Assembly: GCA_037128595.1 (NCBI GenBank)
Contig: JBAXWB010000016.1
Coordinates: forward strand, 19,819 to 83,818
Length of the DNA: 64,000 bases
Origin: a bacterium
GTDB lineage: Bacteria; Verrucomicrobiota; Kiritimatiellia; CAIKKV01; CAITUY01
Reading direction: 5' to 3'
Each line of letters opens with the position of its first letter. Within the stretch, counting starts at the first letter, position 1. A program made the position numbers and the translations under genes. This document shows, one piece after another, positions 1 through 64,000 of the stretch. The notes beneath the pieces were generated by a model. The model saw only the letters and a program-made list of their open reading frames with translations, was not told where the DNA came from and searched no databases.

Positions 1-452
1 GCATTGGCCATCATGGTGGTGAACCCCGCCAGCAGGCCGATCAGGACGGCGACCCCGTGATGGTGTGGAACCAGGCTTTCGGGATTCGCAAAGCGTTGTC
101 GCCACAGATTCAATCCCAGCATGAACAGGACAATGCCGCCGATGATCGGGCGGATCTGGGCATCTGTCAGGTGGCCCATCGACAGCCAGCCGGCGAAAAT
201 GCCGGCGATCGTCCAGGGAAAGAGCTTGAATAACCGCGGCCACTCGGCGTGCCGATGATAGTACATCACGCCAATGATATCCCCGGCAATCAGCATGGGC
301 AGGATCAGGCCGGTGGAGATCTTGGCCGGGATCACGGCCGCCACCAGCGGGACCGCCAGAATCCCCAACCCGGGAAGGCCGCTTTTAGCCAGGCCGATGA
401 TCAGCGCGGCCAGGGCCATAATCCCCCATTGCAAAGAAGTCAGTTCGCTCAT
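1..452 (-). CDS. Sulfite exporter TauE/SafE (DUF81) family membrane protein, runs off the window start
   Basis: Manual translation from ATG at 452: MSELTSLQWGIMALAALIIGLAKSGLPGLGILAVPLVAAVIPAKISTGLILPMLIAGD...GLLAGFTTMMANA; hydrophobic, with the GxxKxGxxGxG motif typical of TauE. Not in ORF track. Confidence 0.8.
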   Translation of the reverse strand, partial: MSELTSLQWGIMALAALIIGLAKSGLPGLGILAVPLVAAVIPAKISTGLILPMLIAGDIIGVMYYHRHAEWPRLFKLFPWTIAGIFAGWLSMGHLTDAQIRPIIGGIVLFMLGLNLWRQRFANPESLVPHHHGVAVLIGLLAGFTTMMAN

Positions 453-550
453 AGTTCAATCCATTCTGTCCCATTCCGTAAATTCTGTCGAAAAAATCTT
501 TCAGTTATCTTGCCCGCCCCTTATGATGGCGCACGTGACGGAAGGCTGAA

Positions 551-597
551 TATTACAAATTTGTACAACCAAGGGGCTGTATATTGCAAAAATGTAC
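551..597. promoter_or_regulatory. Tandem candidate upstream activator sites for a sigma-54 enhancer-binding protein
   Basis: TATTACAAATTTGTAC (551-566, containing perfect palindrome TACAAATTTGTA) and TATTGCAAAAATGTAC (582-597), 31 bp apart and about 90-135 bp upstream of the -24/-12 element. Confidence 0.45.
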
Positions 598-686
598 TAT
601 TTTGAGGTTTCGCAGGTCGCTACGCCGGGGTGGGATTAAATGTTAATACTTGCGGTTAAATGAGTTGTGCATTCTTGTGCTGCGGT

Positions 687-702
687 TGGCATGATATTTG
701 CT
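687..702 (+). promoter_or_regulatory. Sigma-54 (-24/-12) promoter upstream of glnA
   Basis: TGGCATGATATTTGCT matches TGGCAC-N5-TTGC(A/T) with exact GG-N10-GC spacing, 54 bp upstream of the GS start. Confidence 0.75.
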
Positions 703-755
703 AAATAAATGTTCAAGTTTTTGTGTGGAATGGGAATCAAATTAAGGAGTCACTT

Positions 756-2879
756 ATGAATGGATGTTGTGAATCTGTTAAGAAGCAATCTCTGCCTGAA
801 ATGTTTGGATCGAATGTGTTCAGTGATGTGGTGATGCGGGCGCGTCTGCCGAAGAATGTCTACAAGAAGCTGCGTTCGACGATCGATGAGGGCAAGGAGC
901 TGGATCCCTCCATTGCCGATGTCGTGGCCAATGCGATGAAGGATTGGGCGATTGAGAAGGGGGCCACGCATTACTGTCATTGGTTCCAGCCGATGACCGG
1001 GATCACGGCGGAAAAGCATGACGCGTTCATTTCCCCGACGGCCGACGGGCGGATCATGATGGAATTCAGCGGCAAGGAGCTGACGCAGGGTGAGCCGGAT
1101 GCCTCCTCCTTCCCCTCGGGCGGCATTCGCGCCACCTTTGAAGCCCGTGGCTACACCGTCTGGGATTGCACCTCCCCGGTCTTTGTCAAGACGGATGGGC
1201 TCAACACCACCTTGTTCATTCCCACCTCCTTTGCCTCCTATACCGGCGAGGCGCTGGACAAGAAGACGCCGTTGCTGCGTTCGATGCAGGCCCTGAACAA
1301 GCAGGGGATGCGGGTGTTGAAGGCGTTGGGCAATAACACCAGCAAGCGCGTCATCACCACCCTGGGTGGCGAGCAGGAGTATTTCCTGATTGACCGTCAG
1401 TTTGTCGAGAAGCGTTCGGACCTCCGGTTTGCCGGCCGCACCCTGTTCGGGGCGCCTCCGCCGAAAGGGCAGGAACTGGAAGACCAGTATTTCGGCGCCA
1501 TTCATGAGCGGGTCGCCTCGTTCATGGCGGACCTGAATGAGGAACTGTGGAAGATGGGGGTGTCGGCCAAGACGCAGCACAACGAGGTGGCCCCTGCCCA
1601 GCACGAACTGGCGCCGGTTTACGCCACGGTCAACATCGGGGTGGATCACAACCAGCTGGCCATGGAGATGATGCAGCGGATTGCCCGCAAGCACGCGTTC
1701 GTCTGCGTGTTGCACGAAAAGCCCTTCGCGGGCGTCAATGGCTCCGGCAAGCACAACAACTGGGCGCTCTGCACGGATGACGGCATCAATTTGTTGAATC
1801 CCGGCAACACGCCGCATGACAACATGCAGTTCCTGGTGTTCCTGTTCGCCACGATTCGCGCGGTGCACAAGTATGCCGACCTGCTGCGGGCCACGGTGGC
1901 CACGCCGGGTAATGACCATCGTCTGGGGGCCAACGAGGCGCCGCCGGCGATTGTGTCGATCTTCCTGGGCGACCAGCTGACGGACATCTACCAGCAGATC
2001 AAGAAGGGTGGCGCGAGCCGCTCGAAGCAGGGCGGGAATTTGAAGCTGGGCGTGACCACGCTTCCTTCGATCCCCATGGACACCACCGATCGCAACCGGA
2101 CCTCGCCCTTTGCCTTTACCGGCAATAAGTTCGAGTTCCGCATGCCGGGGTCGTCGCAGTCCCTGAGCGGGCCGAACTTCGTGCTGAACACGATTGTGGC
2201 GGACGCCTTGTCGGAGATGGCGGATGCCCTGCAGGGCGCCAAGAACATCAATGCGAGTGTCCAGACGTTGTTGCAGAAATACGCCAAGGAACACGAGGCG
2301 ATTATCTTCAACGGTGACAACTACACCGAAGAGTGGAAGAAAGAAGCCGCCAAGCGCGGGCTGCACAACATCCGCAACTGTGTGGATGGCATCAATGTCA
2401 TGATGGAGAAAGAGAATGCCAAGGTGATGATCAAGCATGGCACCCTCCCCAAAGAGGAAATCCATGCGCGTCATGAAATTCTCCTGGAGCATTACATCAA
2501 GACCATCAACATCGAGGCCAAGACGATGTTATCCATGGCGCGGCGTGAAATCCTGCCGTCCCTGATCAGTTATGCGACGGATCTGGCGCACGGCGTGAAT
2601 GCCGTTGAGGCGGCCGGCGTGGATGCCGTGATTCAGTCGAAATTGCTGCAGGAAGTGAATGACGCGGCCGCCGAGATGGGGCTGTCGATTGATGTCCTGG
2701 CGGATCTGCTTGCCGAGGCCGCGAGCGAGCCGGCGGTGGGCAAGAAAGCCGTGGCCTACCGGGACGTCGTGGTTCCGGCCATGGTGGCGTTGCGCAAGGT
2801 GTCGGATGGAATTGAACCGGTGGTGGATGCCGAGTATTGGCCGCTGCCGACTTATGCTGACATGTTGTTCTATCGTTGA
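756..2879 (+). CDS. glnA: Glutamine synthetase type III
   Basis: About 707 aa; [48 protein letters not shown] motifs of GSIII; SD AAGGAG before ATG at 756. Confidence 0.95.
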
Positions 2880-2909
2880 TTCGGTTTCTAAGTTTCAGTA
2901 TAAGCAATG

Positions 2910-2939
2910 CCCCGTCGGGACACACCCGGCGGGGTTTTT
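2910..2939 (+). terminator. Intrinsic terminator after glnA
   Basis: Stem CCCCGTCGGG/CCCGGCGGGG followed by TTTTT. Confidence 0.7.
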
Positions 2940-2974
2940 GTCAAATTTTGCGGAGAGAAAAAGAGGAGTGTACG

Positions 2975-7490
<4,516 letters not shown>

Positions 7491-7498
<8 letters not shown>

Positions 7499-8972
7499 GG
7501 TAACCGGGTTTATGGAGTTTGAACGCCACGATCCAGGCTATCGGCCTGTGGCCGAGAGGGTGAAGGACTTCAATGCGGTGGAGCTCAGGCCCACGGACGC
7601 CGAGGTGCGGGAGCAGGCGGCCCGGTGTATGGATTGTGGCACGCCGTTCTGTCACTGCAGCGGTTGCCCGGTTGAGAATGTGATTCCGGAATTCAATGAG
7701 CATGTCTATCAGGGGCGCTGGAAAGAGGCCCTGGATATCCTGCTGTCGAAAGATAATTTCCCCGAATTCACCGGGCGCATTTGTCCGGCGCCGTGTGAGG
7801 GAGCCTGCGTGCTCGGGATCAACAAGGAGCCGGTCTCCATCCGTCAGATTGAGCTGGCGATCATTGAAAAAGGATTTGAACTGGGGTATTTGAAGGCCGC
7901 CCCTCCGGCGGTCCGCCGAAAAGAACGGGTGGCCGTGTTGGGGTCCGGACCGGCGGGTCTGGCGATCGCGGACAGCCTGAACCATGCCGGCTACGGGGTC
8001 GTCGTCTATGATAGCGATGAGAAGCCGGGCGGCATTTTGAGATACGGGATCCCGGAATTCAAATTGGGCAAGTGGGTGGTGGATCGCCGGATCCAGTTGA
8101 TGCAGGCGGAGGGCGTGGTGTTTGAAAATCAGGTCAAGGTGGGCGAGGATATTTCCTATCACTACCTTCAGAACCGGTTTGATGCCATCTGTCTGGCCGG
8201 CGGGGCCCGTGAAGCCCGTGATATCAAGGCCCCGGGCCGTGACTTGAAGGGGATTCATTTTGCCATGGATTTCCTGGTCCAGCAGAACAAGCGGCTGGGC
8301 GGGGAGATCGTCGAGCCGGGCACCGACATCCTGGCGGCCGGGAAAACCGTGTTGGTGATCGGCGGGGGCGATACGGGCTCCGATTGCGTCGGGACCTCCA
8401 TCCGGCAGGGGGCCAAATCGGTTACCCAGATCGAGATTTTACCCCAGCCGCCGCCGACCCGGTCCCCCGCTACGCCCTGGCCCATGTGGCCGGTGAAGAT
8501 GCGGACCTCGAGCAGTCATCAGGAAGGCTGTACCCGGCGTTGGTGCGTGGCAACCAAGGAATTCATGGGCCGCGATGGCACCGTGAAGTCCGTGCGCGCG
8601 GTGGAGGTGGAGTGGGTGACCCCGGCTGGTGGCGGACGCCCTTCCCTGGTCGAAAAGCCCGGTTCCGAGTTTGTGATTGAGGCTGACCTGATCCTGTTGG
8701 CGATGGGCTTTACCGGTCCCGAGCGCAATAAAATCGTGGAGGGACTTGCCATCAAGACCGAACCCAGCGGGGTGATCTGGCGTGACAAGCAGAACATGAC
8801 CAACCTCCCCGGCATCTTTGTGGCCGGTGATATGACGCAAGGCGCCTCCCTCGTGGTCCGCGCGATCCGGGATGGCCGTCAGGCGGCCGCCGGGGTCATC
8901 GCCTATCTTGAGGGACAGGCGATTCGAATGCCTAATCGTAATCTTCTGCCACGGAAAGGATCACGATTATGA
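7491..8972 (+). CDS. gltD: Glutamate synthase small subunit
   Basis: MGKVTGFMEF, RCMDCGTPFC, GSGPAG, IGGGDTGSDC; overlaps gltB stop. Confidence 0.95.
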
Positions 8973-8981
8973 TTACGATTA
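8933..8981. repeat. 11-bp inverted repeat built from GATTA(C/T) hexamers at the gltD 3' end
   Basis: TAATCGTAATC (8933-8943) is the reverse complement of GATTACGATTA (8971-8981); GATTAT-GATTAC-GATTA run. Confidence 0.6.
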
Positions 8982-9008
8982 AGATGGGAAATCAACCGTA
9001 ACTCTGTC

Positions 9009-9242
9009 TCAATGCATCCACATGTAAGAGGGGGAACTATACATGGCATCAGCGCCGTTCAAAGGGGCGAATTTTGCGGCCATATAGACCATGATGGCCA
9101 TGATTGTGAGCGCCAGAACGACGCCGATCACAGGCCAGAAATCCTCCCCATGAACCCACTGAGTCAGGCGGTCGGCCACCTCATGGCGTGAATCCACGTG
9201 ATGTGCATGAGCCCACGTTTTCATTGTAATGACAGGATGCAT
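9009..9242 (-). CDS. Small single-pass membrane protein, His-rich N-terminus, unknown function
   Basis: 77 aa ORF with strong SD (AGGAGG) and one hydrophobic segment (FWPVIGVVLALTIMAIMVYMAA); fills an otherwise empty gap. Confidence 0.65.
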   Translation of the reverse strand: MHPVITMKTWAHAHHVDSRHEVADRLTQWVHGEDFWPVIGVVLALTIMAIMVYMAAKFAPLNGADAMYSSPSYMWMH

Positions 9243-9326
9243 AATGCCCTCCTTTCTTCATCTATCCCTTCGTGATTATTTTCCCTCTTTTCCGCTATTT
9301 TGTCTAGGCCGACGTGACGATATGGT

Positions 9327-10415
9327 ATGGTAACCATCGAAATGAGTGAGCCATCTGACAACTTCATGCCGGTCCCTTCACCAGACAATGACGCGGTTTC
9401 TCAGCCGCATCGCCGCCGGACGCGCTACCATGGGAAAAATCCGCGTCGGTTTGAGGATAAATACAAGGAGCTGGAGGCGGCGGATCACCCCGGGACGATC
9501 AGCAAAATTCTGGCGGCCGGTAAAACCCCTGCGGGCACCCATCGGCCTATCATGGTCACGGAAATCCTGCAGGCCTTGAACCCGAAACCCGGCGAGACCG
9601 CCGTGGATGCCACGCTTGGCTATGGGGGCCATTCCCGTGAGATCCTGCCCCTGATTCTGCCCGGCGGACGGCTTATCGGACTGGATGTCGATCCGATCGA
9701 GCTGCCGAAAACCGAGGCGCGGTTGCAAGCCCTCGGGTTTGGCGCTGATGCATTTCAGGCCCGCCGCAGCAACTTTGCCGGTCTCTCGAAGCTCCTCACG
9801 GCCGAGGGACTTCCCGGCGTCGACCTGATTCTCGCCGACCTGGGTGTCTCCTCGATGCAGATCGACGATCCGGCACGTGGGTTTTCGGTGAAACTTCAAG
9901 GTCCACTCGATATGCGGATGAACCCGCGCCGTGGCCAGTCGGCCGCAGAACTGATTCAGGGGATCACCCCCAAACTGCTGGCCCGGTTGCTGGCGGATAA
10001 CGCCGACGAACCGCATGCCGGAGCCCTGGCCGCCGCCCTGGCAGGAGGCCGTTTCGACACCACCCTATCCCTGGGCAGGGCCATCCGCCAGGCCCTCCCG
10101 CCGGCAACGGTCGAAGTGGACCGGGTGAAGTCCATCCGCCGCGTGTTTCAGGCCCTCCGTATCGCCGTGAATGAGGAGCTGGTCGCGCTCGACCAGTTCC
10201 TGCGTGTGCTGCCCCAATGCCTCAATCCCGGGGGCCGAGTGGCCATCCTGACCTTCCATTCAGGCGAAGACCGGCGGGTGAAGAAAGCCTTCGAGGCCGG
10301 ACTGCGTGACGGCCTCTACGTCGCCATCGCCTCCGAGCCGATCCGTGCCGGCGCGACCGAAAGCTTCGCCAATCCTCGCTCAATCTCCGCAAAATTGAGA
10401 TGGGCGCGGAGGTAG
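9327..10415 (+). CDS. rsmH: 16S rRNA m4C1402 methyltransferase, long N-terminal variant
   Basis: VDATLGYGGHS, DLGVSSMQID, GPLDMRM, FQALRIAVNEEL, TFHSGEDRRVK; exact start uncertain. Confidence 0.92.
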   Translation: MVTIEMSEPSDNFMPVPSPDNDAVSQPHRRRTRYHGKNPRRFEDKYKELEAADHPGTISKILAAGKTPAGTHRPIMVTEILQALNPKPGETAVDATLGYGGHSREILPLILPGGRLIGLDVDPIELPKTEARLQALGFGADAFQARRSNFAGLSKLLTAEGLPGVDLILADLGVSSMQIDDPARGFSVKLQGPLDMRMNPRRGQSAAELIQGITPKLLARLLADNADEPHAGALAAALAGGRFDTTLSLGRAIRQALPPATVEVDRVKSIRRVFQALRIAVNEELVALDQFLRVLPQCLNPGGRVAILTFHSGEDRRVKKAFEAGLRDGLYVAIASEPIRAGATESFANPRSISAKLRWARR

Positions 10416-10474
10416 TCGCGCGTTCCAAATGGTTTAGACTGGTGATAAGGGGCAATTCGAAATTAATCTATCAT

Positions 10475-10511
10475 GCTTATATTTGACATTATAAGCCTAT
10501 ATGTCTATTAT
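10475..10511 (+). promoter_or_regulatory. Sigma-70 promoter with overlapping palindromic operator for the TA operon
   Basis: TTGACA (10483-10488)-N17-TATTAT (10506-10511); inverted repeat GCTTATA-N8-TATAAGC (10475-10496) straddles the -35 box. Confidence 0.75.
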
Positions 10512-10521
10512 TAACGACATT

Positions 10522-10848
10522 ATGAAGACCACATTGAGCTTGCCGATGTCATCTCGCAAGGTTTTGCCTCTGCTCGGGGAACATATCAAACTCGCACGGT
10601 TACGCCGTCAGTTGAGTGCGTCCGTAGTGGCGGAGCGGGCGGGAATAAGCCGCTCCACGCTCTGGCAGGTGGAGAAGGGGAACGCCCACGTTGCCCTCGG
10701 AGCGTATTTCCTCATCCTCTTTACACTCGGGCTTGAGCAGGACCTGTTATTGGTTGCCCAGGACGATGTGCTCGGACGCAAACTTCAGGATGCCAAACTC
10801 GTCGTTCGCAAACGCGCGGCGAAGCTCCCAAAGGTGGAGGCCGTGTGA
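10522..10848 (+). CDS. XRE/HipB-like helix-turn-helix antitoxin
   Basis: IKLARLRRQLSASVVAERAGISRSTLWQVEKG HTH; GTGA overlap with the HipA-like gene. Start moved from 10501 to 10522 because 10501 lies inside the promoter. Confidence 0.85.
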   Translation: MKTTLSLPMSSRKVLPLLGEHIKLARLRRQLSASVVAERAGISRSTLWQVEKGNAHVALGAYFLILFTLGLEQDLLLVAQDDVLGRKLQDAKLVVRKRAAKLPKVEAV

Positions 10849-12113
10849 GTGAGTTGCCCCGACAGGTTTGCGTTTATGCCGATTGGGCTGAATTGAGCAC
10901 TCCGCAGCTGATGGGGCGTCTTTCCATGGATCGGGTTCGCGGCAAAGAAGTGTTTTCGTTCGAATATGACGGGAGTTGGCTGTCGGGCGGGTTGGCACAA
11001 CAACTTGATCCGGAACTCCAATTGTTCGAGGGGAAGCAGTATCTCCGGGATGCCAGGCAGAACTTCGGTATTTTCCTCGACTCATCTCCGGACCGGTGGG
11101 GGCGCCTGCTGATGCGTCGCCGGGAGGCGTGCTATGCGCGGCGCGAGCATCGTGCCGAAAAACGATTGACGGAACTTGATTACCTTCTGGGGGTCTATGA
11201 CGGACAGCGAATGGGGGCCCTGCGCTTCCGGGAAGGCGTGCAGGCGTGTTACCTGAACAGTGATGAGCGGATGGCGACCCCCCCATGGGCTTCACTCCGG
11301 GATTTGGAAAATGCCAGCCTGCGGTTCGAGGAGAGCGATTTGCAGGATAATGAAGAAACGTTGAAGTGGTTGAATCAACTGATTGCTCCGGGGTCATCAC
11401 TAGGCGGCGCCCGACCTAAAGCGGGTGTGATAGATGACCAGGGCCGTCTCTGGATTGCGAAATTTCCGAGCCGGTACGATGAGGAGGATACCGGGGCTTG
11501 GGAACTCGTTCTCCATGAACTTGCCCGAAAGGCGGGACTTCGGGTGCCGGAGACGGCTGTTCTTAAATTTTCAAGCCGGTATCACACATTTCTGTCCCGC
11601 CGTTTCGATCGCACGCGGTCAGGCCAGCGAATTCACTTTGCCTCAGCCATGACATTGCTGGGATACACGGATGGGGCAAACGCCGTGACGGGGGTAAGTT
11701 ACCTGGAACTAGCCGAGTTTGTCATGCGGAACGGGGCGGCTCCTGAAGCCGACCTTGCCGAACTTTGGCGGCGGATCGTTTTCAACATTTGCGTGAGCAA
11801 TACCGATGATCACTTGCGGAACCATGGGTTTTTGCTCGCGTCCAGAAACGGTTGGATGCTCTCGCCGGCTTATGACATGAATCCAAACCCGCAAGGAGAG
11901 GGGTTGACGCTCAATATTACCGAAAATGACAACCGGCTTGATCTCGATCTGGCGTTAGAGGTTGCGGAATCGTTCCACCTGAAGGCTGCCCGGGCGAAAG
12001 CCATAATGGATGGGGTTCGCCTCGCGGTCAAGCAGTGGCGGCAAGTGGCCGGTCGTCAAAAAATCTCCAAAGCTGAACAGGAGAAAATGTCTTTGTCTTT
12101 CCAATGCGCGTAA
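10845..12113 (+). CDS. hipA: HipA-family kinase toxin (type II TA)
   Basis: FLDSSPDRWGR, SSLGGARPKA, WIAKFPS, FLSRRFDR, NTDDHLRNHGF, LSPAYDMNP. Confidence 0.9.
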   Translation: MSELPRQVCVYADWAELSTPQLMGRLSMDRVRGKEVFSFEYDGSWLSGGLAQQLDPELQLFEGKQYLRDARQNFGIFLDSSPDRWGRLLMRRREACYARREHRAEKRLTELDYLLGVYDGQRMGALRFREGVQACYLNSDERMATPPWASLRDLENASLRFEESDLQDNEETLKWLNQLIAPGSSLGGARPKAGVIDDQGRLWIAKFPSRYDEEDTGAWELVLHELARKAGLRVPETAVLKFSSRYHTFLSRRFDRTRSGQRIHFASAMTLLGYTDGANAVTGVSYLELAEFVMRNGAAPEADLAELWRRIVFNICVSNTDDHLRNHGFLLASRNGWMLSPAYDMNPNPQGEGLTLNITENDNRLDLDLALEVAESFHLKAARAKAIMDGVRLAVKQWRQVAGRQKISKAEQEKMSLSFQCA

Positions 12114-12145
12114 TTTGCTCAAGCTCTGTTATCAGGCTTGAGCAC

Positions 12146-12170
12146 GGCGCCGACGGAGCGGCGCCCTCCA
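12146..12170 (-). repeat. REP-like palindrome, type B (loop variant)
   Basis: Reverse complement reads TGGAGGGCGCCGCTCCGTCGGCGCC; intergenic between convergent genes. Confidence 0.8.
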
Positions 12171-12226
12171 TTGAAATGCCGTGCGCCGTTCCGCGGATGG
12201 ACCATGAGCTGGGCCTGCTATTGAAT

Positions 12227-13924
12227 TTAGAAAAAGGCGGACGACAAGATGGCTTCAGCTTCATCCGCCCATGAGCGTGAGATCGCCCGGCCTTTCGGGA
12301 GCTGGATCATCAGCCGCCGGGAGGCGATTTTGTGGTTCAGGGCGACCGAAGCATAGCGGTCCGTCAGGTGGGTGGGGGCCAGGCGGATAACGGCAATCAG
12401 ATTATCCAGTAAATCCAGCGGTTCCTCGGATTGCGGGGCCAGGACAAACTGGAAAAGGTTGTCCGGAAGCGCCCGGATGGCCTTTTGGATAAAGTCCGAC
12501 AGGGAATCCCGTTGCGCGAATAGATTCGCCCCTTGGAAAATATAGGCCCGGCGGTTCCGGGTGCCGGTGAGCGGGCTTTTCCCCGGGACCGTCACGGGGA
12601 TTAGCTCGGGGAACAGGTCGAGTTTCCTACCCACAAATTGCGGGGTCGGCACGTCTGAGCGGAGTTTGGGGTGCTGCGCGATCAGGGCTTCAATGGTTTG
12701 AAACGCCGGGCGATCCATGGTGGAGGTCCGGGTCACGGCATACGGGGGCAGGGGCTGTGCCTCGATCGCCCACTCCTGCTGCCGATCGCGCAATTCGGTG
12801 CCGGGTAACAACAGGGTTTGCAGGCATTGAATATTGGCGCCGGGTAACTTCAAGGCCCACTTCACGGATTGCTGAACCTCCTCGACCTGCTGCAGGGGAA
12901 GCCCATACATGATGTCCACGGTGACCTTGATCCGGCGCCGGGTCAGGCGGGTGATCCCGGCATCCAGACGTGTCAGGGAGGTGGGGCGGCGGATCGCCTT
13001 GAGTACGGCGGCATCCCGGCTTTGGACCCCGACTTCAATATCCACAAAGCGGGCGGCCTCCATGAGGTCGGCCTCCTGGTCGGTCAGGCGTCCGGCATTG
13101 AGTTCGGCAAAGAAGGCGAGGGCCCCGGTGCGATTATAGGCCGCCAGTTGGGTCAGGATCTCCCGGAAGCGGGGATGGGCATTGAAGGTCGGATCCACGA
13201 AGCGGATTTCACGGGCGCCCATTTGTTGCAGGGCGTCAATGCGCGCCATGATGTCTGCGGGGCTGAGGAATGACATGGAGTGGCGCAGATGCGGGTAGCG
13301 GCAGTAGGTGCAGCGCATGGGACAGCCGCGTGAGGTTTCCAGATAGGCCATGCCTTTGGCATCAGGCCGGCAGGCCGCATAGCCGGGCGGGGGGATCTGT
13401 TGCGACAGTTCGACGGGGGGGGGCGCGGTTTTACCCCAGCGGTAGCCCTGGGGTGACTTGAGTGCGACCGAGGAGAAGCTGACCCGCTCGCGGGTTCTGA
13501 AGGAGCGGAGCAGGGCGGGGAAGACCACCTCGCCTTCGCCCACGGCAATGGCATCGGCAATGGGCTGGTCGAACAGGAAGGGATGGGAATAGGCCGCTTC
13601 GGGACCGCCCAGCAGAATGCGGGTATGGGGCCGCCGCTTCCTGATCTCCTGCATCACCCGCAGGGTCCGCTCGATGTTCCACAGATACAGCGTGCAGGCG
13701 ATGAGGTCGGGTTTCAGATGGAGAATCTGTTTCAGCAGGGCCGCATTGTCATGGGCACCGGCGGAGGCCGGCAGCTGGGCAAATTGATAATGGGCCGCTT
13801 CCCCCGCCTGTTCGGCCGCGTATTGAAGATAAGCGGCGGCCAACGGGACATTTTCCGTATCCCCATGAATATCGTTATCCAATTGGGGGAGCTGGAGAAA
13901 TAAGATTTTCCTGCGTAAGGCCAT
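12227..13924 (-). CDS. B12-binding domain radical SAM protein
   Basis: N-terminal cobalamin-binding-like region (PDLIACTLYLWN, LLGGPEA), ETSRGCPMRCTYC CxxxCxxC motif, FVDPTFN. Confidence 0.88.
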   Translation of the reverse strand: MALRRKILFLQLPQLDNDIHGDTENVPLAAAYLQYAAEQAGEAAHYQFAQLPASAGAHDNAALLKQILHLKPDLIACTLYLWNIERTLRVMQEIRKRRPHTRILLGGPEAAYSHPFLFDQPIADAIAVGEGEVVFPALLRSFRTRERVSFSSVALKSPQGYRWGKTAPPPVELSQQIPPPGYAACRPDAKGMAYLETSRGCPMRCTYCRYPHLRHSMSFLSPADIMARIDALQQMGAREIRFVDPTFNAHPRFREILTQLAAYNRTGALAFFAELNAGRLTDQEADLMEAARFVDIEVGVQSRDAAVLKAIRRPTSLTRLDAGITRLTRRRIKVTVDIMYGLPLQQVEEVQQSVKWALKLPGANIQCLQTLLLPGTELRDRQQEWAIEAQPLPPYAVTRTSTMDRPAFQTIEALIAQHPKLRSDVPTPQFVGRKLDLFPELIPVTVPGKSPLTGTRNRRAYIFQGANLFAQRDSLSDFIQKAIRALPDNLFQFVLAPQSEEPLDLLDNLIAVIRLAPTHLTDRYASVALNHKIASRRLMIQLPKGRAISRSWADEAEAILSSAFF

Positions 13925-13935
13925 GGGGGAGGGTT

Positions 13936-14883
13936 TTAGCATTGGCCCTTGGGAATGGCAAGGCGGGTGGAGCCGGGGGAGCAGTGGTAATGCCGGTGGA
14001 AGGCCTTGGAAAACGTAAAGGGATCCGGGTAGCCGAGCCGATAGGCAATCTCCTTGATCAATAAATCGCTGTGACGGAGCAAGTTGTTGGCGGCATCCAT
14101 GCGTAAGGCGTCCCGGTAGCGGCTGGGGGTGATTCCGTACCGCCGCTTGAAGGCGCGGCTGAGGTGCTCGGCGGAAATTCCGCTACGTTGAGCGACTTCG
14201 TCGAGGGAGAGCCTGCCGGCATAGTGGGTATCCAGAAATTCATGGGCGTTGATCTCGGGCGCCTGAGGCCGGGCAGGATGCGGCTGCTGTTGCTCGCTGA
14301 TGGCTTCTGCCATAAAGGCAAACATCTGGAGAACGCCGAAGTGGATCCGTTGGATGGACGCCGGTTCATGGCTCGAGATGGCTCCGCGAAGTTCCGCCAA
14401 TATAGGCGGGAGTTTGAGCATGGCGGTTTCAGGAATGGTGAACACGGGTGGAATCGATTCCAGTGGGCGGCCGGTATAATAGGTGAGTAACTCGGCCCAG
14501 GGCGGGGGGATCCGCATGGGGTCATAGGTGAGCGTCACCGCGTGGTAGACGGTCGTTCCGGGTTTGAGGGGCAGGAAATGGTGGGTGTCCTTGGGTTCGG
14601 AAAGCACGCAGGTTCCGCGGACGGAACGGATGTTCCGGCCATTGACCCGGAACTCATTTTTGCCCTCACAGAAAATGAGCAGATGGTAAACGCGGTGCTG
14701 GTGTTCCCGCGCGCGTGAGGGGCCCTGATGTTTTTCAAATAAAATGACGTTGCTTAAGTGGAACCGGCCAGCGGCGGGATGATCCATGCAGGCGGGTGCC
14801 GGATGACTTTCCGAGGTCGGGGTAAACCGGGCGTCCAGATACGATGAATCAAATAATGACATGTCAAAATCATATAACGACAC
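13936..14883 (-). CDS. AraC-family transcriptional regulator with cupin-like N-terminal domain
   Basis: C-terminal LSLDEVAQRSGISAEHLSRAFK ... IKEIAYRLGYPDPFTFSKAFHRHYHCSP; start uncertain. Confidence 0.9.
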   Translation of the reverse strand: MSLYDFDMSLFDSSYLDARFTPTSESHPAPACMDHPAAGRFHLSNVILFEKHQGPSRAREHQHRVYHLLIFCEGKNEFRVNGRNIRSVRGTCVLSEPKDTHHFLPLKPGTTVYHAVTLTYDPMRIPPPWAELLTYYTGRPLESIPPVFTIPETAMLKLPPILAELRGAISSHEPASIQRIHFGVLQMFAFMAEAISEQQQPHPARPQAPEINAHEFLDTHYAGRLSLDEVAQRSGISAEHLSRAFKRRYGITPSRYRDALRMDAANNLLRHSDLLIKEIAYRLGYPDPFTFSKAFHRHYHCSPGSTRLAIPKGQC

Positions 14884-14919
14884 AACAATCCATGCAATGA
14901 AACGTTTATTGACATGTTA
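14857..14919. promoter_or_regulatory. Two TGACATGT(C/T)A boxes near the divergent AraC/URO-D starts
   Basis: TGACATGTCA at 14857-14866 (palindrome) and TGACATGTTA at 14910-14919. Confidence 0.35.
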
Positions 14920-14956
14920 GCGTTCCGGTATTCGAAAAACATTCAGGAGAATACAC

Positions 14957-16165
14957 ATGAGCGCATACGAGCTGGCTTCTGCAGAACAAAAGAAACAGGT
15001 GGATGATTTATTAGCTGAAACAAAAGCCAATGGATGTTTGGCCCCTGTTGATCTTGAACGATTCTGGATGGATCAGGAGGTGGCCAACCGCAATCCCTTT
15101 GGCGCGGACATCCCCCAGGTGCCGTTAGGCGCGATCTGTAACTGGGAATGTGTGTTTGATGAATTGGGCGTGCCGCAGGACTGGTGGCGGTTCCTGTATG
15201 CGGATGAAGCCTGGGCGCTTGATTTGAAGCGGCGCTATAATGATCTGTCAGAAAAGATGGTCGGCAAGCGGTTGTTGGACGAGACCCCGGTTGATCCTGC
15301 CCGGCAGTGGCCGGAGGTCAAAGAACTTTGGGAAATCTTCGAGGGGCGGAATGTATGGGAAGGCGGGCCGACGGGGTCCTGGTGGTTGCATGAAGCCGCC
15401 CACACGCCGGAGGAACTTTCCGCCCTGCTGGATCGCGTGGAGAAACGGCTGGAAGGGTTGCGTGAATTCCTGCTTCCGGCGAACTGGGCTGCGGAGAAAC
15501 AGCGCTTGAATGGACTGGGGGTCAAGCTGCCGATCTATCGCTGGCAGCGGGGACCATGCACCTTCGCCTGTTCGATCTTCGGAATCGAAAACCTACTCTA
15601 CCTTTATTATGACGATCCCGCACTGGTACGTCGGTTCAGTGATCTGATTGGCCGTGCGATTCTGGGGCGGGCCCGGATTATTGATGAGGAAGCCGGGTAT
15701 GATGAGGTCACCGCACCGCATGGCTGGGGGTGGGCGGATGATAATTGCTGTATGTTCAATGCCGAGATGTATGGGGAATTTGCCATGCCGGTCCACCGGG
15801 CGGTGATGGGGCGCTATGCACCGAATCCCGGTGATAGTCGCTACCAGCACAGCGATTCGAAAATGGACCACCTGCTGCCCCAGCTTTCAGAACTGAACAT
15901 GACCGGGGTCAATTTCGGGCCCACGCTGACGGTAAGTGAGATCCGTGAGCACTGTCCAAATGTCGTGATTGACGGACAATTAGGGCCCTTTACGTTCAGC
16001 CGGAATGAGGAAGCCAATATGGTGGCTGAATTCCTGCGTGATTTCGCACAGGCCAAAGCCAAGCGGGGACTGAGATTTGGAACCGCAGGCTCGGTCAATA
16101 ATGGAAGCCGGTTGACCGGCATGCGACTCCTGATGGCGACCATTCAGCGGTATGGCCGGTACTGA
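14957..16165 (+). CDS. Uroporphyrinogen decarboxylase-like (URO-D/MtaA/CmuA fold) protein
   Basis: RGPCTFACSIFGIENLLYLYYDDP, ADDNCCMF, YQHSDSKM, IDGQLGP; SD AGGAG. Confidence 0.72.
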   Translation: MSAYELASAEQKKQVDDLLAETKANGCLAPVDLERFWMDQEVANRNPFGADIPQVPLGAICNWECVFDELGVPQDWWRFLYADEAWALDLKRRYNDLSEKMVGKRLLDETPVDPARQWPEVKELWEIFEGRNVWEGGPTGSWWLHEAAHTPEELSALLDRVEKRLEGLREFLLPANWAAEKQRLNGLGVKLPIYRWQRGPCTFACSIFGIENLLYLYYDDPALVRRFSDLIGRAILGRARIIDEEAGYDEVTAPHGWGWADDNCCMFNAEMYGEFAMPVHRAVMGRYAPNPGDSRYQHSDSKMDHLLPQLSELNMTGVNFGPTLTVSEIREHCPNVVIDGQLGPFTFSRNEEANMVAEFLRDFAQAKAKRGLRFGTAGSVNNGSRLTGMRLLMATIQRYGRY

Positions 16166-16178
16166 ACGGGGAAATGAG

Positions 16179-16200
16179 TGGGGCCCGCGGCCGGGCCCCA
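16179..16200. terminator. GC-rich hairpin between convergent genes (terminator or GTGG-tagged REP)
   Basis: Perfect 9-bp stem TGGGGCCCG/CGGGCCCCA, 4-nt loop, no clear U tract. Confidence 0.45.
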
Positions 16201-16211
16201 GGATATTCAGG

Positions 16212-16391
16212 CTAAATCTCCTGCCGGACGAGGAGGCCTGACATCTGGTGCCGGTATTGCCGCGGAGTCATCTTCATGATCCGGCGGAACTGGCGGTTGA
16301 AGTGTGACAGGGTCTCGTAGCCGCTGGCAAAAGCGATTTCGGCGATGGACTCAGCGGGTTCGCCTAAACGCTGGCAGACCTGGGCGATCCT
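16212..16391 (-). pseudogene. AraC-family regulator C-terminal remnant
   Basis: Translates RIAQVCQRLGEPAESIAEIAFASGYETLSHFNRQFRRIMKMTPRQYRHQ...* (second AraC HTH); an in-frame stop lies a few codons upstream with no start codon. Confidence 0.8.
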
Positions 16392-16462
16392 CGGAATCGC
16401 CGTGGTGTAGTGGTGCTAAAACCTGTTTTATTGTTTTAGCAATTGATTTGGCGAAATTCTGA

Positions 16463-16487
16463 TGGAGGGTTTTGGTTCGTCAAAACC
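16463..16487 (+). repeat. REP-like palindrome, type A (loop variant)
   Basis: TGGAGGGTTTTGGTTCGTCAAAACC. Confidence 0.75.
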
Positions 16488-16530
16488 ACCGGCTGCTACC
16501 CCCAGGAGAATGGGGTGAGGGCCGCTCAGA

Positions 16531-16591
16531 GTGGCAGAGCCGCTTTCCCCAGCTCTGCGATGAATCGGCCGACAGGGACGTCGGCCGCCAC
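16531..16591. repeat. Inverted pair of GTGG-tagged REP-like hairpins
   Basis: GTGG-CAGAGC-N11-GCTCTG (16531-16556) and, on the minus strand, GTGG-CGGCCGAC-GTCCCT-GTCGGCCG (16566-16591). Confidence 0.6.
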
Positions 16592-16770
16592 CCGGGGAGG
16601 GGAGAGGGCCGGGCGGCGCCCTCCTGTTAACGGAAGACTGCGGAGGCTTGGGCCCCATTACTGGGGATCAAATCTTGAAGTTGTGTAAATTGTGTCGGTT
16701 GTGATAGATAATGAGAACTGGTTATGTGCGATGGTGGAAGCATTCAGCAAACAGCCGAAGGGATAATACG

Positions 16771-18810
16771 AGCATGAAGAACATTGCAGTGAGCGACGTT
16801 CGGAATTTCGTCTTGATGGGCCATACGGCGAGCGGAAAAACAACACTTGCGGACGCCTTGTTATTCAAGATGGGGGCCAATGACCGGTTGGGTTCCGTGG
16901 ATCAGGGGTCCAGCCTGGGCGACTATACGGATGAGGAAAAGGCCCGCAAGACCACGATCTACTCCAAGTCCTTTTGCGGCACCTATAAAAGCTCCGATGG
17001 CCACAACATGGACATCGTGTTCTGTGACACTCCCGGCTATGCCGATTACTTCGGACAGGTCATCCAGGCCAGCCGGATGGCCGGCGCCGCCCTGATTACC
17101 GTCGATGCCCATGCCGGCATTCAGCTCGGTACGATGAAGGCCTGGAAACAGGCCTCCGCGCTCGATATCCCCCGCGCGATTGTGGTGACGGGGCTGGATC
17201 GGGAAAATTCCCCGTTTGAAAAAGTCATGGCCGATATCAAGGCCACCTGGGGCGACCGCTGTATCCCCGTGCTCATGCCCTTGCCGGATAACAGCGGGGT
17301 GGTGGATGTATTGGCGGCCACCGAGGTGCCCGCTTCGGTCGAGGTGGCCCTGAAGGAAGCCAAGGGCGCGTTGGTCGAAATGGCCGCCGAAACGGATGAT
17401 ACCCTGATCGAGAAATATCTGGCCGGTCAGCCCTTGTCCGCCCGCGAAATTGCCGATGGCCTGCGTCATGCGGTGTTTGATCGCAAGCTGGTTCCGGTAT
17501 TCGCCTGCATGGCGCTGAAGAATGTTGGGGTGGGTGAACTGCTGGATGGCATCGCCCGTTTCTTCCCGTCACCGGCTGATCGTCCCGTTAAGGATGCCGA
17601 GGGCAAGCCCATTGATACGGCGCCCACCGCGCCGTTTGTCGGCTACGTCTGGCGTACCGTGAATGATCCCTTCATCGGTCACATGAGCTTCGTCTATGTC
17701 TGCGGGGGAAAGCTCAAGCCCGACATGGATGTCGTGAATGTCACCAAGGACCAGAAGGAACGGATTGTTCAGTTCGTGTCGCTGAATGGCAAAAAGCAGA
17801 CCCCCATTACAGAAGCGGAGGCCGGTGACATTGTGGCGATCTCAAAATTAAAGGTTACCGCCCTGGGTGATGCCCTGTGTCAGGCCCCGGCGAAGGCCAC
17901 GTTTGCGCCGTTCACCTTCCCCAATCCGGTGATGTGGGTGGCCGTGACGGCCAAAACCCAGGGGGATGAGGACAAGATCGGGACCGCCCTTCACAAGTTG
18001 GCTGAAGATGATCCGACGATTCATGTGGAGCGGCATGCGGATACCCATGAGACCATTCTGGCGGGCATGGGTGATACCCATCTGGCGGTCGCCGTGGAGC
18101 GCATGAAGAAGCGCAACAATGTGGATGTGGTCCTGAGCACGCCCAAGGTGGCCTATAAAGAGACGGTAACCGGCCAAGGGGACGGGCACTACAAACATAA
18201 GAAGCAGTCCGGCGGCCGGGGCCAATATGGCGAGGTCTACCTGAAGGTCGCCCCGCTGCCCGAGGGGGACGAGCATCTCTTTGTGGATGCGCTGGTGGGG
18301 GGCGCGATCCCTCATAATTTTGTGCCGGCCGTGCATAAGGGCGTTCTGGATGGAATGGCAAAGGGCTCCCTGGCGGGGTGTCCGGTGGTGGGGGTCCAAT
18401 CCACCGTCTATGATGGGTCCTACCATGATGTCGATTCGTCCGAAGTAGCCTTCAAGATTGCCGCCGGCCGGGCGTTCCGTGAGGCGATGAGCAAAGCCCG
18501 GCCCGTGCTGCTGGAGCCGATCATGTCGGTCAAGATTACGATTCCCGATCACTTCATGGGCGATATCAACGGGGACATGAGTCACCGGCGGGGTCGCATC
18601 GTCGGCATGGAGGCGGGTGAGGGACTTCAGATCATCACTGCGGATATCCCGCAGGCGGAATTATTCAATTATTGTGCCGAGCTACGCAGTATGACGGGAG
18701 GGCGGGGTTCCTTTGAGATGGCCTTTGCCCGTTACGATGTGGTCCCGTCCACAGTGGCCCAGAAGATTATTGCGGCGGCGGCCAAAAACAAAGAAGAGGA
18801 GCAGGAGTAA
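16771..18810 (+). CDS. Elongation factor G-like paralog (EF-G2 type)
   Basis: GHTASGKTT, DTPGY, YKHKKQSGGRGQYG, HDVDSSEVAFKIA, LLEPIM, LRSMTGGRG; G2 and G4 motifs diverged. Confidence 0.9.
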   Translation, partial: SMKNIAVSDVRNFVLMGHTASGKTTLADALLFKMGANDRLGSVDQGSSLGDYTDEEKARKTTIYSKSFCGTYKSSDGHNMDIVFCDTPGYADYFGQVIQASRMAGAALITVDAHAGIQLGTMKAWKQASALDIPRAIVVTGLDRENSPFEKVMADIKATWGDRCIPVLMPLPDNSGVVDVLAATEVPASVEVALKEAKGALVEMAAETDDTLIEKYLAGQPLSAREIADGLRHAVFDRKLVPVFACMALKNVGVGELLDGIARFFPSPADRPVKDAEGKPIDTAPTAPFVGYVWRTVNDPFIGHMSFVYVCGGKLKPDMDVVNVTKDQKERIVQFVSLNGKKQTPITEAEAGDIVAISKLKVTALGDALCQAPAKATFAPFTFPNPVMWVAVTAKTQGDEDKIGTALHKLAEDDPTIHVERHADTHETILAGMGDTHLAVAVERMKKRNNVDVVLSTPKVAYKETVTGQGDGHYKHKKQSGGRGQYGEVYLKVAPLPEGDEHLFVDALVGGAIPHNFVPAVHKGVLDGMAKGSLAGCPVVGVQSTVYDGSYHDVDSSEVAFKIAAGRAFREAMSKARPVLLEPIMSVKITIPDHFMGDINGDMSHRRGRIVGMEAGEGLQIITADIPQAELFNYCAELRSMTGGRGSFEMAFARYDVVPSTVAQKIIAAAAKNKEEEQE

Positions 18811-18819
18811 TCTCCGCTG

Positions 18820-19728
18820 GTGAATCCGTTTGCTGCATCCATGGCGCGTTGTGAGTTGTGTCCCCGGCAGTGCGGGGTCAACCGGGCGGACGGGCAGCGG
18901 GGATATTGCCAGGCGGGCGGAACCGTTGAGGTGTACCGGTACGGGCTGCATCACGGCGAGGAGCCGCCGGTCTCCGGACCCAAGGGATCCGGGACGGTCT
19001 TCTTCAGCCGGTGTACGTTGAAGTGTGTGTATTGTCAGAATTATCCCTGGAGCCAGGAGGGGCAGGGGCGTGCGGTTTCGGTTGAAAAATTGGCGGAAAT
19101 ACTGAAGTCGCTGGCGCTGGAGGGGTGTCATAATTGGAATCTGGTGAGCCCGACCCCCTGGCTGCCCTGGATCCATGAAGCATGGAGCCGTGTGGTTGCG
19201 GATGGACTCTCGCGGCCAATCGTGTATAACACAAGCGGTTTTGAGAGGGTTGAACAGCTTAAAGCGATGGACGGCTGGGTCAATGTGTACCTGTCGGACC
19301 TGAGATATGCGCAGGAGGCATCGGCGAAAGCCGGTTCGGATGGCGCGGGGTATGTCGGGGCATCGCGGGCGGCCTTGCTGGAAATGTGGCGCCAGACCGG
19401 CCCGTTGAAATGTGACGGGGCGGGGGTGGCGGAGCGGGGTACGATTTGCCGGATGCTGGTGTTGCCGGGCCGGGCCGAAGAGGCGGTGGCCAATCTGGAA
19501 TGGCTGGCTGAAGCGGTGGGGACTGGGATCCCCGTGAGCGTGATGGCCCAGTATACGCCGGCATACAAGGCGCTGAATGAGGCGCCCTGGAATCGACGTC
19601 CGACGCAGGATGAGTATGGTTTGGTGGTTGAGGCAATGGAGCGGTTGGGGTTTTGTGAAGGCTGGATTCAGGAGTATGAAACCCCGGCGCAGGACAGTTT
19701 GGTGGGATTCAAGATGAGTCCGGTTTAA
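18820..19728 (+). CDS. PflX-like radical SAM protein
   Basis: CELCPRQCGVNR, HHGEEPPVSG, FFSRCTLKCVYCQN, NWNLVSPT, VSVMAQYTP. Confidence 0.85.
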   Translation: MNPFAASMARCELCPRQCGVNRADGQRGYCQAGGTVEVYRYGLHHGEEPPVSGPKGSGTVFFSRCTLKCVYCQNYPWSQEGQGRAVSVEKLAEILKSLALEGCHNWNLVSPTPWLPWIHEAWSRVVADGLSRPIVYNTSGFERVEQLKAMDGWVNVYLSDLRYAQEASAKAGSDGAGYVGASRAALLEMWRQTGPLKCDGAGVAERGTICRMLVLPGRAEEAVANLEWLAEAVGTGIPVSVMAQYTPAYKALNEAPWNRRPTQDEYGLVVEAMERLGFCEGWIQEYETPAQDSLVGFKMSPV

Positions 19729-19765
19729 CCGGGTTCAAACCAGTATCAGGAAAGAGAGGAATGAG

Positions 19766-20521
19766 ATGAGCGGTCATAGTAAGTGGAAGACAATTCAGCA
19801 TAAGAAGGGCGCGGCGGATGCCAAGCGTGGTAAGATTTTCAGCAAGATGGCCAAGGAATTGATGGTTGTGGCCAAGGCGGGTGGCGGGAGTCCCGACACC
19901 AATACGGCCCTGCGCAACTTGATTATCCGTTGCAAGGCATCCAGTATGCCCAATGAAAACATTGACCGTGCCATCAAGAAGGGCACCGGCGAGCTGGCCT
20001 CCGAGGTCATGGAAGATATCACCTACGAAGGCTTTGCCGCAGGCGGCGTCGGCGTGGTGGTCAAGGTCCTGACCGACAACAAGAATCGTGCGGCGGCGGA
20101 ACTTCGCCACATCTTCTCCAAGAACGGCTCGAGCCTCGCGGCGCCGGGATCCGTCTCCCGTGGCTTCAAGCGGCGCGGCCAGATCTTTGTGGATGCGAAG
20201 TCCATCGAAGAAGACAAATTGATGGATATCGTCCTGAATGCCGGTGCGGATGACATGAGCCTGGATGGCGAACAGTACGAGATCCTCACCGATCCCAACG
20301 CGTTTCAGGGAGTGTTTGATGCCCTCGAGAAGGCCGGCATCAAGACCGATGATTCAGCGATCCGGCTGGTTCCCGAAACGTACACGGCGGTCAGCGACAA
20401 GACGGTCGCTAAAGCGGTGATGAAGTTTGTGGACACGCTCGAAGATAACGATGACGTTCAGGACGTGTATACCAACATGGATCTGGATGACAGCGTTCTG
20501 GCGCTGATCTCGGCGGAATAA
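19766..20521 (+). CDS. yebC: YebC/PmpR family protein
   Basis: MSGHSKWKTIQHKKGAADAKRGKIF, TDNKNR, LEDNDDVQDVYTN. Confidence 0.95.
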   Translation: MSGHSKWKTIQHKKGAADAKRGKIFSKMAKELMVVAKAGGGSPDTNTALRNLIIRCKASSMPNENIDRAIKKGTGELASEVMEDITYEGFAAGGVGVVVKVLTDNKNRAAAELRHIFSKNGSSLAAPGSVSRGFKRRGQIFVDAKSIEEDKLMDIVLNAGADDMSLDGEQYEILTDPNAFQGVFDALEKAGIKTDDSAIRLVPETYTAVSDKTVAKAVMKFVDTLEDNDDVQDVYTNMDLDDSVLALISAE

Positions 20522-21018
20522 TGCGCGTGCTCGGGATAGATACCTCGTTACGCTCAACAGGCGTGGGCGTGGTGGAGTCCCTTGCCGGCAAAATGATGGC
20601 GGTTGAGTACGGTCGGATCCACAACTCCGACCGTCTTTCTTTATCGGAGTGTCTCCGGCGGATTGATGGCGGGATCCGCGAGATCATTGCGCGGACCAAG
20701 CCTGAACTGGCCGCGATCGAGGATATTTTCTTTGCCAAAAATGCCCGCACGGCCATGGTGCTGGGTGAGGCGCGGGGTGTGGTGATTGCGGTCTGCGCGA
20801 CGTCCGGAATTCCGGTCTACGAATATGCACCGCGCCGGGTGAAGCAGTCCGTCACCGGGATTGGTTCCGCCGACAAGCTGCAGGTTCGCAAAATGGCCAT
20901 GGTGGTGCTCGGGTTGAAAGAGGAGCCGCAGGAGGACGCCGGGGATGCCCTGGCGATCGCCCTGTGCCATTTCAACAGCCGCAACCCGATTGCGGAATTG
21001 GCCCCGAAGCCCATCTAG
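20521..21018 (+). CDS. ruvC: Holliday junction resolvase
   Basis: MRVLGIDTS, AIEDIFF, VKQSVTGIG, DAGDALAIALCH. Confidence 0.95.
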   Translation: MRVLGIDTSLRSTGVGVVESLAGKMMAVEYGRIHNSDRLSLSECLRRIDGGIREIIARTKPELAAIEDIFFAKNARTAMVLGEARGVVIAVCATSGIPVYEYAPRRVKQSVTGIGSADKLQVRKMAMVVLGLKEEPQEDAGDALAIALCHFNSRNPIAELAPKPI

Positions 21019-21044
21019 AACCTGATGATAAACGCGAGGGACGT

Positions 21045-21644
21045 ATGATTACATTTCTTGAGGGGATCATTGAGGAGAAGGAGCCGACCCATGTGGTCCT
21101 GAATGTCGGCGGGGTGGGGTATGAGGTGGTCATCTCCCTGAGCAGTTATGACCGGCTCCCTGTGTTGGGGGCGACGGTGCGGTTATTGACGCACGACCAC
21201 ATCCGCGAGGACGAACACCGGTTGTTCGGTTTCATGACGGCGGATGAACGCCGGGTCTTCACGTTGTTGCTGGGCGTATCCGGGATTGGGCCCAAGATCG
21301 CCCTGTCCGCGCTGAGCGGCATGACGGTCCGGGAAATCAAGGTGGCGATCAAGGATGGCGATGTGAAGCGGCTGAGTTCCATCTCCGGAATCGGTAAAAA
21401 AACCGCTGAACGGATGGTGATTGAGTTGCGTGACAAATTCGGCGCTGGCGAGATCCTGGCCGCTTCCGCGACCGGCGGTCTCAACACGGAATCGGATGTA
21501 AAGCTGCGCGACGCGGTGCTGGCGTTGATTTCCCTTGGCTACAAGCGGGCCGAAGCCCAGGAGCTCGTATTGGGTGTCATTAAACAGCCCAACATGACCG
21601 CCGCCACGGTCGAAGACATCGTTCGCAAGTCCCTGGCGGGGTAG
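21045..21644 (+). CDS. ruvA: Holliday junction branch migration protein
   Basis: MITFLEGII, NVGGVGYEV, VSGIGPKIAL, GIGKKTAERMVIEL, ALISLGYK. Confidence 0.95.
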   Translation: MITFLEGIIEEKEPTHVVLNVGGVGYEVVISLSSYDRLPVLGATVRLLTHDHIREDEHRLFGFMTADERRVFTLLLGVSGIGPKIALSALSGMTVREIKVAIKDGDVKRLSSISGIGKKTAERMVIELRDKFGAGEILAASATGGLNTESDVKLRDAVLALISLGYKRAEAQELVLGVIKQPNMTAATVEDIVRKSLAG

Positions 21645-21666
21645 GCCGTCCCGGAATTGATTTCAC

Positions 21667-21733
21667 TGGAGGGCGCCGCTCTGTCGGCGCCGGTATAAAA
21701 AAAATAGTGGTTTTGACAGAGCAAAACCCTCCA
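21667..21733. repeat. REP-like doublet (type B forward, type A reverse)
   Basis: TGGAGGGCGCCGCTCTGTCGGCGCC at 21667-21691; GGTTTTGACAGAGCAAAACCCTCCA at 21709-21733. Confidence 0.85.
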
Positions 21734-21747
21734 AAGGGAGAATCAGT

Positions 21748-22284
21748 ATGGCAGAACTCAAAGGATCGAAGACGGAAAAGAATTTGCAGGACGCCTTTGC
21801 CGGCGAATCGCAGGCCCGCAACAAGTACTCCTATTTTGCCTCGACGGCGAAGAAGGAAGGTTATGAGCAGATTGCCGCGTTGTTCCTGGAGACCGCCGAA
21901 CAGGAGAAAACCCATGCCAAGCTGCATTTCAAGGCATTGAGCGGCATTGGGGATACACTGGCGAATTTGAAGGCCGCAGCAGGTGGGGAGCATGAGGAAT
22001 GGACCGAAATGTACCCCCGCATGGCCAAGGAAGCCCGGGCGGAAGGGTTTGATGAGATTGCCCGCCTTTTCGAGGGAATTGCCAAAATTGAGAAGGAGCA
22101 TGAGGAGCGTTATCAGGCCCTGTTGAAGAATCTGGAAGAGGGTAAAGTCTTCAAGAAGGACGTCAAGGTCAAGTGGCGTTGCCGCGAATGCGGTTTTGTC
22201 TACGAGGGGACCAGCGCCTTGGCCAAGTGCCCGGTGTGCCAGCATCCCCAGGCCTTTTTCGAGATTGCGGCAACCAATTATTGA
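21748..22284 (+). CDS. rbr: Rubrerythrin
   Basis: [35 protein letters not shown]-terminal rubredoxin WRCRECG...CPVCQHP. Confidence 0.93.
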
Positions 22285-22290
22285 ATGATC

Positions 22291-22321
22291 TGAATATAAA
22301 CTGCGTTTCATCCGTCTAAAC
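22291..22321 (+). promoter_or_regulatory. Candidate ECF-sigma promoter (leaderless, autoregulatory)
   Basis: TGAATATAAA-N10-TCCGTCTAAAC immediately before an ATG with no SD; identical spacing to the copy at 24288-24318. Confidence 0.6.
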
Positions 22322-22322
22322 T

Positions 22323-22910
22323 ATGGAGGCGATTGTATCAGCCGAGCTTCTTGAACGTGCCAGGAAGGGCGATGTGGATGCTTTCCTGGCATTGTTCGAG
22401 GAGTCGCGCCCGACCATTCATGCGGTGGCGTGGCGGCTGGTAGGGCCGGATGAGGCGGAAGACATGGTGATGGAAACCTATCTGCGGGCCTGGAAATCGG
22501 TTCCAGGCTTCACGGGTCGGTCGTCGGTCCGGACGTGGTTGTGCCGGATTGCGCATAACTGCTCGGTGGATTGGTTGCGGAAGCGACGTCATGTGGTTCA
22601 GCCGCTGGAAGCGGAGGACGATGAGGGGGAGAAGGGGCTTCAGTTTGCGGATCCCCGTCAACGTGAACCCTCCGAACTGATGGCGGGCGCTGAGCTTCAG
22701 GCGGCTATCAATTCTGCTCTGGAGACCGTGTCGGCCGAACATCGCGCGGTGTTGTTATTGAGATTTTCGGATGGCCTGAGTTACGCCGAGATTGCCGCGG
22801 CAACGGGAGTGTCGATCGGGACCGTGATGTCCCGGCTCTTTAATGGGCGGCGCAAACTCCTTAAGGCCTTGGCGGCTCTGGGAATAAAGACAGCAGGAGG
22901 ATGGATATGA
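22323..22910 (+). CDS. ECF RNA polymerase sigma factor
   Basis: DEAEDMVMETYLRAW, RTWLCRIAHN, LSYAEIAAATGVSIGTVMSRLFNGR. Confidence 0.92.
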   Translation: MEAIVSAELLERARKGDVDAFLALFEESRPTIHAVAWRLVGPDEAEDMVMETYLRAWKSVPGFTGRSSVRTWLCRIAHNCSVDWLRKRRHVVQPLEAEDDEGEKGLQFADPRQREPSELMAGAELQAAINSALETVSAEHRAVLLLRFSDGLSYAEIAAATGVSIGTVMSRLFNGRRKLLKALAALGIKTAGGWI

Positions 22911-23275
22911 ACAAGCGTTCATGGGCGCAAATACAGACCGGCTTGAGAAGCCGGAGGACCCCGCCTCCGCAGAATGATACGGCATCGTTTCAGCAGGATT
23001 TCAAGGCGCGTGCCACCCTGATGCGTCAGGACTCCCCGGCGGAAGGCGCGCCTCTTGGGTTCCCGGTTCTGAGTTGGCGGTATATCGCCGCTACGGTGGC
23101 GCTGTTCCTCGCGGTTGGCCTTTATTTCTGGCCGGCCTCCTCCGCGTTGGTCACCCAGGTCAAGTCCATGCAAGTCCTGGCCCCGCATAGCGGGGTGATT
23201 ATCATGACGGATGAGGATAATCCCGGGACGGTGGTTTGGGTGACGGACTTGGAGGCCGGTGAAGGGAGCACATGA
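22901..23275 (+). CDS. Putative membrane anti-sigma factor
   Basis: Overlaps sigma 3' end; single TM (YIAATVALFLAVGLYFW) followed by a short extracytoplasmic domain. Confidence 0.6.
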   Translation: MDMNKRSWAQIQTGLRSRRTPPPQNDTASFQQDFKARATLMRQDSPAEGAPLGFPVLSWRYIAATVALFLAVGLYFWPASSALVTQVKSMQVLAPHSGVIIMTDEDNPGTVVWVTDLEAGEGST

Positions 23276-23682
23276 CCTTTAATCTGAAAATATTTCTATT
23301 TCTGGCCCTCATGTGGACCGCAGGGAATGGGCTGGCCGGCTCACTGCTAACCGTCCGGTTGGTGGAAGCCAGTCATGCCGGGCAGGGGATGGGGGTCGGC
23401 CTGGGGGACGTGGCGAACCTGCTGCAGAACAATCTCCCTTATAAATCCTTTCAATTGCTGGCAAGCCGCTCCATGGCGCTACCGGCCAACGGTGTGGCTT
23501 CATTGAATTCAGGGATTGTTGCCCGCTGTTCCGGGGGGCAGGACAACCTGAGCGTGGTGCTGGAACGGGGTGGAAAGAAAATCATGCAGACCACGGTGGA
23601 ACTGCGGGATGGAACCCCTTTAATCATCGGGGGGATTTCATCCGCGCAGGGGAAGTTGATTATCGTGCTGCTGGCGAAATAG
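23272..23682 (+). CDS. Secreted hypothetical protein in ECF operon
   Basis: ATGA overlap with the upstream gene; signal peptide-like N-terminus. Confidence 0.7.
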   Translation: MTFNLKIFLFLALMWTAGNGLAGSLLTVRLVEASHAGQGMGVGLGDVANLLQNNLPYKSFQLLASRSMALPANGVASLNSGIVARCSGGQDNLSVVLERGGKKIMQTTVELRDGTPLIIGGISSAQGKLIIVLLAK

Positions 23683-23689
23683 ACGCAGA

Positions 23690-23747
23690 GGTTTTGACAG
23701 AGCAAAACCCTCCATTATTAAATGGAGGCCGCCGCTCTGTCGGCGCC
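23690..23747. repeat. REP-like doublet (type A reverse, type B forward), tags facing inward
   Basis: GGTTTTGACAGAGCAAAACCCTCCA 23690-23714; TGGAGGCCGCCGCTCTGTCGGCGCC 23723-23747. Confidence 0.85.
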
Positions 23748-23766
23748 GGTGCATATGGAGCCTGAC

Positions 23767-24228
23767 TTAGAATCCGTACGCGATTTTCAGCTGATCTTCC
23801 GTCGGCATTGACGGGTAATATTCACCCCGCGGACCGGCATATTGATTGCCCACCCGACGTAGGGTCACAGGGGTATAGGACCCGTTGGAGTTCTTCACGT
23901 TGACGATCGTGGTATTGGCCGCTTCGTTTGCGGCATTCACTTGGGCATTCATATGGCCCATTTGAGTATTCGATTTGTCGGTCTGGTGCCCCATGGCGCC
24001 TCCGAGAAGTCCGCCAATCGCCGCTCCGGCAACAGCTCCTTCGCCGTTTCCGAATGCGCCGTGGCTGTTATTACCGATGATACCGCCCGCAATGGCCCCT
24101 AAAGCGGCCCCAATGGCGGCCTGATTGAACGTGGACGGATTTTCCTGATATTGCGGGGTGGAGCACCCCATCATCATGAGTCCAGCCACTGCCACGCCTG
24201 CCGTTTTGAGAATCATTGTTTTTTTCAT
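23767..24228 (-). CDS. Glycine-zipper lipoprotein
   Basis: MKKTMILKTAGVAVAGLMMMGC lipobox-like; AAIGAALGAIAGGIIG...GAVAGAAIGGLLGGAMG; SD GGGAG. Confidence 0.8.
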   Translation of the reverse strand: MKKTMILKTAGVAVAGLMMMGCSTPQYQENPSTFNQAAIGAALGAIAGGIIGNNSHGAFGNGEGAVAGAAIGGLLGGAMGHQTDKSNTQMGHMNAQVNAANEAANTTIVNVKNSNGSYTPVTLRRVGNQYAGPRGEYYPSMPTEDQLKIAYGF

Positions 24229-24287
24229 ATTAATCTCCCAGATGATCGGTTTGTCAGAAATAAACATTACCATGATCGCTTATACCC

Positions 24288-24318
24288 GTATAGACGGAAG
24301 TGTGCCGTTTTTTATTCA
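24288..24318 (-). promoter_or_regulatory. Second copy of candidate ECF promoter, upstream of the lipoprotein
   Basis: Minus strand TGAATAAAAA-N10-TCCGTCTATAC, about 60 nt before the lipoprotein ATG. Confidence 0.6.
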
Positions 24319-24415
24319 TCTGGGCGAGGTGGTGTTCGCCGGGTGGGCGGAGAAACCTTGTTTCACGGAGACTGTACGTCTAATATCCCCTCCCTGCACA
24401 AGGAGACCGCCGATC

Positions 24416-24943
24416 GTGGACATTCTGGCACATGCATTGTATGGGGTGACGCTGTTCAGCCGCAGCGGATTGGCTGGCGGCCGTATAGGCTGGTCGGCGC
24501 TCCGCCGCTCCTCGCTGCGGGATAGGACCCTCTGGGCGGCCGCTGGGTTCGGAATCCTACCGGATATGACTTCAATCGGGGTTTATTTCAGCCATATGTG
24601 GATTCAAGGGGACTCGCCGTCCTTTCAAACGCTGCCATCCTACGTGTTCGTGCTCTACCACTTCTCCCATAGCCTGATTTTCGCCGGCCTCTTCTTGCTT
24701 ATGCTTCGCATGATGGCCCGCCCACTGTTCATTCCCGCCCTGGCGTGGCCGCTCCACATTCTCATGGACAGTTTCTCGCACGGCTCGGGCCGGTTTCAGA
24801 CGCCCCTGTTTTTCCCCCTCTCAGACTGGCATTTCAATGGGATGAACTGGTGGCAAAGTCCGGGGCTCATGATGCTCTATTGGGGCCTCCTGCCGATATT
24901 GTGGATTGCTATTACGGTATGGCGGCATCAGCGAAATCGTTAG
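24416..24943 (+). CDS. Inner-membrane metal-dependent hydrolase (YdjM-like)
   Basis: GTG start after AGGAG; MDILAHAL, GILPDM, YHFSHSL, LHILMDSFSH, LFFPLS. Confidence 0.75.
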   Translation: MDILAHALYGVTLFSRSGLAGGRIGWSALRRSSLRDRTLWAAAGFGILPDMTSIGVYFSHMWIQGDSPSFQTLPSYVFVLYHFSHSLIFAGLFLLMLRMMARPLFIPALAWPLHILMDSFSHGSGRFQTPLFFPLSDWHFNGMNWWQSPGLMMLYWGLLPILWIAITVWRHQRNR

Positions 24944-25029
24944 AAATATGGAATGGGTTACAATAAACGATGCGGTTCTTCCGTTTAATAGATCATATCC
25001 GCGGATTTATTTAATCAATTGAGGTTTGA

Positions 25030-26625
25030 ATGCTCAAAATAGTGCCATTAATCATTTGGCTGATGGTAGGCGCCTGCCTGCCTTGGGTGCAGGGGGCTGA
25101 GCGGACAAATTCAATCGATACCATTGTGTTATCGGCCTTAAAGGCCAAGCGGATCCCGCCCTCTGACCGGTGCACGGACGAGGTGTTCATCCGGCGCGTG
25201 TTTCTGGATACGATCGGGACGTTGCCCTCACCGGGTGAGGTGCGGCGGTTTCTCGCGGATCAGGATCCTGCCAAGCGGGATAAATGCATCGACCTGCTGC
25301 TTCAGCGGCCTGAATTTGCCGAGTATCTCGGGTTGAAGTGGGGGGATTTGTTGCGGATAAAGTCCGAATTTCCCAGTAACCTCTGGCCCAATGCGGTTCA
25401 AACCTATGATCGCTGGGTTCGTGAAAGCTTTCGCGCCAACAAACCCTACGACCAGTTCGTCAGGGAGTTATTGACCGCTTCCGGTAGTAATTTCCGCGCG
25501 CCTCCTGCGAATTTCTATCGCGCGTTCCAGGATCGTTCACCCCGGCCGATTGCCGACAATGTCGCCTTGGTCTTTATGGGGGTGCGCCTGTCGGCATTGG
25601 GCCTGTCAGAATCCCAGCTTCTGGGGTTCTCCGCGTTTTTTGCCAAAATCGGGTACAAGGGGACCGACGAGTGGAAGGAAGAGATTGTCTTTTTTAATCC
25701 GGACGGGAAGCTGGTGAATCCTGCCGATGGCAAGCCGGTCAAGCCCATGGCGCTGGACGGCCGGGTATTTGATATTCCTGCGGATCAGGATCCCAGGGCG
25801 GTATTCGCCCACTGGCTGACCGCCCCGGAGAATCCCTGGTTTGCCCGTGCCCTGGTGAACCGGACCTGGTACTGGCTGCTGGGGCGCGGCATTGTTCATG
25901 AACCGGACGATATGCGGACGTCCAATCCGCCCTGGAGTCCGGAGCTTCTTACCTTCCTGGAAAAGGAGTTCGTGGGACATCAGTTTGATATCAAGCCTAT
26001 TTACCGGCTCATCCTGACCTCGCGCGTCTATCAGTTCTCTTCGGTGCCTAATCGACGGAATGCCTCCGATGGGTCCGGGTTTTCGCACTATCGGATCCGC
26101 CGGATAGAGGCGGAGCCTTTACTGGATGCCATCAACCAGATCACCGGATCGGGTGATAAATATACCAGCAGTATCCCTGAACCGTTTACGTTCCTGCCGG
26201 ATGATCAGCGTGCGATCAGTTTGGCCGACGGGAGCATTGAGCTTCCTTTCCTGGAATTGTTCGGGCGTCCTTCGCGCAACACCTCCTATGAATCTGAACG
26301 GGTCTCCGCGCCCTCGGTGTTTCAGGCGCAACACCTGTTGAACTCCAGCCATATCCAGAAGAAGATCGAGAAAAGCTGGGTAATACGGCAGCTGATTACC
26401 GCGAGAGAGAAGGCGATCGCCAAGCCCGATGCCCAGGTGCTTAAGCAGGAAAACCAGAAGCTGATTGAGGAGCTTTATTTAAGAGTTCTCTCCCGATTCC
26501 CCTCTGCTCCTGAATCGGAGATCGCTGAATCCTATTTAACGTCGCCCAAACGAAATTTTAACGACTCTGTTAACGACCTGGCCTGGGCTCTGATGAATTC
26601 CAAGGAATTTATTTTGAAACACTAG
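25030..26625 (+). CDS. DUF1549/DUF1553 domain protein
   Basis: DEVFIRRVFLDTIGTLPS, WGDLLR, KPYDQFVRELLTASG, ARALVNRTWYWLLGRGIV, RRIEAEPLLDAI, DLAWALMNSKEF; signal peptide. Confidence 0.9.
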   Translation: MLKIVPLIIWLMVGACLPWVQGAERTNSIDTIVLSALKAKRIPPSDRCTDEVFIRRVFLDTIGTLPSPGEVRRFLADQDPAKRDKCIDLLLQRPEFAEYLGLKWGDLLRIKSEFPSNLWPNAVQTYDRWVRESFRANKPYDQFVRELLTASGSNFRAPPANFYRAFQDRSPRPIADNVALVFMGVRLSALGLSESQLLGFSAFFAKIGYKGTDEWKEEIVFFNPDGKLVNPADGKPVKPMALDGRVFDIPADQDPRAVFAHWLTAPENPWFARALVNRTWYWLLGRGIVHEPDDMRTSNPPWSPELLTFLEKEFVGHQFDIKPIYRLILTSRVYQFSSVPNRRNASDGSGFSHYRIRRIEAEPLLDAINQITGSGDKYTSSIPEPFTFLPDDQRAISLADGSIELPFLELFGRPSRNTSYESERVSAPSVFQAQHLLNSSHIQKKIEKSWVIRQLITAREKAIAKPDAQVLKQENQKLIEELYLRVLSRFPSAPESEIAESYLTSPKRNFNDSVNDLAWALMNSKEFILKH

Positions 26626-26630
26626 ACTCT

Positions 26631-28013
26631 ATGAAACGACAACACGCTCCAAATGACATGGTGGGAACAGCTGTTTCACGACGTGACTTTCTCGGGTACG
26701 GCGCGCTGGGGCTGGCGGGACTGTTTCTGGGCCGCCTGCTGAATACCCGGGCAAATGCGGGCGAAGCCGGGGTTCCGAAGGCCGTGACGCGAAAGCAACG
26801 GGCGAAGTCTGTCATCCAGATCTGGCTCTGGGGCGGGCCATCGCATCTGGACACCTTTGATCCCAAGCCGGGAGCCGGCCGGGATTATTGCGGACCGTAC
26901 ACGAAGGCGCTGGCTACCAATGTGGCGGGCATCGAGCTGTGTCAGATGCTGCCCCAGTTGGCCAAAATGGCTGACAAATATGCCTTGTTGCGCGGCATGA
27001 CCCATGGGAATAACAGCCATGAGACGGCGGCTTACATGGTGCAGACGGGCCGGAAATCGGATGGAGGCCCCGTGTGTCCCGGGATTGGCTCCCTGGTCTC
27101 CTACTTCAAGGGGCCGAATGGGGGCTACAAGGGCATGCTTCCGCCCTACATCACGTTGACGGCCCCGCAGGGGCGTTTCTCTGAGGCCGGCTTCCTGAGT
27201 TCCAAATACAAGCCGTTTTCAACGGGCGGTGATCCCGGTCGTGATCCTTTCGCGGTAGAGGGGATTGTGGCTGAAAACATTACCGACGCGCGCCAGCGGG
27301 AACGGCGTGACCTGCTGAAAGGAATCGATAGTTTTGCGCGAACCCTGCAGGCGGATGCGGGGGTCCAGGGCGTTGAGGCCAGCCAGAAACAGGCTTACGA
27401 AATGATTCTGGGTCCGGCGGGGAAGGCGTTTGCCATTGCCGATGAAAAGCCGGAACTCCGGGACCGCTACGGACGGACCAAGTTCGGGCAGTCCTGTCTG
27501 CTCGCCCGCCGGCTGGTGGAGCGGGAAGTGCCGTTCATCACGATCAATCACCAGGGCTGGGATACCCACAAGCAACATTTTCAGACGATGGGCAAAAAGC
27601 TGCCCGAACTCGATCAGGGGCTTTCGGCCTTGCTGCAGGATCTTTCTGACCGCGGGCTACTGGACAGCACCCTGGTCTGGGTCAGTGGCGAATTCGGGAG
27701 AACCCCGAAAATCCAATGGGAACCGCCATGGGATGGGGGACGTGGGCATTATGGGAAGGCCTTTTCCGCCCTTGTGGCCGGGGGCGGCTTCCGGGGTGGC
27801 TCGGTTGTCGGGAAGACGGATGAACGGGGCGAAACCGTCATTGATCGGCCCATTTATCCGTGGGACTTGATGGGGAGTATGTATGAGTTGCTAGGTATTG
27901 ATCCCCTGGCCAAACTGCCCCACCCGCAGGGGTTGGACGTGGTGGTGTCGCCTCTGGCGAATCATGCGATTCCGGAAAAGGAAACGGGCGGCTTGTTAAG
28001 GGAGATCATGTGA
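26631..28013 (+). CDS. DUF1501 domain protein with Tat-like signal
   Basis: SRRDFL, IWLWGGPSHLDTFDPKP, GWDTH, GEFGRTPKI, GGRGH, AGGGFRGG. Confidence 0.9.
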   Translation: MKRQHAPNDMVGTAVSRRDFLGYGALGLAGLFLGRLLNTRANAGEAGVPKAVTRKQRAKSVIQIWLWGGPSHLDTFDPKPGAGRDYCGPYTKALATNVAGIELCQMLPQLAKMADKYALLRGMTHGNNSHETAAYMVQTGRKSDGGPVCPGIGSLVSYFKGPNGGYKGMLPPYITLTAPQGRFSEAGFLSSKYKPFSTGGDPGRDPFAVEGIVAENITDARQRERRDLLKGIDSFARTLQADAGVQGVEASQKQAYEMILGPAGKAFAIADEKPELRDRYGRTKFGQSCLLARRLVEREVPFITINHQGWDTHKQHFQTMGKKLPELDQGLSALLQDLSDRGLLDSTLVWVSGEFGRTPKIQWEPPWDGGRGHYGKAFSALVAGGGFRGGSVVGKTDERGETVIDRPIYPWDLMGSMYELLGIDPLAKLPHPQGLDVVVSPLANHAIPEKETGGLLREIM

Positions 28014-30316
28014 GAATCGTCGCGGTCATTATAGGGTTGGCGTTCATCGGAATGGCCGGGGAGGGGCTGGCCCAGCGTGAGGCGGTCAAAAATCCCCACA
28101 TCGGCTATGTGTATCCCGCGGGCGGAGCCAGGGGCGGTTCGGTGGAGGTTCAGGTGGGCGGTGAGAATATTTACGGAACTTCCGCTGTGCTCGTTTCCGG
28201 CAATGGGGTCTCCTTCAAGGTGATCAAGTCGGCGGATCCCTATGAGGGGAAAGAGGCGAAACAGAAAAAGCAAAAGAAGAAAAATGAAGCGGCCATTGAT
28301 GAGGCGATTACCCTCAAGGCCACGATCAGTTCGAATGCGGCCCCCGGCGATGTGGAGTTCTGCCTGGTCACTCCCGACGGACTCTCCAATAAACTGATTT
28401 TTCAGGTGGGTCAGCTTAAGGAACTGGCCGAGGTGGAACCCAATAACAAAGCCAAAACGGCTTTGGCCATTCCGGCCCTGCCGGCGGTGTTGAATGGCCA
28501 GATCATGCCCGGTGATGTGGATAGCTTCAGTTTCAATGCTAAAAAAGGCCAGCAGATGGTGGTGGAAGTCGCCACCCGGGCGTTGGTGCCGTATATTGCC
28601 GATGGAGTGCCGGGCTGGTTTCAGGCCATTGTGACACTCCAGAAGTCCAATGGCGTGGAAGTCGGCGTGGCCGACAACTTTCAATTCAGTCAGGACCCTG
28701 TGTTGTTTTGTGAGATCCCTGCGGATGGATCCTATGTGCTGACAATCCGGGATACCCTGTATCGGGGGCGCGAGGATTTTGTTTATCGGATGAAAGTTGG
28801 GGCACTGCCTTACATCACCAGTATTTTCCCGCTGGGTGCCCAGTGCGGGGCGGGCCCGGTTCACGTGAGCCTGATGGGCAAAAATCTTCCTGGTGAGTCG
28901 CTTGATTCGGTCATGCCGCCACCCCATCCGGCGCCGGTGATGCTCGCCGTGACGAATGGCGGCGGCCTGATTTCCAACCGGGTCCCCTTTATGACTGAGG
29001 ATCTGCCAGAACTCATGGATGGGGAGGCCCGGCCCGCCGGTCCCCCTCTGAAGGTGGTACTCCCGGTGGTGATCAACGGACGCCTGCTTACGCCAGATGA
29101 GCGGCGCGTGTATTGTTTTGATGGAAAAAAAGGACAGGCCGTGGTGATGGATGTCCATGCCCGCCGACTGGGGTCGCCGCTTGACTCGGGGCTGGTCCTC
29201 TCGAACGAGAAGGGCGAGAAACTTGCGGAGAATGATGATGCCAAAGACCGGGGCGAAGGGCGGCTGACACATCAGTCAGACTCCTCGCTCATGGTTACCC
29301 TGCCGGAAGACGGTCTTTACTTGGTGACCCTCAAGGATATGCAGGGACGGGGTGGGGTAGAGTATGCCTACCGGCTCCGGATCAGTCCGCCCCGCCCGGA
29401 TTTCGAGTTACGCGTAACCCCCGCCGCGGTGAGTATCCCCAAAGGCGGGTCTGTTGTACTGACCGCCTATGTGGTCCGGCGGGATGGGTTCTCCGGGGAG
29501 ATCAAGCTGGGGTTGGAAGCGCCGGCCGACGGGCTGGTTCTCGATGGCTCTGTGATCCCCGCGAATACCGACAAACTCTGCATGACCTTGACAGCCACCC
29601 GGCCGCGACCTGCCACGATGGTGCCCCATCTGATCGGTACGGCTGTGATAGAGGGTAAGCCTGTGGTTCGCCGGGGCGTGCCGGCAGAAAACCTGATGCA
29701 GGCCTTTCTCTATCAGCATCTGGTTCCGTTTGGTGAAGAGACGGTGATGGTCACGGGGACCAATGCTCCCTTCCGGGTCATTCCGAAATTTCCGCTGAAA
29801 CCCTATTGGGAGTTGCTGCGGGGGAAGGAAGTATCGTTCAGGGTAGAGGCGATCCGGCAGCCGGGCTTTGAGGGGCCGATCCGGCTCCAACTGATCGATC
29901 CCCCTAAAGGGATCACGTTCCGGAATGCCAATATTCCCCCAGACAAGGATTCAGCGATGGTGGTGGTGAGAACCGAAAGCAAGGTCGTCTCCAATCTGGT
30001 CGGCAATCTCATCATATCGGGAACCATGCCGGTGGAGATGGAGGCCACGCCCGCTGAACGGGCAAAAGCCGAGGCCAAGGCCGCCCGGGACCGGGAGGTG
30101 AAGGCCGCGGTGCTGGGAACCAATACCCCGCCTCAATCGGTGAGTACCAATCCGGTTATTGCGGATCAGAAAATCCTGGTCCCGGAGGTCCCGAAACCCT
30201 TGATGATCAAGCGCCAATTGATTAGTCTGATCCCTGCTGTGCCTTACCAGATTATTGAACCGCCTCAACAGGCTCCCGCCCATGCCAAAACAAACTCAAT
30301 CCCGAATCGAAAATAA
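28010..30316 (+). CDS. PPC (pre-peptidase C-terminal) repeat protein
   Basis: GYVYPAGGARG, EVEPNN, GDVDSFSFNAKKGQ, LGSPLDSGL, YAYRLRI; GTGA overlap with DUF1501 gene. Confidence 0.8.
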   Translation: MRIVAVIIGLAFIGMAGEGLAQREAVKNPHIGYVYPAGGARGGSVEVQVGGENIYGTSAVLVSGNGVSFKVIKSADPYEGKEAKQKKQKKKNEAAIDEAITLKATISSNAAPGDVEFCLVTPDGLSNKLIFQVGQLKELAEVEPNNKAKTALAIPALPAVLNGQIMPGDVDSFSFNAKKGQQMVVEVATRALVPYIADGVPGWFQAIVTLQKSNGVEVGVADNFQFSQDPVLFCEIPADGSYVLTIRDTLYRGREDFVYRMKVGALPYITSIFPLGAQCGAGPVHVSLMGKNLPGESLDSVMPPPHPAPVMLAVTNGGGLISNRVPFMTEDLPELMDGEARPAGPPLKVVLPVVINGRLLTPDERRVYCFDGKKGQAVVMDVHARRLGSPLDSGLVLSNEKGEKLAENDDAKDRGEGRLTHQSDSSLMVTLPEDGLYLVTLKDMQGRGGVEYAYRLRISPPRPDFELRVTPAAVSIPKGGSVVLTAYVVRRDGFSGEIKLGLEAPADGLVLDGSVIPANTDKLCMTLTATRPRPATMVPHLIGTAVIEGKPVVRRGVPAENLMQAFLYQHLVPFGEETVMVTGTNAPFRVIPKFPLKPYWELLRGKEVSFRVEAIRQPGFEGPIRLQLIDPPKGITFRNANIPPDKDSAMVVVRTESKVVSNLVGNLIISGTMPVEMEATPAERAKAEAKAARDREVKAAVLGTNTPPQSVSTNPVIADQKILVPEVPKPLMIKRQLISLIPAVPYQIIEPPQQAPAHAKTNSIPNRK

Positions 30317-31397
30317 AGTTCTCAGTTGCGGCCCCATTGATGCCGTGTGCTCACGGGTGATTCTGCCCTCCCGTACGGAAACCGTTCTGACGGCCTGCGG
30401 CCAGGATGCGGTCGGTCTCGAGCAGTGGCTGCATGACGAACTGATGACGGATCAGATCCGTCCGGTGCACCGCTTTGTGTTTGCCGGTGACCCCTATTTT
30501 CAGGCGTTGGGCAAGGCGTATCTGAAGGAGGATGGGACCCTGTTGCGGCACAAGGAGGCGGGCCTTCAAGAAGGGGGGATTTCCTCGGTTCAGGCGACGG
30601 CAATCACGGGGGTAGAGTTGTTAACCCTGCGCCAGGACGGGCGCAATGTCGGGGTGGTCTATGAAGATGACCAGGCCCGCTACTGCCGCTTGAGCGGGGT
30701 GATTCCGTTGGATTTGACCGCTTCCCGCGAAGGGCAGACGCGCGCCGTTCTGGAAATGCTGGATTGGATGCTCGGGACCAATGGCTTCCAGTTTACAGAT
30801 ACCGTACGTACCTGGTTCTATCTGGATCACCTGCTGGATTGGTACAAGGGTTTCAATGAGGTGCGGACGCGTTTTTTTGAAGAGCGCGGGGTATTCCAGA
30901 AACTGGTCCCGGCCAGCACCGGGATTGGCGCGACCAATCCCTGGGGCGCGGCCTTGACCTGTGACTTGCTGGCAATTCAACCCAAATCGGCGGAGGTCCG
31001 GATCGAGGCGGTCCCTTCTCCCCTCCAGAATCCGGCCTTGGATTACGCCAGTTCCTTCAGCCGTGCGGTGGAGATCCAGTTGCCCTCCTGCCGCAGTTTG
31101 CTGATCTCCGGTACGGCGAGCATTGATCCGGCGGGGAAATCCCAATATGAGGGGGATCCCGCCCGGCAGATCGAGCGGACTCTTGATGTGGTGGCCGCTT
31201 TGCTGGAGTCACGGGGAATGACCTGGCGGGATGTCACCCGGGGGATTGCGTATTTTGCGGATATCGCGGATCGCACCACCTTTAACGCTATCTCGCGAAC
31301 CCGTGGCCTCCCTGGATTTCCTCTCGCCTTGTCGCATGCGGATGTTTGTCGTCATGATCTATTGTTTGAATTGGAAGTCGATGCCGTCAAAGTTTAG
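30255..31397 (+). CDS. RidA/YjgF-fold protein of the FkbO/Hyg5 chorismatase-like type
   Basis: VRTWFYL, FNEVRTRFF, VPASTGIG, SFSRA, ISGTASID, LFELEVDA; true start probably 80-100 nt downstream of 30255. Confidence 0.7.
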   Translation: MNRLNRLPPMPKQTQSRIENKVLSCGPIDAVCSRVILPSRTETVLTACGQDAVGLEQWLHDELMTDQIRPVHRFVFAGDPYFQALGKAYLKEDGTLLRHKEAGLQEGGISSVQATAITGVELLTLRQDGRNVGVVYEDDQARYCRLSGVIPLDLTASREGQTRAVLEMLDWMLGTNGFQFTDTVRTWFYLDHLLDWYKGFNEVRTRFFEERGVFQKLVPASTGIGATNPWGAALTCDLLAIQPKSAEVRIEAVPSPLQNPALDYASSFSRAVEIQLPSCRSLLISGTASIDPAGKSQYEGDPARQIERTLDVVAALLESRGMTWRDVTRGIAYFADIADRTTFNAISRTRGLPGFPLALSHADVCRHDLLFELEVDAVKV

Positions 31398-31410
31398 GAA
31401 ACAAATTTTT

Positions 31411-32619
31411 ATGAAGCGTATTTTCTCTATCGTGGTATCCATGTGGCTGGTTATGGTGCTCCCAGGGCTGGCCGGAAGTTCCATGGGGTGGCGGGGAGAT
31501 GCCACCGGTCGTTATCCTACGGCCACACCTCCACTAGCCTGGTCGAGCACCAGCAATGTGGTGTGGAATACGCGGCTTCCCCGTTTCTCCAATGCGACGC
31601 CCTTGCTCATCAAGGACCGTTTAGTAGTCTGTGCGGATCCCGCCACGTTGATCTGTCTGGAGGCCGCCAGCGGCCGGATTCTCTGGCAAAAGACGAATGG
31701 ATATGAGGACGTGCTTTCTCCGGTTCAACTTGAGCAGGCCCGCCAAGTCTACACCAATTTAAATACCTCGCCCAAGACCCATAACGTCGCAGGATTCACG
31801 TCTCCTACGCCGGTCACCGATGGACGTCGGGTGTATGTGGTGTTCGGGAATGGGGTGGCGGCCTGCTACGAATTAGATGGCACCCGGGTGTGGGCCCGGC
31901 TGGTGGAGCGGCCGACCCATCAATGGGGGCATAGTGCCTCCCCGCTGCTGATTGGCGGAACGCTCCTCGTGCATGTGCTTAAAATGACTGCGCTGGATGC
32001 CTCGACTGGGAACACGCTGTGGGCCACCGAATCACCGCCTGGATGGGGCACCGCTGTGGCCGCCCGGATTGGAGCCGGCGATGTGGTGATCACCCCCAAG
32101 GGCGATATCCTGAACCTCGCTGATGGCAAGAAACTGGCCCGCTCGGTCTCCAAGCTGGACTACTGTGCGCCGGTGGTGGAGGGGGACAAAGTCTATTTCG
32201 TGGAGAATGGCGGGAAAGCCATCCGCCTTCCCAGCACGATATCTGTGCCACTTACAGTTGAAACCCTCTGGCAGACCAGCCCGGCGGCGGATCGCTATTA
32301 CGCGTCACCGGTGTTTTATAAGGACCGCCTCTATGCGGTTAACCAGAAAGGGGTGTTCAGCACGATCGATGCCTTGACCGGTGTGGTGTTGAACGAAACT
32401 AAACTGGAACTGGGCGGCACCTGTTATCCGAGCGTGACCTTGGCCGGACACTGTCTTTTTGTGAGCAGCGATAAAGGCGTGACGGTGGTGTTTGATCTGG
32501 ATGAGGGCGGGAAGGAAGTGGCCCGCAACGTATTGGAACCCTTCCGGAGTTCCCCGGTATTTGACGGCACCTGTCTCTACATCCGGACCTTGGCCGGCAT
32601 TTATTGTATCGGCCGGTGA
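31411..32619 (+). CDS. PQQ-like beta-propeller repeat protein
   Basis: Signal peptide, GWRG, STPVTDG-like TSPTPVTDGRRVY, GHSASPLL, YASPV, FRSSPVF repeats. Confidence 0.85.
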   Translation: MKRIFSIVVSMWLVMVLPGLAGSSMGWRGDATGRYPTATPPLAWSSTSNVVWNTRLPRFSNATPLLIKDRLVVCADPATLICLEAASGRILWQKTNGYEDVLSPVQLEQARQVYTNLNTSPKTHNVAGFTSPTPVTDGRRVYVVFGNGVAACYELDGTRVWARLVERPTHQWGHSASPLLIGGTLLVHVLKMTALDASTGNTLWATESPPGWGTAVAARIGAGDVVITPKGDILNLADGKKLARSVSKLDYCAPVVEGDKVYFVENGGKAIRLPSTISVPLTVETLWQTSPAADRYYASPVFYKDRLYAVNQKGVFSTIDALTGVVLNETKLELGGTCYPSVTLAGHCLFVSSDKGVTVVFDLDEGGKEVARNVLEPFRSSPVFDGTCLYIRTLAGIYCIGR

Positions 32620-32707
32620 TCCATCCCTAAACTTCCTCTTATCACTCCGGGCGTAACTAGGTGGCGTTCGCCGTCCCCGGCGAACGTGTCCATAGTGTTG
32701 CGCTTAA

Positions 32708-32866
32708 ACGGCCGCCGTTGACGTCAGCCACCGGTTGCACATGGCGTTTCTGGGTGGATCGATCACTTGGGGGGCGACGGCGACTCCACCTATTGGCCCA
32801 AGATGTCGAGAAAACCAAAATTCTGGATTTCCGGCGAGCTGGCAAAGTGACGTTATTCATAGGTGA
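32708..32866 (+). pseudogene. Possible SGNH/GDSL hydrolase remnant
   Basis: Frame reads RLHMAFLGGSITWGATATP, resembling SGNH block I, but it is bounded by stops and similarity fades afterwards. Confidence 0.35.
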
Positions 32867-32939
32867 CGAGTAGTTAGTAAAATACTATATATAAATCTAT
32901 GTCAGTGGATTTATATGGTTCGCAAAATCATCTTCCCTT

Positions 32940-33033
32940 CCAGCGGGACAAGCCCGCTGGAGAGGGTAACGCTCCCGATGGCGGCAAGCCTGCTAGGGTG
33001 GATCTTGCTCCCGATGGGCTTGTCCCATCGGGG
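32940..33033. repeat. Left hairpin cluster of the Y1 element
   Basis: CCAGCGGG-ACAAG-CCCGCTGG (32940-32960), degenerate CAAG unit (32971-33002), inverted unit CCCGATGGG-CTTGT-CCCATCGGG (33010-33032). Confidence 0.85.
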
Positions 33034-33039
33034 CTGAAA

Positions 33040-33855
33040 ATGGGCTTGGCTACACGACCGCCCCGCTATACCGCCCATAACCTCTCCAGCGCCTTCTCGC
33101 TGCGCTACGACTGGACGGGTTGGCCAAAGGAGGGAACCTCCCTGCCGCCTTCCGCAATTGATATCGCCCGCTCCCTAGCATCCCTGTGGGAGCAGGACGG
33201 ACTCCGGCTCATGGAACCACACGCCACCGCCGAAAAAATCCAACTTCTCTTCAGTGTCACCCCTGCGATCAGCCCAACCTTTTTCACGATGCGGGTGAAG
33301 GGTCGGCTCCAGCATGCCCTGCGAAAAGCGGGAACACCGGTGCAATTTAGCCGCAAGGTGTCCTTGCGTAGCCTCGGCGAGAATATCACCGCGCAGGTGG
33401 CGGGGTATCTCCATAGACAGGTCGGCAAGGAAGGTTTCGTTGACCCGCGGTTTGAGAGGATTATGAGCGAATTCACCGTAGCGTGTCCGGAGGTTGTCCT
33501 GGCGGAGCCAGCCGCCTCGAGCAGCGGGCGATATTGGTATAACCTGCATGTCGTGCTGGTCGTGGCTGATCGGTTGAGAATCACGAATCCGGTGAAGTTG
33601 GGGCTACTGCGTGATGCCGTTTTTGTCGTGGCAGAACGGACGGGTTGCCAGATTGCGGCGCTGGCGGTGATGCCAGATCATGTGCATGCGGCTGTGCGGG
33701 GGAATTACGAGATGACACCGGAGGAGATTGCGCTTGCCTTGCAGAATGGTCTGGCGCAGGCGCTTGGGTGCCGGGTGTGGCAGGACGGGTTTTATGTGGG
33801 CACGTTTAGCGAGTATGACCTGGACGTTATCCGCCGTATCGTTGGGAAATCATAA
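33040..33855 (+). CDS. Tandem double-domain Y1 (IS200-like HUH) transposase/nuclease
   Basis: 271 aa. Domain 1: SLRYDWTGWPK...EKIQLL...VKGRLQHALR...GYLHRQ; domain 2: RYWYNLHVVLV...MPDHVH...WQDGFYVGT. Codons 32899-33039 of the track ORF are hairpin-repeat DNA, so ATG 33040 is preferred. Confidence 0.82.
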   Translation: MGLATRPPRYTAHNLSSAFSLRYDWTGWPKEGTSLPPSAIDIARSLASLWEQDGLRLMEPHATAEKIQLLFSVTPAISPTFFTMRVKGRLQHALRKAGTPVQFSRKVSLRSLGENITAQVAGYLHRQVGKEGFVDPRFERIMSEFTVACPEVVLAEPAASSSGRYWYNLHVVLVVADRLRITNPVKLGLLRDAVFVVAERTGCQIAALAVMPDHVHAAVRGNYEMTPEEIALALQNGLAQALGCRVWQDGFYVGTFSEYDLDVIRRIVGKS

Positions 33856-34048
33856 TCTCCTGTCGGGCAAGCCGACAGGGGGATAATCATAATCTCCTGT
33901 CAGGTAAGCCGACAGGGGGATATGCTCCCGGGCGGGCAAGCCGAGAGGGGGATATGCTCCCGGCGGGCAAGCCGACAGGGGGATATGTTCCCGGCGGGCA
34001 AGCCGGCAACAGTGGATGTGCGCTCCCGACGGGCTTGTCCCGTCGGGG
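33849..34048. repeat. Right tandem hairpin array of the Y1 element (5 direct units plus 1 inverted unit)
   Basis: Units of 31-37 bp with core CTCC(T/C)G(T/G)CGG-GCAAG-CCGACAGGGGGA starting near 33857, 33894, 33925, 33957, 33988, then inverted CCCGACGGG-CTTGT-CCCGTCGGG (34025-34047). Confidence 0.92.
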
Positions 34049-34159
34049 CGGGAAAGTTTGTTTGCTTGCACTTGTCATGTAGCCCGCACTGTGCTGCATT
34101 ATGGGCATAAACCTCGGCATATAGGGGCGGCGTCACTTATGCATGAAAACCAACGTGTG

Positions 34160-35554
34160 CTAGTTCCTGGTCGGAAGTGAGGAAATTTCGACAACGTGAT
34201 AGGGGCCCTGATTGAATACCGGTTTAGCCGAGGCCGGCGGCTTCCACGGGAAGGGATCGGAATAGATCACCAGACTGCCGGGCTTGAGTGGTTTCGGGGC
34301 AAGCGGCAGCGGGGTAGGCCAATAGCCGGCTTTTAAAAACACCGTGCTTTCGTCAATGGCGGTCATGGCGGCAGATACCACACACGTTCGATCCTGCAAC
34401 CGGGCCCACTCCACTAAGGCGGTCAGATCTTTTTCCGGAGGCTTCTGGAATTGGATGGGCAGGAGGTGGATGGCCAGACTCAGGGCCACGACCAGCAGGG
34501 CGGTGAGGGGGAGGCCGCACCGGTACCAGTGACGCAGGGGGCGCCAGCCCCAGGTGGCGATCCCATAAGCCGAGATCATGGCCAGCATGGGGTAAAGCGG
34601 GAGTTCATAGCGGGGCCGCTTGTCCGGGAACAGGGTCAGGCTAACTGCCCAGAGGCCTGCCCATACCGACGCCATCCAAAGCATCTGGCGGTGATGCCGG
34701 GAGACGGGTCCCTGCCACCAGCGGAACAGGCCTGCGAACAGGGCAATCATCCAGGGCCAATAGGACCGCCCGATTTCAATGGCGTAATACCAGACGGGCT
34801 CGCGGTTGCGATATCCCTGCAGCCGGGCCACCACTTCATGGCCGAAGTATTGCTGGACGAAACGGTCGCCGTAGAGGTGAATCATGGAGGCGTGCCACGG
34901 CAGGGCCACGAGCAGGGCGGTAAACATGACGGTCAGCACCGGAATGAGGGAGGGCCGCTCTCGGTGTTGTCTGCCGATCAATAGCCAGCCGAGAAGAATG
35001 GGGAGCAGCATGAGCGCCATCAGCGGTTTGCACATGAGGGCCAGACCTAGCGGGAGGCCTGCGAGCCAGAACAGGTGCCGGTGTGGGCTTTTCGCGGCCG
35101 CTATCCAGATCCAGGCGGCGGCCAGCATGAACAGGAGTTGCCACATATCGAGACAGATTTCCCGTGAGCGGCGGAAAAATTCATAGCTCAAGGCCATGAT
35201 GCACCCGGTGAGCAGGGCGACGGCTCTTCCTGACAGGCGGCGGGTAATGCCAATGGTGAGGATCACGCATCCTGCGGCGGCGAATATGCCAGGGAGGCGT
35301 ACGGCGGCCAGGGTGATGCCAAACAGATGCAGGAAGAGACCGTGAATCCAGAATACCAGAGGCGGCTTGTTGAAATAGGGGACGGCGGGATGTTCGTGCG
35401 GTGTCCAGAACAGGGCCGGGTTCTGCCAGGCTTGCAGCCCCACGGCGGCATAATGCGCCGTTTCAATCCGGAAATCGCCCTGTTCAAGATGAGGCAGGGT
35501 GACCGCCAGCAGGAGCAGGACCGGCAACGCATAGATCCAAAATCGTCGTTTCAT
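34160..35554 (-). CDS. ArnT/PMT (GT39-like) membrane glycosyltransferase
   Basis: ETAHYA, YFNKPPLVFW, AVRLPGI, GLALMCK, REPVWYY, KRPRYELPLYP. Confidence 0.85.
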   Translation of the reverse strand: MKRRFWIYALPVLLLLAVTLPHLEQGDFRIETAHYAAVGLQAWQNPALFWTPHEHPAVPYFNKPPLVFWIHGLFLHLFGITLAAVRLPGIFAAAGCVILTIGITRRLSGRAVALLTGCIMALSYEFFRRSREICLDMWQLLFMLAAAWIWIAAAKSPHRHLFWLAGLPLGLALMCKPLMALMLLPILLGWLLIGRQHRERPSLIPVLTVMFTALLVALPWHASMIHLYGDRFVQQYFGHEVVARLQGYRNREPVWYYAIEIGRSYWPWMIALFAGLFRWWQGPVSRHHRQMLWMASVWAGLWAVSLTLFPDKRPRYELPLYPMLAMISAYGIATWGWRPLRHWYRCGLPLTALLVVALSLAIHLLPIQFQKPPEKDLTALVEWARLQDRTCVVSAAMTAIDESTVFLKAGYWPTPLPLAPKPLKPGSLVIYSDPFPWKPPASAKPVFNQGPYHVVEISSLPTRN

Positions 35555-35614
35555 AAGGATTGGTGCGTTGGAAGATATTGCATCTGGAGTCGGCTTGCAC
35601 TAATTTTCTGGGAT

Positions 35615-36805
35615 ATGTTAACCACGCACATCGGGAAAACAATCGAGGAACGGGCCTTTGCCGCCCTGCTGGCGACGCTCTTCGCCATCACCTTCTCGAT
35701 TGCACTGGGACAACTGTTCGCCGGCATCTGTCTGGGCCTCTTCCTCCTGGGCCTTTTCAGGAAACAGATTGTGTGGCGTAGTCCGCCCGGTAGCATGTGG
35801 GCGGTGGCCTTTATTGTCCTGGCAGTCATTCTCTCCGCCAGCCACGGGGAGGCGGCGGGACTGTGGCGGCGGGTCAGCCGGCTAGGCTGGTTTATCCTGA
35901 TCCCGGTCACCGCTTCACTGGTGAACCGGCCGGGGCGTGACTGGAAAGTGATCGCGGCGTTTCTGGCGGGAGCGGCGGTACTCGGGGTCAAGGATCTCGT
36001 GCTCTACCCGATTCTGGCCGGGCTCAAGCCGGTACCGGATTACCTTACGGCGCTCATTGATAAGGGATCGATGACGGATGGCCAGATGCTGATGCTGGGC
36101 GTTGTGGGGACGGTGTTGGTTCTAGTGATGGCGATTAAGGATCGTCGATCCATCCCCTGGTGGGGCTGGGTGCTCCTGCTGGCGCAGGTGGCGGGGTTGC
36201 TGATCAACTTCAAGCGGGGCTCCTGGTTCTGCGCGCTGATTCTGATCGGCATCATGGTGTTAATGCAGCTCCGGTGGCGCGCCTGGCTGGTCATGGTGAT
36301 AGGGGTGGTGATTTTTTGCGCCCTTCCGCCGGTTCAGACCCGGATGGGTCAATTGAAACGGGAATTTAATGTGGAGGGTGGTGGCCGGTTGACCATGTGG
36401 TTTAAAATTGCGCCCACCTTGATTCAGGAACACCCGGCCGGGCTAGGCTACGGCTGTTTGACCAACGATCAGATGCGGCAGGTGTTCAAACGGGTGGAGC
36501 CAAATCGGAATCACCTGCATGCCAATTGGGCGCAAGTGCTGGTTGAGACAGGCTGGGCGGGGCTGGCGCTGTATCTGGCCTGGATGGCGAAAATGCTGCT
36601 CAATAAACTGGCTTGGATCAGGCGCGTCCGGGGGAGAACGCTGGAGGAACGCGGGGTGGCGTGGGTGGCTTTTACCCTGCTGGTCGGTCTTTTGTTAAAT
36701 GGCCTGGTCGAGTATAATTTTGGAGACACCGAACTGGTCTTTATTTATGCTTTTCTCATGGGGTTAACAGGAGCTTGCAACAGCAAGTCTGAGTCAGTAA
36801 AGTGA
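35615..36805 (+). CDS. O-antigen ligase (WaaL-like) family protein
   Basis: Multi-TM; INFKRGSW, GRLTMW, HPAGLGYG, HLHANWAQVLVETGWAG. Confidence 0.85.
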   Translation: MLTTHIGKTIEERAFAALLATLFAITFSIALGQLFAGICLGLFLLGLFRKQIVWRSPPGSMWAVAFIVLAVILSASHGEAAGLWRRVSRLGWFILIPVTASLVNRPGRDWKVIAAFLAGAAVLGVKDLVLYPILAGLKPVPDYLTALIDKGSMTDGQMLMLGVVGTVLVLVMAIKDRRSIPWWGWVLLLAQVAGLLINFKRGSWFCALILIGIMVLMQLRWRAWLVMVIGVVIFCALPPVQTRMGQLKREFNVEGGGRLTMWFKIAPTLIQEHPAGLGYGCLTNDQMRQVFKRVEPNRNHLHANWAQVLVETGWAGLALYLAWMAKMLLNKLAWIRRVRGRTLEERGVAWVAFTLLVGLLLNGLVEYNFGDTELVFIYAFLMGLTGACNSKSESVK

Positions 36806-37218
36806 CGCGCATTATGAAGCAGGACGAAAAATCTAAAGGTAAACCGGCATTGAGTTCGGTGTTGATTCAGACCGGGGTCCCGGCGGCGGTCGGACTGGTT
36901 TTCTTTCTGGTGGGCAAGCTGATAGCCGCGAAGGTGTTGTGGGGCGTCAGCGGGGTGTTACTCATTTCCGGGTTATTCATTCCTCCCGTGTTCAACCGGA
37001 TTGAGCAGTTCGGGCGTTGGTTCGGGAAGTGGGCGGGACTAGTCATCACCTGGGTCCTGCTGGTGCCTCTATTCTTCCTCGTGTTTCTGCCCGGGCGCTT
37101 GATCTTGATGGTGCGCGGGATTGATCCGATGTGCCGGAAATTCCCGACGGATGCGCCCACCTATTGGGTCCCCCGCAAGCCGGTTACGAATCTCGAAGAA
37201 TATAAGAGGCAATTCTGA
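36802..37218 (+). CDS. SxtJ-like membrane protein
   Basis: WFGKWAGLVITWVLLVPLFFLVFLPGRLILMVRGIDPM...TYW...YKRQF, the typical partner upstream of a carbamoyltransferase. Confidence 0.75.
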   Translation: MTRIMKQDEKSKGKPALSSVLIQTGVPAAVGLVFFLVGKLIAAKVLWGVSGVLLISGLFIPPVFNRIEQFGRWFGKWAGLVITWVLLVPLFFLVFLPGRLILMVRGIDPMCRKFPTDAPTYWVPRKPVTNLEEYKRQF

Positions 37219-39047
37219 TGAATATTCTTGGAATCAGCGCGTTCTATCATGATTCTGCGGCGGCTCTGGTGTGTGACGGCGAAATCATCGCCGCCGCGCA
37301 GGAAGAGCGGTTTACCCGGAAAAAACACGACCCCAATTTCCCGTTGAATGCGGTCAAGTACTGCCTCGCAGAACTTGAAAAGCGCGGCGGCACCTTGGAT
37401 GCCGTCACCTTTTATGACAAACCCATCCGCAAGTTTGAACGGATTTTAAAGACGTACTTCAGTACGGCGCCTGCGGGCTTACCCTCCTTTATGATGGCCA
37501 TACCACTCTGGCTCAAGGAGAAGCTCTGGATCCCCATGGAGATCGAGGAAGCGCTTGAGAAGTGCGGGCTGAAAACCATTCCGCCGATCTACTTCCCCGA
37601 GCATCACGAGTCCCATGCCGCCAGTGCCTTTTTCCCGTCTCCTTTCCAGAAAGCCGCGATCCTGACGCTGGATGGAGTGGGGGAGTGGGCCACGAGCACC
37701 ATTGGCCTGGGCGATGGCAATAAGCTGGAGATCCTGCAGGATTTACATTTCCCGCATTCACTCGGGTTACTCTATTCGGCTTTTACCTATTTCTGCGGGT
37801 TCCGTGTCAATTCAGGTGAGTACAAACTGATGGGGTTGGCGCCGTATGGCGAGCCGAAGTATGTGGATGTCATCTGGGACAATCTCCTGGATATGCGTGA
37901 CGACGGCTCCTTCCGGCTGAATTTGAAGTATTTCGGGTTTGTCGATGGGCTCACCATGACCAATGACGCCTTTGCCGGGCTCTTTGGCGGGCCGGCCCGC
38001 TCCTCCGAGAGCGAAATCACCCAGCGTGAAATGGACATTGCCCGTTCCATTCAGGTCGTGACCGAGGAAATTGTGATCCGCATGGCGCGTCACGCCAAGA
38101 AGATCACAGGGGCGGATTATTTGTGTATGGCGGGCGGGGTGGCGCTGAACTGCGTGGCCAATGGCCGACTTCTGCGGGAAGGTATTTTCAAGGACATCTG
38201 GATTCAGCCAGCGGCCGGGGATGCCGGGGGCGCCTTGGGGGCGGCCCTCATGGTGGCTTACCAGGTCAAGCAGCACCCACGTCAGGCGGACAATGTGCAT
38301 GACTTCATGAAGGGCTCGCTCCTGGGGCCGGACATTGAGGATGCGGCCGTGGACGCCTTTCTCAAGGCGAATCACTATCCCGGCCACAAGTTCGAGCGTC
38401 AGCCCTGGGCGGCTGAGATTGCCCGGCTCATTGCCGCGGAAAATGTCATTGGACTGGTTCAGGGGCGGATGGAATTCGGGCCCCGTGCGTTGGGGGCGCG
38501 CTCGATTATCGGGGATGCCCGTTCACAGAAAATGCAGTCGGTGATGAACCTGAAGATCAAATACCGGGAATCGTTCCGGCCCTTTGCTCCGGCCTGTCTG
38601 GCGGAACGGGTGAGTGACTACTTCGAGTTGGACCGGCCGTCTCCTTATATGTTGCTGGTGGCACAGGTCCAAAAAGCGCGTTGCAAAGGTCTGGAGGAGG
38701 CCGGCCGGCTTTCGATCCGGGATCGCATCAATCAGGTGCGGTCGGATATTCCCGCCATTACGCATGTGGATTATTCGGCCCGGGTGCAGACGGTGTCGCC
38801 GGAGAGTAATGCCGGGTATTACGCCATTATCAAGGCCTTCGACCAACAGACCGGGTACGGGGTGATCATCAATACCTCATTCAATGTCCGGGGTGAGCCG
38901 ATTGTGTCGACCCCGGAGGATGCCTATCGCTGTTTCATGCGGACCGAGATGGATTATCTGGTCCTGGGCTCATTTATATTGTCGAAAAAAGAACAACCGC
39001 CCTGGCAGGACAAGGCCAATTGGCGGACGGAATACGCATTAGATTAA
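37218..39047 (+). CDS. NodU/CmcH-family O-carbamoyltransferase
   Basis: ILGISAFYHDSAA, EERFTRKKH, EHHESHAASAF, GEYKLMGLAPYG, EFGPRALGARS, RESFRPFAP, INTSFNVRGEP. Confidence 0.95.
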   Translation: MNILGISAFYHDSAAALVCDGEIIAAAQEERFTRKKHDPNFPLNAVKYCLAELEKRGGTLDAVTFYDKPIRKFERILKTYFSTAPAGLPSFMMAIPLWLKEKLWIPMEIEEALEKCGLKTIPPIYFPEHHESHAASAFFPSPFQKAAILTLDGVGEWATSTIGLGDGNKLEILQDLHFPHSLGLLYSAFTYFCGFRVNSGEYKLMGLAPYGEPKYVDVIWDNLLDMRDDGSFRLNLKYFGFVDGLTMTNDAFAGLFGGPARSSESEITQREMDIARSIQVVTEEIVIRMARHAKKITGADYLCMAGGVALNCVANGRLLREGIFKDIWIQPAAGDAGGALGAALMVAYQVKQHPRQADNVHDFMKGSLLGPDIEDAAVDAFLKANHYPGHKFERQPWAAEIARLIAAENVIGLVQGRMEFGPRALGARSIIGDARSQKMQSVMNLKIKYRESFRPFAPACLAERVSDYFELDRPSPYMLLVAQVQKARCKGLEEAGRLSIRDRINQVRSDIPAITHVDYSARVQTVSPESNAGYYAIIKAFDQQTGYGVIINTSFNVRGEPIVSTPEDAYRCFMRTEMDYLVLGSFILSKKEQPPWQDKANWRTEYALD

Positions 39048-39056
39048 GGAATACCC

Positions 39057-39221
39057 ATGCGCTTTTTAAAACATCTGGGACGGTTGCTTAAGGAGTTTGG
39101 GGATTTTGCCTGGCATAACAAGGCCTGGTGGATCATCCCGGTGGTTCTGGTTCTCCTCCTGCTGGGAATCTTTATCGTCGCCGGCCAGGCCGTGGCACCG
39201 TTCATCTATACGCTGTTCTAA
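39057..39221 (+). CDS. SxtK/DUF5989-like small membrane protein (54 aa)
   Basis: Manual translation MRFLKHLGRLLKEFGDFAWHNKAWWIIPVVLVLLLLGIFIVAGQAVAPFIYTLF*; SD AAGGA; ends in APFIYTLF. Below the ORF-track cutoff. Confidence 0.88.
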   Translation: MRFLKHLGRLLKEFGDFAWHNKAWWIIPVVLVLLLLGIFIVAGQAVAPFIYTLF

Positions 39222-39234
39222 GTCTGATAAAACA

Positions 39235-39308
39235 GGTTTTGACAGAGCAAAACCCTCCATTCAGGAACGTGAAATTCTTTTAATGGAGGGCGCCGCTCTG
39301 TCGGCGCC
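39235..39308. repeat. REP-like doublet (type A reverse, type B forward)
   Basis: GGTTTTGACAGAGCAAAACCCTCCA 39235-39259; TGGAGGGCGCCGCTCTGTCGGCGCC 39284-39308. Confidence 0.85.
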
Positions 39309-39314
39309 GGGGGC

Positions 39315-40028
39315 TCACGACCGCTTAATCAAGCTGGCATCCAGCTGGAGCAGGTAGCGTTTCCGGTACCAGACAAAGCCGAACAGGTCGAAAATCGTCC
39401 GGGGCAATCGCTTCATGTTGGTATACTTCGAGGCCCCCATGGTCCGTGCGCGGTGATCCACGGCGACTTCCTTGATTTTCCGGCCATTGAGTTTGAAATA
39501 GGCAGGCATGAAGCGGTGTACCCCTTCCACATGCGGCAGGTCGCTGACGCAGGCCTTGCGGAACACCTTGAGGCTGCAGCCCGTGTCACGGATGCCATCA
39601 TGGGTCGCCCAGTTGCGGACGCGATTGGCGAGGCGTGAGCCCACCCGCCGGGCCCAGGTGTCCTTGCGCTTGGCCCGGAACCCGCACACCGAGTCATAAC
39701 CGTTGAGTTCCTCGAGCATGCGGGGGATATCGGCCGGATTATTCTGAAGATCCCCGTCAATGGTCACCAGAATGTCGCCGGCCGCCATCTGGAGCCCGAC
39801 AAGCATCGCATGACTCTGGCCGCGGTTCTGGTCGTAGTGAATGCCCCGGACCGTTGAGAAGCGGGTTTGCGCTTCCAGAATGCGGGCCCAGGTCTCATCG
39901 CGACTGCCGTCATCGACCAGCAGGACTTCGAGATTGGGAATCACGCTGTGGAGTTTGTGCAGTTCTCCGGCAAGGGGCAACACATTGTCCTGTTCGTTAT
40001 AGACCGGAGCCACAATGGAAACGTTCAT
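39315..40028 (-). CDS. GT2 glycosyltransferase (polyprenol-phosphate sugar synthase/ArnC-like)
   Basis: VSIVAPVYNEQDN, VDDGSRD, NRGQS, IDGDLQNNPADIP, DTGCSLK, HRFMP. Confidence 0.88.
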   Translation of the reverse strand: MNVSIVAPVYNEQDNVLPLAGELHKLHSVIPNLEVLLVDDGSRDETWARILEAQTRFSTVRGIHYDQNRGQSHAMLVGLQMAAGDILVTIDGDLQNNPADIPRMLEELNGYDSVCGFRAKRKDTWARRVGSRLANRVRNWATHDGIRDTGCSLKVFRKACVSDLPHVEGVHRFMPAYFKLNGRKIKEVAVDHRARTMGASKYTNMKRLPRTIFDLFGFVWYRKRYLLQLDASLIKRS

Positions 40029-40033
40029 AGGGG

Positions 40034-40906
40034 TTAATACTCCTGTGCAGGGATGTACTGGTCGGAAAAAGTGAGATCCAGATTCACCAGGCGGCGGCCG
40101 CGTTCCTCGGAGGCGCGCAACGCGCTGGCCAGGGTGACCAGTTTGTGTTCGACCTTTTGCCGGAGATCGGGAAGATTCTGATCCATGTTTTCCCACCCGA
40201 CTTTGATCTTTTCGCCCGCCGTCAGGTGCATCTCGAGATAGTCTTTGGTGCTCACGTCAAGGGTGGCAATTTTAATCTGCTCTCCCAATTTCGACCGGTT
40301 ACAGAGATCGATGATTTCAATCGCATTCATGGCCGATTGGTCGACGCGGGCGCCGGGCTTGAGGCCTGCCTCGGAGCCGGTGATCACGGGATAATCGCGG
40401 CCGCCCGCCCGGAGATTGAACACGCACCCCTCGCGGTCCACGGCTAGCGTGCCCCAGCGGCCCAACCGGGCAAGCGGGATCCGCTCGACGACCTCAATGA
40501 TCAACGTGTCGGGGAGATGGCGTTGGAGTTTGACCGATTTGGCGATGGGGGCCTTGCGCAGGAAATCGGAACGCAGGGAATACAGATTTGAGGAAAACAG
40601 GTTGGTCCCTTCGCCAATGCGCATATACTCCCGGACATGCGCCGGGGAGATCGTAGGGCCCTCAATATGAATCTCAAGCTTTTGAATCGTATATTTCGGG
40701 TTTTCCCAGAACAGCACGGCCCCGAGTTTCCAGGTCAGCAGGGCCCCCATGCCAATGGCAATGACGCCTGCCAGTGGAATCCAGACGATTTTCGGCAGGG
40801 GCGGTTTTTTGTCGTTCAACCGCTGGTCGCGCCGGGTATTGATTTTCGAGGAATCGCCACGGCGCCCTTTATCCGAATCCGCCCCATCCTTCTGCTTAAA
40901 CCACAT
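40034..40906 (-). CDS. ftsQ: Cell division protein FtsQ/DivIB
   Basis: Basic N-terminus, one TM, POTRA-like region (VKLQRHLPDTLIIEVVERIPLA), directly after ddl. Confidence 0.75.
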   Translation of the reverse strand: MWFKQKDGADSDKGRRGDSSKINTRRDQRLNDKKPPLPKIVWIPLAGVIAIGMGALLTWKLGAVLFWENPKYTIQKLEIHIEGPTISPAHVREYMRIGEGTNLFSSNLYSLRSDFLRKAPIAKSVKLQRHLPDTLIIEVVERIPLARLGRWGTLAVDREGCVFNLRAGGRDYPVITGSEAGLKPGARVDQSAMNAIEIIDLCNRSKLGEQIKIATLDVSTKDYLEMHLTAGEKIKVGWENMDQNLPDLRQKVEHKLVTLASALRASEERGRRLVNLDLTFSDQYIPAQEY

Positions 40907-41837
40907 GGCGTCCTCCCACAGGCGGTGAGACCTTCGATTCCAGCGTGGCCATTTCCATAATCTGCCGGCAGAGCTCAGGGAATCCGATTCCCGCCGCGAG
41001 CGCCGCCTCCGGGAGCAGGCTGGTTTCCGTGAAGCCGGGAATATTATTGAGTTCCAATACGAACAATTCGCCGGATTCGGTCAGCCGGAAGTCCACCCGA
41101 CCCAAGCCCCGGCAACCGAGCGCGTTAAAGGTATGGAGGGCAATCGCCCGGGCTCGGTCCGCTATCTCCTGATCCAGGGGGGCCGGGCAGAGATGCCGGG
41201 AATGGCCCTTGCTGTATTTGGCGTCGAAATCGTACCAGCCGTCCGGTGCCAGAATTTCGATGGCGGGCAGGGCGGTCTGGCCCACGATGCCGACCGTCAA
41301 TTCACGCCCCGGAATAAAGGCTTCAGCGATAATTTCGCCGTCATACCGGAGCGATTCACGAAACGCGGCGGCCCATTCCTCCGGGCGGCTGACTTTAAAG
41401 ATTCCAATGGTTGAGCCCTGACAGGGCGGCTTGACCACAATCGGCAGGGGGAGGGTGAGGTGTCCGGCCGGGCCAAGGGTCTCGTAAGGCGCGGTCGGAA
41501 TACCGGCCTGTACGAACACCGCTTTGCTTAGCCGCTTGTCAAAAGAGATCCGGCTGGCATTCGGGCCGGAGCCGGTGTAGGGGAGGTGTCGGGCCTCGAG
41601 GAGTGCCTGGATCTGGCCATCCTCGCCAAACTCGCCATGCAGGGCGACAAATACGGCGTCGACGGGCTCAGGAAGCTCCAGGGACCGGCCTGTGACATCC
41701 ACTTCAATCACGTCATAGCCTGCGGCCCGCAGGCCACCGGCCACCGCGGTTCCGGACTTCAGGGAAATGCTGCGTTCCGAAGAGGGCCCGCCCTTGAGGA
41801 CGGCGACTTTTTTAAATTGTCCGGGTTTTGCTTTCAC
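40896..41837 (-). CDS. ddl: D-alanine-D-alanine ligase
   Basis: GGPSSERSISLKSG, LHGEFGEDG, YDFDAKY, LELNNIPGFTETSLLP. Confidence 0.95.
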   Translation of the reverse strand: MKAKPGQFKKVAVLKGGPSSERSISLKSGTAVAGGLRAAGYDVIEVDVTGRSLELPEPVDAVFVALHGEFGEDGQIQALLEARHLPYTGSGPNASRISFDKRLSKAVFVQAGIPTAPYETLGPAGHLTLPLPIVVKPPCQGSTIGIFKVSRPEEWAAAFRESLRYDGEIIAEAFIPGRELTVGIVGQTALPAIEILAPDGWYDFDAKYSKGHSRHLCPAPLDQEIADRARAIALHTFNALGCRGLGRVDFRLTESGELFVLELNNIPGFTETSLLPEAALAAGIGFPELCRQIMEMATLESKVSPPVGGRHVV

Positions 41838-41933
41838 GGTTTATCCTGAAACTAAAAATTGACGGTTTATTAAATAACGGCTGGCGCCGCTTGTCACAAG
41901 AAAATTATGAGGGGAGCTTGGGGGCGGGCGGGG

Positions 41934-43754
41934 TTAAATATAGAGTTTTAGAACGGCCTCGCCGGTATCCCAGCGCTTTAAACGGTTGATATCGGTGGTG
42001 AGTTGAGCCCATTGCGCTGAAAGTTCGTCGCGGGCCGGGTCATCCGTGGCGGCGTGAAGCTGTTGTTCTACCTGGATACGCCGGGTCTGCAGTTCAGTGC
42101 GCCACATTCCCAGGATCAGGCCTTCAACGGCCTGGCGGTCATTTCCTTCCAGTCCTGCCTTGTGGGGGGCGCTCAGGACCTGGGCGGCAAAGGTGGACAG
42201 GTTGCGATCCGCATCGTCCCGTTCCGTGAGCAGTTGCATGACATCCACGCCTTCCCGTGAACTATCCCGCAGCACCTCGAGAAAGGCGCGGCAGGTGGGG
42301 TCGGTGATCATGGTGAAGGGGAGAAAGAGTTCCATGATGGTGACCAGGTCCGGATTGGTGCCAAGATGTTCCGCCAGCAGTACTTCGCTGACCGGCCGCT
42401 GGACGGGGGCAGGCTGGGTGCCGGTGTCGGGGGCAGGGGGCGGGGCATTTCGCCGGAGGTGCCGGAGTTCGACATTCAGGGCATCCGCGGAAACGCCCAG
42501 CCGCCGAGCCACGGTCTGGACCAGGACGTCGCGCTGGATGGCGTTGGGGCTCTGGCTGATCGTGGCCAGGGCCGCCCGGCTGACCTTCATCATTCCCACT
42601 TCGGAGCGGATGTCCTCCTGGCTCAACAACAGGTTCAGTTGGAAGTCGATGGCAGGGACCGCCTGGGAGAGGGCTTTGGCGAAGGCGGGCGCCCCCTGCT
42701 TCAAAATGAGCGAATCCGGATCCTCGCCCTGCGGCAGGCTGGCCACCCTCACGGCCAGTCCCATCTGCATGAAGACGGCAGACGCCTTGAGCGCGGCGTT
42801 GCGTCCGGCATCATCAGAGTCAAACACCAGTACCACGCCATCGGCGTACCGCTTCAGCATGCGCGCGTGATCCTCTGTGAAGGCGGTGCCCTGGGCGGCC
42901 ACCGCGGTTTTGAATCCCGCCTGATGGCAGCGGATCACATCAATCTGGCCTTCACAGATAATCGCCTCGCGGGTTTCAACGATTTCCCGGCGCGCGCGGT
43001 CAAGGGCATAGAGGATATGGCTTTTCCGGAATAACGGGGTTTCCGGGCTGTTGACATATTTGGCGGCCTTCGGGTCTTGCAACAGCGTGCGTCCGCTGAA
43101 GGCCACAATCCGGCCCTGCTCATTGCGGATGGGAAACATGATCCGGCCCCGGAACCGGTCGTAGTAGGGCTGGGAGCCGCGATCCTCCTCCCGCCGGATG
43201 AGCAGGCCGGCGAGATCCAGTTTCTGAAGCGCATGGCCCTTTTTGAGCGCCCACTGCAGGAGAAAGTCCCAGGAATCCGGGGCGTAGCCGATCATGAAGT
43301 CTTCAATGACTTCCGTCGTGAGCTGCCGTTTGTTCAGATACTCCCGGGCGATCAGGGCATCAGGGTTCTGCAACAACTGCCGGTGGAAAAGCGCCGCGGC
43401 TTCTTCATGGATGGTCAGCAGGATTTCCTTGTCTGCGGAGGGTTCCGAGCCCTTTTCGAACTGAAGGGGAATGCCGGCTTTTTCGGCCAGGATCTTGATG
43501 GCGCCAATGAAGTCGACATGCTCGTAAAGCATCACAAACTTGAACACATCGCCGCCTGCGCCACAGCCGAAACAATGGAAGATCTGGCGTTGCCGGTTGA
43601 CGTTGAAGGAGGGGGTCTTCTCCTTGTGGAAGGGGCAGAGGGCCTTGATGATGTTCCCCTTCTGCGGCAGGGTGAGATAGGCGTCAATGACATCGACAAT
43701 ATCGCAGCGGAAGCGGATATCGTCCAACACGGATTTAGAGATGAGGCCGGCCAT
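41934..43754 (-). CDS. dnaG: DNA primase
   Basis: CPFHKEKTPSF...CFGC zinc finger, KYVNSPET, EGQIDV, FDSDDAG, DPD. Confidence 0.95.
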   Translation of the reverse strand: MAGLISKSVLDDIRFRCDIVDVIDAYLTLPQKGNIIKALCPFHKEKTPSFNVNRQRQIFHCFGCGAGGDVFKFVMLYEHVDFIGAIKILAEKAGIPLQFEKGSEPSADKEILLTIHEEAAALFHRQLLQNPDALIAREYLNKRQLTTEVIEDFMIGYAPDSWDFLLQWALKKGHALQKLDLAGLLIRREEDRGSQPYYDRFRGRIMFPIRNEQGRIVAFSGRTLLQDPKAAKYVNSPETPLFRKSHILYALDRARREIVETREAIICEGQIDVIRCHQAGFKTAVAAQGTAFTEDHARMLKRYADGVVLVFDSDDAGRNAALKASAVFMQMGLAVRVASLPQGEDPDSLILKQGAPAFAKALSQAVPAIDFQLNLLLSQEDIRSEVGMMKVSRAALATISQSPNAIQRDVLVQTVARRLGVSADALNVELRHLRRNAPPPAPDTGTQPAPVQRPVSEVLLAEHLGTNPDLVTIMELFLPFTMITDPTCRAFLEVLRDSSREGVDVMQLLTERDDADRNLSTFAAQVLSAPHKAGLEGNDRQAVEGLILGMWRTELQTRRIQVEQQLHAATDDPARDELSAQWAQLTTDINRLKRWDTGEAVLKLYI

Positions 43755-43762
43755 GGGAACGG

Positions 43763-44326
43763 TTATTCTTCCCATTTCTCGCGCTTGCCGGCGCGTTCCT
43801 GACGGGCTTTTTGAATGATCCCCTCGCCGGTTTCCACCCGCGAGGTGAGCTTCTTGATGAGCTCGTTTTCGGCGCCAAGCACTTCGCGGGCGATCCATGA
43901 TTGTTGGCCGATCGCTACCGGACGATGGTCCTCAGGAAGGACATTGAAAATCACAAAAACCAGCAGGACGAGTCCGGCCGTGGTTAATCCGCCGGCAATG
44001 GCGCCGCCAAGCCGGTCGATCCAGGTGGTAAAGGTGATTTTGAGCATGTAGCGAAGGAACGCGTAGAGCATCATGACGGTGAGGATGGGAATCACGACGA
44101 GCAGGATCAGGGTGGCCAGCCGGGCCAGTTCCGCCGGCATGGCAAACTGGGAGACCAGCCAGTCACGGGTCGGGGTGAACCCGTTGACCAGGGCCGCCGT
44201 GACGGACAGGACGGAGAGGACCATCGCCATCTGCCCTGAGAGGCCCTGTCGGAATCCCATGATGACGCCAATCAGGATGACGCCAATCCCGATCACATCT
44301 GCAATGGTGAAGCCTAGGTTTTGCAT
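43763..44326 (-). CDS. cvpA: CvpA (colicin V production) family membrane protein
   Basis: DVIGIGVILIGVIMGFRQGL, DRLGGAIAG. Confidence 0.75.
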   Translation of the reverse strand: MQNLGFTIADVIGIGVILIGVIMGFRQGLSGQMAMVLSVLSVTAALVNGFTPTRDWLVSQFAMPAELARLATLILLVVIPILTVMMLYAFLRYMLKITFTTWIDRLGGAIAGGLTTAGLVLLVFVIFNVLPEDHRPVAIGQQSWIAREVLGAENELIKKLTSRVETGEGIIQKARQERAGKREKWEE

Positions 44327-44341
44327 AATACAGCCTCCGTG

Positions 44342-45463
44342 CTATTGAAGGTATTTCAGCCAGTTCCGGATTTCCTTGGCGGAGGTTCCGTTCGGATCCA
44401 GCTTGAGGTAGGTATTGAACTCTTTGCGTGCAAGTTCCTTTTTTGCGGGGTCTTTTTTGTAGAGGAGCCCGAGTGCCAGATGCGCTTCGGCGTGGCGCGG
44501 CGCCTTTTGGGTCAAGGTCGTGAGTTGCCGGGCCGCCTCCGTTTCCAGCCCCTGATCAATCATGACAAGCGCCAGCATGTAGCGGGCGTCGGACATTTCG
44601 GGCGTAACGGCCAGCGCCGCTTCAAATTCAATGCGGGCTTGCGCCAGATCCCGTTTGTCACGGAGGAGCAGCCCCAGATTGTAATGGGCGCGTACCAGGG
44701 TGGGATCGTTTTGAAGGGCGCGCTGGTAGGCCTCGATGGCCTTATCGTAATTGCGCGCCTGATGATGACGGACTCCCTGGGAAAAGGCTTCGGCCGCCAC
44801 TTGTGGATTCCGGGGAAGGGCCGCGGAGGGGGCGGGTTTGCGCATTTTTTCGGTCATGACCACTCGCGCAATGACGGTGTGGGAATCGTTTTTCTCGAGG
44901 GCCAGATAGCGCTGGAAATATTTTTTCGATTCATTCTGGTTCTTAAGCCAGTCCCGGTTGATCACGCCCAGATTAAACAGGGCGGGCGCATAGGTGGGCA
45001 TGTCCCCGATCAGCTTCATTAACCGGTCCTGGGCGGCCGGGGCGCCCAGGGTATTTAATTCGACGAGGGCGATGGCGGTCTGGACACTGGGGGAGCGGGG
45101 ACTACGCCGGAGTGCCTCGGTCAGCAGGGCGGCCGCTTCGGGCCAGCGGCTGTTCTCCATGTGAATACTGGCCGCATATTCCAGTGGTCGCGCATCATCT
45201 GGCATTTGTTCCCCTACTTGGAGGAAGCCCGCCAGGGCCTGGTCCTGCTGCCCGTTTTTCAGCTGCACGATACTGAGGTTGATGAGTGCATTGAGATTGG
45301 AAGGATCTTCCTGCAAGGCCTGAACCAGGAGTTGCTCGGCTTTTTGAAGATGGCCCTGCTCAATGGCTTTAATGGCGGAGGCCACGGGGTCATGCCCGCA
45401 GCCGGTCAGGAACAGGATGACCAGAACCGCGCCCGTGAGTGAATTGAAGATGTGCTTTTTCAT
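44342..45463 (-). CDS. TPR-repeat lipoprotein
   Basis: LFLTGC lipobox; repeated helical units (ALFNLG, AHYNLGLLL, AHLALGLLY). Confidence 0.85.
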   Translation of the reverse strand: MKKHIFNSLTGAVLVILFLTGCGHDPVASAIKAIEQGHLQKAEQLLVQALQEDPSNLNALINLSIVQLKNGQQDQALAGFLQVGEQMPDDARPLEYAASIHMENSRWPEAAALLTEALRRSPRSPSVQTAIALVELNTLGAPAAQDRLMKLIGDMPTYAPALFNLGVINRDWLKNQNESKKYFQRYLALEKNDSHTVIARVVMTEKMRKPAPSAALPRNPQVAAEAFSQGVRHHQARNYDKAIEAYQRALQNDPTLVRAHYNLGLLLRDKRDLAQARIEFEAALAVTPEMSDARYMLALVMIDQGLETEAARQLTTLTQKAPRHAEAHLALGLLYKKDPAKKELARKEFNTYLKLDPNGTSAKEIRNWLKYLQ

Positions 45464-45642
45464 GTCTGAATTCCGTGCTTTGTCAGGACTATACCATGCC
45501 CCTGCGGGATGGCAATAACGAGAAAACTTGACCGCGGAGGCGCGGAGATTTAGAGAGAGCCGGAAATGCAAATGTAGCGTCTACCCTGCCAAAAAACTCC
45601 CCATGGAACGGGAAATAGTATAAAGACAAGAACCCGATAAGG

Positions 45643-46413
45643 ATGACTCAAGTGCAAGACCCGGTACAACAGGATAAAATGTACGGCCCGTTTCTGGTGC
45701 AGTGGTTTGATCAGCTAGACTCGACCAATACCCGTTTGCTGGATCAGGTCGACCTGATCCCGGCGCTACCCTCGGGGACCGTCTGGGCGGCGAGGACCCA
45801 GTCCGCGGGCCGGGGACGGTTGGAGCGGAAGTGGATTTCCTCATCCAGCGGCAATCTGCTCTTCTCATTATTTCACCGGACCGGGGCAGAGCCGGGGCGA
45901 CTGCCCTCCCTGACCATGGCCATGGCCATTGCCGTCGACGAGATGCTTCAGACCTTTCAGGTTCACTCCAATCTCAAGTGGCCTAATGACATCCAGGTCA
46001 AGGGCTGTAAGATCGCCGGCCTGCTGGCGGAGCGGGCCGGGGCGGAGGGGGTGGTGATCGGGGTCGGGCTCAATATCAACATGACGGCCAGTGAACTGGC
46101 TTTGATCGACCAGCCGGCCACCTCCCTGAGGAATGAAACGGGCCGGGTATGGAATGTCGAGGAGGTCCTGGCCGTTCTGCTTGCCACCCATCTGCCCCCC
46201 TGGCTTGCCTGCTGGGACCGGAATGGATTTTCCGGGTTGCGGGAGCGGTGGATGCAAGGGTGCGGCGGCCTTCATACGCCTTTGGCGGTCCGTGATGGGG
46301 AACGCCGCCTTCACGGCACCCTGGCCGGATTTGGTGAAGAGGGTGAGTTGCAGCTACGCCTCCCGGACGGGACGATTCAAACCGTTTGGGCCGGGGAGGT
46401 TGTGGCACTCTGA
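45643..46413 (+). CDS. birA: Biotin-protein ligase without N-terminal HTH
   Basis: DSTNT, QSAGRGR, KWPNDI, KIAGLL, IGVGLNI. Confidence 0.92.
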   Translation: MTQVQDPVQQDKMYGPFLVQWFDQLDSTNTRLLDQVDLIPALPSGTVWAARTQSAGRGRLERKWISSSSGNLLFSLFHRTGAEPGRLPSLTMAMAIAVDEMLQTFQVHSNLKWPNDIQVKGCKIAGLLAERAGAEGVVIGVGLNINMTASELALIDQPATSLRNETGRVWNVEEVLAVLLATHLPPWLACWDRNGFSGLRERWMQGCGGLHTPLAVRDGERRLHGTLAGFGEEGELQLRLPDGTIQTVWAGEVVAL

Positions 46414-47000
46414 GCCGGTGGCTCCTTGATTTTCAACTCCACGCGCAGGCGGCTCATTTTCCGGTAAACCCGCAGACGTCGCAGGACGGGCCACCAGCCG
46501 TACAGATAGATGTCGATGGGTTTCCACATCGCGACCCAGCATCCCACCGCCAGGCCTTCCCTCAACCATTCCGCGGTGGTGGAGAAGGGGAATTCCCGCC
46601 CGAGGCCCTTGCTCAAGGTCAGGCATAAGGCCATGAATGCCACGCCGATGATCAGGCTGATCTGGCCGGTTTTCATAAGTTGCCGCAGTTCACGCCGGGT
46701 GGTATCCGCCTTGCTGTGGAAGAAATTCCGGACCGCAAGCTCGGTGAACCGGCGCGGGTCGGGCCCGCCCAGGACCGGCGGTTGCCCCAGATGTACGACC
46801 AGGGTGATGGGCATATTGACGGGGAATTCCAACGCCCAACCTTCGATGAACGCTTCGGCGTCGGCGTCCAGATCCTTGTCAATGAACGGCGATGGATCCA
46901 TTAGATTGAAAAGCTGACTGAGATCATGTAGGCGTAGCTGGACGATGGCCGTCTCGCCCACTTTTTTTCCGCTGATAAGTACTTGGCTCTTATCGCTCAT
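46377..47000 (-). CDS. Hypothetical membrane protein (two C-terminal TM segments)
   Basis: 207 aa ORF with SD; 3' end overlaps birA convergently. Confidence 0.7.
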   Translation of the reverse strand: MSDKSQVLISGKKVGETAIVQLRLHDLSQLFNLMDPSPFIDKDLDADAEAFIEGWALEFPVNMPITLVVHLGQPPVLGGPDPRRFTELAVRNFFHSKADTTRRELRQLMKTGQISLIIGVAFMALCLTLSKGLGREFPFSTTAEWLREGLAVGCWVAMWKPIDIYLYGWWPVLRRLRVYRKMSRLRVELKIKEPPAQSATTSPAQTV

Positions 47001-47115
47001 ACCTCATTTTTAGCCAGTTTCTTGTCGGATTTCAAGGCTCAACCTCCTTGAGTTCCTCAGAAATATTGCCTTTCGGGGCAAGTCGTTGCATAGTCACCCC
47101 CCATTAAGGAGCAGG

Positions 47116-48273
47116 ATGCGAATGAAGATCGGAATTATCGGGGCAGGACATGCAGGGGTGGAGGCGGCCAAGGCAGCGCGTGAGAGCGGCGCGGACGTTA
47201 CGCTCTTCTCCAATGAACGCGTGGTCCCTTATTACCGTCCACGACTGGTGGCCCTGGCGTTTGGTCAGGCTGATTTCCCGGCCATTCAAATCAAGCCGCT
47301 GGACTGGTATGCCCAGCAAAAAATCGAACTGAGGCTCGCGACAGAAATCTCCGGACTCGATCCCCTGAACTTCCGTGTGTCCACGGCGCAGGGCGTGGAA
47401 TCGTTTGACGGGCTCGTCATCGCCATTGGCAGTATCCCGGTATTACCTCCGTTTGTAAAAGACGGGGGCGGCTTTATCTGGCCTCTATGGAATGTGCCGC
47501 ATGCCGAGGCGATTCGCGGCCGTCTAGGACCGGGCAAGCGGCTGGTGGTGGTCGGGGGTGGGATTCTCGGGATCGAGGCGGCGTTGCACGGGGTGGAGGC
47601 GGGAATGTCCGTGACCATTGTCGAGTTGATGAACCGGTTGATGCCTGCCCAATTCGGCGCCCGCGCGTCATCAGCCCTGTTGCGCGGCCTGGAGGAACGC
47701 GGGATCCGCGTGTTACTGGGACACGGCATTGCCTCTGCCAAGCCGGGAGCCGCTTCGGTGACTCTGGGGTTGGATAACGGGGCGCCCCTGGAAGCGGAGG
47801 TGTGTCTGGTGTCCATCGGGGCCAGACCGGATAAAACCCTCGCGATCGCGGCCGGACTCGCCTGCGAGCGGGGCGTGTTAGTAGATGAGACCCTGCGGTG
47901 TCCGTTCCTGCATTGTTATGGGGCTGGCGATATGATTCAGTTTGAAGGCGTCACCCGCTGTTCCATGAAAGAGGCGTCGGCCCAGGGAAAGTTAGCGGCC
48001 CTCAACCTGATGGCGGCCTTACAGGGTCGGGCGGGACAACCGTATAAACCTGAAACCATTCCCCTGACATTCCGTTCCAAGAATTTTGAAATCTATGCCA
48101 TTGGCGAGGTGTCCTGCGCCGGTTCGGAAGAACAGATCCTGGATGGCTCCACCGAAACGCTGATCCGGGCATTGGTCGTGAAAGACGGGGTTCCCGTTGG
48201 CGTGCAGATGATCGGGACACGGGAAGGCTTCGATTCGTATGCCGCCGAAGTGAAGAAGGCGAAGAAGACGTAA
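47116..48273 (+). CDS. FAD/NAD(P)-dependent oxidoreductase (rubredoxin reductase/NirB N-terminal-like)
   Basis: IIGAGHAG, YYRPRL, VVGGGILGIE, YGAGD; SD AAGGAG. Confidence 0.85.
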   Translation: MRMKIGIIGAGHAGVEAAKAARESGADVTLFSNERVVPYYRPRLVALAFGQADFPAIQIKPLDWYAQQKIELRLATEISGLDPLNFRVSTAQGVESFDGLVIAIGSIPVLPPFVKDGGGFIWPLWNVPHAEAIRGRLGPGKRLVVVGGGILGIEAALHGVEAGMSVTIVELMNRLMPAQFGARASSALLRGLEERGIRVLLGHGIASAKPGAASVTLGLDNGAPLEAEVCLVSIGARPDKTLAIAAGLACERGVLVDETLRCPFLHCYGAGDMIQFEGVTRCSMKEASAQGKLAALNLMAALQGRAGQPYKPETIPLTFRSKNFEIYAIGEVSCAGSEEQILDGSTETLIRALVVKDGVPVGVQMIGTREGFDSYAAEVKKAKKT

Positions 48274-48289
48274 GACGTGAGATGTAAGA
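48266..48289. repeat. Three heptamer repeats AGA(C/T)GT(A/G)
   Basis: AGACGTA-AGACGTG-AGATGTA-AGA across the oxidoreductase stop codon. Confidence 0.5.
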
Positions 48290-48300
48290 GGCGGGAGGGG

Positions 48301-48477
48301 TTACGGGGAAGGTTTGGGCTTCCAGAGTTTGCATCCGACGTCGACGATGGCGCTGGGAACATCTTTGACATCGGTGCTTTTTCCGTGTTCCATGAACCAT
48401 TTGCAGCCGCAGGGAAAAACGTTGCCGCCCAATTGGCAATACTGGCACGACCAGCATGATTTTTTTTCTAATGACAT
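48301..48477 (-). CDS. Small cysteine-rich protein (58 aa, CxxCxxC)
   Basis: Manual translation MSLEKKSCWSCQYCQLGGNVFPCGCKWFMEHGKSTDVKDVPSAIVDVGCKLWKPKPSP*; fills the intergenic gap; no clear SD. Confidence 0.55.
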   Translation of the reverse strand: MSLEKKSCWSCQYCQLGGNVFPCGCKWFMEHGKSTDVKDVPSAIVDVGCKLWKPKPSP

Positions 48478-48510
48478 CGGGGCACGGTATCAAATATCGT
48501 GAAAAGCACA

Positions 48511-49290
48511 ATGAGAGTATGTGTACTGGGAAGCGGAAGTGGCGGAAATTGCACTTATGTGGCATCCGGATCAACGGCCATTTTAATTGATGCCGGATTG
48601 AGCGGGCGCGCCACCGGGTTGCGTCTGGCTGAATGTGGAACCTCCGTGGAGTCCATTCATGCCATCTGTGTGACTCATGAACATAGCGATCACACCTCAG
48701 GTCTGGCGGTGTTGCATCGTGGCGGAAAGGTCCAGCTATTCGCCAACCACGCCACGATTGAAGGGATCGAGGCCCGGGTCGGGGCTGGCAAAAAATTGCT
48801 TTGGAATGTTTTTTCAACAGGCGCCAATTTTAAAATTGGGGACCTCTCGATTGATCCCTTCTCGGTCCCTCACGATGCCTATGATCCGGTGGGCTTTATC
48901 GTTCGCTGTGACGAAACCCGCGTGGGGGTGGTCACCGACATGGGCATGGTCACCGGCTTGATTCGGGAGCGGCTGCGGGCGTGTAATGTGCTCGTGGTGG
49001 AGTCCAATCACGACGAGCAGATGCTGAAGGATGCGGATCGTCCCTGGCATCTCAAACAACGGATTAGCGGGCGGCAGGGTCATCTCTCCAACCAGCATGC
49101 GGCCGAATTGCTGACGGAAATCGCAGGGCCTCATCTTAAAGCCGTGTTTCTCGCCCACCTGAGTTCGGAATGTAATTCACCTGAACTCGCCTTGCAAACG
49201 GTTACGGCCGCATTGAAGGAAAAGGGGCATTCCCACGTTCGCGTGGTGGTGGCACCTTCTGATCGGGTGAGCGAGCTGTGGGAGGAATGA
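48511..49290 (+). CDS. Metallo-beta-lactamase-fold hydrolase (YycJ/WalJ-like)
   Basis: MRVCVLGSGSGGN, THEHSDH, VPHDA, ESNHD, GHLSN, LAHLS. Confidence 0.88.
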   Translation: MRVCVLGSGSGGNCTYVASGSTAILIDAGLSGRATGLRLAECGTSVESIHAICVTHEHSDHTSGLAVLHRGGKVQLFANHATIEGIEARVGAGKKLLWNVFSTGANFKIGDLSIDPFSVPHDAYDPVGFIVRCDETRVGVVTDMGMVTGLIRERLRACNVLVVESNHDEQMLKDADRPWHLKQRISGRQGHLSNQHAAELLTEIAGPHLKAVFLAHLSSECNSPELALQTVTAALKEKGHSHVRVVVAPSDRVSELWEE

Positions 49291-49519
49291 AATGGGTTTT
49301 ATCTTTCGCATGCGATAATTAATTAGGCGCGAAAATTATAGTGTTAAGAAAATAACAATATCTTCTTGCGTATTATGCCGTTCAGGCGTAAATATTCAGA
49401 CGTTTTTTAATTTCGTTCTTCAAGGTGTATTCCATACTCCCTTTATAGGGTGGACTATGCCGTGGAACAGGTGTCAAGGGTCCGGTAGAGGTAACATACT
49501 AGAAAGGTTCAGTAAGTTC

Positions 49520-52078
49520 ATGAATAGGTTGCGTTCACAGTGGTGGGTACGTTTGTGTGTGGCGTTGGCGGTCTTTGGATTCGGGGCAGGCGCGGCAATG
49601 GCCAGCGAAGCTGACCTGAATCTTCCTGATCTGGGAGCAGTTCACTTTTCCGCATTGGGCGGCATTTCCGGAACGAGCCTGATGTTGATCGGGATCGGCG
49701 TCTGTTTTCTCGGCTTGGGCTTCGGGTTGATCCAATACGTCAAAACAGAGAAACTGCCGGTACACAAGTCGATGAGCGACGTGTCGGCGATCATCTGGGA
49801 AACCTGCAAGAGCTATCTGGCCCAGCAGGGAAAATTCCTGGCGATCCTCTGGGCGCTGATTGGCGTCTGTATGATTTACTATTTCCTGGTTCTGCAGAAG
49901 ATGCAGTGGGGAAGTGTGATGTTGATTCTGGCGGCCTCGGTACTGGGTATTCTCGGTTCCTACGGGGTGGCCTGGTTCGGCATGCGCATCAATACGTTTG
50001 CCAACAGCCGGTCGGCCTTTGCCGCGTTGCGGGGCACCCCCTGGGACGCTCTGGCCATTCCGATGCGCTCGGGTATGAGCGTGGGAATGCTGTTGATCAC
50101 CGTGGAACTGTTCTTCATGATCTGCATCCTGGTGTTCCTTCCCTCCGAGTTGCGCGGTCCCTGCTTTATCGGGTTCGCCATCGGGGAATCCCTGGGGGCA
50201 TCGGCCCTCCGTATCTGCGGTGGTATTTTCACCAAGATTGCGGATATCGGTTCCGACCTGATGAAGATCGTGTTCAAGCTTCCTGAAGACGATCCCAAGA
50301 ATCCCGGTGTGATTGCCGACTGTACCGGTGACAATGCCGGCGACAGCGTTGGCCCGACGGCTGACGGGTTTGAAACCTACGGGGTGACCGGGGTTGCGCT
50401 GATCACGTTCCTGGCCTTGGTGCTCGGGGCCGGTACGCTCTGTGCCCAGATGATCGTCTGGATCTTCGTGATGCGTATTCTGATGATCATTTCCGCCCTG
50501 GCCGCTTATACCGCCAACGACATGCACTTCACCTCGAAGTTGAAGAATGCCAAGGAATTTGACCCGGAGCATCCCCTGACGGTGTTGGTGTGGTTGACCT
50601 CCATTGTCTGTATCATCGTCACCTACATCGCCAGCTATTTCCTGTTGGGCGACATCACGGTGCCCAAGACGATCGCGGGTGTGGTCACCCAGGTCGCCCA
50701 GCCGAACCTCTGGTGGGTGCTTTCCACGATCATTTCCTGCGGCACGATTGCCGGAGCCCTGATCCCCGAGTTCACCAAGGTGTTCACCAGCACGAACGCG
50801 ATCCATGTGAAGGAAGTGGTCACCGCCTCCAAGCAGGGGGGCGCCTCCCTGAACATCCTGTCAGGGTTTGTGGCGGGTAACTTCTCGGCGTTCTGGGAAG
50901 GTCTGACCATGCTGGTGCTGATGTTGGGTGCGGCCTTGTTGGCGGGTCACCCGGCAGTGGCCAGCTTGATGCCGGCCGGTCTGGAATTTGCGGCCCCCAT
51001 CTTCGCGTTCGGTCTGGTCGCCTTCGGGTTCCTGGGCATGGGCCCGGTCACCATCGCGGTCGACAGCTTCGGTCCGGTGTCGGACAATGCCCAGTCGGTG
51101 TACGAACTGAGCCGCATTGAGTCCATCCCCGGCATTGAGAAGGAAATCGAGAAGGAGTTCGGGTTCAAGCCTGACTTTGAAAACGCCAAGCTCAACCTGG
51201 AGCGGAACGATGGCGCGGGCAATACCTTCAAGGCGACTGCCAAGCCGGTGTTGATCGGTACCGCCGTTGTCGGGGCCACGACCATGATCTTCGGCATCAT
51301 CCTGATGCTCGGCAAGACCAAGGCGTATGAGTTGGCGAAGGCGGCAGCGGACAAGGCCGGCGTGGCCTTTGACCATACCCTCGCGCTGACGGCCGCCCAG
51401 ACCACGGACGGGGTCAATTCGGTGATCACCAGCCTGAGTCTGGTGCAGCCCGAGATCGTCCTCGGCCTCCTCATGGGTGGTGCGGTGATCTACTGGTTTA
51501 CCGGTGCGGCCACGCAGGCGGTGGTGACAGGGTCCTATCGCGCAGTGGTGTACATCAAGGAGAACATGAACCTGAACGCCGAGACGGCTTCGATCAAGGA
51601 CAGCAAAGAAGTGGTGAAGATCTGCACGATTTACGCGCAGAAGGGGATGTTCAACATCTTCGTCGCCATCTTCTGTTTCGCCTTGTCGCTGGCCTTCTTC
51701 AATCCGTTCTTCTTCATTGGCTACCTGATCTCCATCGCCTTCTTTGGTCTGTACCAGGCCATTTTCATGGCGAACGCCGGTGGCGCCTGGGATAACGCCA
51801 AGAAGATCGTGGAAGTCGATCTGCGGGCCAAGGGCACGGATCTGCACGCGGCCACCGTGGTAGGCGATACGGTCGGTGACCCCTTCAAAGACACCTCGTC
51901 GGTGGCGATGAACCCGATCATCAAGTTCACGACCCTGTTCGGTCTGCTGGCGACGGAAATTGCCGTGGCCATGACGAACTCGACCATGAAGTATGCCATC
52001 GGCGCCGTGATCTTCACGGTGGCGCTGGTCTTCGTGTACCGGTCGTTCTACTGCATGCGCATCCCCGAAGACAAATAA
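49520..52078 (+). CDS. hppA: Membrane-bound H+-translocating pyrophosphatase, K+-independent type
   Basis: GGIFTKIADIGSDL, DDPKNPGVIADCTGDNAGD, DSFGPVSDNAQ, GNTFKA (Lys at the K+-dependence position), GGAWDNAKK, GDTVGDPFKDT. Confidence 0.93.
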   Translation: MNRLRSQWWVRLCVALAVFGFGAGAAMASEADLNLPDLGAVHFSALGGISGTSLMLIGIGVCFLGLGFGLIQYVKTEKLPVHKSMSDVSAIIWETCKSYLAQQGKFLAILWALIGVCMIYYFLVLQKMQWGSVMLILAASVLGILGSYGVAWFGMRINTFANSRSAFAALRGTPWDALAIPMRSGMSVGMLLITVELFFMICILVFLPSELRGPCFIGFAIGESLGASALRICGGIFTKIADIGSDLMKIVFKLPEDDPKNPGVIADCTGDNAGDSVGPTADGFETYGVTGVALITFLALVLGAGTLCAQMIVWIFVMRILMIISALAAYTANDMHFTSKLKNAKEFDPEHPLTVLVWLTSIVCIIVTYIASYFLLGDITVPKTIAGVVTQVAQPNLWWVLSTIISCGTIAGALIPEFTKVFTSTNAIHVKEVVTASKQGGASLNILSGFVAGNFSAFWEGLTMLVLMLGAALLAGHPAVASLMPAGLEFAAPIFAFGLVAFGFLGMGPVTIAVDSFGPVSDNAQSVYELSRIESIPGIEKEIEKEFGFKPDFENAKLNLERNDGAGNTFKATAKPVLIGTAVVGATTMIFGIILMLGKTKAYELAKAAADKAGVAFDHTLALTAAQTTDGVNSVITSLSLVQPEIVLGLLMGGAVIYWFTGAATQAVVTGSYRAVVYIKENMNLNAETASIKDSKEVVKICTIYAQKGMFNIFVAIFCFALSLAFFNPFFFIGYLISIAFFGLYQAIFMANAGGAWDNAKKIVEVDLRAKGTDLHAATVVGDTVGDPFKDTSSVAMNPIIKFTTLFGLLATEIAVAMTNSTMKYAIGAVIFTVALVFVYRSFYCMRIPEDK

Positions 52079-52101
52079 TCTGAAGTTCAGATGAACGTCT
52101 C

Positions 52102-52144
52102 ACCCCCGCGCCGGCGACGGTAGCGGGGGTTTTTGTTTTTTTTG
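52102..52144 (+). terminator. Intrinsic terminator after hppA
   Basis: Stem ACCCCCGC/GCGGGGGT followed by a long T tract. Confidence 0.85.
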
Positions 52145-52169
52145 ACAAGGACGGCAGGGGTATGGTTCC

Positions 52170-52952
52170 ATGAGCATTATGAAGGTGACCTTTTTAGGAA
52201 CAGGAACGTCGGTGGGGATCCCCGTGATCGGGTGTGACTGCGCGGTATGCCGTTCGCCTGACTTGCGCAACCGGCGCCGGCGCTCGAGTGTGTACATCGA
52301 GGCGGCGGGCTTTCATGTTGTCATTGATACCTCCCTGGATTTTCGGGAGCAGGTGCTCGAGTATCGCGTGCCACGGATCGATGCCGTGTTGATTACCCAT
52401 TCCCATGCCGATCATATTTTCGGGTTGGATGATATCCGCAGGTTTAACACGCTTCAGGGGAGCAGCATTCCCGTGTATGCGTCAACCAGGACGATTGCCG
52501 ATCTCAAGCGGATTTTCTCCTATGTCGATCAGGCCGTTCCCGAGCCCGGTGTGTACCGGCCGCAGATTGTGTTTCAGGAGAAAAAGGGACGGTTTCAAGT
52601 GGGGCCCGTGACGGTGGATGCCTTGCCCGTGCTCCATGGCCGGACCGAGACCTATGGCTATCGACTGGAGTGGGAGGGGCGGACAGTCGGATATGTCCCT
52701 GACTGCAAGGAAATGCCCGCCGAGACGGTGGCGGCGTTCAAAGGCATCGATGTCATGATTCTGGACGGGTTGCGGCATGTCGACCATCCGACCCATCTGA
52801 CCGTGGCGTCGGCGCTCAGTTTGTTGGGCAAGATCGGCGCGAAACGCTCCTATCTCACTCACATTTGCCATGACCTGGATCATGAAGAAACGCAGGAAAC
52901 GCTACCGCCGGGCATCTTCCTGGCCTGTGACGGCATGACGCTGGCCTGGTAA
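52170..52952 (+). CDS. MBL-fold hydrolase (PhnP-like)
   Basis: FLGTGTSVGIPVIGCDCAVC, THSHADHIFGLDD, VLHG, HPTH, LTHICH. Confidence 0.88.
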   Translation: MSIMKVTFLGTGTSVGIPVIGCDCAVCRSPDLRNRRRRSSVYIEAAGFHVVIDTSLDFREQVLEYRVPRIDAVLITHSHADHIFGLDDIRRFNTLQGSSIPVYASTRTIADLKRIFSYVDQAVPEPGVYRPQIVFQEKKGRFQVGPVTVDALPVLHGRTETYGYRLEWEGRTVGYVPDCKEMPAETVAAFKGIDVMILDGLRHVDHPTHLTVASALSLLGKIGAKRSYLTHICHDLDHEETQETLPPGIFLACDGMTLAW

Positions 52953-52957
52953 ATCAC

Positions 52958-52980
52958 AAGGGTTTTGCTCTGTCAAAACC
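52958..52980 (+). repeat. REP-like palindrome, type A with degenerate tag
   Basis: AAGGGTTTTGCTCTGTCAAAACC. Confidence 0.75.
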
Positions 52981-53005
52981 TCTTTCTCCCTCCTATACTC
53001 ATCCC

Positions 53006-53653
53006 ATGAATCTGCAACATGGTGTATTTGTAACCGGGACGGATACCGGGGTGGGAAAGACCTTTGTGGCGGCCGGACTGCTGGCGGCCTTCCGGGCGGC
53101 AGGCCGGAATGTGGCCCCCATGAAGCCCGTACAAACCGGATGTCGCCTGCGCAAGGGGAAGCTGATGGCTCCGGATTTAATGGCCTCTCTCAAAGCCGGT
53201 GGGATGCGTGTGTCTGCGGCTGAAAAAGTCGATATGGCCCCGTATTGTTTCCAGCCGGCGTGTTCTCCTCATCTGGCCGCCCGCCTGGCCGGTCAGCGGA
53301 TCTCCCTGAATCACATTGAACGCGCCTATCTCCGGCTCAGCCGCATCTATGACGGGGTGATTGTGGAGGGGGCGGGCGGCGTGCTCGTGCCGTTGAATGC
53401 GAAGGAATCCATGCTCGACCTGATGCGGCACCTGCAGCTTCCGGTGCTCTTGGTGGCCCGGGCCGGACTGGGCACGATCAATCAGACCTTGCTCTCACTG
53501 CGGATTCTGAATGAAGCCAGACTCTCGGTGTTGGGCGTGGTGTTGAATCAGGTCAGCCCGGGGCGCTGGGGCCAGATCGAGGACGATAACCGGCGTACGA
53601 TTGAGCGGCTGGGTCAGGTCAAGGTGTTGGCCTGTGTCCGGTATGAACGTTAA
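53006..53653 (+). CDS. bioD: Dethiobiotin synthase
   Basis: FVTGTDTGVGKT, MKPVQTG, VEGAGG, GLGTINQT. Confidence 0.93.
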   Translation: MNLQHGVFVTGTDTGVGKTFVAAGLLAAFRAAGRNVAPMKPVQTGCRLRKGKLMAPDLMASLKAGGMRVSAAEKVDMAPYCFQPACSPHLAARLAGQRISLNHIERAYLRLSRIYDGVIVEGAGGVLVPLNAKESMLDLMRHLQLPVLLVARAGLGTINQTLLSLRILNEARLSVLGVVLNQVSPGRWGQIEDDNRRTIERLGQVKVLACVRYER

Positions 53654-54798
53654 GGCTGGATGCGAACCACTTTTGTGCCGGGGGGGATCTCGAGGGTGAG
53701 GTGGCCGGCCAGTTCCGAGAACCCGCCTTTGGGAATGCAGCTGAACCGTAACACCGGTGTTCCATTCGTTTGGCTCCAACTGGCACTATGCCGGATCCGG
53801 CTCCAAGGCCAGCCAAAGCCCTGTACCTCACCTGTGATGATGATGCGGTCTGGATGGGCCATGGCGGGCTTTTGTTCAACCAGGCAATAATCCGGAAAGG
53901 GCTGTCCCGGAGTGGCGACCACCAGTTCAATCATCGGCAGGTTTCCCGGGGGAATCGGTTCATTATAGGCAATTTCCAAAAAAGCGGGAGTGCCGAGAAG
54001 AACGGCGGCAATGGCACCCCCTGCCAGGGGCGGCGCCAACCAGAGCAGCCATTTGGTTCGCCACCGTGAGGTCAAGGGCAGGGTGTCCGGATGGTCTTCA
54101 TGGAAAGGGATTTTCAGGACAAAATAGTAGAGGATCCAGGCGGCCAGACAGGGGAAGAGGGCGGACCAGACGACATCGGATGCGAAGTGGGCACCTGCCG
54201 CCATGCGGGCGATTCCAATCAGCGTCCCATAGACCATGGCGCCGGCCAGAAGCGATAATCGAATGATTTTTTTACGGCGCCGTGCCAGGAAATAAACCAC
54301 CACAAAGTAATACCCCATGGAGCTGTGCCCACATGGGAACGATTTACCGCGTCCCCCCACGCCCTTCTCATGAAAGCACTGGTAGTCCATCCGCCCCCCG
54401 AACTCGCTGATCATTTTCGGCCGGGGCCGCCCCCAATGATCTTTAAAAACCGTGTTGACCAGAAAACCGGGGCCGATGACCAGCGTGAGAAAAAGGAATG
54501 CCGCCTGGCGGCGCCATTTCATCAGGGAGGGGCGATACCGGGCTATGACGAGAATCCCCAGTCCTATCAGCGCGGTGACCAGGCCAGGCCAAGTGCCAAA
54601 GGTGTAAAGGAATTTGATGAATCCGTTAAACTCAAACGGCCAGGGGTGGGTGAACGCGGGGTTATAAAACCAGGAGGTGATCCTGAGATCCAGTGCAGGC
54701 GTGAGAAAAGGAACGGTCGCGGCAACGGCTAACAGGAGGATCCACGCCAGATCGGGGAGCCAGAGTCGGCGGTAGTGAGATGGGGAAGACTCAATCAC
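53650..54798 (-). CDS. PAP2-family phosphatase (LpxF-like) with C-terminal extension
   Basis: FKDHWGRPRP, SFPCGH, RMAAGAHFASDV. Confidence 0.85.
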   Translation of the reverse strand: MIESSPSHYRRLWLPDLAWILLLAVAATVPFLTPALDLRITSWFYNPAFTHPWPFEFNGFIKFLYTFGTWPGLVTALIGLGILVIARYRPSLMKWRRQAAFLFLTLVIGPGFLVNTVFKDHWGRPRPKMISEFGGRMDYQCFHEKGVGGRGKSFPCGHSSMGYYFVVVYFLARRRKKIIRLSLLAGAMVYGTLIGIARMAAGAHFASDVVWSALFPCLAAWILYYFVLKIPFHEDHPDTLPLTSRWRTKWLLWLAPPLAGGAIAAVLLGTPAFLEIAYNEPIPPGNLPMIELVVATPGQPFPDYCLVEQKPAMAHPDRIIITGEVQGFGWPWSRIRHSASWSQTNGTPVLRFSCIPKGGFSELAGHLTLEIPPGTKVVRIQP

Positions 54799-55921
54799 AG
54801 CGCTTGATGAGGTACATGCCCAGGCTGGTCGCGAGGACGACCGGTATCCACAATATGAAGTGGGGCTGGGTCCAGGGGTATTTGGTCAGGGTTTCGGCCA
54901 CAATCACGAAGAGATAGAAGGTGAAGATCAGGCCCAGGCTGATGCCGATGCCGATGGTGGTTTCCTGGCGATGGGTTTTGGTAGCGAGCGGGGCGCCCAA
55001 AAGGACAAAGACAAAACAGGAGATGGCCATGACCAGCCGTTTGTTGAATTCCACCTTGAGCGCCATGTCCTGCTTGATAAGGCCGGCGTCATCCATTTCT
55101 GGATAGGACTGCATGAGACTGCCGCGGGTCTCGATGATTTCGTCCAGGGTCATGTCGCTTTTCCGCTTTATTTTTCTGGAAGTATCCTGTCCTGTCATCC
55201 GTGACAGATCAATCGAATAGGGGAAGTGGCTGGCGGTACCCGCTCCCGGCTTGTCCTCGTAAAAGGGATCGATCCGCACATCATACAGGTCAATCAGGAT
55301 GCTCTTCTTGTCGTCGGCGGAAGAAACGGTACCGGATCGTGCCCGGATCTCGCGGGCAGGCGAGGTTTTCTGTTTGGCCTGATAGATGATGATGTCCTCG
55401 ATCTTATTATCACGCTTGCTGCCGATGTAGAAGGTCATCCCTGGAAAATCGCGGATGGGCCGTCCTTCTTCAATCAGTTGCAGGGGGGATTCCAGGCCTA
55501 ACTGGCGCAAGGTATCCCGGCGCGTATGGGTGCTCTCGGGGATCAGGGAGGCATTGAGGTAAAGGCAGACAGCGGACATCAGGAGGGCAAAGAGGATAGG
55601 TTGCCGCATGATTTGGAGCATCCGGATGCCACTGCTTTTCATGGCCGTGATTTCGCCGTTGGCGGAGAGTTTGCCGAACGTCAGAAGCGCGGCGGTAATG
55701 ACACTGAAGGGGATGGAGAAGCCGACAGCGGATGGCAGCCCGGCCAGGAAAATCTTGCCGATCAGATAAAGAGAGCCTCCCATGGCGATGGCATCGGCAA
55801 TGCGGAAAAGGACCATGACGCACATGACAAACGTCAGCACGAGCAGGGTCATCACAAACGTGACCAGGTAACTATTCCGAACGTATCGTGAAACAATGCG
55901 CAAGTCGGGCAATCTCCTCAA
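54791..55921 (-). CDS. LptF/LptG-family LPS export permease
   Basis: SIPFSVITAALLTFGKLSANGEITAMKSSGI, EFNKRLVMAISCFVFVLLGAPL; start uncertain. Confidence 0.88.
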   Translation of the reverse strand: MRRLPDLRIVSRYVRNSYLVTFVMTLLVLTFVMCVMVLFRIADAIAMGGSLYLIGKIFLAGLPSAVGFSIPFSVITAALLTFGKLSANGEITAMKSSGIRMLQIMRQPILFALLMSAVCLYLNASLIPESTHTRRDTLRQLGLESPLQLIEEGRPIRDFPGMTFYIGSKRDNKIEDIIIYQAKQKTSPAREIRARSGTVSSADDKKSILIDLYDVRIDPFYEDKPGAGTASHFPYSIDLSRMTGQDTSRKIKRKSDMTLDEIIETRGSLMQSYPEMDDAGLIKQDMALKVEFNKRLVMAISCFVFVLLGAPLATKTHRQETTIGIGISLGLIFTFYLFVIVAETLTKYPWTQPHFILWIPVVLATSLGMYLIKRCD

Positions 55922-55975
55922 ACGGTTCCGTTCTTATACTGGTGGACAGGGGCTCAAGTCAACGCGGAAGGGAGG

Positions 55976-57553
55976 CTATTTGGTATGGGGTTCGCGCCAG
56001 GGCCCGCGATACTCGTAGGCAAAAAAGACCCGGCCGTAAAAACGGGAACGTTCAATGAGTTGAAAATAAAGCGCCTTCTCCCATACCCAGCGCTCATTCC
56101 CCAGCAGGATCGCCGGCCTGCCGAGCAGCTGCGGATTCCCGAGATCCGTGTCAGGGAAGTAGTCGTAAGAGGATTCCCGCCCGCCCATATAGCTGTCGGC
56201 ACTGCACACACGGGGATGACCCTTGCCATAAAAGGCCAGCAGGGCCGCCTGGCCATAGGTTGAGGCAATATAGAAGGGTTCCTTCCCGGTGTCCCGGGCC
56301 AGTTCGCCGGCCGCGCGTTCCACACTGGCGGCAATCTCCTTGAAGCCGGTGATGCGTTTCAGTATCGGTCGAGTGTCAATGGTGTAGCCGGGGAGCTGGA
56401 GCCCATTGACGGCCGCGATGGGATATTTCCCTAGTGCGATAAAGAAAAGACTTACGAGCCCGATTCCGGCGGTCCAGTGCCAGAGCTTGCGGGTCAGGGC
56501 ATCAGGCCTAGGCTGAGTGGCCAGAAAACAGGCCAGGGGAACCAGGAAAATAGTGAATCCGGCCGCCGGCCAGTTGAGTTTGACATCGGTGCGTGAGGAA
56601 ATCAGCAGGTAGAAAACCAGAACAGGGATGGCCGTGTGTAGGGAATAGGAGCTGATGTTTCTGAATTCCGTCTGCCGGTGCTGCGGTTTGAAAGCTTCGC
56701 GCAGGGCCTGGAACAGCAGGAAGGACGCCGGGGGTGCCAGAATGGCGAACGGATAGATCAAATAGGAGAGCGTCCAGAGGGGATTGTAGGGCCACCCCGT
56801 GTGGGCCGGGGCATCGCCGCCCGGGAGGCGGGTGGCGCCGATCAGATGGGCGAGGGTGGGCCAGTCCCGTTGGGCGTTCCAGATCGTGATGGGAAGGGAG
56901 AACAGGACCACTCCCGCGAGGACGGCCAGCAGGGCGGCCCCCCGCTGTGTCCGTGAGTACACACCATGGCGGAACAGGTAGATCAGGATGCCGGGCAATG
57001 CCAGCAGCATGGTATATTTGCACAGCATCCCCAGTCCAATCAGCGCACCGAGCAGGAAGAACCCGGCGGCGGAGGCTGTTGGCTTTTTCGAGATCTGCCA
57101 ACCTGCGAAGGCGGCCGTGATCCAGCAGACGTAGTAGAGCCCGTCCGTGGTCATGAATTGGGCGGTCCCCTGGAAGACCGGGATCAGGTTGAACAGGAGG
57201 AAGGCAAACCAGCCGGCCCGGAGGTTGCCGCCTGAGGCGGACCAGGCGAAGCGCGCCAATAACAGACTGGCGGCAAAGGAGGCCAGCGCGGCTGGAAGCC
57301 GCACCGCCCACTCGGTGATACCGAAGAGATGGACGCTGGCGGCAATCAGCCAGGCGACGGCCGGGCCCTTGCTGTAGTAGGACCAATCGAGGCGCCGGGA
57401 CCAATCCCAGTATTGTGCCTCATCGGGGACCAGGTCGTAAGGACAGACCCAGATCAGGTAAGCCGTGCGAAGAAACAAAAGGGCCATGGCGGCGAGCAGA
57501 ATACCCGCCCATCCATGAGCCCAGCGTGTCAAAGGGTGATTTGAAATCGACAT
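55976..57553 (-). CDS. ArnT/PMT (GT39-like) membrane glycosyltransferase
   Basis: LVPDEAQYWDWSRRLDWSYYSKGP, AVRLPA, MTTDG, GLGMLCKYT, KLNWP. Confidence 0.85.
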   Translation of the reverse strand: MSISNHPLTRWAHGWAGILLAAMALLFLRTAYLIWVCPYDLVPDEAQYWDWSRRLDWSYYSKGPAVAWLIAASVHLFGITEWAVRLPAALASFAASLLLARFAWSASGGNLRAGWFAFLLFNLIPVFQGTAQFMTTDGLYYVCWITAAFAGWQISKKPTASAAGFFLLGALIGLGMLCKYTMLLALPGILIYLFRHGVYSRTQRGAALLAVLAGVVLFSLPITIWNAQRDWPTLAHLIGATRLPGGDAPAHTGWPYNPLWTLSYLIYPFAILAPPASFLLFQALREAFKPQHRQTEFRNISSYSLHTAIPVLVFYLLISSRTDVKLNWPAAGFTIFLVPLACFLATQPRPDALTRKLWHWTAGIGLVSLFFIALGKYPIAAVNGLQLPGYTIDTRPILKRITGFKEIAASVERAAGELARDTGKEPFYIASTYGQAALLAFYGKGHPRVCSADSYMGGRESSYDYFPDTDLGNPQLLGRPAILLGNERWVWEKALYFQLIERSRFYGRVFFAYEYRGPWREPHTK

Positions 57554-57559
57554 CAGGAC

Positions 57560-58063
57560 CTATTTCAAACCACGCTTGACCATCATCACCATGTCCTCCA
57601 TGAGATTCTGCAGGTCTTCCTCATGCGTCACCTCGTCCTGAAGAATCTGCAGGACCATGTTGTAGGTCACGGGATCGCGGTCCCGGCTGAACTTGAGCAG
57701 TTCATTGTAGTGCTTGATGGCGCATTGTTCGCCGCTGATGTTCTGGTCGAGGACCACCTTGACGTAGGGATCCTTGGGGGCGGCGTAACCGCAATGGGTC
57801 AGTTTCAACCAGACTTCCGGGCTGAGGGCGGGGGTCCCCCCGAGCTGGATGATCCGGTCGGCGTCCAGGCCGGCGTGGCGGAGTTCATCCGCGGCATGCT
57901 GGATCAGTTCTGCCATCACGGCATCTTTCATGGGGCCTTTGACGACCTTGGCCCCGAGCCAGTACTGGTAATAGGCCAGCCACTCGTCACAATAGAGCTT
58001 GTTCAGCATGGCGATGATCTTGTCCACATCCTTGCCCACAATCTGTCTTCCTGCGGTACCCAT
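57560..58063 (-). CDS. DPS-like thioferritin (ferritin-like)
   Basis: DEWLAYYQYW, DELRHA, EQCAI, DEVTHE diiron ligands plus the Cys pair (LTHCGY, GEQCAI); SD AGGAG. Confidence 0.82.
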   Translation of the reverse strand: MGTAGRQIVGKDVDKIIAMLNKLYCDEWLAYYQYWLGAKVVKGPMKDAVMAELIQHAADELRHAGLDADRIIQLGGTPALSPEVWLKLTHCGYAAPKDPYVKVVLDQNISGEQCAIKHYNELLKFSRDRDPVTYNMVLQILQDEVTHEEDLQNLMEDMVMMVKRGLK

Positions 58064-58118
58064 GGTGTTCTCCTGTTTTAGATGGCTTGAGTGGTCTGTT
58101 CTTTTCCAGACACCTCAA

Positions 58119-58147
58119 ACAGTAATGCGGTTTTGGAAGATCGTCAA
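58119..58147 (-). promoter_or_regulatory. Candidate sigma-70 promoter for the thioferritin
   Basis: TTGACG-N17-TACTGT on the minus strand. Confidence 0.45.
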
Positions 58148-58166
58148 TGGTGCAGTCGCACCGAAT

Positions 58167-59321
58167 TCAGACCGGCTCGATGACCACGCGTTTGCCTTGG
58201 GCGCGGAGCTTGTCGGCGAGGAGGGGGACGATGGTGGCGCGCGGTAATACGCCGCGTTGTTTGAAGCTGATGTGGTTGAAGGCGGGGTTGAGGCTGCCGC
58301 CCATGATGAAGTGGATCCGGTCTGCGGCCCTCATAAAGTGGAAGAGCTGGGTGACGCCGCTCTCCTCATCAAATGTCTCCGGATCGGCATCAAGGATGTT
58401 GTAGACCTGATTGAGCGTCATGGCCCCCTCGGTCAGCAGGTCAATGCCCTCCAGCCGGGAACTGGGCGGGGCAATGAGACTCTCGTCCGTCTGGTCAAGG
58501 ATCAGGGGTTTGCCGGTGAAATCCGAGACGATCCGTGCGGTGGTGCCGCCGCAGATGGCCTTCCAGCCCGTCGTATCAAGGAACCGTTGAACGACTTTGG
58601 CATCCTGGTGTGGCACACTGGGCGGGCCGGTAAAAATAGTGAGGGTCTTGCTGGGGCGGCACGAGGCCAGCAGAACGGTCTGGTCATCCGTGGTGCCGCC
58701 ATCCCCCAGCCGGACCGCCTCCTGCATGATGAGGGGGGGGAGTTGCTCCAGCGTGTCGTGGTCAGGTTGACGCTGGGTCAGGAATCGGGCCACGCCCTCC
58801 ACGCCCCAGGCCTGATGGAAGCGGGTGCCTATCCCCGCCTGGGTAATGCCGTCGCTGACCAGGATAATGGCCTCATCGGGTTGCAGGACGCAATGGGTTT
58901 CCAGCAACAGGGCCTTTCCCACCGTAAGGGAACGGGTGGGCAGGGGCGAGGTCGTCCGTCGGGAGTACAGCAGAGGGGGGGGGATTTCGTAGGAGAGGGC
59001 GGTCATATTACCGTCGTTCAGGATCCGGGCGGCGGTAAAGGCGCAATAGGTCGTGGCTTCCGGTTTGGCCTGCTCCATGGTCGTGGCCACCTCGGAGACG
59101 GCGTGGCGCAGGGAAAAGCCGTTCTGGATCAGCGTGCGTAGACGGGCGGCACACAGGGTGGCGGCAATGTTGGCGCGGATGCCTGAGCCGATGCCATCAC
59201 AGAGCAGCAGCAGCGTGGCATGCTCGTCACGGTCACATAACACCACATCCCCGCAGACATCCCCGGCATGCTTGGCCGTCTGTGCAATCTGGGTTTCAAT
59301 ATGGATATCGCTTTTGGCCAT
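58167..59321 (-). CDS. SpoIIE/PP2C-type Ser/Thr phosphatase (HfsC-like)
   Basis: LCDGIGSGIRANIAA, VSDGITQAG, TDDQTV, CGGTTA, DGAMTL-like EGAMTL. Confidence 0.85.
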   Translation of the reverse strand: MAKSDIHIETQIAQTAKHAGDVCGDVVLCDRDEHATLLLLCDGIGSGIRANIAATLCAARLRTLIQNGFSLRHAVSEVATTMEQAKPEATTYCAFTAARILNDGNMTALSYEIPPPLLYSRRTTSPLPTRSLTVGKALLLETHCVLQPDEAIILVSDGITQAGIGTRFHQAWGVEGVARFLTQRQPDHDTLEQLPPLIMQEAVRLGDGGTTDDQTVLLASCRPSKTLTIFTGPPSVPHQDAKVVQRFLDTTGWKAICGGTTARIVSDFTGKPLILDQTDESLIAPPSSRLEGIDLLTEGAMTLNQVYNILDADPETFDEESGVTQLFHFMRAADRIHFIMGGSLNPAFNHISFKQRGVLPRATIVPLLADKLRAQGKRVVIEPV

Positions 59322-59333
59322 GTGGGCTTCAGC

Positions 59334-61076
59334 CTATTTAGTCTTTGGTCCCGGGGCATCCTTGGCGATCCGGCGCAGGTTCTCCACAAGTTTCTCGCCA
59401 TGGGCCGTGCTTTCGCCGAGAAACTTGGCCATCGTCTGGGCCATGGTGATCTGGTGATTCAGAAGGTCCTGTGCCTGCCGCACGGTCTGGGCGCGCATGG
59501 CATCCAGTTTCTGCTGGCTGTCCCGGCTGTTGGTGATATTGACGAAAATCCCCACGACCTGCCGGTCCTCCGGCAGGCTATAGATGATCTGGTGGCAGGT
59601 CAGCCCGTATTTGCTGTGTTCCACCACCGTCTCCAGTTTGCTGGCGCGGCCGGCGGACACCTGTTCGAACGGCTCGGGATCCATGAGATAGGAGACCGGT
59701 TTGCCGCAGACCGCATCGGAGCACATGAAGAATTTCCGGAAGGCCGGGTTCATGTTGAGAATCGTCAGATGCTCATCCACGATAATGATGCCGTTGGGGC
59801 TGGTCTCAATGATGCGGTCGCGCCGTTGTTCGGCCAGGCGCCGCATATAGGGGATGCACATTTCCACCTCGGCCATGCCGCGGACCACTGCAATGGCCTT
59901 GTCGCGACAGGACCCATAGCCGCAGGCCCCGCAATTGAGCTCCTCTTCCGGGCTGGTCTTGCCGGTGAGGCCGAGGACCCGGCGGATCTCTGATTCCGGT
60001 ACCTCCTGGGCCCAGCGCGGGCTTTCCGTGAAGAGGGTGGCCAGCTGGGCGTCCGGCAGGTTGGGGCGCGGGCCGTTGGCCGGATGGCTGCCGGCATAGG
60101 CGCTCAGCTGCTGGCGGCGGGTGAAGACGGGCGCGGCTTCGCCCACCAGGGCCGGCCCGTTGATACAGCCCTGATGGCAGAAGAGTGGCTCCAGCAGGAA
60201 GGGGCCGGCGGTGGGGTCATGGATCGTATCCAGGACATCGCCGAGTTCCCCGGCGCCGGTGACGGTGATGACGCGCGGGCTCAGGACATCGGTCTCAAGG
60301 CCGCCGGTGTGAGCGGCGCCCCCGGCCAGGGGAAAGAGCCGGGCTCCGCCCGCAGGCTGTTCATCGAAATTGCTCTCCTCGCAGCGTGACAGTTCAATGC
60401 CGGCCGCCGCCAGCCAATCGCGCAGTTCCGGGAAGGTGAGGACGCAGTCGACCGCGCCGGCCAGTTCCGGGCGTGATGCCTCGAACTTCTTGGCCACGCA
60501 GGGCCCGATAAAAATGACTTGCGCGGCGGCACCCAGCCGGGTTTTGAGATGGCGGGCATGGGCGATCATGGGGGAGACCACCGGAAGCAGCCGGTCCACC
60601 AGGTGCGGGCGGTACATCTCCACATACCGGACCACGGCCGGGCAGGCCGTCATGATGCGCGACTCGTCCTGATGCCGGGTGGCGAGTTCGGCGGTGCGGC
60701 GGGCTACCTCAAAGGCCCCTACGGCCGTTTCTGACACAAACGTGAAACCCAGTTTCCGCAGGGCCGAGGGCAGGCGGAGCCGTTCCCATTCCGAGAAGAC
60801 GGCGGCAAAGGCCGGCGCCACACTCGCGGCGATGTGCCCGGTCTTCTCCGCCATCAGCTGGCGGGCCCGCGCCAGATCCTGGCGGAAGGTCTTGGCCCCC
60901 TGCGGGCATTCGCGGATACAGGTGCCGCAATTGATGCAGAGGTCGTCGACCACAAAGGCCTGTCCCTCCTTCATCCGGATGGCCTTCACCGGACAGACGC
61001 GGACACAGCGGTAGCAGTCGCGACATCGTGCCTTGTTGGTGAAGACGACCTGTCCGGGTTTGTCTGTGCTGACCAT
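59334..61076 (-). CDS. Group C sensory [FeFe]-hydrogenase with PAS domain (HydS/HfsB-like)
   Basis: 2x[4Fe-4S] (CRDCYRCVRVCP, CINCGTCIRECP), H-cluster motifs TACP/GPCVAKKFEA/FCHQGC, FeS motif NCGACGYGSC, PAS (IIETSPNGIIIVD). Confidence 0.85.
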   Translation of the reverse strand: MVSTDKPGQVVFTNKARCRDCYRCVRVCPVKAIRMKEGQAFVVDDLCINCGTCIRECPQGAKTFRQDLARARQLMAEKTGHIAASVAPAFAAVFSEWERLRLPSALRKLGFTFVSETAVGAFEVARRTAELATRHQDESRIMTACPAVVRYVEMYRPHLVDRLLPVVSPMIAHARHLKTRLGAAAQVIFIGPCVAKKFEASRPELAGAVDCVLTFPELRDWLAAAGIELSRCEESNFDEQPAGGARLFPLAGGAAHTGGLETDVLSPRVITVTGAGELGDVLDTIHDPTAGPFLLEPLFCHQGCINGPALVGEAAPVFTRRQQLSAYAGSHPANGPRPNLPDAQLATLFTESPRWAQEVPESEIRRVLGLTGKTSPEEELNCGACGYGSCRDKAIAVVRGMAEVEMCIPYMRRLAEQRRDRIIETSPNGIIIVDEHLTILNMNPAFRKFFMCSDAVCGKPVSYLMDPEPFEQVSAGRASKLETVVEHSKYGLTCHQIIYSLPEDRQVVGIFVNITNSRDSQQKLDAMRAQTVRQAQDLLNHQITMAQTMAKFLGESTAHGEKLVENLRRIAKDAPGPKTK

Positions 61077-61099
61077 GGGATCCTTTCTGTCTGACGCGG

Positions 61100-63118
61100 T
61101 CAGGCCGGTTGCGCGGCTCCGGCCATCGCCTTTTCAATCGCCTCACAGGCTTTTTTCAGCGTGCATTTATGGAGTACCTTGTCGTTCACACTGACCGTCG
61201 GCCCGCGGTCACAGTGTTCGAAACAGAACGTGGCTTCCACGTTCACGTCGCTCTTCAATTGGTTATCCTCGATGTGTTTGAGCACTGCCTGCAACAACTG
61301 CTGGGAGCCGCGCAGGTAGCAACTGGTGCCCACGCAGATCTGGACGCTGACCTTGGGAGTATCGCCCGCCTCGTTGAGCGTCACCCCTTCGGTGTCCATG
61401 CGCCGCCGGCTGTGGTAATGCGTGTGCAGCAATTCGTGCGCCTTGTGGCTGCCCGGTTCGCCGAGGGTGTCAGCGTAGGCCTGGGTCACCAGGTGGTTGT
61501 CCTGGGACTTGTGCAACTCCAGCATCTTGTCCGCATCATAGAGACCGCGGGTCCGCTTGCGGCGGTGGAGCGGGTCACGCGAGACCGGCTGTCCGGCCCC
61601 GCCCACGCAACCGCCGGGGCAGGCCATGACTTCGATGAAGCTGGCATCGCTGGTGCCGGCACGGACCTCCTCGGCCACGGCGCGGGCGGCCTTGAGTCCG
61701 TTGACGATGATGAGCTTGAGCGGCTTTCCGCCCAGGGTCACGGTCACCTCGCGACGGCTTTCGTCGCCGCGTGCTTCGATGAAGTCAGGATTGTCCAGCT
61801 TGACGCCACTGACCTTTTCCGCGGCATACCGCAGGACGGCTTCACTGACGCCGCCCGCGTTGCCGAAGATCACGCCGGCCCCGGTCTTGAAGCCCATGGG
61901 CATGTCCATGGACGCCGGTTCGAGCTTGTCGAACTGGATACCCGACTGTTCGATCATGTGGGCCAGTTCCTGGGTGGTGATCACGTAATCCACATCCGGG
62001 ACCTTGTCGACCGCGAATTCGGGGCGACGGGCTTCGAACTTTTTGGCCGTGCAGGGCATGATCGAGACCATAATCAGGTCCTTGCGATCCACACCGAGCT
62101 GTGCGGGCAGGTTGTTCTTGGCCATTGAACCCAGCATCTGCTGGGGCGAGCGGCAGCTGGAGAGGTTGGGCAGCAGGTCCGGGTAGTATTGTTCCGCAAA
62201 CTTGACCCAGCTCGGGCAGCAGGATGTGAAGAGGGGCAGGGGGGCCGCACCGGTGGTGCGGCGCAGGAACTCCTCGGTCTCCTCCACGATGGTCAGATCC
62301 GCGCTGAACGAGGTGTCGTACACTTTCGCAAAGCCCATGGCGCGCAGCGCCGCCACCATCTGGCCGGTGCTCAGCATGCCGGGCTCCTTGCCGAAGAGTT
62401 CGCCAATGGCCACGCGTACGGCCGGGGCGATCTGGGCGACCACCTTTTTCTTCGGGTTGTCCAGTTCCTTCCAGACGTCATCAACCTCGGATTTGGGCCG
62501 CAAGGCACCGGTCGGGCAGATGGCGGCGCACTGGCCGCAATTGACGCATTCGACCTCTTCCAGGTTTTTGCCGAAGGCCGGGACCACGGCGGCCTTGCTG
62601 CCGCGATGCACGAAGTCGATGGCGCCGATCCCTTGGATTTCGGAACAGACCCGCACGCAGTCTCCGCAGAGGATGCACTTGGAGGGTTCGCGAACCAGCG
62701 AGGGGGAACTGCAGTCGATGGGTTCCAGCCGGGCGGTGGGTTTAAAGCGCACCTTCTCGATACCGAGGCGGCGGGCCAGGCTCTGGAGCTGGCAGGACGC
62801 GCTTTTGGCACAGGTGGGACAGCTGTTGTTGTGGTTGGCCAGCAGGAGCTCCACGGAGATCTTGCGGATCTCGCGGATCTCCTCGGTGGTGGTCTTCACC
62901 TTCATGCCCGGCTCGGGCGGAGTGGAACAGGCCGGCTGGATCCCGCGGCCTTCGACCTGCACCAGGCAGAGACGGCAGGCGCCGTAGACGCTCAGGTCCG
63001 AGTGGTAACAGAAGGTGGGCAGGTCGATGTCGGCCTTGCGCACCAGTTCCAGCAGGTTGCGTTCATTTTCAATCCGGACTTTCCGTCCGTCAATGGTCAG
63101 TGTATTGGCATCATTCAT
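61100..63118 (-). CDS. hydA: [FeFe]-hydrogenase catalytic subunit, group A3, with C-terminal thioredoxin-like [2Fe-2S] domain
   Basis: FTSCCP, MPCTAKKFE, EVMACPGGCVGG; N-terminal 2Fe-2S, His-ligated and 2x4Fe-4S motifs; C-terminal ICVGTSC...FCFEHC. Confidence 0.93.
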   Translation of the reverse strand: MNDANTLTIDGRKVRIENERNLLELVRKADIDLPTFCYHSDLSVYGACRLCLVQVEGRGIQPACSTPPEPGMKVKTTTEEIREIRKISVELLLANHNNSCPTCAKSASCQLQSLARRLGIEKVRFKPTARLEPIDCSSPSLVREPSKCILCGDCVRVCSEIQGIGAIDFVHRGSKAAVVPAFGKNLEEVECVNCGQCAAICPTGALRPKSEVDDVWKELDNPKKKVVAQIAPAVRVAIGELFGKEPGMLSTGQMVAALRAMGFAKVYDTSFSADLTIVEETEEFLRRTTGAAPLPLFTSCCPSWVKFAEQYYPDLLPNLSSCRSPQQMLGSMAKNNLPAQLGVDRKDLIMVSIMPCTAKKFEARRPEFAVDKVPDVDYVITTQELAHMIEQSGIQFDKLEPASMDMPMGFKTGAGVIFGNAGGVSEAVLRYAAEKVSGVKLDNPDFIEARGDESRREVTVTLGGKPLKLIIVNGLKAARAVAEEVRAGTSDASFIEVMACPGGCVGGAGQPVSRDPLHRRKRTRGLYDADKMLELHKSQDNHLVTQAYADTLGEPGSHKAHELLHTHYHSRRRMDTEGVTLNEAGDTPKVSVQICVGTSCYLRGSQQLLQAVLKHIEDNQLKSDVNVEATFCFEHCDRGPTVSVNDKVLHKCTLKKACEAIEKAMAGAAQPA

Positions 63119-63122
63119 GATT

Positions 63123-64000
63123 TCAGACTCCCGTGATGGCGTTGAATTTACAGGTTTGCGCACAGACTCCGCACTTGATGCAGAGTTCGGCATTAATCGT
63201 ATGCGGTTGCTTGCGTTCGCCGGTGATGGCGTTCACCGGGCATTTCTTGACGCAGGCGGTGCACCCCTTGCAGAGCGCGGCAATGATCTCCGGGCGGGCG
63301 AGTGCCTTGCATTCGCCGGCCGGACAGCTTTTGCCATGCACATGGGCTTCGTACTCGGCGCGGAAGTGGCGCAGGGTCGAGAGCACGGGACTCGGGGCGG
63401 TCTTGCCCAGTCCGCAGAGCGACCCTTTCTGAACGGCATTGGCCAGCTTCTCCAGCAACTCGAGCGTGCCGGCATCGGCCCGGCCCTCGGTAATATCGTC
63501 CAGCATCCCGAGCATCTGGCGCGTCCCTTCACGGCACAGCACACATTTGCCGCAGGACTCGTTCTGGGTGAACTGCATGAAGAACCGCGCGATACGGACC
63601 ATGCAGGTCTTCTGGTTCATTACCACCAGCCCGCCGGAACCGATCATGGCGCCCACGCTCTTGAGTGAGTCGAAATCCATGGGCAGGTCCAGATGGTCAC
63701 GGGTGAGGCAGCCGCCCGAGGGGCCCCCGATCTGCACGGCCTTGAACCCCTGCGGATCCGGGGTGCCATCCAGGTGGGTGACGCCGCCGCCGATGTTGAA
63801 GATGATCTCGCGTAGCGTGCTGCCGAACGGCACCTCAATCAGTCCCGTGTTGGCGACATGCCCGGTGAGGGCAAAGGTCTTGGTCCCCGGTGAACCGGCG
63901 GTACCGAGCTTCCGGTACTCCGCGGCTCCCGCGGCGAGCACGAGCGGTACCGTGGCCAGGGTCTCCACGTTGTTGATGACGGTCGGTTTACCCCATAACC
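63123..64000 (-). CDS. hydB: NuoF-like NADH/FMN subunit of bifurcating hydrogenase, 5' part outside the window
   Basis: INNVETLA, GTKTFAL, QIGGPSGGC, ESCGKCVLCREG, SLCGLGKTAP, two C-terminal 4Fe-4S motifs. Confidence 0.9.
   Translation of the reverse strand, partial: LWGKPTVINNVETLATVPLVLAAGAAEYRKLGTAGSPGTKTFALTGHVANTGLIEVPFGSTLREIIFNIGGGVTHLDGTPDPQGFKAVQIGGPSGGCLTRDHLDLPMDFDSLKSVGAMIGSGGLVVMNQKTCMVRIARFFMQFTQNESCGKCVLCREGTRQMLGMLDDITEGRADAGTLELLEKLANAVQKGSLCGLGKTAPSPVLSTLRHFRAEYEAHVHGKSCPAGECKALARPEIIAALCKGCTACVKKCPVNAITGERKQPHTINAELCIKCGVCAQTCKFNAITGV

Follow-up and report, generated by a model that had tools for sequence, protein, structure and literature searches.

GGAG-tagged REP-like hairpins in a Kiritimatiellia genome segment and a RAYT clade flanked by hairpins of the same family

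Background

The closest known counterparts of the hairpins reported here are the GTAG-tagged REPs and their RAYT proteins, such as the REP/BIME elements of E. coli and the REPINs of Pseudomonas (PMC3733652, PMC6006769). In both cases the unit is a hairpin with a 4-nt 5' tag and a G+C-rich foot; copies are dispersed between genes, form head-to-head and tail-to-tail dimers that are often heterodimers and at times lie within longer palindromes, and stand on both sides of RAYT genes, whose proteins in our family satisfy NCBIfam's RAYT model and can be aligned to 4ER8. The present family differs by its tag, GGAG instead of GT[AG]G (a one-base change), by a loop that is conserved across phyla, and by a RAYT clade whose tag-recognition segment bears a distinct signature. 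Published REP searches demanded GTAG or GTGG, so a GGAG family would be missed, and GGAG-tagged REPs are absent from both papers (PMC3733652, PMC6006769).

REPINs (Bertels and Rainey 2011) are similar in that a pair of inverted REPs is what is repeated, as in the MAG CAZISY and at the RAYT locus L348 of our study, but here the arms nearly always have different stems and the spacers in our window are not conserved between doublets. The CGTC-tagged REPs (Di Nocera et al. 2013) are likewise tagged stem-loops found over several phyla, mostly as heterodimers, and the GGAG family resembles them in being orphan in this window, with no transposase nearby; it differs from them in its tag and stem rules and in having a dedicated RAYT clade. 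The ends of IS200/IS605 elements and their MITE derivatives (PATEs) are comparable in that their subterminal hairpins are read by a Y1 HUH enzyme, with a short guide at the hairpin foot. However, the dispersed GGAG copies show no IS-like left-end and right-end unit around tnpA, and the enzyme associated with the family is of the RAYT type (NF047646), not TnpA_IS200.

Results

Exact and 3-mismatch searches of the window, the whole 64-kb stretch of DNA that was analysed, recovered nine 25-nt hairpins, all located between called genes, whereas shuffles of the window gave an expectation of zero chance matches. Both the positions and the intergenic location given in the initial annotation were thus recovered, and a scan of the whole window by covariance model with filters off revealed nothing above noise besides these nine. 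The copies belong to two types that differ by a swap of four base pairs with pairing kept, TTTT/AAAA in type A and CGCC/GGCG in type B, as had been proposed. Six copies form three inverted doublets of one A and one B arm, in the two arrangements described before. The tag-out doublet, between ruvA and a rubrerythrin gene, consists of a B arm at 21667-21691 (plus strand) and an A arm at 21709-21733 (minus strand) separated by a 17-nt A/T-rich spacer. The tag-in doublets both lie between convergent genes, one with A at 23690-23714 (minus) and B at 23723-23747 (plus), 8 nt apart, the other with A at 39235-39259 (minus) and B at 39284-39308 (plus; 39.8 bits by the covariance model), 24 nt apart. 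The remaining type B copy, at 12146-12170 (minus; 38.5 bits), is a singleton in a convergent intergenic region and reads TGGAG-GGCGCCG-CTCCGT-CGGCGCC. A type A singleton occupies 16463-16487 (plus; 21.6 bits), with an EF-G gene downstream, and another type A hairpin lies at 52956-52980 (plus; 21.3 bits), 3 nt past a stop codon. Four of the nine copies deviate in some feature: the loop is GTTCGT at 16463 and CTCCGT at 12146, the 23723 stem has one C-C mismatch, and at 52956 the model matched the hairpin part only, with ACAAG in the place of TGGAG.

The family consensus is TGGAG-GGNNNNG-CTCYGT-CNNNNCC. The full tag, TGGAG, precedes a stem of 7 bp that has GG/CC at its foot, and the 6-nt loop (CTCYGT) is kept across phyla. 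The family was found in hundreds of loci, chiefly in Verrucomicrobiota, Planctomycetota, Lentisphaerota and Kiritimatiellota. Among 134 matches that had been selected irrespective of their stems, 112 were fully paired and represented about 40 stem types, with two or three types per genome. Since copies are abundant outside the window and the stems covary while shape and loop are conserved, the earlier description of a dispersed REP-like family with compensated stems stands. The second position of the tag was G in 81 and C in 2 of 83 unascertained copies, and never T; because this near-invariant tag is GGAG and not GT[AG]G, we file the family as a variant rather than as a canonical GTAG REP. 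When every hairpin that fits the pattern [4-nt tag][GG+5 bp][6-nt loop][5 bp+CC] was collected from the fetched loci, GGAG was the tag of 291, all with CTCYGT-like loops, and the next commonest was GTAG with 13. GTAG-tagged hairpins of the same architecture mark the REPs beside classical RAYTs in the same phyla. In the source metagenomes, contig depth over the hairpins was 18-70x that over their flanks, contigs terminate at these repeats, and many other A-spacer-B junctions are present.

Several known elements were compared with the family. The whole window gave no Rfam match at gathering thresholds, an E-value scan of one doublet returned chance-level matches only, and full-text literature searches for the hairpin sequences and for RAYT together with GGAG found no papers. 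The family is neither of the Rhodopirellula-1 and Solibacter-1 motifs (Weinberg 2010) nor either of the GTAG and CGTC families of Di Nocera 2013, and no link could be made to the class 3 TnpA_Y1 'CnGA-foot' structures (Quentin 2018). Genes beside dispersed copies are unrelated, with no recurring protein family, and only housekeeping genes lie between neighbouring hairpin clusters. Binding sites for a dimeric transcription factor were rejected, as the stems are variable and compensated and the doublet spacers range from 0 to 140 nt; the operator behaviour considered in the initial annotation was not seen. We also rejected a CsrA site (an ACAGAG variant lacks GGA), a sigma-54 or ECF promoter (the spacing is wrong), an H-type pseudoknot between tag and loop (neither a wobble nor a strand signal) and a CRISPR-like array, given that in the arrays found in phages the spacers are 5-8 nt long and variation arises by slippage of a unit of two hairpins.

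Analysis of neighbouring copies across loci identified 80 inverted pairs (54 tag-out and 26 tag-in) against 4 direct pairs, and 76 of the 80 inverted doublets join two different stems. The statement that mixed doublets are unable to form one long perfect hairpin was correct and extends to a rule of the whole family; predicted folds consist of two local hairpins and a tag helix. The window spacers are unrelated in length and sequence, hence a doublet plus its spacer does not obviously replicate as a unit there, as it does in REPINs. A conserved unit of this kind does occur in some other genomes (CAZISY; L348).

Comparison with strain L121, which is 94% identical, showed that all four window sites compared are common to the two strains despite about 6% divergence. 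For the 21667/21709 doublet the hairpins have 0 differences in 50 nt, as opposed to about 12 in 53 for the rest of the spacer. The orthologue of the 16463 copy carries a 47-nt insertion within its loop, and a MITE-like repeat of ~200 bp is inserted between the 23690 and 23723 arms. A 32-nt stretch at the 12146 copy (GGCGCCGACGGAGCGGCGCCCTCCATTGAAAT) is identical to L121:4812-4843, at a different position. The shared sites and the higher conservation of hairpins relative to the surrounding intergenic DNA are as compatible with selection or gene conversion as with mobility.

The initial annotation had proposed a RAYT-like HUH enzyme, an idea supported by the genomic association of the hairpins with one RAYT clade. 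In a first set of 80 genomic PVC-type RAYT loci, GGAG-tagged flanks were present at all six loci of this clade (L239, L249, L260, L262, L270 and L273) and at 1 of the 74 others. The flanks of the six contain 4-8 TGGAGG/CCTCCA motifs and 0-2 GTAGG, compared with 0-2 TGGAGG/CCTCCA in 73 of the 74 others. The clade is marked by the signature MPDHIHLFC plus WQRE[FYC]WD[TR]QLR; the former is found in all six proteins and the latter in five, L239 having WQSDVWDTQLR. In a second set of 80 metagenomic loci of the clade, the covariance model gave 194 matches over 202 kb; general RAYT loci gave 10 over 386 kb. Strictly defined copies were within 250 nt of the RAYT gene in 134 of 160 cases, and occurred on both sides of the gene in 36 of the 80 loci, at a median distance of 21-28 nt; a strictly canonical copy was absent nearby in 32 of the 80, some of which may be explained by variant hairpins or short contigs. 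At L348, tag-out mixed doublets with CTCTGT and CTCCGT loops and conserved spacers stand on both sides of the RAYT gene. The clade proteins contain the HIH and EYVRQNP motifs that represent the HUH and the Tyr, exceed the cutoff of 80 bits of NCBIfam REP_Tyr_transpos (NF047646; L249 102.7 bits, L273 101.4 bits) and align to E. coli TnpA_REP (4ER8) with an E-value of 8e-10. In this alignment the clade-specific changes lie in the segment W94-R104, which has been linked to GTAG recognition (PMC6006769) and reads WQREFWDTQLR in the clade, WQxGFFDHLLR in GTAG RAYTs and WQPRFWEHAIR in E. coli. Around genes of the clade the hairpins usually form inverted doublets of unlike stems. The gene order at the six loci of the first set, at the 36 metagenomic loci and at L348 is that of a REPtron, and to judge from this arrangement the GGAG family with its dedicated RAYT clade is such a system. 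No RAYT of the clade was detected inside the 64-kb window or in ~1.3 Mb sampled around dispersed copies, so the gene flanked by copies that had been sought was found in related loci only, and the cognate RAYT of the window copies is either encoded in another part of the genome or no longer present.

Doublets were also found inside larger repeats. In Victivallales, an A + AAAC doublet lies within a 122-bp element with the terminal inverted repeat GAGGTAATTGCAAAA and 4-5-bp target duplications at ~10 loci; the mobility observed there is that of a TIR-MITE with target-site duplications, and needs no RAYT. A Planctomycetaceae MAG carries a doublet within a TIR element of ~190 nt, and Desulfobacterales carry one within a ~150-nt repeat. 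In the MAG CAZISY the doublets are naked, forming a unit of 52 nt whose flanks are unrelated. The window hairpins have genes directly next to them and show neither TIRs nor target-site duplications.

The stems were perfect in 232 of 268 hairpins, and the imperfect ones comprised G-T pairs on one strand (10) or the other (8) and other mismatches (18). No bias emerged in tests of orientation relative to transcription, of GC skew and of the distance to start and stop codons, singletons dividing 11 to 14 with respect to transcription and 15 to 22 with respect to GC skew. The lack of wobble tolerance and of singleton strand bias favours copying at the DNA level over selection at the RNA level. The hairpins, which had been suggested as possible terminators, lack a U tract: CCUCCA or G(C) follows them, and the position tables show no conserved T run, which does not agree with an intrinsic terminator. 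The available RNA evidence consists of sparse metatranscriptome contigs that are uninformative about transcript ends.

Discussion

By comparison of their sequences, the nine hairpins are probably REPs of a distinct GGAG-tagged, RAYT-associated subfamily, present in the window as dispersed descendants. By analogy with TnpA_REP of E. coli and with IS200/IS605 elements, the RAYT would bind the folded single-stranded hairpin and would recognise its tag and loop but not its stem, which may explain why stems drift by compensated changes and tag and loop stay fixed. It would then cleave and rejoin single-stranded DNA at the replication fork, copying or maintaining the elements. By having two different stems, a doublet would avoid the single long palindrome in which both local hairpins, and with them their loops, would disappear. 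The doublet of some lineages also spreads as cargo of unrelated TIR-MITEs.

Other partners or vehicles may be imagined. The sole Y1 gene of the window (32899-33855) encodes an HUH/Y1 protein (Y1_Tnp) that shares the window with the A/B hairpins, and its family has a PVC distribution resembling theirs, yet it is most improbable that this protein recognises them. The hairpins that flank its gene belong to a different family, in which the loops are RCAAG/CTTGY and the tag is GTGG-like, and this context contradicts its role as the partner; that other family was found in the flanks of 17 of 17 full-length relatives examined, and the covariance model detected an A/B-type copy within 3 kb at 0 of 18 loci of Y1_Tnp relatives. 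We also regard it as very unlikely that the doublets spread merely as passengers of unrelated TIR-MITEs moved by DDE transposases, with the RAYT association being secondary. The elements of Victivallales, the Planctomycetaceae MAG and Desulfobacterales do contain doublets, but their TIRs are wholly different between lineages while tag and loop are the same, the doublets of CAZISY and of the window are naked (in the window the abutting genes leave no room for TIRs), and passive carriage would leave unexplained why the hairpins stand so close to the genes of one RAYT clade on both sides.

A host function at the RNA level, by which the hairpins would be maintained as 3'-end stabilisers, terminators or processing sites, or sites for an RNA-binding protein in the UGGAGGG-hairpin orientation, seems unlikely to us, although several observations point to it. 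Stop codons closely precede most window copies, three of the four spaced convergent junctions of the window hold hairpins, the hairpins of the 21667/21709 doublet are unchanged between strains, a metatranscriptome contig (23702-23879) covers a B hairpin, and the GGAG of the tag is complementary to the loop CUCY by G-C or G-U pairing. Nearly all copies on viral contigs, including direct tandem arrays, are co-oriented with genes, and inverted doublets would exist to supply the required orientation for either direction of transcription. Against this, the phage sites are small in number and not all independent, singletons are unbiased in orientation, and divergent intergenic regions are also occupied (16 clusters per 97, against 24 per 96 convergent ones, among the loci). 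Moreover, the stems of type A have low stability (about -5 to -6 kcal/mol), G-U pairs occur no more often than other mismatches and without asymmetry between strands, and neither a U tract nor an Rfam match is present. A somewhat less doubtful, still tentative, idea is that GGAG hairpins, besides acting as RAYT-linked REPs, are a selectable module with an orientation-specific UGGAGGG-hairpin function, for example a protein- or ribosome-binding RNA element. It would explain why unrelated TIR-MITEs in three phyla carry the same doublet, why the direct arrays of phages are all co-oriented with transcription, why chromosomal copies are inverted mixed-stem pairs, and why, in place, the hairpins are so much more conserved than the DNA around them.

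The RAYT-associated subfamily that we favour is a variant within the known selfish or domesticated REP/RAYT DNA and no new kind of system. REP/RAYT systems have been catalogued almost wholly through the GTAG or GTGG tag, and a large GGAG family is invisible to such searches. The changes of the RAYT clade fall exactly in the segment that aligns with the GTAG-reading residues of E. coli, and GGAG with WD[TR]QLR versus GTAG with FDHLLR represents a natural specificity swap that makes the tag-recognition rules of HUH/Y1 enzymes directly testable. The family also provides a simple annotation marker for many intergenic repeats that break assemblies in Verrucomicrobiota, Planctomycetota, Lentisphaerota and Kiritimatiellota. 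Finally, the near-absolute mixed-stem rule and the carriage by unrelated MITEs are relevant to the question of whether domestication has had a part in REPs or they are purely selfish.

Hairpins of the window and their family

Searches of the window with up to 3 mismatches recovered the same nine hairpins that the initial annotation had listed and no more, five of type A (TGGAG-GGTTTTG-CTCTGT-CAAAACC) and four of type B (TGGAG-GGCGCCG-CTCTGT-CGGCGCC), the two stem versions of a family of small tagged hairpins (REPs), the GGAG family; shuffled window sequence gave 0 matches. A covariance model of the hairpin (R1), trained on 58 distinct copies from outside the window and applied without filters to the complete window, scored the nine copies at 21-40 bits, and the next-best match reached 13.7 bits. 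The copy at 52956 lacks the tag, those at 16463 and 12146 have the deviant loops GTTCGT and CTCCGT, respectively, and that at 23723 has a single stem mismatch. All nine lie between called genes, as had been proposed, mostly 3-32 nt from a stop codon. Inverted neighbours form doublets at 21667/21709 (tags outward), 23690/23723 and 39235/39284 (tags inward), and the single-stranded DNA of these is predicted to fold into two local hairpins and a helix joining the tags. At 23702-23879, a contig of the metatranscriptome of the same study spans the 3' end of a minus-strand gene and, of the 23690/23723 doublet, the B hairpin, the tags and some of the A loop; its depth is too low for placing RNA ends. 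This doublet is thus transcribed in the direction of that gene at least.

A pattern scan with GGNNNNGACAGAGCNNNNCCCTCCA, in which four central stem positions were free and each species was represented by one genome, matched at least 120 loci, so copies outside the window are not few. Among the matches listed, all four free positions were paired in 112 of 134, against a chance expectation of about 2%, and the fully paired matches comprised about 40 different stems, which extends to the family the compensated stem changes first noticed between types A and B. The main hosts among these matches are Verrucomicrobiota, Planctomycetota, Lentisphaerota and Kiritimatiellota, and further hosts are MAGs labelled Desulfobacterales, delta-proteobacteria, Terriglobia and others. 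Loop and tag were tallied in 83 partner copies that the search pattern had not chosen. The loop is CTCCGT in 68/83 and CTCTGT in 11/83, so that the loop of the window is a minority version, and each position of the tag T-G-G-A-G is kept in 75-83 of the 83. The family consensus is TGGAG-GGNNNNG-CTCYGT-CNNNNCC, often followed by G. Stems are perfectly Watson-Crick in 232 of the 268 copies with perfect tag and loop; the imperfect ones have G-T pairs on one strand (10) or on the other (8), or other mismatches (18), and wobble pairs are thus not preferentially tolerated on either strand. This is a prediction of recent DNA copying and not of long-term selection on an RNA fold.

Doublets and genomic setting

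Neighbouring copies, among 224, were inverted in 80 pairs and direct in 4; the tags face outward in 54 of the inverted pairs and inward in 26, with spacers mainly of 6-30 nt. The joining of two different stems, noted initially for the doublets of the window, holds for 76 of the 80 inverted pairs, and its purpose may be to expose the loops or to avoid long palindromes. According to crude codon-usage gene calls, on which the tests of setting and orientation rest, 49 clusters of copies lie in co-directional, 24 in convergent and 16 in divergent intergenic regions (backgrounds 271, 96 and 97), and singletons prefer neither orientation, whether judged against transcription (11 in the same and 14 in the opposite direction) or against GC skew (15 vs 22). 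The genes neighbouring the copies were unrelated to one another when compared.

A RAYT clade flanked by GGAG hairpins

Classical RAYTs (REP-associated tyrosine transposases), found by chance in three fetched loci (L027, L043 and L145), are flanked by GTAG REPs. These have the same build as the GGAG family (TGTAGG, 6 bp, 6-nt loop, 6 bp, C), but their tag is one base apart; when all hairpins of that build are counted by tag, GGAG leads with 291 and GTAG follows with 13. At L204:2615-2680, in a Gemmataceae MAG, a hairpin with a GTAG tag and a CTCCGT loop (gtGTAG-GGGCCGCC-CTCCGT-GGCGGCCC) belongs to a doublet, and shortly downstream lies a Y1 gene with long inverted repeats on either side; this hairpin may be an intermediate of the two families.

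With an alignment of RAYTs from the PVC group of phyla we retrieved 80 loci, and the motif MPDHIHLFC was present in six of the 80 RAYTs, five of which also have WQRE[FYC]WD[TR]QLR, while the sixth (L239) reads WQSDVWDTQLR. The flanks of these six clade RAYTs contain TGGAGG/CCTCCA 4-8 times and GTAGG 0-2 times; in 73 of the remaining 74 loci, TGGAGG/CCTCCA occurs 0-2 times. An alignment of the six clade proteins was used to retrieve 80 further metagenomic loci, in which R1 had 194 matches in 202 kb, compared with 10 in 386 kb of the general RAYT set. Most strictly defined copies (134/160) lie within 250 nt of the clade RAYT gene, at a median distance of 21-28 nt. The suspected link to a RAYT is supported by two-sided flanking, since strict copies occur on both sides of the gene in 36 of the 80 clade loci, on one side in 12 and on neither in 32. 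At L348, tag-out mixed doublets with stems CGAC/CGAT and loops CTCTGT/CTCCGT stand on both sides.

Proteins of the clade score as RAYTs under the NCBIfam model and can be aligned to E. coli TnpA_REP (4ER8), with W94-Q-P-R-F-W-E100-H-A-I-R104 of E. coli opposite W-Q-R-E-F-W-D-T-Q-L-R of the clade. The W94-R104 segment is the part of E. coli TnpA_REP that reads GTAG (PMC6006769). Residues 94-104 are WQRE[FYC]WD[TRS]QLR in the GGAG clade, WQxG[FC]FD[HR]xLR in GTAG-associated PVC RAYTs and WQPRFWEHAIR in E. coli. Judged from the sequences, REP tag and RAYT segment co-vary.

The Y1 gene of the window

The ORF at 32899-33855 (+) encodes a Y1_Tnp (HUH/Y1 domain) protein with the HUH motif DHVHAAV and a C-terminal half without Tyr. 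Its N-terminal half resembles a second, degenerate Y1 domain, with no HUH but with the Tyr helix VAGYLHRQ kept, which points to a pseudo-dimer formed by a single chain, with one composite active site. Hairpins of another family, with RCAAG/CTTGY loops (ACAAG/GCAAG/CTTGT) and variable stems, bracket the gene; its flanks (32937-33040 and 33855-34055) hold a tandem hairpin array of 4-5 units, and a direct repeat of 34 nt stands on either side. The protein has 18 relatives, in Verrucomicrobiota, Planctomycetota and Lentisphaerota; all 17 full-length ones examined are flanked by hairpins that share these loops but differ in stem. This protein was rejected as partner of types A and B, because it has its own hairpin family and no A/B-type copy lies within 3 kb of the loci of the 18 relatives.

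Mobile carriers and phage arrays

In two Victivallales MAGs, a doublet of type A and an AAAC-stem hairpin is central in a 122-bp TIR-MITE (TIR GAGGTAATTGCAAAA), as at L087:74-195, L130:676-797, L140:2425-2546 and about 10 further loci, with A/T-rich target duplications of 4-5 bp at about 10 loci. A second conserved unit of at least 190 nt has a tag-out doublet with an 80-nt spacer (L012, L135, L138, L145, L153 and L154). Doublets also lie within a TIR element of about 190 nt in a Planctomycetaceae MAG and a repeat of about 150 nt in Desulfobacterales MAGs, and the repeated unit of MAG CAZISY is a naked 52-nt doublet with unrelated flanks.

Direct tandem arrays with alternating stems and a period of 63 or 33 nt occur in two related phage contigs, IMGVR_UViG_3300020165_003286 (L169; arrays and copies at 837-1050, 4421-4624, 6698 and 10350) and IMGVR_UViG_3300022923_002484 (L165/L166/L173). 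The difference in array length between them is a two-hairpin unit of 62 nt, a sign of slippage. All copies in these phages, and nearly all in viral contigs generally, are co-oriented with the genes; some hairpins of the two phages are in frame within ORFs.

Copies in the source lake and in a related strain

In DNA contigs of the source lake metagenomes the depth of the hairpins is 18-70x that of their flanks, and many further junctions join an A and a B hairpin through spacers of 1-33 nt. All four sites are also occupied in L121, a strain with about 94% identity to the window; the two hairpins between ruvA and the rubrerythrin gene differ at 0/50 positions, and the other bases of that intergenic spacer at about 12/53. 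Where L121 has changed at the shared sites, other DNA has been inserted. At L121:4642-4712, the ortholog of window 16463-16487, a 47-nt insert (TGGAGGGTTTTGCT...CTGTCAAAACC) lies in the type A loop; some insertion sequences target REP loops. A MITE-like repeat of about 200 bp is present twice in L121 (11985-12190 and 12920-13125) and absent from both matching window sites (23707-23718 and about 24340), and one of these repeats separates arm A of the 23690/23723 doublet from arm B and has removed the tag of A. Window 12146-12177 and L121:4812-4843 share an identical 32 nt, the B hairpin (loop ACGGAG) plus CTCCATTGAAAT, whose position relative to the EF-G gene differs between the strains, three genes (12227-16165) intervening in the window; this displacement points to a rearrangement or a separate insertion bounded by the element.

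Interpretation

The GGAG hairpins may have a role at the RNA level, one that could coexist with a REP origin. Their conservation in place and the co-orientation of phage copies with genes are in its favor, but the hairpins have no orientation bias, no wobble tolerance and no U tract. In some lineages doublets do spread passively within TIR-MITEs, yet this leaves unexplained the tag and loop shared across unrelated carriers as well as the flanking of the RAYT. Transcription-factor operators were rejected as the identity of the hairpins.

The GGAG hairpins and their RAYT clade are a REP/RAYT system, a known kind. By analogy with E. coli TnpA_REP and IS200/IS605, the RAYT would bind the folded single strand, read its tag and loop, and cleave and rejoin it, probably in dependence on replication. 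Searches of the literature for the hairpin sequences and for RAYT with GGAG found no description, in a coverage that mostly excludes subscription journals, so an earlier account is possible. Relative to PMC3733652, PMC6006769 and PMC2864571, what is new in this REP/RAYT system is the GGAG tag, the conservation of the loop across phyla, the near-absolute rule of mixed stems in doublets and a dedicated RAYT clade with an altered recognition segment.

Follow-up and report, generated by a model that had tools for sequence, protein, structure and literature searches.

The question raised by this locus is whether a gene for a Y1 HUH nuclease and the hairpins on its two sides form an insertion sequence, a set of RNA signals, a slipped tandem repeat, or a gene with its own family of REP-like repeats. 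The locus lies in contig JBAXWB010000016.1, within a stretch of 64 kb that was analyzed as a whole (the window), and all coordinates below are positions in this window. A first-pass annotation had described both flanks as direct CAAG-loop hairpins, each closed by an inverted hairpin tagged GTGGAT, and the hairpins, CAAG-loop units, GTGGAT copies and closing hairpins that it listed were all found where it had placed them. Here, F denotes hairpins with an RCAAG-type loop on the plus strand, and R denotes hairpins with a CTTGY loop. The features of the locus are as follows.

32856..32883, plus strand: weak sigma-70-like promoter match (TTCATA-16-TAAAAT), in an A+T-rich stretch 5' of the left hairpins.
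32930..32970, plus strand: F REP unit with hairpin at 32940-32961 (covariance model, 44.4 bits); its leader, ATCTTCCCTTCC, fits the family consensus.
32971..33006, plus strand: chimeric half-unit GCTCCCGATGG-CGGCAAG-CCTGCTAGG, then the spacer GTGGATCTT (repeat analysis, D4).
33001..33041, minus strand: R REP unit, the left closing hairpin at 33007-33034 (43.5 bits).
33040..33855, plus strand: tandem-Y1 HUH nuclease gene, 271 aa (profiles, alignment, predicted fold).
33849..33893, plus strand: F REP unit 1, hairpin CCTGTCGG-GCAAG-CCGACAGG at 33859-33879 (37.3 bits).
33894..33924, plus strand: F REP unit 2, whose loop is GTAAG and whose stem has one A.C mismatch (repeat D1; 11.9 bits).
33925..34022, plus strand: three chimeric units, R-type 5' arm CTCCCGGCGGG, GCAAG and F-type 3' arm CCGACAGG (9-13 bits).
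34016..34056, minus strand: R REP unit, the right closing hairpin at 34022-34049, with the tail GGGAAAG (42.6 bits).

The left flank starts with an F hairpin (CCAGCGGG-ACAAG-CCCGCTGG, 32940-32961), followed by a degenerate unit that spans 32971-32997, a GTGGAT copy at 32998-33003 and the closing hairpin GCTCCCGATGGG-CTTGT-CCCATCGGGGC (33007-33034). The right flank (33857-34022) contains five units with periods of 37, 31, 32, 31 and 35 nt, with the second GTGGAT copy at 34012-34017, and is closed by GCTCCCGACGGG-CTTGT-CCCGTCGGGGC (34022-34049). The single difference between the left and right closing hairpins was confirmed to be one compensated pair, T-A to C-G. All five right-hand units had been listed as GCAAG units; five units do exist, but unit 2 has a GTAAG loop, and only the first two units are true hairpins, while units 3 to 5 and the left degenerate unit are chimeras. 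The 5' arm of the left chimeric half-unit is identical to the 5' arm of the closing hairpin next to it, and the two together can form one long hairpin (fold -33.2 kcal/mol, z -4.95). The last chimeric unit of the right array has the 3' end ...CAGTGGATGTGCG.

The right array is a tandem repeat (period 31, 3.2 copies, 94% matches), and its chimeric units are what results when the stretch separating the loops of a tail-to-tail F/R doublet is amplified in tandem with a 31-nt period. A CRISPR-like array was considered and rejected, since one segment is repeated at 31 nt and there are no unique spacers. GTGGAT was likewise rejected as a REP tag and is a variant of the unit spacer: its alignment partner is the spacer GGGGAT/GAGGAT, its place is on the hairpin's tail side, opposite the conserved leader, and within the array of one homologous locus (L002) it alternates with GGGGGAT.

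We found the 28-nt closing hairpin at only two sites in the 64 kb when up to 3 mismatches were allowed (0 expected), and unit matches in the window were confined to the array. When the covariance model was run over the whole window with filters off, the four true hairpins scored 37-44 bits and everything else scored 13 bits or less; since these four hairpins were part of the training set, the scan mainly shows the absence of other copies. Chance can be discounted as the source of these matches, and the mismatch search and the covariance scan bore out the earlier impression that the family does not occur elsewhere in the window. A tRNA scan of the window gave no match.

The start codon of the gene is most likely the ATG at 33040 (271 aa) and not 32899, because conservation among the homologues starts only near residue 8, and with this start the left hairpins lie upstream of the gene rather than inside it. 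Automatic gene calls translate such hairpin arrays as false N-terminal extensions (for example P0002, 370 aa), and the arrays also break metagenome assemblies.

In the protein, the N domain has Q68-L-L in place of the HUH motif and carries Y123-x-x-x-Q127, and the C domain, with H214-V-H216, lacks the canonical Tyr, having I267 in its place. The AF2 model (pLDDT 88, pTM 0.86) contains the beta-beta-alpha-beta-beta-alpha-beta-alpha topology twice, and the best Foldseek matches were the IS200, ISDra2 and IS608 TnpA proteins. Profile alignment placed Y123 of the N domain on Y132 of ISDra2 and the C domain on the IS200 HUH, with I at the position of the catalytic Tyr. Residues Q68, Y123, Q127, H214 and H216 do not vary among 47 genome homologues, none of which has Tyr at position 267. 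Other motifs are PDHVH, WQ and Y[IL]xxQ, the last in the other domain. By its alignments and predicted fold, the protein is a pseudo-dimer within one chain: two IS200-type domains share a single predicted composite active site, to which the N domain gives the Tyr-Q helix and the C domain the HUH.

Standard profiles see part of this arrangement. NCBIfam transpos_IS200 matched the C domain only (47.8 bits versus a cut-off of 55), REP_Tyr_transpos scored 23.2 bits versus a cut-off of 80, and Pfam did not detect the N domain. The hhalign comparison of the N and C domains was not significant (E 0.17), and the stretch aligned at this value puts Q-L-L on H-V-H. No published tandem or pseudo-dimeric Y1 transposase, and no published PVC REPs with RCAAG-type hairpins, were found in a literature search that was not exhaustive. 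The JGI automatic annotation already labels homologues "RayT".

These protein data bear on the proposal that the locus is an autonomous IS200/IS605-type insertion sequence, in which same-strand hairpins (the F hairpins at 32940 and 33859, or both R hairpins) are the ends and the gene is excised as a single-stranded circle. The protein is nearer to IS200/ISDra2 TnpA than to TnpA-REP, and its Y-x-x-x-Q motif is that of class 1 (PMC6006769), as the proposal would have it; on the other hand, IS608 TnpA uses two active sites, versus one composite site here.

The homologue sample comprised 80 loci with 32-75% protein identity, 76 of which had sufficient flank on each side. Within 60 nt upstream of the gene there were 37 R versus 4 F hairpins, and within 60 nt downstream 36 F versus 2 R hairpins. 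The rule of the family is thus an inverted, head-to-head pair, with a CTTGY-loop hairpin no more than 60 nt upstream and an RCAAG-loop hairpin no more than 60 nt downstream. Hairpin density was about 8 per kb near the gene versus about 0.1 per kb beyond 400 nt, an approximately 80-fold difference. In a loop-blind scan within 100 nt of the gene, CTTG loops made up 51% of the upstream hairpins and CAAG loops 57% of the downstream ones, compared with 1-3% far away. The R hairpin lies at -3 to -50 and the F hairpin at +13 to +30 in the homologues; in the window, the R hairpin (33007-33034) ends 5 nt before the ATG and the F hairpin (33859-33879) starts about 3 nt (2-4) past the stop codon. About half of the homologous loci had no proximal hairpin that was detectable under the strict criteria.

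The flanking hairpins of the homologues support the earlier suggestion that the hairpins are tied to the Y1 gene in the manner of REPs around RAYT genes. Homologues without such hairpins had been named in advance as a refuting outcome, and the suggestion withstood this check. The likeness that had been drawn to the same-strand left and right ends of IS200/IS605 elements did not survive, as the proximal pair is inverted. The description of the flanks as direct and not inverted applies to the composite flanks of the window's clade, but not to the family. In this clade, extra units of opposite orientation produce a tail-to-tail F...R doublet in each flank, so that each strand has hairpins of the same orientation on both sides of the gene, which speaks for an insertion sequence; the pair conserved across the family is inverted.

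A REP unit of this family consists of a pyrimidine-rich 5' leader, a G+C-rich stem of 8-11 bp and free sequence, and a 5-nt loop, RC[A/G]AG. In the consensus built from 54 proximal units the leader reads A[A/T]YTT..YCC, and neither GTAG nor CGTC is present. Two-sided changes occur at 9 of the 11 stem pairs, and the covariation score was 0.645, versus 0.187 for shuffles and at most 0.226 for slid partners, with the loop kept. Because the hairpins in this set were chosen for having an RC[A/G]AG-type loop, the loop and the inner seven pairs are conserved partly by construction.

Both leaders face the gene and overlap its start and stop codons. The leader of the left R unit (33001..33041) points towards the gene and overlaps the ATG at 33040, and the leader of F REP unit 1, AATCATAATCTCC, includes the stop codon TAA (33853-33855). 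Ahead of the ATG, purine-rich sequence is confined to the 3' arm of the R hairpin, and GGGG at 33030-33033 in this G-rich arm, 6 nt 5' of the start, is the probable ribosome-binding site. The left hairpins lie between the promoter-like A+T-rich stretch, which is conserved in the homologous loci L319, L005 and L441, and the start codon; if the promoter at 32856..32883 is used, they would fall in the 5' untranslated region. The promoter match itself is weak, with 2 promoter-like sites in the region versus 0.8 expected.

Such an arrangement could also be explained at the RNA level only. The upstream hairpin would then be a 5'-UTR operator masking the ribosome-binding site and the downstream hairpins would be 3' stabilizers or terminators, unrelated to the activity of the enzyme. 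The start of the F hairpin 2-4 nt past the stop codon agrees with this, and REPs are known to influence mRNA stability and translation (PMC3733652). In RNA, however, the upstream loop would read CUUGY and the downstream loop RCAAG, which are different loops, so that the symmetry makes sense only as recognition of a DNA strand. The same units are also dispersed in both orientations and occur in head-to-head clusters away from the gene, Rfam at gathering thresholds gave no match in the window, and terminator-like sites were not in significant excess. The right closing hairpin was rejected as an intrinsic terminator, as such sites were no more frequent than in shuffles and the stem used by the scan was another one. 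We consider an RNA-level role alone unlikely; a regulatory side effect is compatible with a REPtron-like reading.

The relative L319 has 93% DNA identity, with the gene at the same site and the same downstream neighbors. Its arrays consist of three left units plus R and one right unit; it has two left chimeric half-units (L441 has four), keeps F REP unit 1 as the sole unit of the right flank, and lacks the chimeric units 33925..34022. The right closing hairpin, which had been taken as part of a grammar shared by both flanks, is also absent from L319; it is present in L002, L003, L005 and L006. Between these two loci the gene is stable and the arrays change.

Retention of the gene at its site in L319 without the right closing hairpin speaks against excision of an element bounded by these hairpins. 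The other homologous loci share none of the window's neighboring genes, as might be expected of a mobile element; however, no near-identical gene copies were found in any scanned genome. Genomes mostly gave one match, a few having two divergent paralogues or a truncated duplicate, and wherever two copies did turn up, they were distinct paralogues, a contig from a strain variant or a truncated duplicate. The excision junctions that had been suggested as a check were sought in the contigs of four metagenome runs over 32500-34500, and no joint, variant or loose end appeared in the flanks; as this comparison covered contigs rather than reads, rare forms may have escaped it. In X1 the region lies in one contig with even depth. 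Taken together, we regard an autonomous insertion sequence as very unlikely.

The changing arrays might instead be plain tandem repeats produced by replication slippage at palindromes, their likeness among homologues being inherited and without present function. Chimeric units are the expected product of duplicating a 31-36 nt segment in tandem, and copy number differs between close relatives. Slippage may still be the route by which the arrays grow; tandem amplification of the between-loop segment yields the chimeric "units". It leaves unexplained a loop that is kept across phyla while the stems covary freely, the strict orientation rule and the dispersal of gene-less clusters, and as a full account of the locus we consider it most improbable.

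The hairpin family was found across Planctomycetes, Verrucomicrobia and relatives, scattered through many genomes. The flank hairpin of L070, CCACCCCG-RCAAG-CGGGGTGG, is found again in at least 14 stretches of its chromosome, OY970367.1, arranged as R..R F..F clusters that repeat the 66-nt period. Both the gene and dispersed copies were found in PWXJ, JAZDIV, JANPHB, JAHBXV and DAOLDD, and the flanking REP is likely the dispersed REP in PWXJ, JAZDIV and JBGQLF. Among 345 gene-less loci there were 165 head-to-head versus 21 tail-to-tail junctions, and the commonest gene-less clusters were RF, RFF and RRFF, which are the gene bracket minus the gene. The window's own lineage showed no dispersed copies, either in its 64 kb or in 20 kb of L319, so that spreading of REPs is not visible in this organism; when metagenomes were scanned for the exact closing hairpin, a single stretch was returned, again a gene locus. 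The hairpins had seemed specific to this element, which holds for the window's lineage, where they were seen only at the gene, but not for the family, which is dispersed in many PVC genomes and mostly unlinked to the gene.

The best reading of these results is that the locus is a REPtron-like unit rather than an IS200/IS605 element, with the Y1 HUH gene at the head-to-head junction of two inverted cognate REP-like hairpins; we put its probability at roughly 70%. By analogy with IS608/ISDra2 TnpA and E. coli TnpA-REP, the hairpin would fold in single-stranded DNA, and the enzyme would recognize the loop and the leader on the strand that reads RCAAG. Cleavage would take place nearby via Y123, with a metal held by H214/H216, and would be followed by rejoining. 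The outcome may be that REP units are copied or reshuffled into arrays, doublets and dispersed clusters while the gene itself is not moved. The upstream hairpin probably also damps translation of the tandem-Y1 gene, since it abuts the ribosome-binding site and the start codon.

More tentatively, the locus could represent an undescribed HUH class, a pseudo-dimer with one trans-type site, found in PVC and a few other phyla together with a tag-less, loop-defined REP family, the gene standing at the head-to-head junction of a dispersing doublet. It might be speculated, by analogy with the origin hairpins of Rep proteins, that the conserved loop and not the foot carries the cleavage site. If the loop is cleaved, the chimeric half-units, joined at loops, would be traces left where the enzyme had cut and rejoined the DNA.

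Among domesticated transposases that keep up a population of short repeats, those of the REP/RAYT systems are the best known. To our knowledge, work on them has been almost confined to Proteobacteria and to a single enzyme type and a single tag (GTAG). The locus and its family share their genomic logic: the Y1 HUH gene lies directly between short G+C-rich palindromes in inverted orientation, in other genomes of the family the palindrome also occurs dispersed, singly, in inverted doublets or in clusters, stems change by compensation, and REP arrays of alternating orientation (BIME-like) lie beside the gene. It differs from the REPtrons described so far, including E. coli TnpA-REP and the Pseudomonas REPIN-RAYT systems (Nunvar 2010, PMC2817692; Bertels and Rainey 2011, PMC3116915; Ton-Hoang 2012, PMC3333891), in that there is no GTAG (GTRG)/CGTC head, the conserved parts being the loop RC[A/G]AG and the pyrimidine-rich leader. 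The 271-aa enzyme has two Y1 domains in tandem, a site split between them and the Tyr motif Y-x-x-x-Q, versus the single domain and YIxxNP of RAYT, and dispersed copies were not found in the window's lineage. Enterobacterial BIMEs also have regularly spaced REPs in both orientations, and the E. coli rayt gene has BIME-2 on both sides; unlike BIMEs, the arrays here are mostly direct repeats with a single switch of orientation, with many chimeric half-units in the window's clade.

In fold and sequence the protein is closest to the IS200/IS605 TnpA proteins (IS608, ISDra2 and Sulfolobus IS200), with which it shares the DHVH form of the HUH motif, the Y-x-x-x-Q motif and hairpin DNA adjoining the gene. 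The TnpA dimer works in trans, each HUH being served by the Tyr helix of the partner subunit, and the tandem protein appears to hard-wire one such Tyr-helix/HUH pair. Unlike TnpA, its domains are fused and each lacks one half of a site. The proximal hairpins are inverted and not same-strand, the same-strand pairs being clade-specific additions that vary between close relatives, multi-copy identical elements were not seen, and tnpB is absent.

Class 3 TnpA-Y1 genes, which occur in Planctomycetes and Acidobacteria, are flanked by "atypical secondary structures", sometimes highly repeated, "resembling both IS and REPtrons" (Quentin et al. 2018, PMC6006769). The present family resembles them in its occurrence in Planctomycetes, a Y motif related to class 1 and structured flanks. 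Class 3 proteins are single-domain proteins of about 178 aa with NHVH, W[TA] and YV..EQ motifs and a CnGA hairpin foot (PMC6006769); the 271-aa protein does not fit these motifs, and its hairpins have no CnGA foot.

The system is thus REP/RAYT-like, though its enzyme and its hairpin differ from the described kinds. The genomic logic of REP/RAYT appears here with another enzyme architecture and another recognition grammar, a conserved loop on a free stem, in phyla whose genome repeats have received little study. By its fusion and its split site, the enzyme offers a natural experiment on how the IS200/IS605 transposases use a trans active site, and its one site per chain bears on the number of active sites that are needed to cut and rejoin REP DNA.

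The gene for the tandem-Y1 HUH nuclease (window 33040-33855, plus strand) is flanked by hairpins, here termed F units when the plus-strand loop reads RCAAG and R units when it reads CTTGY. On the left, an F hairpin is followed by a degenerate CAAG unit, then by GTGGAT and a closing hairpin. The flanking features (coordinates within the window, plus strand) are as follows:

32940-32961, left F hairpin, CCAGCGGG-ACAAG-CCCGCTGG, perfect
32998-33003, left GTGGAT
33007-33034, left closing hairpin, GCTCCCGATGGG-CTTGT-CCCATCGGGGC
33857-34022, right array of five units, beginning 2 nt past the stop codon
34012-34017, right GTGGAT
34022-34049, right closing hairpin, GCTCCCGACGGG-CTTGT-CCCGTCGGGGC

The hairpins, CAAG units, GTGGAT and compensated pair read exactly as the first-pass annotation had described them, with the compensated pair as the single difference between the left and right closing hairpins. 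A window search found the closing hairpin at these two sites only when up to 3 mismatches were allowed (0 expected), and matches to the right-array unit were confined to the array, for which Tandem Repeats Finder gave periods of 37 and 31 nt. The hairpins and the array are not due to chance. The window contained no Rfam family and no tRNA.

Once put in register, units 1 and 2 of the right array are true F hairpins, the second with one mismatch and a loop reading GTAAG. Units 3 to 5 are chimeras with the 5' arm CTCCCGGCGGG of the closing R hairpin and the 3' arm CCGACAGG of the F hairpin, so they represent tandem copies of the stretch that separates an F loop from the next R loop. The degenerate unit on the left has the same chimeric build, and left-type chimeras number two in L319, a relative of the window locus, and four in L441, another related locus. 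GTGGAT had been put forward as a separate tag. This was rejected because it aligns with the ordinary unit spacer, which reads GGGGGAT(A/T) at the window locus and GAGGAT at L441, and because GGTGGAT and GGGGGAT alternate inside one array of the related locus L002.

The gene most likely starts at the ATG at 33040, giving a protein of 271 aa, as conservation among homologues starts near this codon. Longer gene calls only translate the upstream hairpins, as in the PDGPKPAGED repeats of the homologue P0002, and the N-terminal extensions in automatic calls are an annotation artefact of translated REPs. The N terminus is stretched through the upstream hairpin array in P0002 (370 aa), in the homologue P0001 (285 aa) and in a 318-aa ORF at window 32899-33855. 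The one purine-rich stretch that precedes the ATG is directly adjacent to the upstream hairpin, which for this reason probably reduces translation as well.

We then analyzed the flanks of homologous genes. Scanning one genome for each species identified 115 relatives. The 80 kept for study, nearly all from Planctomycetota, Verrucomicrobiota, Lentisphaerota and Kiritimatiellia, bear the same kind of hairpin in their flanks as the window. Within 60 nt of the gene, R units outnumbered F units upstream (37 to 4) and F units outnumbered R units downstream (36 to 2). Hairpin density was about 8 per kb within 60 nt, compared with about 0.1 per kb at distances above 400 nt. In a loop-blind scan, about half of the gene-adjacent hairpins had CTTG loops if upstream and CAAG loops if downstream, their share far from the gene was 1-3%, and RCGAG appeared as a loop variant. 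When 54 proximal units were aligned in F orientation, each comprised a pyrimidine-rich 5' leader, YCC, six freely varying base pairs, the loop and the complement. Double changes occurred in 9 of the 11 stem pairs, and the covariation score was 0.645 (0.187 for shuffled and at most 0.226 for slid partners), the inner pairs and loop having served as selection criteria.

The leaders point toward the gene: that of the window's upstream unit overlaps the ATG, that of its downstream unit includes the TAA, and in L070, another gene locus, the stop codon is also within a leader. Given the orientation rule and the gene-facing leaders, what is conserved is thus an inverted head-to-head pair whose junction holds the gene. 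An autonomous IS200/IS605-like element is disfavoured: the ends of such elements lie on the same strand, unlike the inverted pair here, the site is stable in L319, no genome of the scan had identical gene copies, and contigs from four metagenome runs showed no excision joints.

The window's clade (L002, L003, L005, L006, L012, L319, L320 and L441) has extra F units upstream and often an extra R unit downstream. These additions yield the F array closed by R that the first-pass annotation had described, a minority tail-to-tail arrangement which is unstable. L319, with 93% DNA identity to the window and the same downstream neighbours (a PMT-family gene and Wzy_C), has three left units plus R, and on the right one unit without a closing hairpin. 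No hairpin copies away from the gene were found within the 64-kb window or in 20 kb of L319, which lay outside the training set of the hairpin model and gave three hits at 37-46 bits and a next best of 10 bits. The source metagenomes yielded no extra k-mer contigs for the hairpins, and the one match in the metagenome scan was another gene locus. The claimed restriction of the family to this element holds for the window's organism as sampled and fails for the family, which is dispersed in other genomes.

Synteny with L319 begins at window 32821, within the last 30 nt of the L319 alpha-L-fucosidase gene; upstream of this point the window has a PQQ-repeat gene and L319 the alpha-L-fucosidase gene. 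Window 32719-32784 (66 nt) is an 82% match to a different intergenic region of L319. From the synteny break and this displaced piece (regions aligned: window 32719-32850, L319 7511-7576 and L319 9788-9817), the rearrangement ends upstream of the first REP unit (left F, 32930), at a distance of about 110 nt, and not at that unit.

Exact-match scans with three hairpin types returned at least 120 stretches each; among the matches listed, 13 of 358 fetched stretches contained a homologue of the gene. Within the complete chromosome OY970367.1, at least 14 further stretches carry the gene-flanking hairpin of L070, arranged as R..R F..F clusters whose 66-nt period equals that at the gene. In the 345 listed loci that lack the gene, 165 junctions were head-to-head and 21 tail-to-tail, and the commonest clusters were RF, RFF and RRFF. 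What is dispersed is therefore the bracket alone, minus the gene. Slippage only would account for array growth, but it leaves this dispersal and the conservation unexplained. The strand symmetry of the hairpins argues against a purely RNA-level role, as do the dispersed clusters, which occur in both orientations.

Several further repeats were observed. Exact CAAG-loop hairpins outside PVC occurred in JAWKHN (Pyrinomonadaceae; L086, L089, L091, L101, L111, L117, L126 and L135), in Frondihabitans sucicola (L352) and in a Chitinophaga MAG (L210, L216 and L230); single non-PVC matches may be chance or binning errors. An Acidobacteria MAG had many direct hairpin doublets at 71-nt spacing. In the stretch L142 (JAZDIV010000062.1), a homologue at 4034-4830 falls in two overlapping tblastn segments (residues 3-139 and 124-266) and is probably frameshifted; the JAZDIV genome has several dispersed hairpins. 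On contig CAWDQE010000014.1, where L026 (3471-4211) and L077 (3018-3606) are 36 kb apart, the 3' third of the gene is present a second time as a truncated copy along with its F array (94% identical), which suggests duplication or recombination through the arrays.

In the window, a second REP-like family, A/B, forms three inverted doublets in both orders (21654-21735, 23689-23749 and 39234-39310) and a single copy (52956-52985). Its hairpins share a conserved loop of 6 nt (ACAGAG/CTCTGT) on either of two different stems (GGTTTTG or GGCGCCG), and each adjoins CCTCCA. The CAAG family shares its grammar of conserved loop and free stem; no second Y1 gene for A/B was found in the window. A palindrome, GGCGTTCGCCG-TCCC-CGGCGAACG (32659-32686), lies 45 nt past the stop of the PQQ-repeat gene. 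In the metagenome run X1, its 31-mers formed separate contigs at 46-75x (16x for the surrounding contig), and run X2 repeated the pattern; the palindrome is therefore repeated elsewhere in the community or genome.

Pfam placed a single Y1_Tnp domain in the C-terminal half of the protein. A profile of 71 homologues matched Sulfolobus IS200 and ISDra2 TnpA in the C half (E about 1e-10) and IS608 TnpA in the N half (E 0.003). In the profile alignment, Y123 of the N domain falls on the catalytic Y132 of ISDra2, and the C domain has Ile at the canonical Tyr position. The AF2 model (pLDDT 88, pTM 0.86) contains the beta-beta-alpha-beta-beta-alpha-beta-alpha topology twice; its top Foldseek matches were IS200, ISDra2 and IS608 TnpA, with TnpA-REP (4er8) ranking below them. 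Q68, which occupies the place of the first His of an HUH, Y123, Q127, H214 and H216 were invariant in 47 of 47 genome-encoded homologues, down to 32% identity, and position 267 was Tyr in none. The conserved residues, domain matches and model together make the protein look like a fused pseudo-dimer retaining one trans-type active site. Y259, present in 46 of the 47, sits just before the last C-domain helix, off the canonical catalytic site; it may have a structural part, stack on DNA or act as a second nucleophile. Y252 and Y259 are entered at window 33805-33816.

The flank anatomy, orientation rule, stem covariation, unit dispersal in other genomes and split catalytic residues are established here, and a mechanism can be proposed from what IS608/ISDra2 TnpA and E. 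coli TnpA-REP do. The hairpin would fold on single-stranded DNA, and the enzyme would recognise the RCAAG strand by its loop and leader, cleave via Y123 with an HUH-bound metal, and rejoin the ends. REP units, not the gene, would be duplicated or moved. IS608-style excision of the gene from the two proximal units should be impossible, because these show the recognisable strand on opposite strands.

The first-pass observation was thus confirmed and its reading partly right. The NCBIfam models for IS200 transposase (47.8, cut-off 55) and REP-associated tyrosine transposase (23.2, cut-off 80) both scored below cut-off, and a non-exhaustive literature search found no description of a tandem Y1 enzyme of this kind. 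Interest lies mainly in the tandem enzyme with its split site and in a REP grammar defined by the loop. The head-to-head pair around the gene matches the inverted flanking arrangement described for RAYT genes (PMC2817692), and REPINs have likewise been proposed as a dispersing bracket without the gene. The protein fits none of the TnpA-Y1 subclasses of Quentin et al. (2018), the Planctomycete-rich class 3 included. The locus is a REPtron-like unit outside the published REP (GTAG/CGTC) and TnpA-Y1 classifications with which it was compared.

Follow-up and report, generated by a model that had tools for sequence, protein, structure and literature searches.

Single-copy genes for Y1 enzymes flanked by inverted REPs (REPtrons), tandem REP clusters and strain-to-strain variation in the size of such clusters have all been described (PMC2817692, PMC3333891, PMC3733652), including clusters in which REPs are tandemly reiterated (PMC3733652). 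The E. coli enzyme TnpAREP was shown to bind REP in single-stranded form, to cleave within the inverted REP and in the linker, and to recombine them in vitro, and the authors of that work propose that this recombination underlies the amplification of BIMEs (PMC3333891). While TnpAREP is a monomer, the TnpAs of the IS200 family are obligate dimers in which the active site is made of the HUH motif of one subunit and the Tyr of the other, and in IS608 TnpA the Pro after the HUH strand is a key residue of the dimer interface (PMC3479197). A further group, the class 3 TnpAY1 of Planctomycetes and Acidobacteria (Quentin et al. 2018), was described as intermediate between IS and REPtron. These proteins have a median length of 178 aa, the HUH motif NHVH, a W[TA] motif, the Y motif YV[VI]xEQ and hairpins with the foot CnGA, and the same broad TnpAY1 survey holds no two-domain class (PMC6006769).

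The locus described here lies in a 64-kb stretch of bacterial DNA (the window, in whose coordinates all positions are given), and its features are collected in Table 1. We consider it probable that the repeat array downstream of its gene is the 3' hairpin cluster of a REPtron-like locus, that is, of a single-copy domesticated Y1 (HUH) transposase gene lying between inverted cognate REP-like hairpins. The array is best read as a REP/BIME-like cluster, not as a polar leader-like array, and the locus is apparently an undescribed form of the known REP/RAYT system.

Table 1. Features of the locus, with scores of the unit covariance model and of single-stranded DNA folding (kcal/mol, and z relative to shuffled sequence).
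Feature	Position	Strand	Description	Covariance model	DNA fold
Possible promoter	32856..32883	+	TTCATA-16-TAAAAT; weak candidate from a consensus scan only		
Ua	32926..32974	+	Perfect hairpin 32939-32961: TCCAGCGGG-ACAAG-CCCGCTGGA	36.8 bits, E 5.5e-7	-11.7, z -6.5
Ub	32971..33006	+	Degenerate chimera, no fold		z +0.85
X-up	32997..33045	-	Perfect hairpin 33010-33032; 5' flank overlaps ATG at 33040	39.1 bits (X-up in training set)	-11.4, z -5.5
Y1/HUH protein gene (most likely extent)	33040..33855	+	271 aa, two domains; from Y1_Tnp, homologue conservation, PDB profile matches and AlphaFold		
D1	33845..33893	+	Hairpin 33857-33881: CTCCTGTCGG-GCAAG-CCGACAGGGG; 5' flank holds stop TAA 33853-33855	39.8 bits (D1 in training set)	-9.6, z -5.1
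D2	33886..33922	+	35/37 copy of 33849-33885 including the stop-codon motif; hairpin 33896-33916 with one mismatch	17.2 bits	-6.7, z -3.4
D3, D4, D5	33923..34021	+	Period 31-32; chimeras with poor hairpins; 5' arm GCTCCCGGCGGG followed by D1-type loop, 3' arm and GGGGGATA tail	19.2 bits, D4 only	
X-down (closing unit)	34012..34060	-	Perfect hairpin 34025-34047	35.5 bits, E 1e-6	-12.6, z -5.0

Downstream of the gene, Tandem Repeats Finder returned a period of 37 in 2.2 copies (33844-33922, 93% matches) and a period of 31 in 3.2 copies (33906-34005, 94% matches), in keeping with the array and the periods that an earlier note on this DNA had given. The almost exact 37-bp duplication described there was likewise found, with 35 of 37 positions identical between 33849-33885 and 33886-33922 and with TCATAA, the motif of the gene's stop codon, in both copies. 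So was the perfect hairpin of opposite orientation at the end of the array. The statement that each unit folds was too generous, as only units 1 and 2 (D1 and D2) fold better than shuffled sequence when treated as single-stranded DNA, while D3, D4 and D5 do not (z +0.3, -1.5 and -0.6). The outward decay of pairing is nevertheless real at this array. An assembly artefact, which by the note's own terms would have refuted it, is ruled out because the window sequence of 33849-34048 recurs without a difference in two further assemblies that cover the whole array; a third contig, also identical to the window, stops within unit 1. The downstream array is genuine and biologically meaningful.

A second, smaller array, absent from the earlier note, is found 5' of the gene at 32926-33045. 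It consists of a hairpin at 32939-32961, a degenerate unit at 32971-33006 and a second hairpin at 33010-33032. The first 11 nt of the degenerate unit match the 5' arm of the reverse hairpin that follows it at 11 of 11 positions, and its remainder is like the loop and 3' arm of Ua. With degenerate units in round brackets, the whole locus can be written as + (+) - [gene] + + (+ + +) -.

The ORF given in the database begins at 32899 and thus runs through the upstream array, and we regard this start as probably over-extended. Because the longer ORF crosses units, because the alignment with homologues begins only at about residue 8 of the protein that starts at ATG 33040, and because full-length members of the family are typically about 265 aa long, ATG 33040 is the likely true start, and the real gene most likely spans 33040-33855 and encodes 271 aa. 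The annotated N-termini of homologues are variable, repeat-rich read-throughs of similar arrays.

The Pfam model Y1_Tnp matches only the C-terminal half of the protein (46.7 bits against a cut-off of 23), as does the curated IS200 transposase model NF033573, whose cut-off is not reached (46.7 against 55 bits); the curated RAYT model NF047646 is not reached either (22.7 against 80 bits). When a profile of 40 homologues was used, the C-terminal half (about aa 160-271) matched PDB 2F4F with an E value of 3e-10, and the N-terminal half (about aa 8-140) matched IS608 TnpA with an E value of 1e-3 in the full profile and 8e-4 with that half alone. TnpAREP (PDB 4ER8) matched the family profile with an E value of 0.38. 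The AlphaFold model (pLDDT 85, pTM 0.84) contains two beta-alpha-rich domains, and its top PDB fold matches are the IS200, ISDra2 and IS608 TnpAs, each covering one domain. The description of the protein as two-domain is based on these separate TnpA structure matches of each half; a profile-profile alignment of the two halves, which placed K-I-Q opposite H-V-H, was too weak to count as a sign of internal duplication (E 0.28).

The residues expected of a Y1 active site are divided between the two halves. The C-terminal half carries H214-V-H216 and the N-terminal half Y123 and Q127, and these two His, the Tyr and the Gln are invariant among homologues. Y123-x3-Q127 aligns with the catalytic Tyr and the metal-ligand Gln of IS608 and ISDra2 TnpA. 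Where an HUH would be expected, the N-terminal half has K-I-Q in the window protein and K-V-Q in the family consensus, and the canonical Tyr position of the C-terminal half is not a Tyr, with an invariant Y259 nearby. An invariant Pro of the N-terminal half aligns with the Pro after the HUH strand of IS608 TnpA, and an invariant P227 follows shortly after the HUH motif in the C-terminal half. Since IS200 TnpA dimers pair an HUH with the partner's Tyr, and since each half here keeps one of the two, the enzyme looks like a fused dimer that has kept a single composite active site. The N-terminal half would give the nucleophilic Tyr123 and the metal ligand Gln127, and the C-terminal half would give His214 and His216, which would amount to one IS200-type trans site hard-wired in a single chain.

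In its best sequence and fold matches, and in having an HUH plus Y-x3-Q, the protein resembles the TnpAs of the IS200/IS605 family (IS608, ISDra2; PDB 2VHG, 2XM3). In contrast to those homodimers of chains of about 130-160 aa with two trans sites, it has both halves in one chain of 271 aa, each half matching a whole TnpA chain, so that only one composite site is possible. It also differs from the E. coli TnpAREP, a 165-aa monomer (PMC3479197), and scores far below the curated RAYT model. Like the class 3 TnpAY1 (PMC6006769), the family is found in PVC and acidobacterial hosts and has a Y-x4-Q-type motif close to that of IS200, but here the protein is 271 aa long with two domains, has DHVH and WQD, and carries Y[IL]xxQ in the other half, and the foot of the units is CWCC. 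It is conceivable, although we place it somewhat short of an even chance, that the gene represents a class of REP-associated Y1 enzymes not described before, with a pseudo-dimer in a single chain that would have been domesticated independently of the classic RAYTs. A full-text literature search retrieved no report of a two-domain or pseudo-dimeric Y1 transposase, which is no proof of novelty.

To place the locus within its family, homologues were collected by a pattern-seeded scan of one genome per species, which yielded 80 homologous loci from nearly as many genomes, mostly of Kiritimatiellia, Verrucomicrobiota, Lentisphaerota and Planctomycetota. The gene is near single-copy, as one genome alone gave two of the 80 loci. 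Units were detected by position weights combined with pairing, a procedure that returned 378 matches in the real sequence and 2 in 810 kb of reversed sequence. Hairpins lie close against both ends of the gene at nearly all of the homologous loci. Among the 61 loci whose flanks reach at least 300 nt on either side, the detector found that a reverse unit abuts the start in 45, a forward unit abuts the stop in 38, and both are present in 32. The tie between array and HUH gene suggested in the earlier note therefore holds across homologues in the PVC phyla, with hairpins abutting both gene ends, and arrays do accompany homologous genes, on the upstream as well as the downstream side. In these 61 loci, downstream runs of 1, 2, 3 and 4 units were counted at 19, 8, 10 and 1 loci, respectively, and upstream runs reach 10 units. 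A closing unit of opposite orientation, such as that in the window, ends the downstream array at 15 loci and the upstream array at 22.

Read from 5' to 3', a unit consists of RAWCTK, about 5 nt, C-W-CC, a variable stem of 6-8 bp, the loop RCRAG, the return stem and GGGG(T/A)C. Conservation is seen in the loop, in the foot C-W-CC...GGGG, in the tail (T/A)C and in the RAWCTK element about 9 nt before the foot, which belongs to a 5' flank of about 21-27 nt in all. Stems vary by lineage yet stay complementary, with compensatory changes in 8 of 9 stem pairs. Stem cells are paired in 94.8% of cases, compared to 28-53% when the partners are slid; because the units were chosen as hairpins, this percentage is partly true by construction, and the covariation is the informative part. 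Position counts over 102 units gave neither GTAG nor CGTC as a tag. When 70 units of the homologous loci, 2 of them from the window locus, were used to build a covariance model, it recovered six units at that locus (E 1e-7 to 0.04) and nothing better than E 0.3 in the rest of the 64-kb window.

On both sides of the gene the 5' flanks of the units face it, overlapping the start codon upstream and the stop codon downstream. The stop codon therefore lies within the repeat because the conserved 5' flank of the unit overlaps the gene end. Dispersed copies without a gene keep the same flank, including CTGATTCACC with a TGA, and the gene-less copies of planctomycetes carry an outer GCTAGC whose TAG is the stop at the copies next to the gene. 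Judging from these boundaries, the duplication of the stop codon is a matter of natural unit limits and not a mark of growth from the gene.

Units were also found away from the gene. The flanking sequence of the homologous loci (601 kb) holds 31 units at distances above 900 nt from the gene, often as inverted pairs in intergenic gaps; one such inverted pair lies 3.5 kb downstream of the gene in the 76% relative L085. Three planctomycete genomes have an identical 28-mer unit in the flanks of the gene. The same 28-mer occurs in at least 120 JGI metagenome contigs, copies that are not assignable to gene-carrying genomes, and a homologue of the gene was found in none of the 120 such contigs listed (518 kb). 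These listed contigs hold 333 units, whose commonest clusters are '--++' (29) and '-+' (21), while an adjacent '+-' occurs only twice. Only 30% of these units fall in ORFs of at least 200 aa, which cover 81% of the bases in the listed contigs. Head-to-head doublets share a central GCTAGC. Given the predominance of '--++' and '-+', the gene-less elements have the polarity of the gene locus minus the gene.

The search for the unit elsewhere that the earlier note had proposed gave a divided result. Units occur far from the gene in relatives, as described, whereas in the window's 64 kb outside the locus there was no further copy by exact, 3-mismatch or 27%-mismatch searches, by a generic hairpin regular expression or by the unfiltered covariance model. 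Nor were units found beyond the locus in 21 kb of the 96% relative L084. The window holds a second palindromic repeat, which, when checked against the model, is unrelated to the units.

The locus and its family share several properties with REPtrons and the REP-RAYT and REPIN-RAYT systems of E. coli and Pseudomonas (PMC3333891, PMC2817692, PMC3116915): a single-copy Y1/HUH gene with inverted cognate hairpins, further hairpins away from any such gene (here in relatives and metagenome contigs) that stand singly, as inverted doublets or in clusters outside genes, a cluster copy number that varies between related strains, and a syntenic position in a close relative, which suggests vertical inheritance. 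The gene-less elements recall the REPIN/MITE-like relationship described for RAYTs (PMC3116915). As in BIMEs and tandem REP clusters (PMC3333891, PMC3733652), linkers are short and unit number is polymorphic, and the chimeric junctions described below are compatible with inverted-REP/linker recombination. There are also differences. The units lack the GTAG/CGTC typical of described REPs (PMC3733652) and instead have the RCRAG loop, the CWCC...GGGG foot and the flank of about 21-27 nt; long same-orientation runs abut the gene; and the hosts belong to the PVC phyla. Compared to a classic BIME, in which REP and inverted REP alternate, the window array has five forward units and then a single inverted one, and of the five forward units three are chimeras of two halves.

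Under the REPtron-like reading, the enzyme would bind a hairpin in single-stranded DNA, cut nearby via a phosphotyrosine intermediate and then rejoin the strand. Such cutting and rejoining could mobilise gene-less hairpin sets in trans, and together with replication slippage between neighbouring hairpins it could let local clusters expand and contract, leading to arrays that differ in unit number between close relatives. If the protein is indeed a single-chain pseudo-dimer, hairpin-binding faces on both of its halves could account for the two hairpins per side ('--++') of the gene-less mobile elements, and could also explain the build-up of an array at the gene itself. Binding, cleavage, the strand used and the process of duplication are all steps that we infer. 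Several observations count against this reading: with no unit outside the locus in the window's 64 kb or in 21 kb of L084, dispersal in this genome is only conjectural; the protein falls below both curated cut-offs, RAYT and IS200, and the units have no GTAG/CGTC tag; and slippage without any enzyme would account for the chimeric units just as well.

Comparison with relatives shows how the array changes. L084, with a protein 96% identical to that of the window, can be aligned colinearly on both sides of the array, over 32821-33885 and 34146-44124 at 93% nucleotide identity, with the gene in syntenic position, and lacks 33886-34145 of the window. Downstream of the gene it has one intact unit and a decayed remnant, compared to the window's five units and inverted hairpin, and upstream it has one degenerate unit more than the window, with two chimeric units in the Ub region. 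L085 has four degenerate chimeric upstream units between two flanking hairpins, and two downstream units. Therefore, unit number changes quickly on both sides of the gene. The comparison of unit number among strains raised in the earlier note accordingly shows that it is not fixed, with about one downstream unit in the syntenic 96% relative and five in the window.

The inner units provide a further clue. In a hand alignment, the 5' arm of D3-D5, GCTCCCGGCGGG, is identical to the arm of the closing inverted hairpin at 11 of 12 positions and to the D1 arm at 9 of 12. On this alignment D3-D5 are composed of the 5' arm of an inverted hairpin and the loop and 3' arm of a forward hairpin, and are not decayed copies of D1; the upstream units of L085 are hybrids of the same kind as D3-D5 and Ub. 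Given these chimeras, the duplicated segment starts at a forward hairpin's loop and extends to that of the reverse hairpin after it. The junctions lie at a CGGG/TGGG shared by forward and reverse hairpins at the loop edge, and the limits of the 37-bp duplication are marked by GGGAAA and GGGATA. Such chimeras would fit slippage or template switching, and would fit a TnpAREP-like inverted-REP/linker recombination equally well. They do not agree with the insertion of whole new units at the gene-proximal end.

The polar, gene-proximal addition of units suggested in the earlier note was thus not borne out, as D3-D5 are chimeras, the unit's flank explains the stop codon, and no significant gradient was found among 22 arrays of at least three units, in which pairing of proximal relative to distal units was better in 9, equal in 9 and worse in 4. 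A proximal-to-distal gradient is therefore rejected as a property of the family. Growth from the gene is further undercut by arrays of a similar type that reach about 15 units with no gene nearby. The same note had raised the possibility that the adjacent HUH enzyme adds the units; for enzyme-driven amplification itself there is published precedent (PMC3333891), and it is the gene-proximal polarity that falls away.

Among the alternatives, the one that survives best holds that the tandem units arose by enzyme-free replication slippage or by unequal recombination between neighbouring hairpins, with the gene uninvolved in making the array. Hairpins are classic hot spots of slippage, and both the chimeric make-up of D3-D5 and Ub, with junctions at the shared CGGG/TGGG, and the bounds of the 37-bp duplication are what this process might leave. 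Since the same chimeras would also result if an inverted REP and a linker recombined in the manner of TnpAREP (PMC3333891), they speak for neither process in particular. Slippage accounts for the growth of an array, but not for hairpins at both gene ends in dozens of distant genomes, and it leaves the dispersal of the hairpins unexplained. We therefore judge this explanation unlikely on the whole, though it deserves to be taken seriously.

A different possibility is that the hairpins act mainly as RNA in the UTRs of the gene's own mRNA, the array being a by-product. The downstream units would then stabilise or terminate the transcript, and the upstream hairpin would hide a ribosome-binding GGGG and repress translation. 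The candidate promoter stretch is AT-rich, lies upstream of the 5' hairpins and is kept in L084 (colinear from 32821), and given this promoter-like site the units would lie in the likely 5' and 3' UTRs. Moreover, the 3' arm of X-up ends in GGGG, 6-9 nt ahead of the ATG at 33040. An influence of REPs on mRNA stability is also established (background in PMC3479197). Against this, no U-tract follows any of D1-D5, the sole terminator-like match being at the closing hairpin, and no Rfam family matched at threshold, so that intrinsic terminators and known RNA families were rejected as identities for the units. The same units are also present in either orientation and at sites distant from the gene, and a role in RNA leaves the conserved non-pairing flanks and the link to a DNA-cutting enzyme unexplained. 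As the main function it appears improbable to us, although it can coexist with the REPtron-like explanation.

Less probable still is that the locus is an autonomous insertion sequence of the IS200/IS605 type, with 33007-33040 and 34022-34055 as its left-end and right-end hairpins and the tandem units internal. These two segments, 1015 nt apart, bracket the gene as 88% identical direct repeats (hairpin 33010-33032 and the closing hairpin), and the protein is nearer to IS200 TnpA than to E. coli TnpAREP. In contrast to such elements, the gene is not multi-copy, being single in all but one of the genomes behind the 80 loci, and it keeps its position in the relative of 93% nucleotide identity. Throughout the family, the units closest to the two gene ends are inverted relative to each other and not direct repeats on the same strand; in the window, the two direct-repeat hairpins belong to '+-' pairs on each side of the gene. 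A tnpB gene is absent, copies without the gene form '-+' or '--++' sets, and the protein is a fused two-domain chain of 271 aa and not a dimer subunit of 130-150 aa. On copy number, synteny and the inverted layout, the left-end/right-end reading of the direct-repeat hairpins was rejected. As for a CRISPR-like or other spacer-acquiring array, which regular direct repeats, a palindromic core and an adjoining gene of nuclease fold might suggest, we give it practically no credence and, like the earlier note, rule it out on spacer anatomy, as the linkers of 4-10 nt are themselves part of the repeat and there are no unique spacers of similar length, the same unit occurs singly and in inverted pairs elsewhere, and no Rfam CRISPR family matched.

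Arrays of this kind also have practical consequences. Gene callers run through the upstream arrays, which creates false repeat-rich N-termini, and assemblies tend to break at such loci. More broadly, there is as yet no settled account of the spread of REP elements. The TnpAREP of E. coli, as a monomer, has a single active site, which leaves the question of how it could coordinate two cuts (PMC3479197). A natural fused dimer with one complete site would be a ready-made test case, an enzyme tied to hairpin sets of defined architecture and intermediate between IS200 transposases, which are dimers, and RAYTs, which are monomers. The more interesting element is the apparently fused enzyme with its split active site, together with its mobile sets of two hairpins per side. 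The locus and its relatives would extend REP-type structuring of genomes to Kiritimatiellia, Verrucomicrobiota, Lentisphaerota and Planctomycetota, with a type of hairpin that lies outside the GTAG/CGTC classification.

Gene callers run the ORF of the two-domain Y1/HUH protein through the upstream hairpin array, both in the window (32899-33039) and in homologues including P0002, P0008 and P0108. Because the called ORF extends across this array, such proteins acquire false N-termini made of 12-aa repeats, as in P0002, where KPAGEDLAPDGP occurs five times. Many of the contigs that carry the gene are just 1-3 kb in length, which suggests that the hairpin arrays at the gene are points where assemblies break.

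The upstream neighbours of the locus are unlike those at L084, the syntenic locus of the relative with 96% protein identity, apart from a single 66-nt stretch (window 32719-32784; L084 7511-7576; 82% identity) whose counterpart in the relative falls within a GDSL-lipase gene. The stretch may be a gene remnant that marks a rearrangement beside the hairpin cluster. At L013, a locus from a Lentisphaerae relative, the putative 3' end of a tRNA gene lies on the opposite strand directly after the downstream hairpin pair (approximately 4790-4870).

The window also contains a second palindromic repeat, TGGAGGGCGCCGCTCTGTCGGCGCCG, with the stem GGCGCCG and the loop CTCTGT. It is present in four copies in the 64 kb, versus zero expected by chance, and is found too in the 96% relative (L084 16015-16054). 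No obvious partner gene for it was seen within the window. The repeat is unrelated to the hairpins flanking the gene and looks like a separate REP-like family.

Positions of the second palindromic repeat and of planctomycete units with an outer GCTAGC
Feature	Sequence	Position	Strand
TGGAGGGCGCCGCTCTGTCGGCGCCG copy	window	12145-12170	-
TGGAGGGCGCCGCTCTGTCGGCGCCG copy	window	21667-21692	+
TGGAGGGCGCCGCTCTGTCGGCGCCG copy	window	23723-23748	+
TGGAGGGCGCCGCTCTGTCGGCGCCG copy	window	39284-39309	+
Units with outer GCTAGC	L104	1-270	
Units with outer GCTAGC	L112	2780-2910	
Units with outer GCTAGC	L063	2860-3110	
Units with outer GCTAGC	L063	3880-4040	

Each unit in the planctomycete lineages carries an outer GCTAGC approximately 27 nt 5' of its hairpin. 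In these lineages the palindrome is the shared centre of head-to-head gene-less doublets, and the TAG within it is the stop codon of the gene. GCTAGC may mark the boundary of the element or the place where it is cut.

In the 271-aa protein itself, Tyr259 (codon 33814-33816) is a second invariant tyrosine, located in a C-terminal GTFSEY motif immediately before the low-confidence terminal helix, and its position differs from that of the canonical catalytic tyrosine. Among the gene-less metagenome clusters (L086-L205), the commonest layout is a pair of reverse units and then a pair in forward orientation ('--++'), with a period of approximately 69 nt; one contig (L152) carries about 15 tandem forward units. 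The presence of two hairpins per side in the gene-less clusters may match the two domains of the enzyme.
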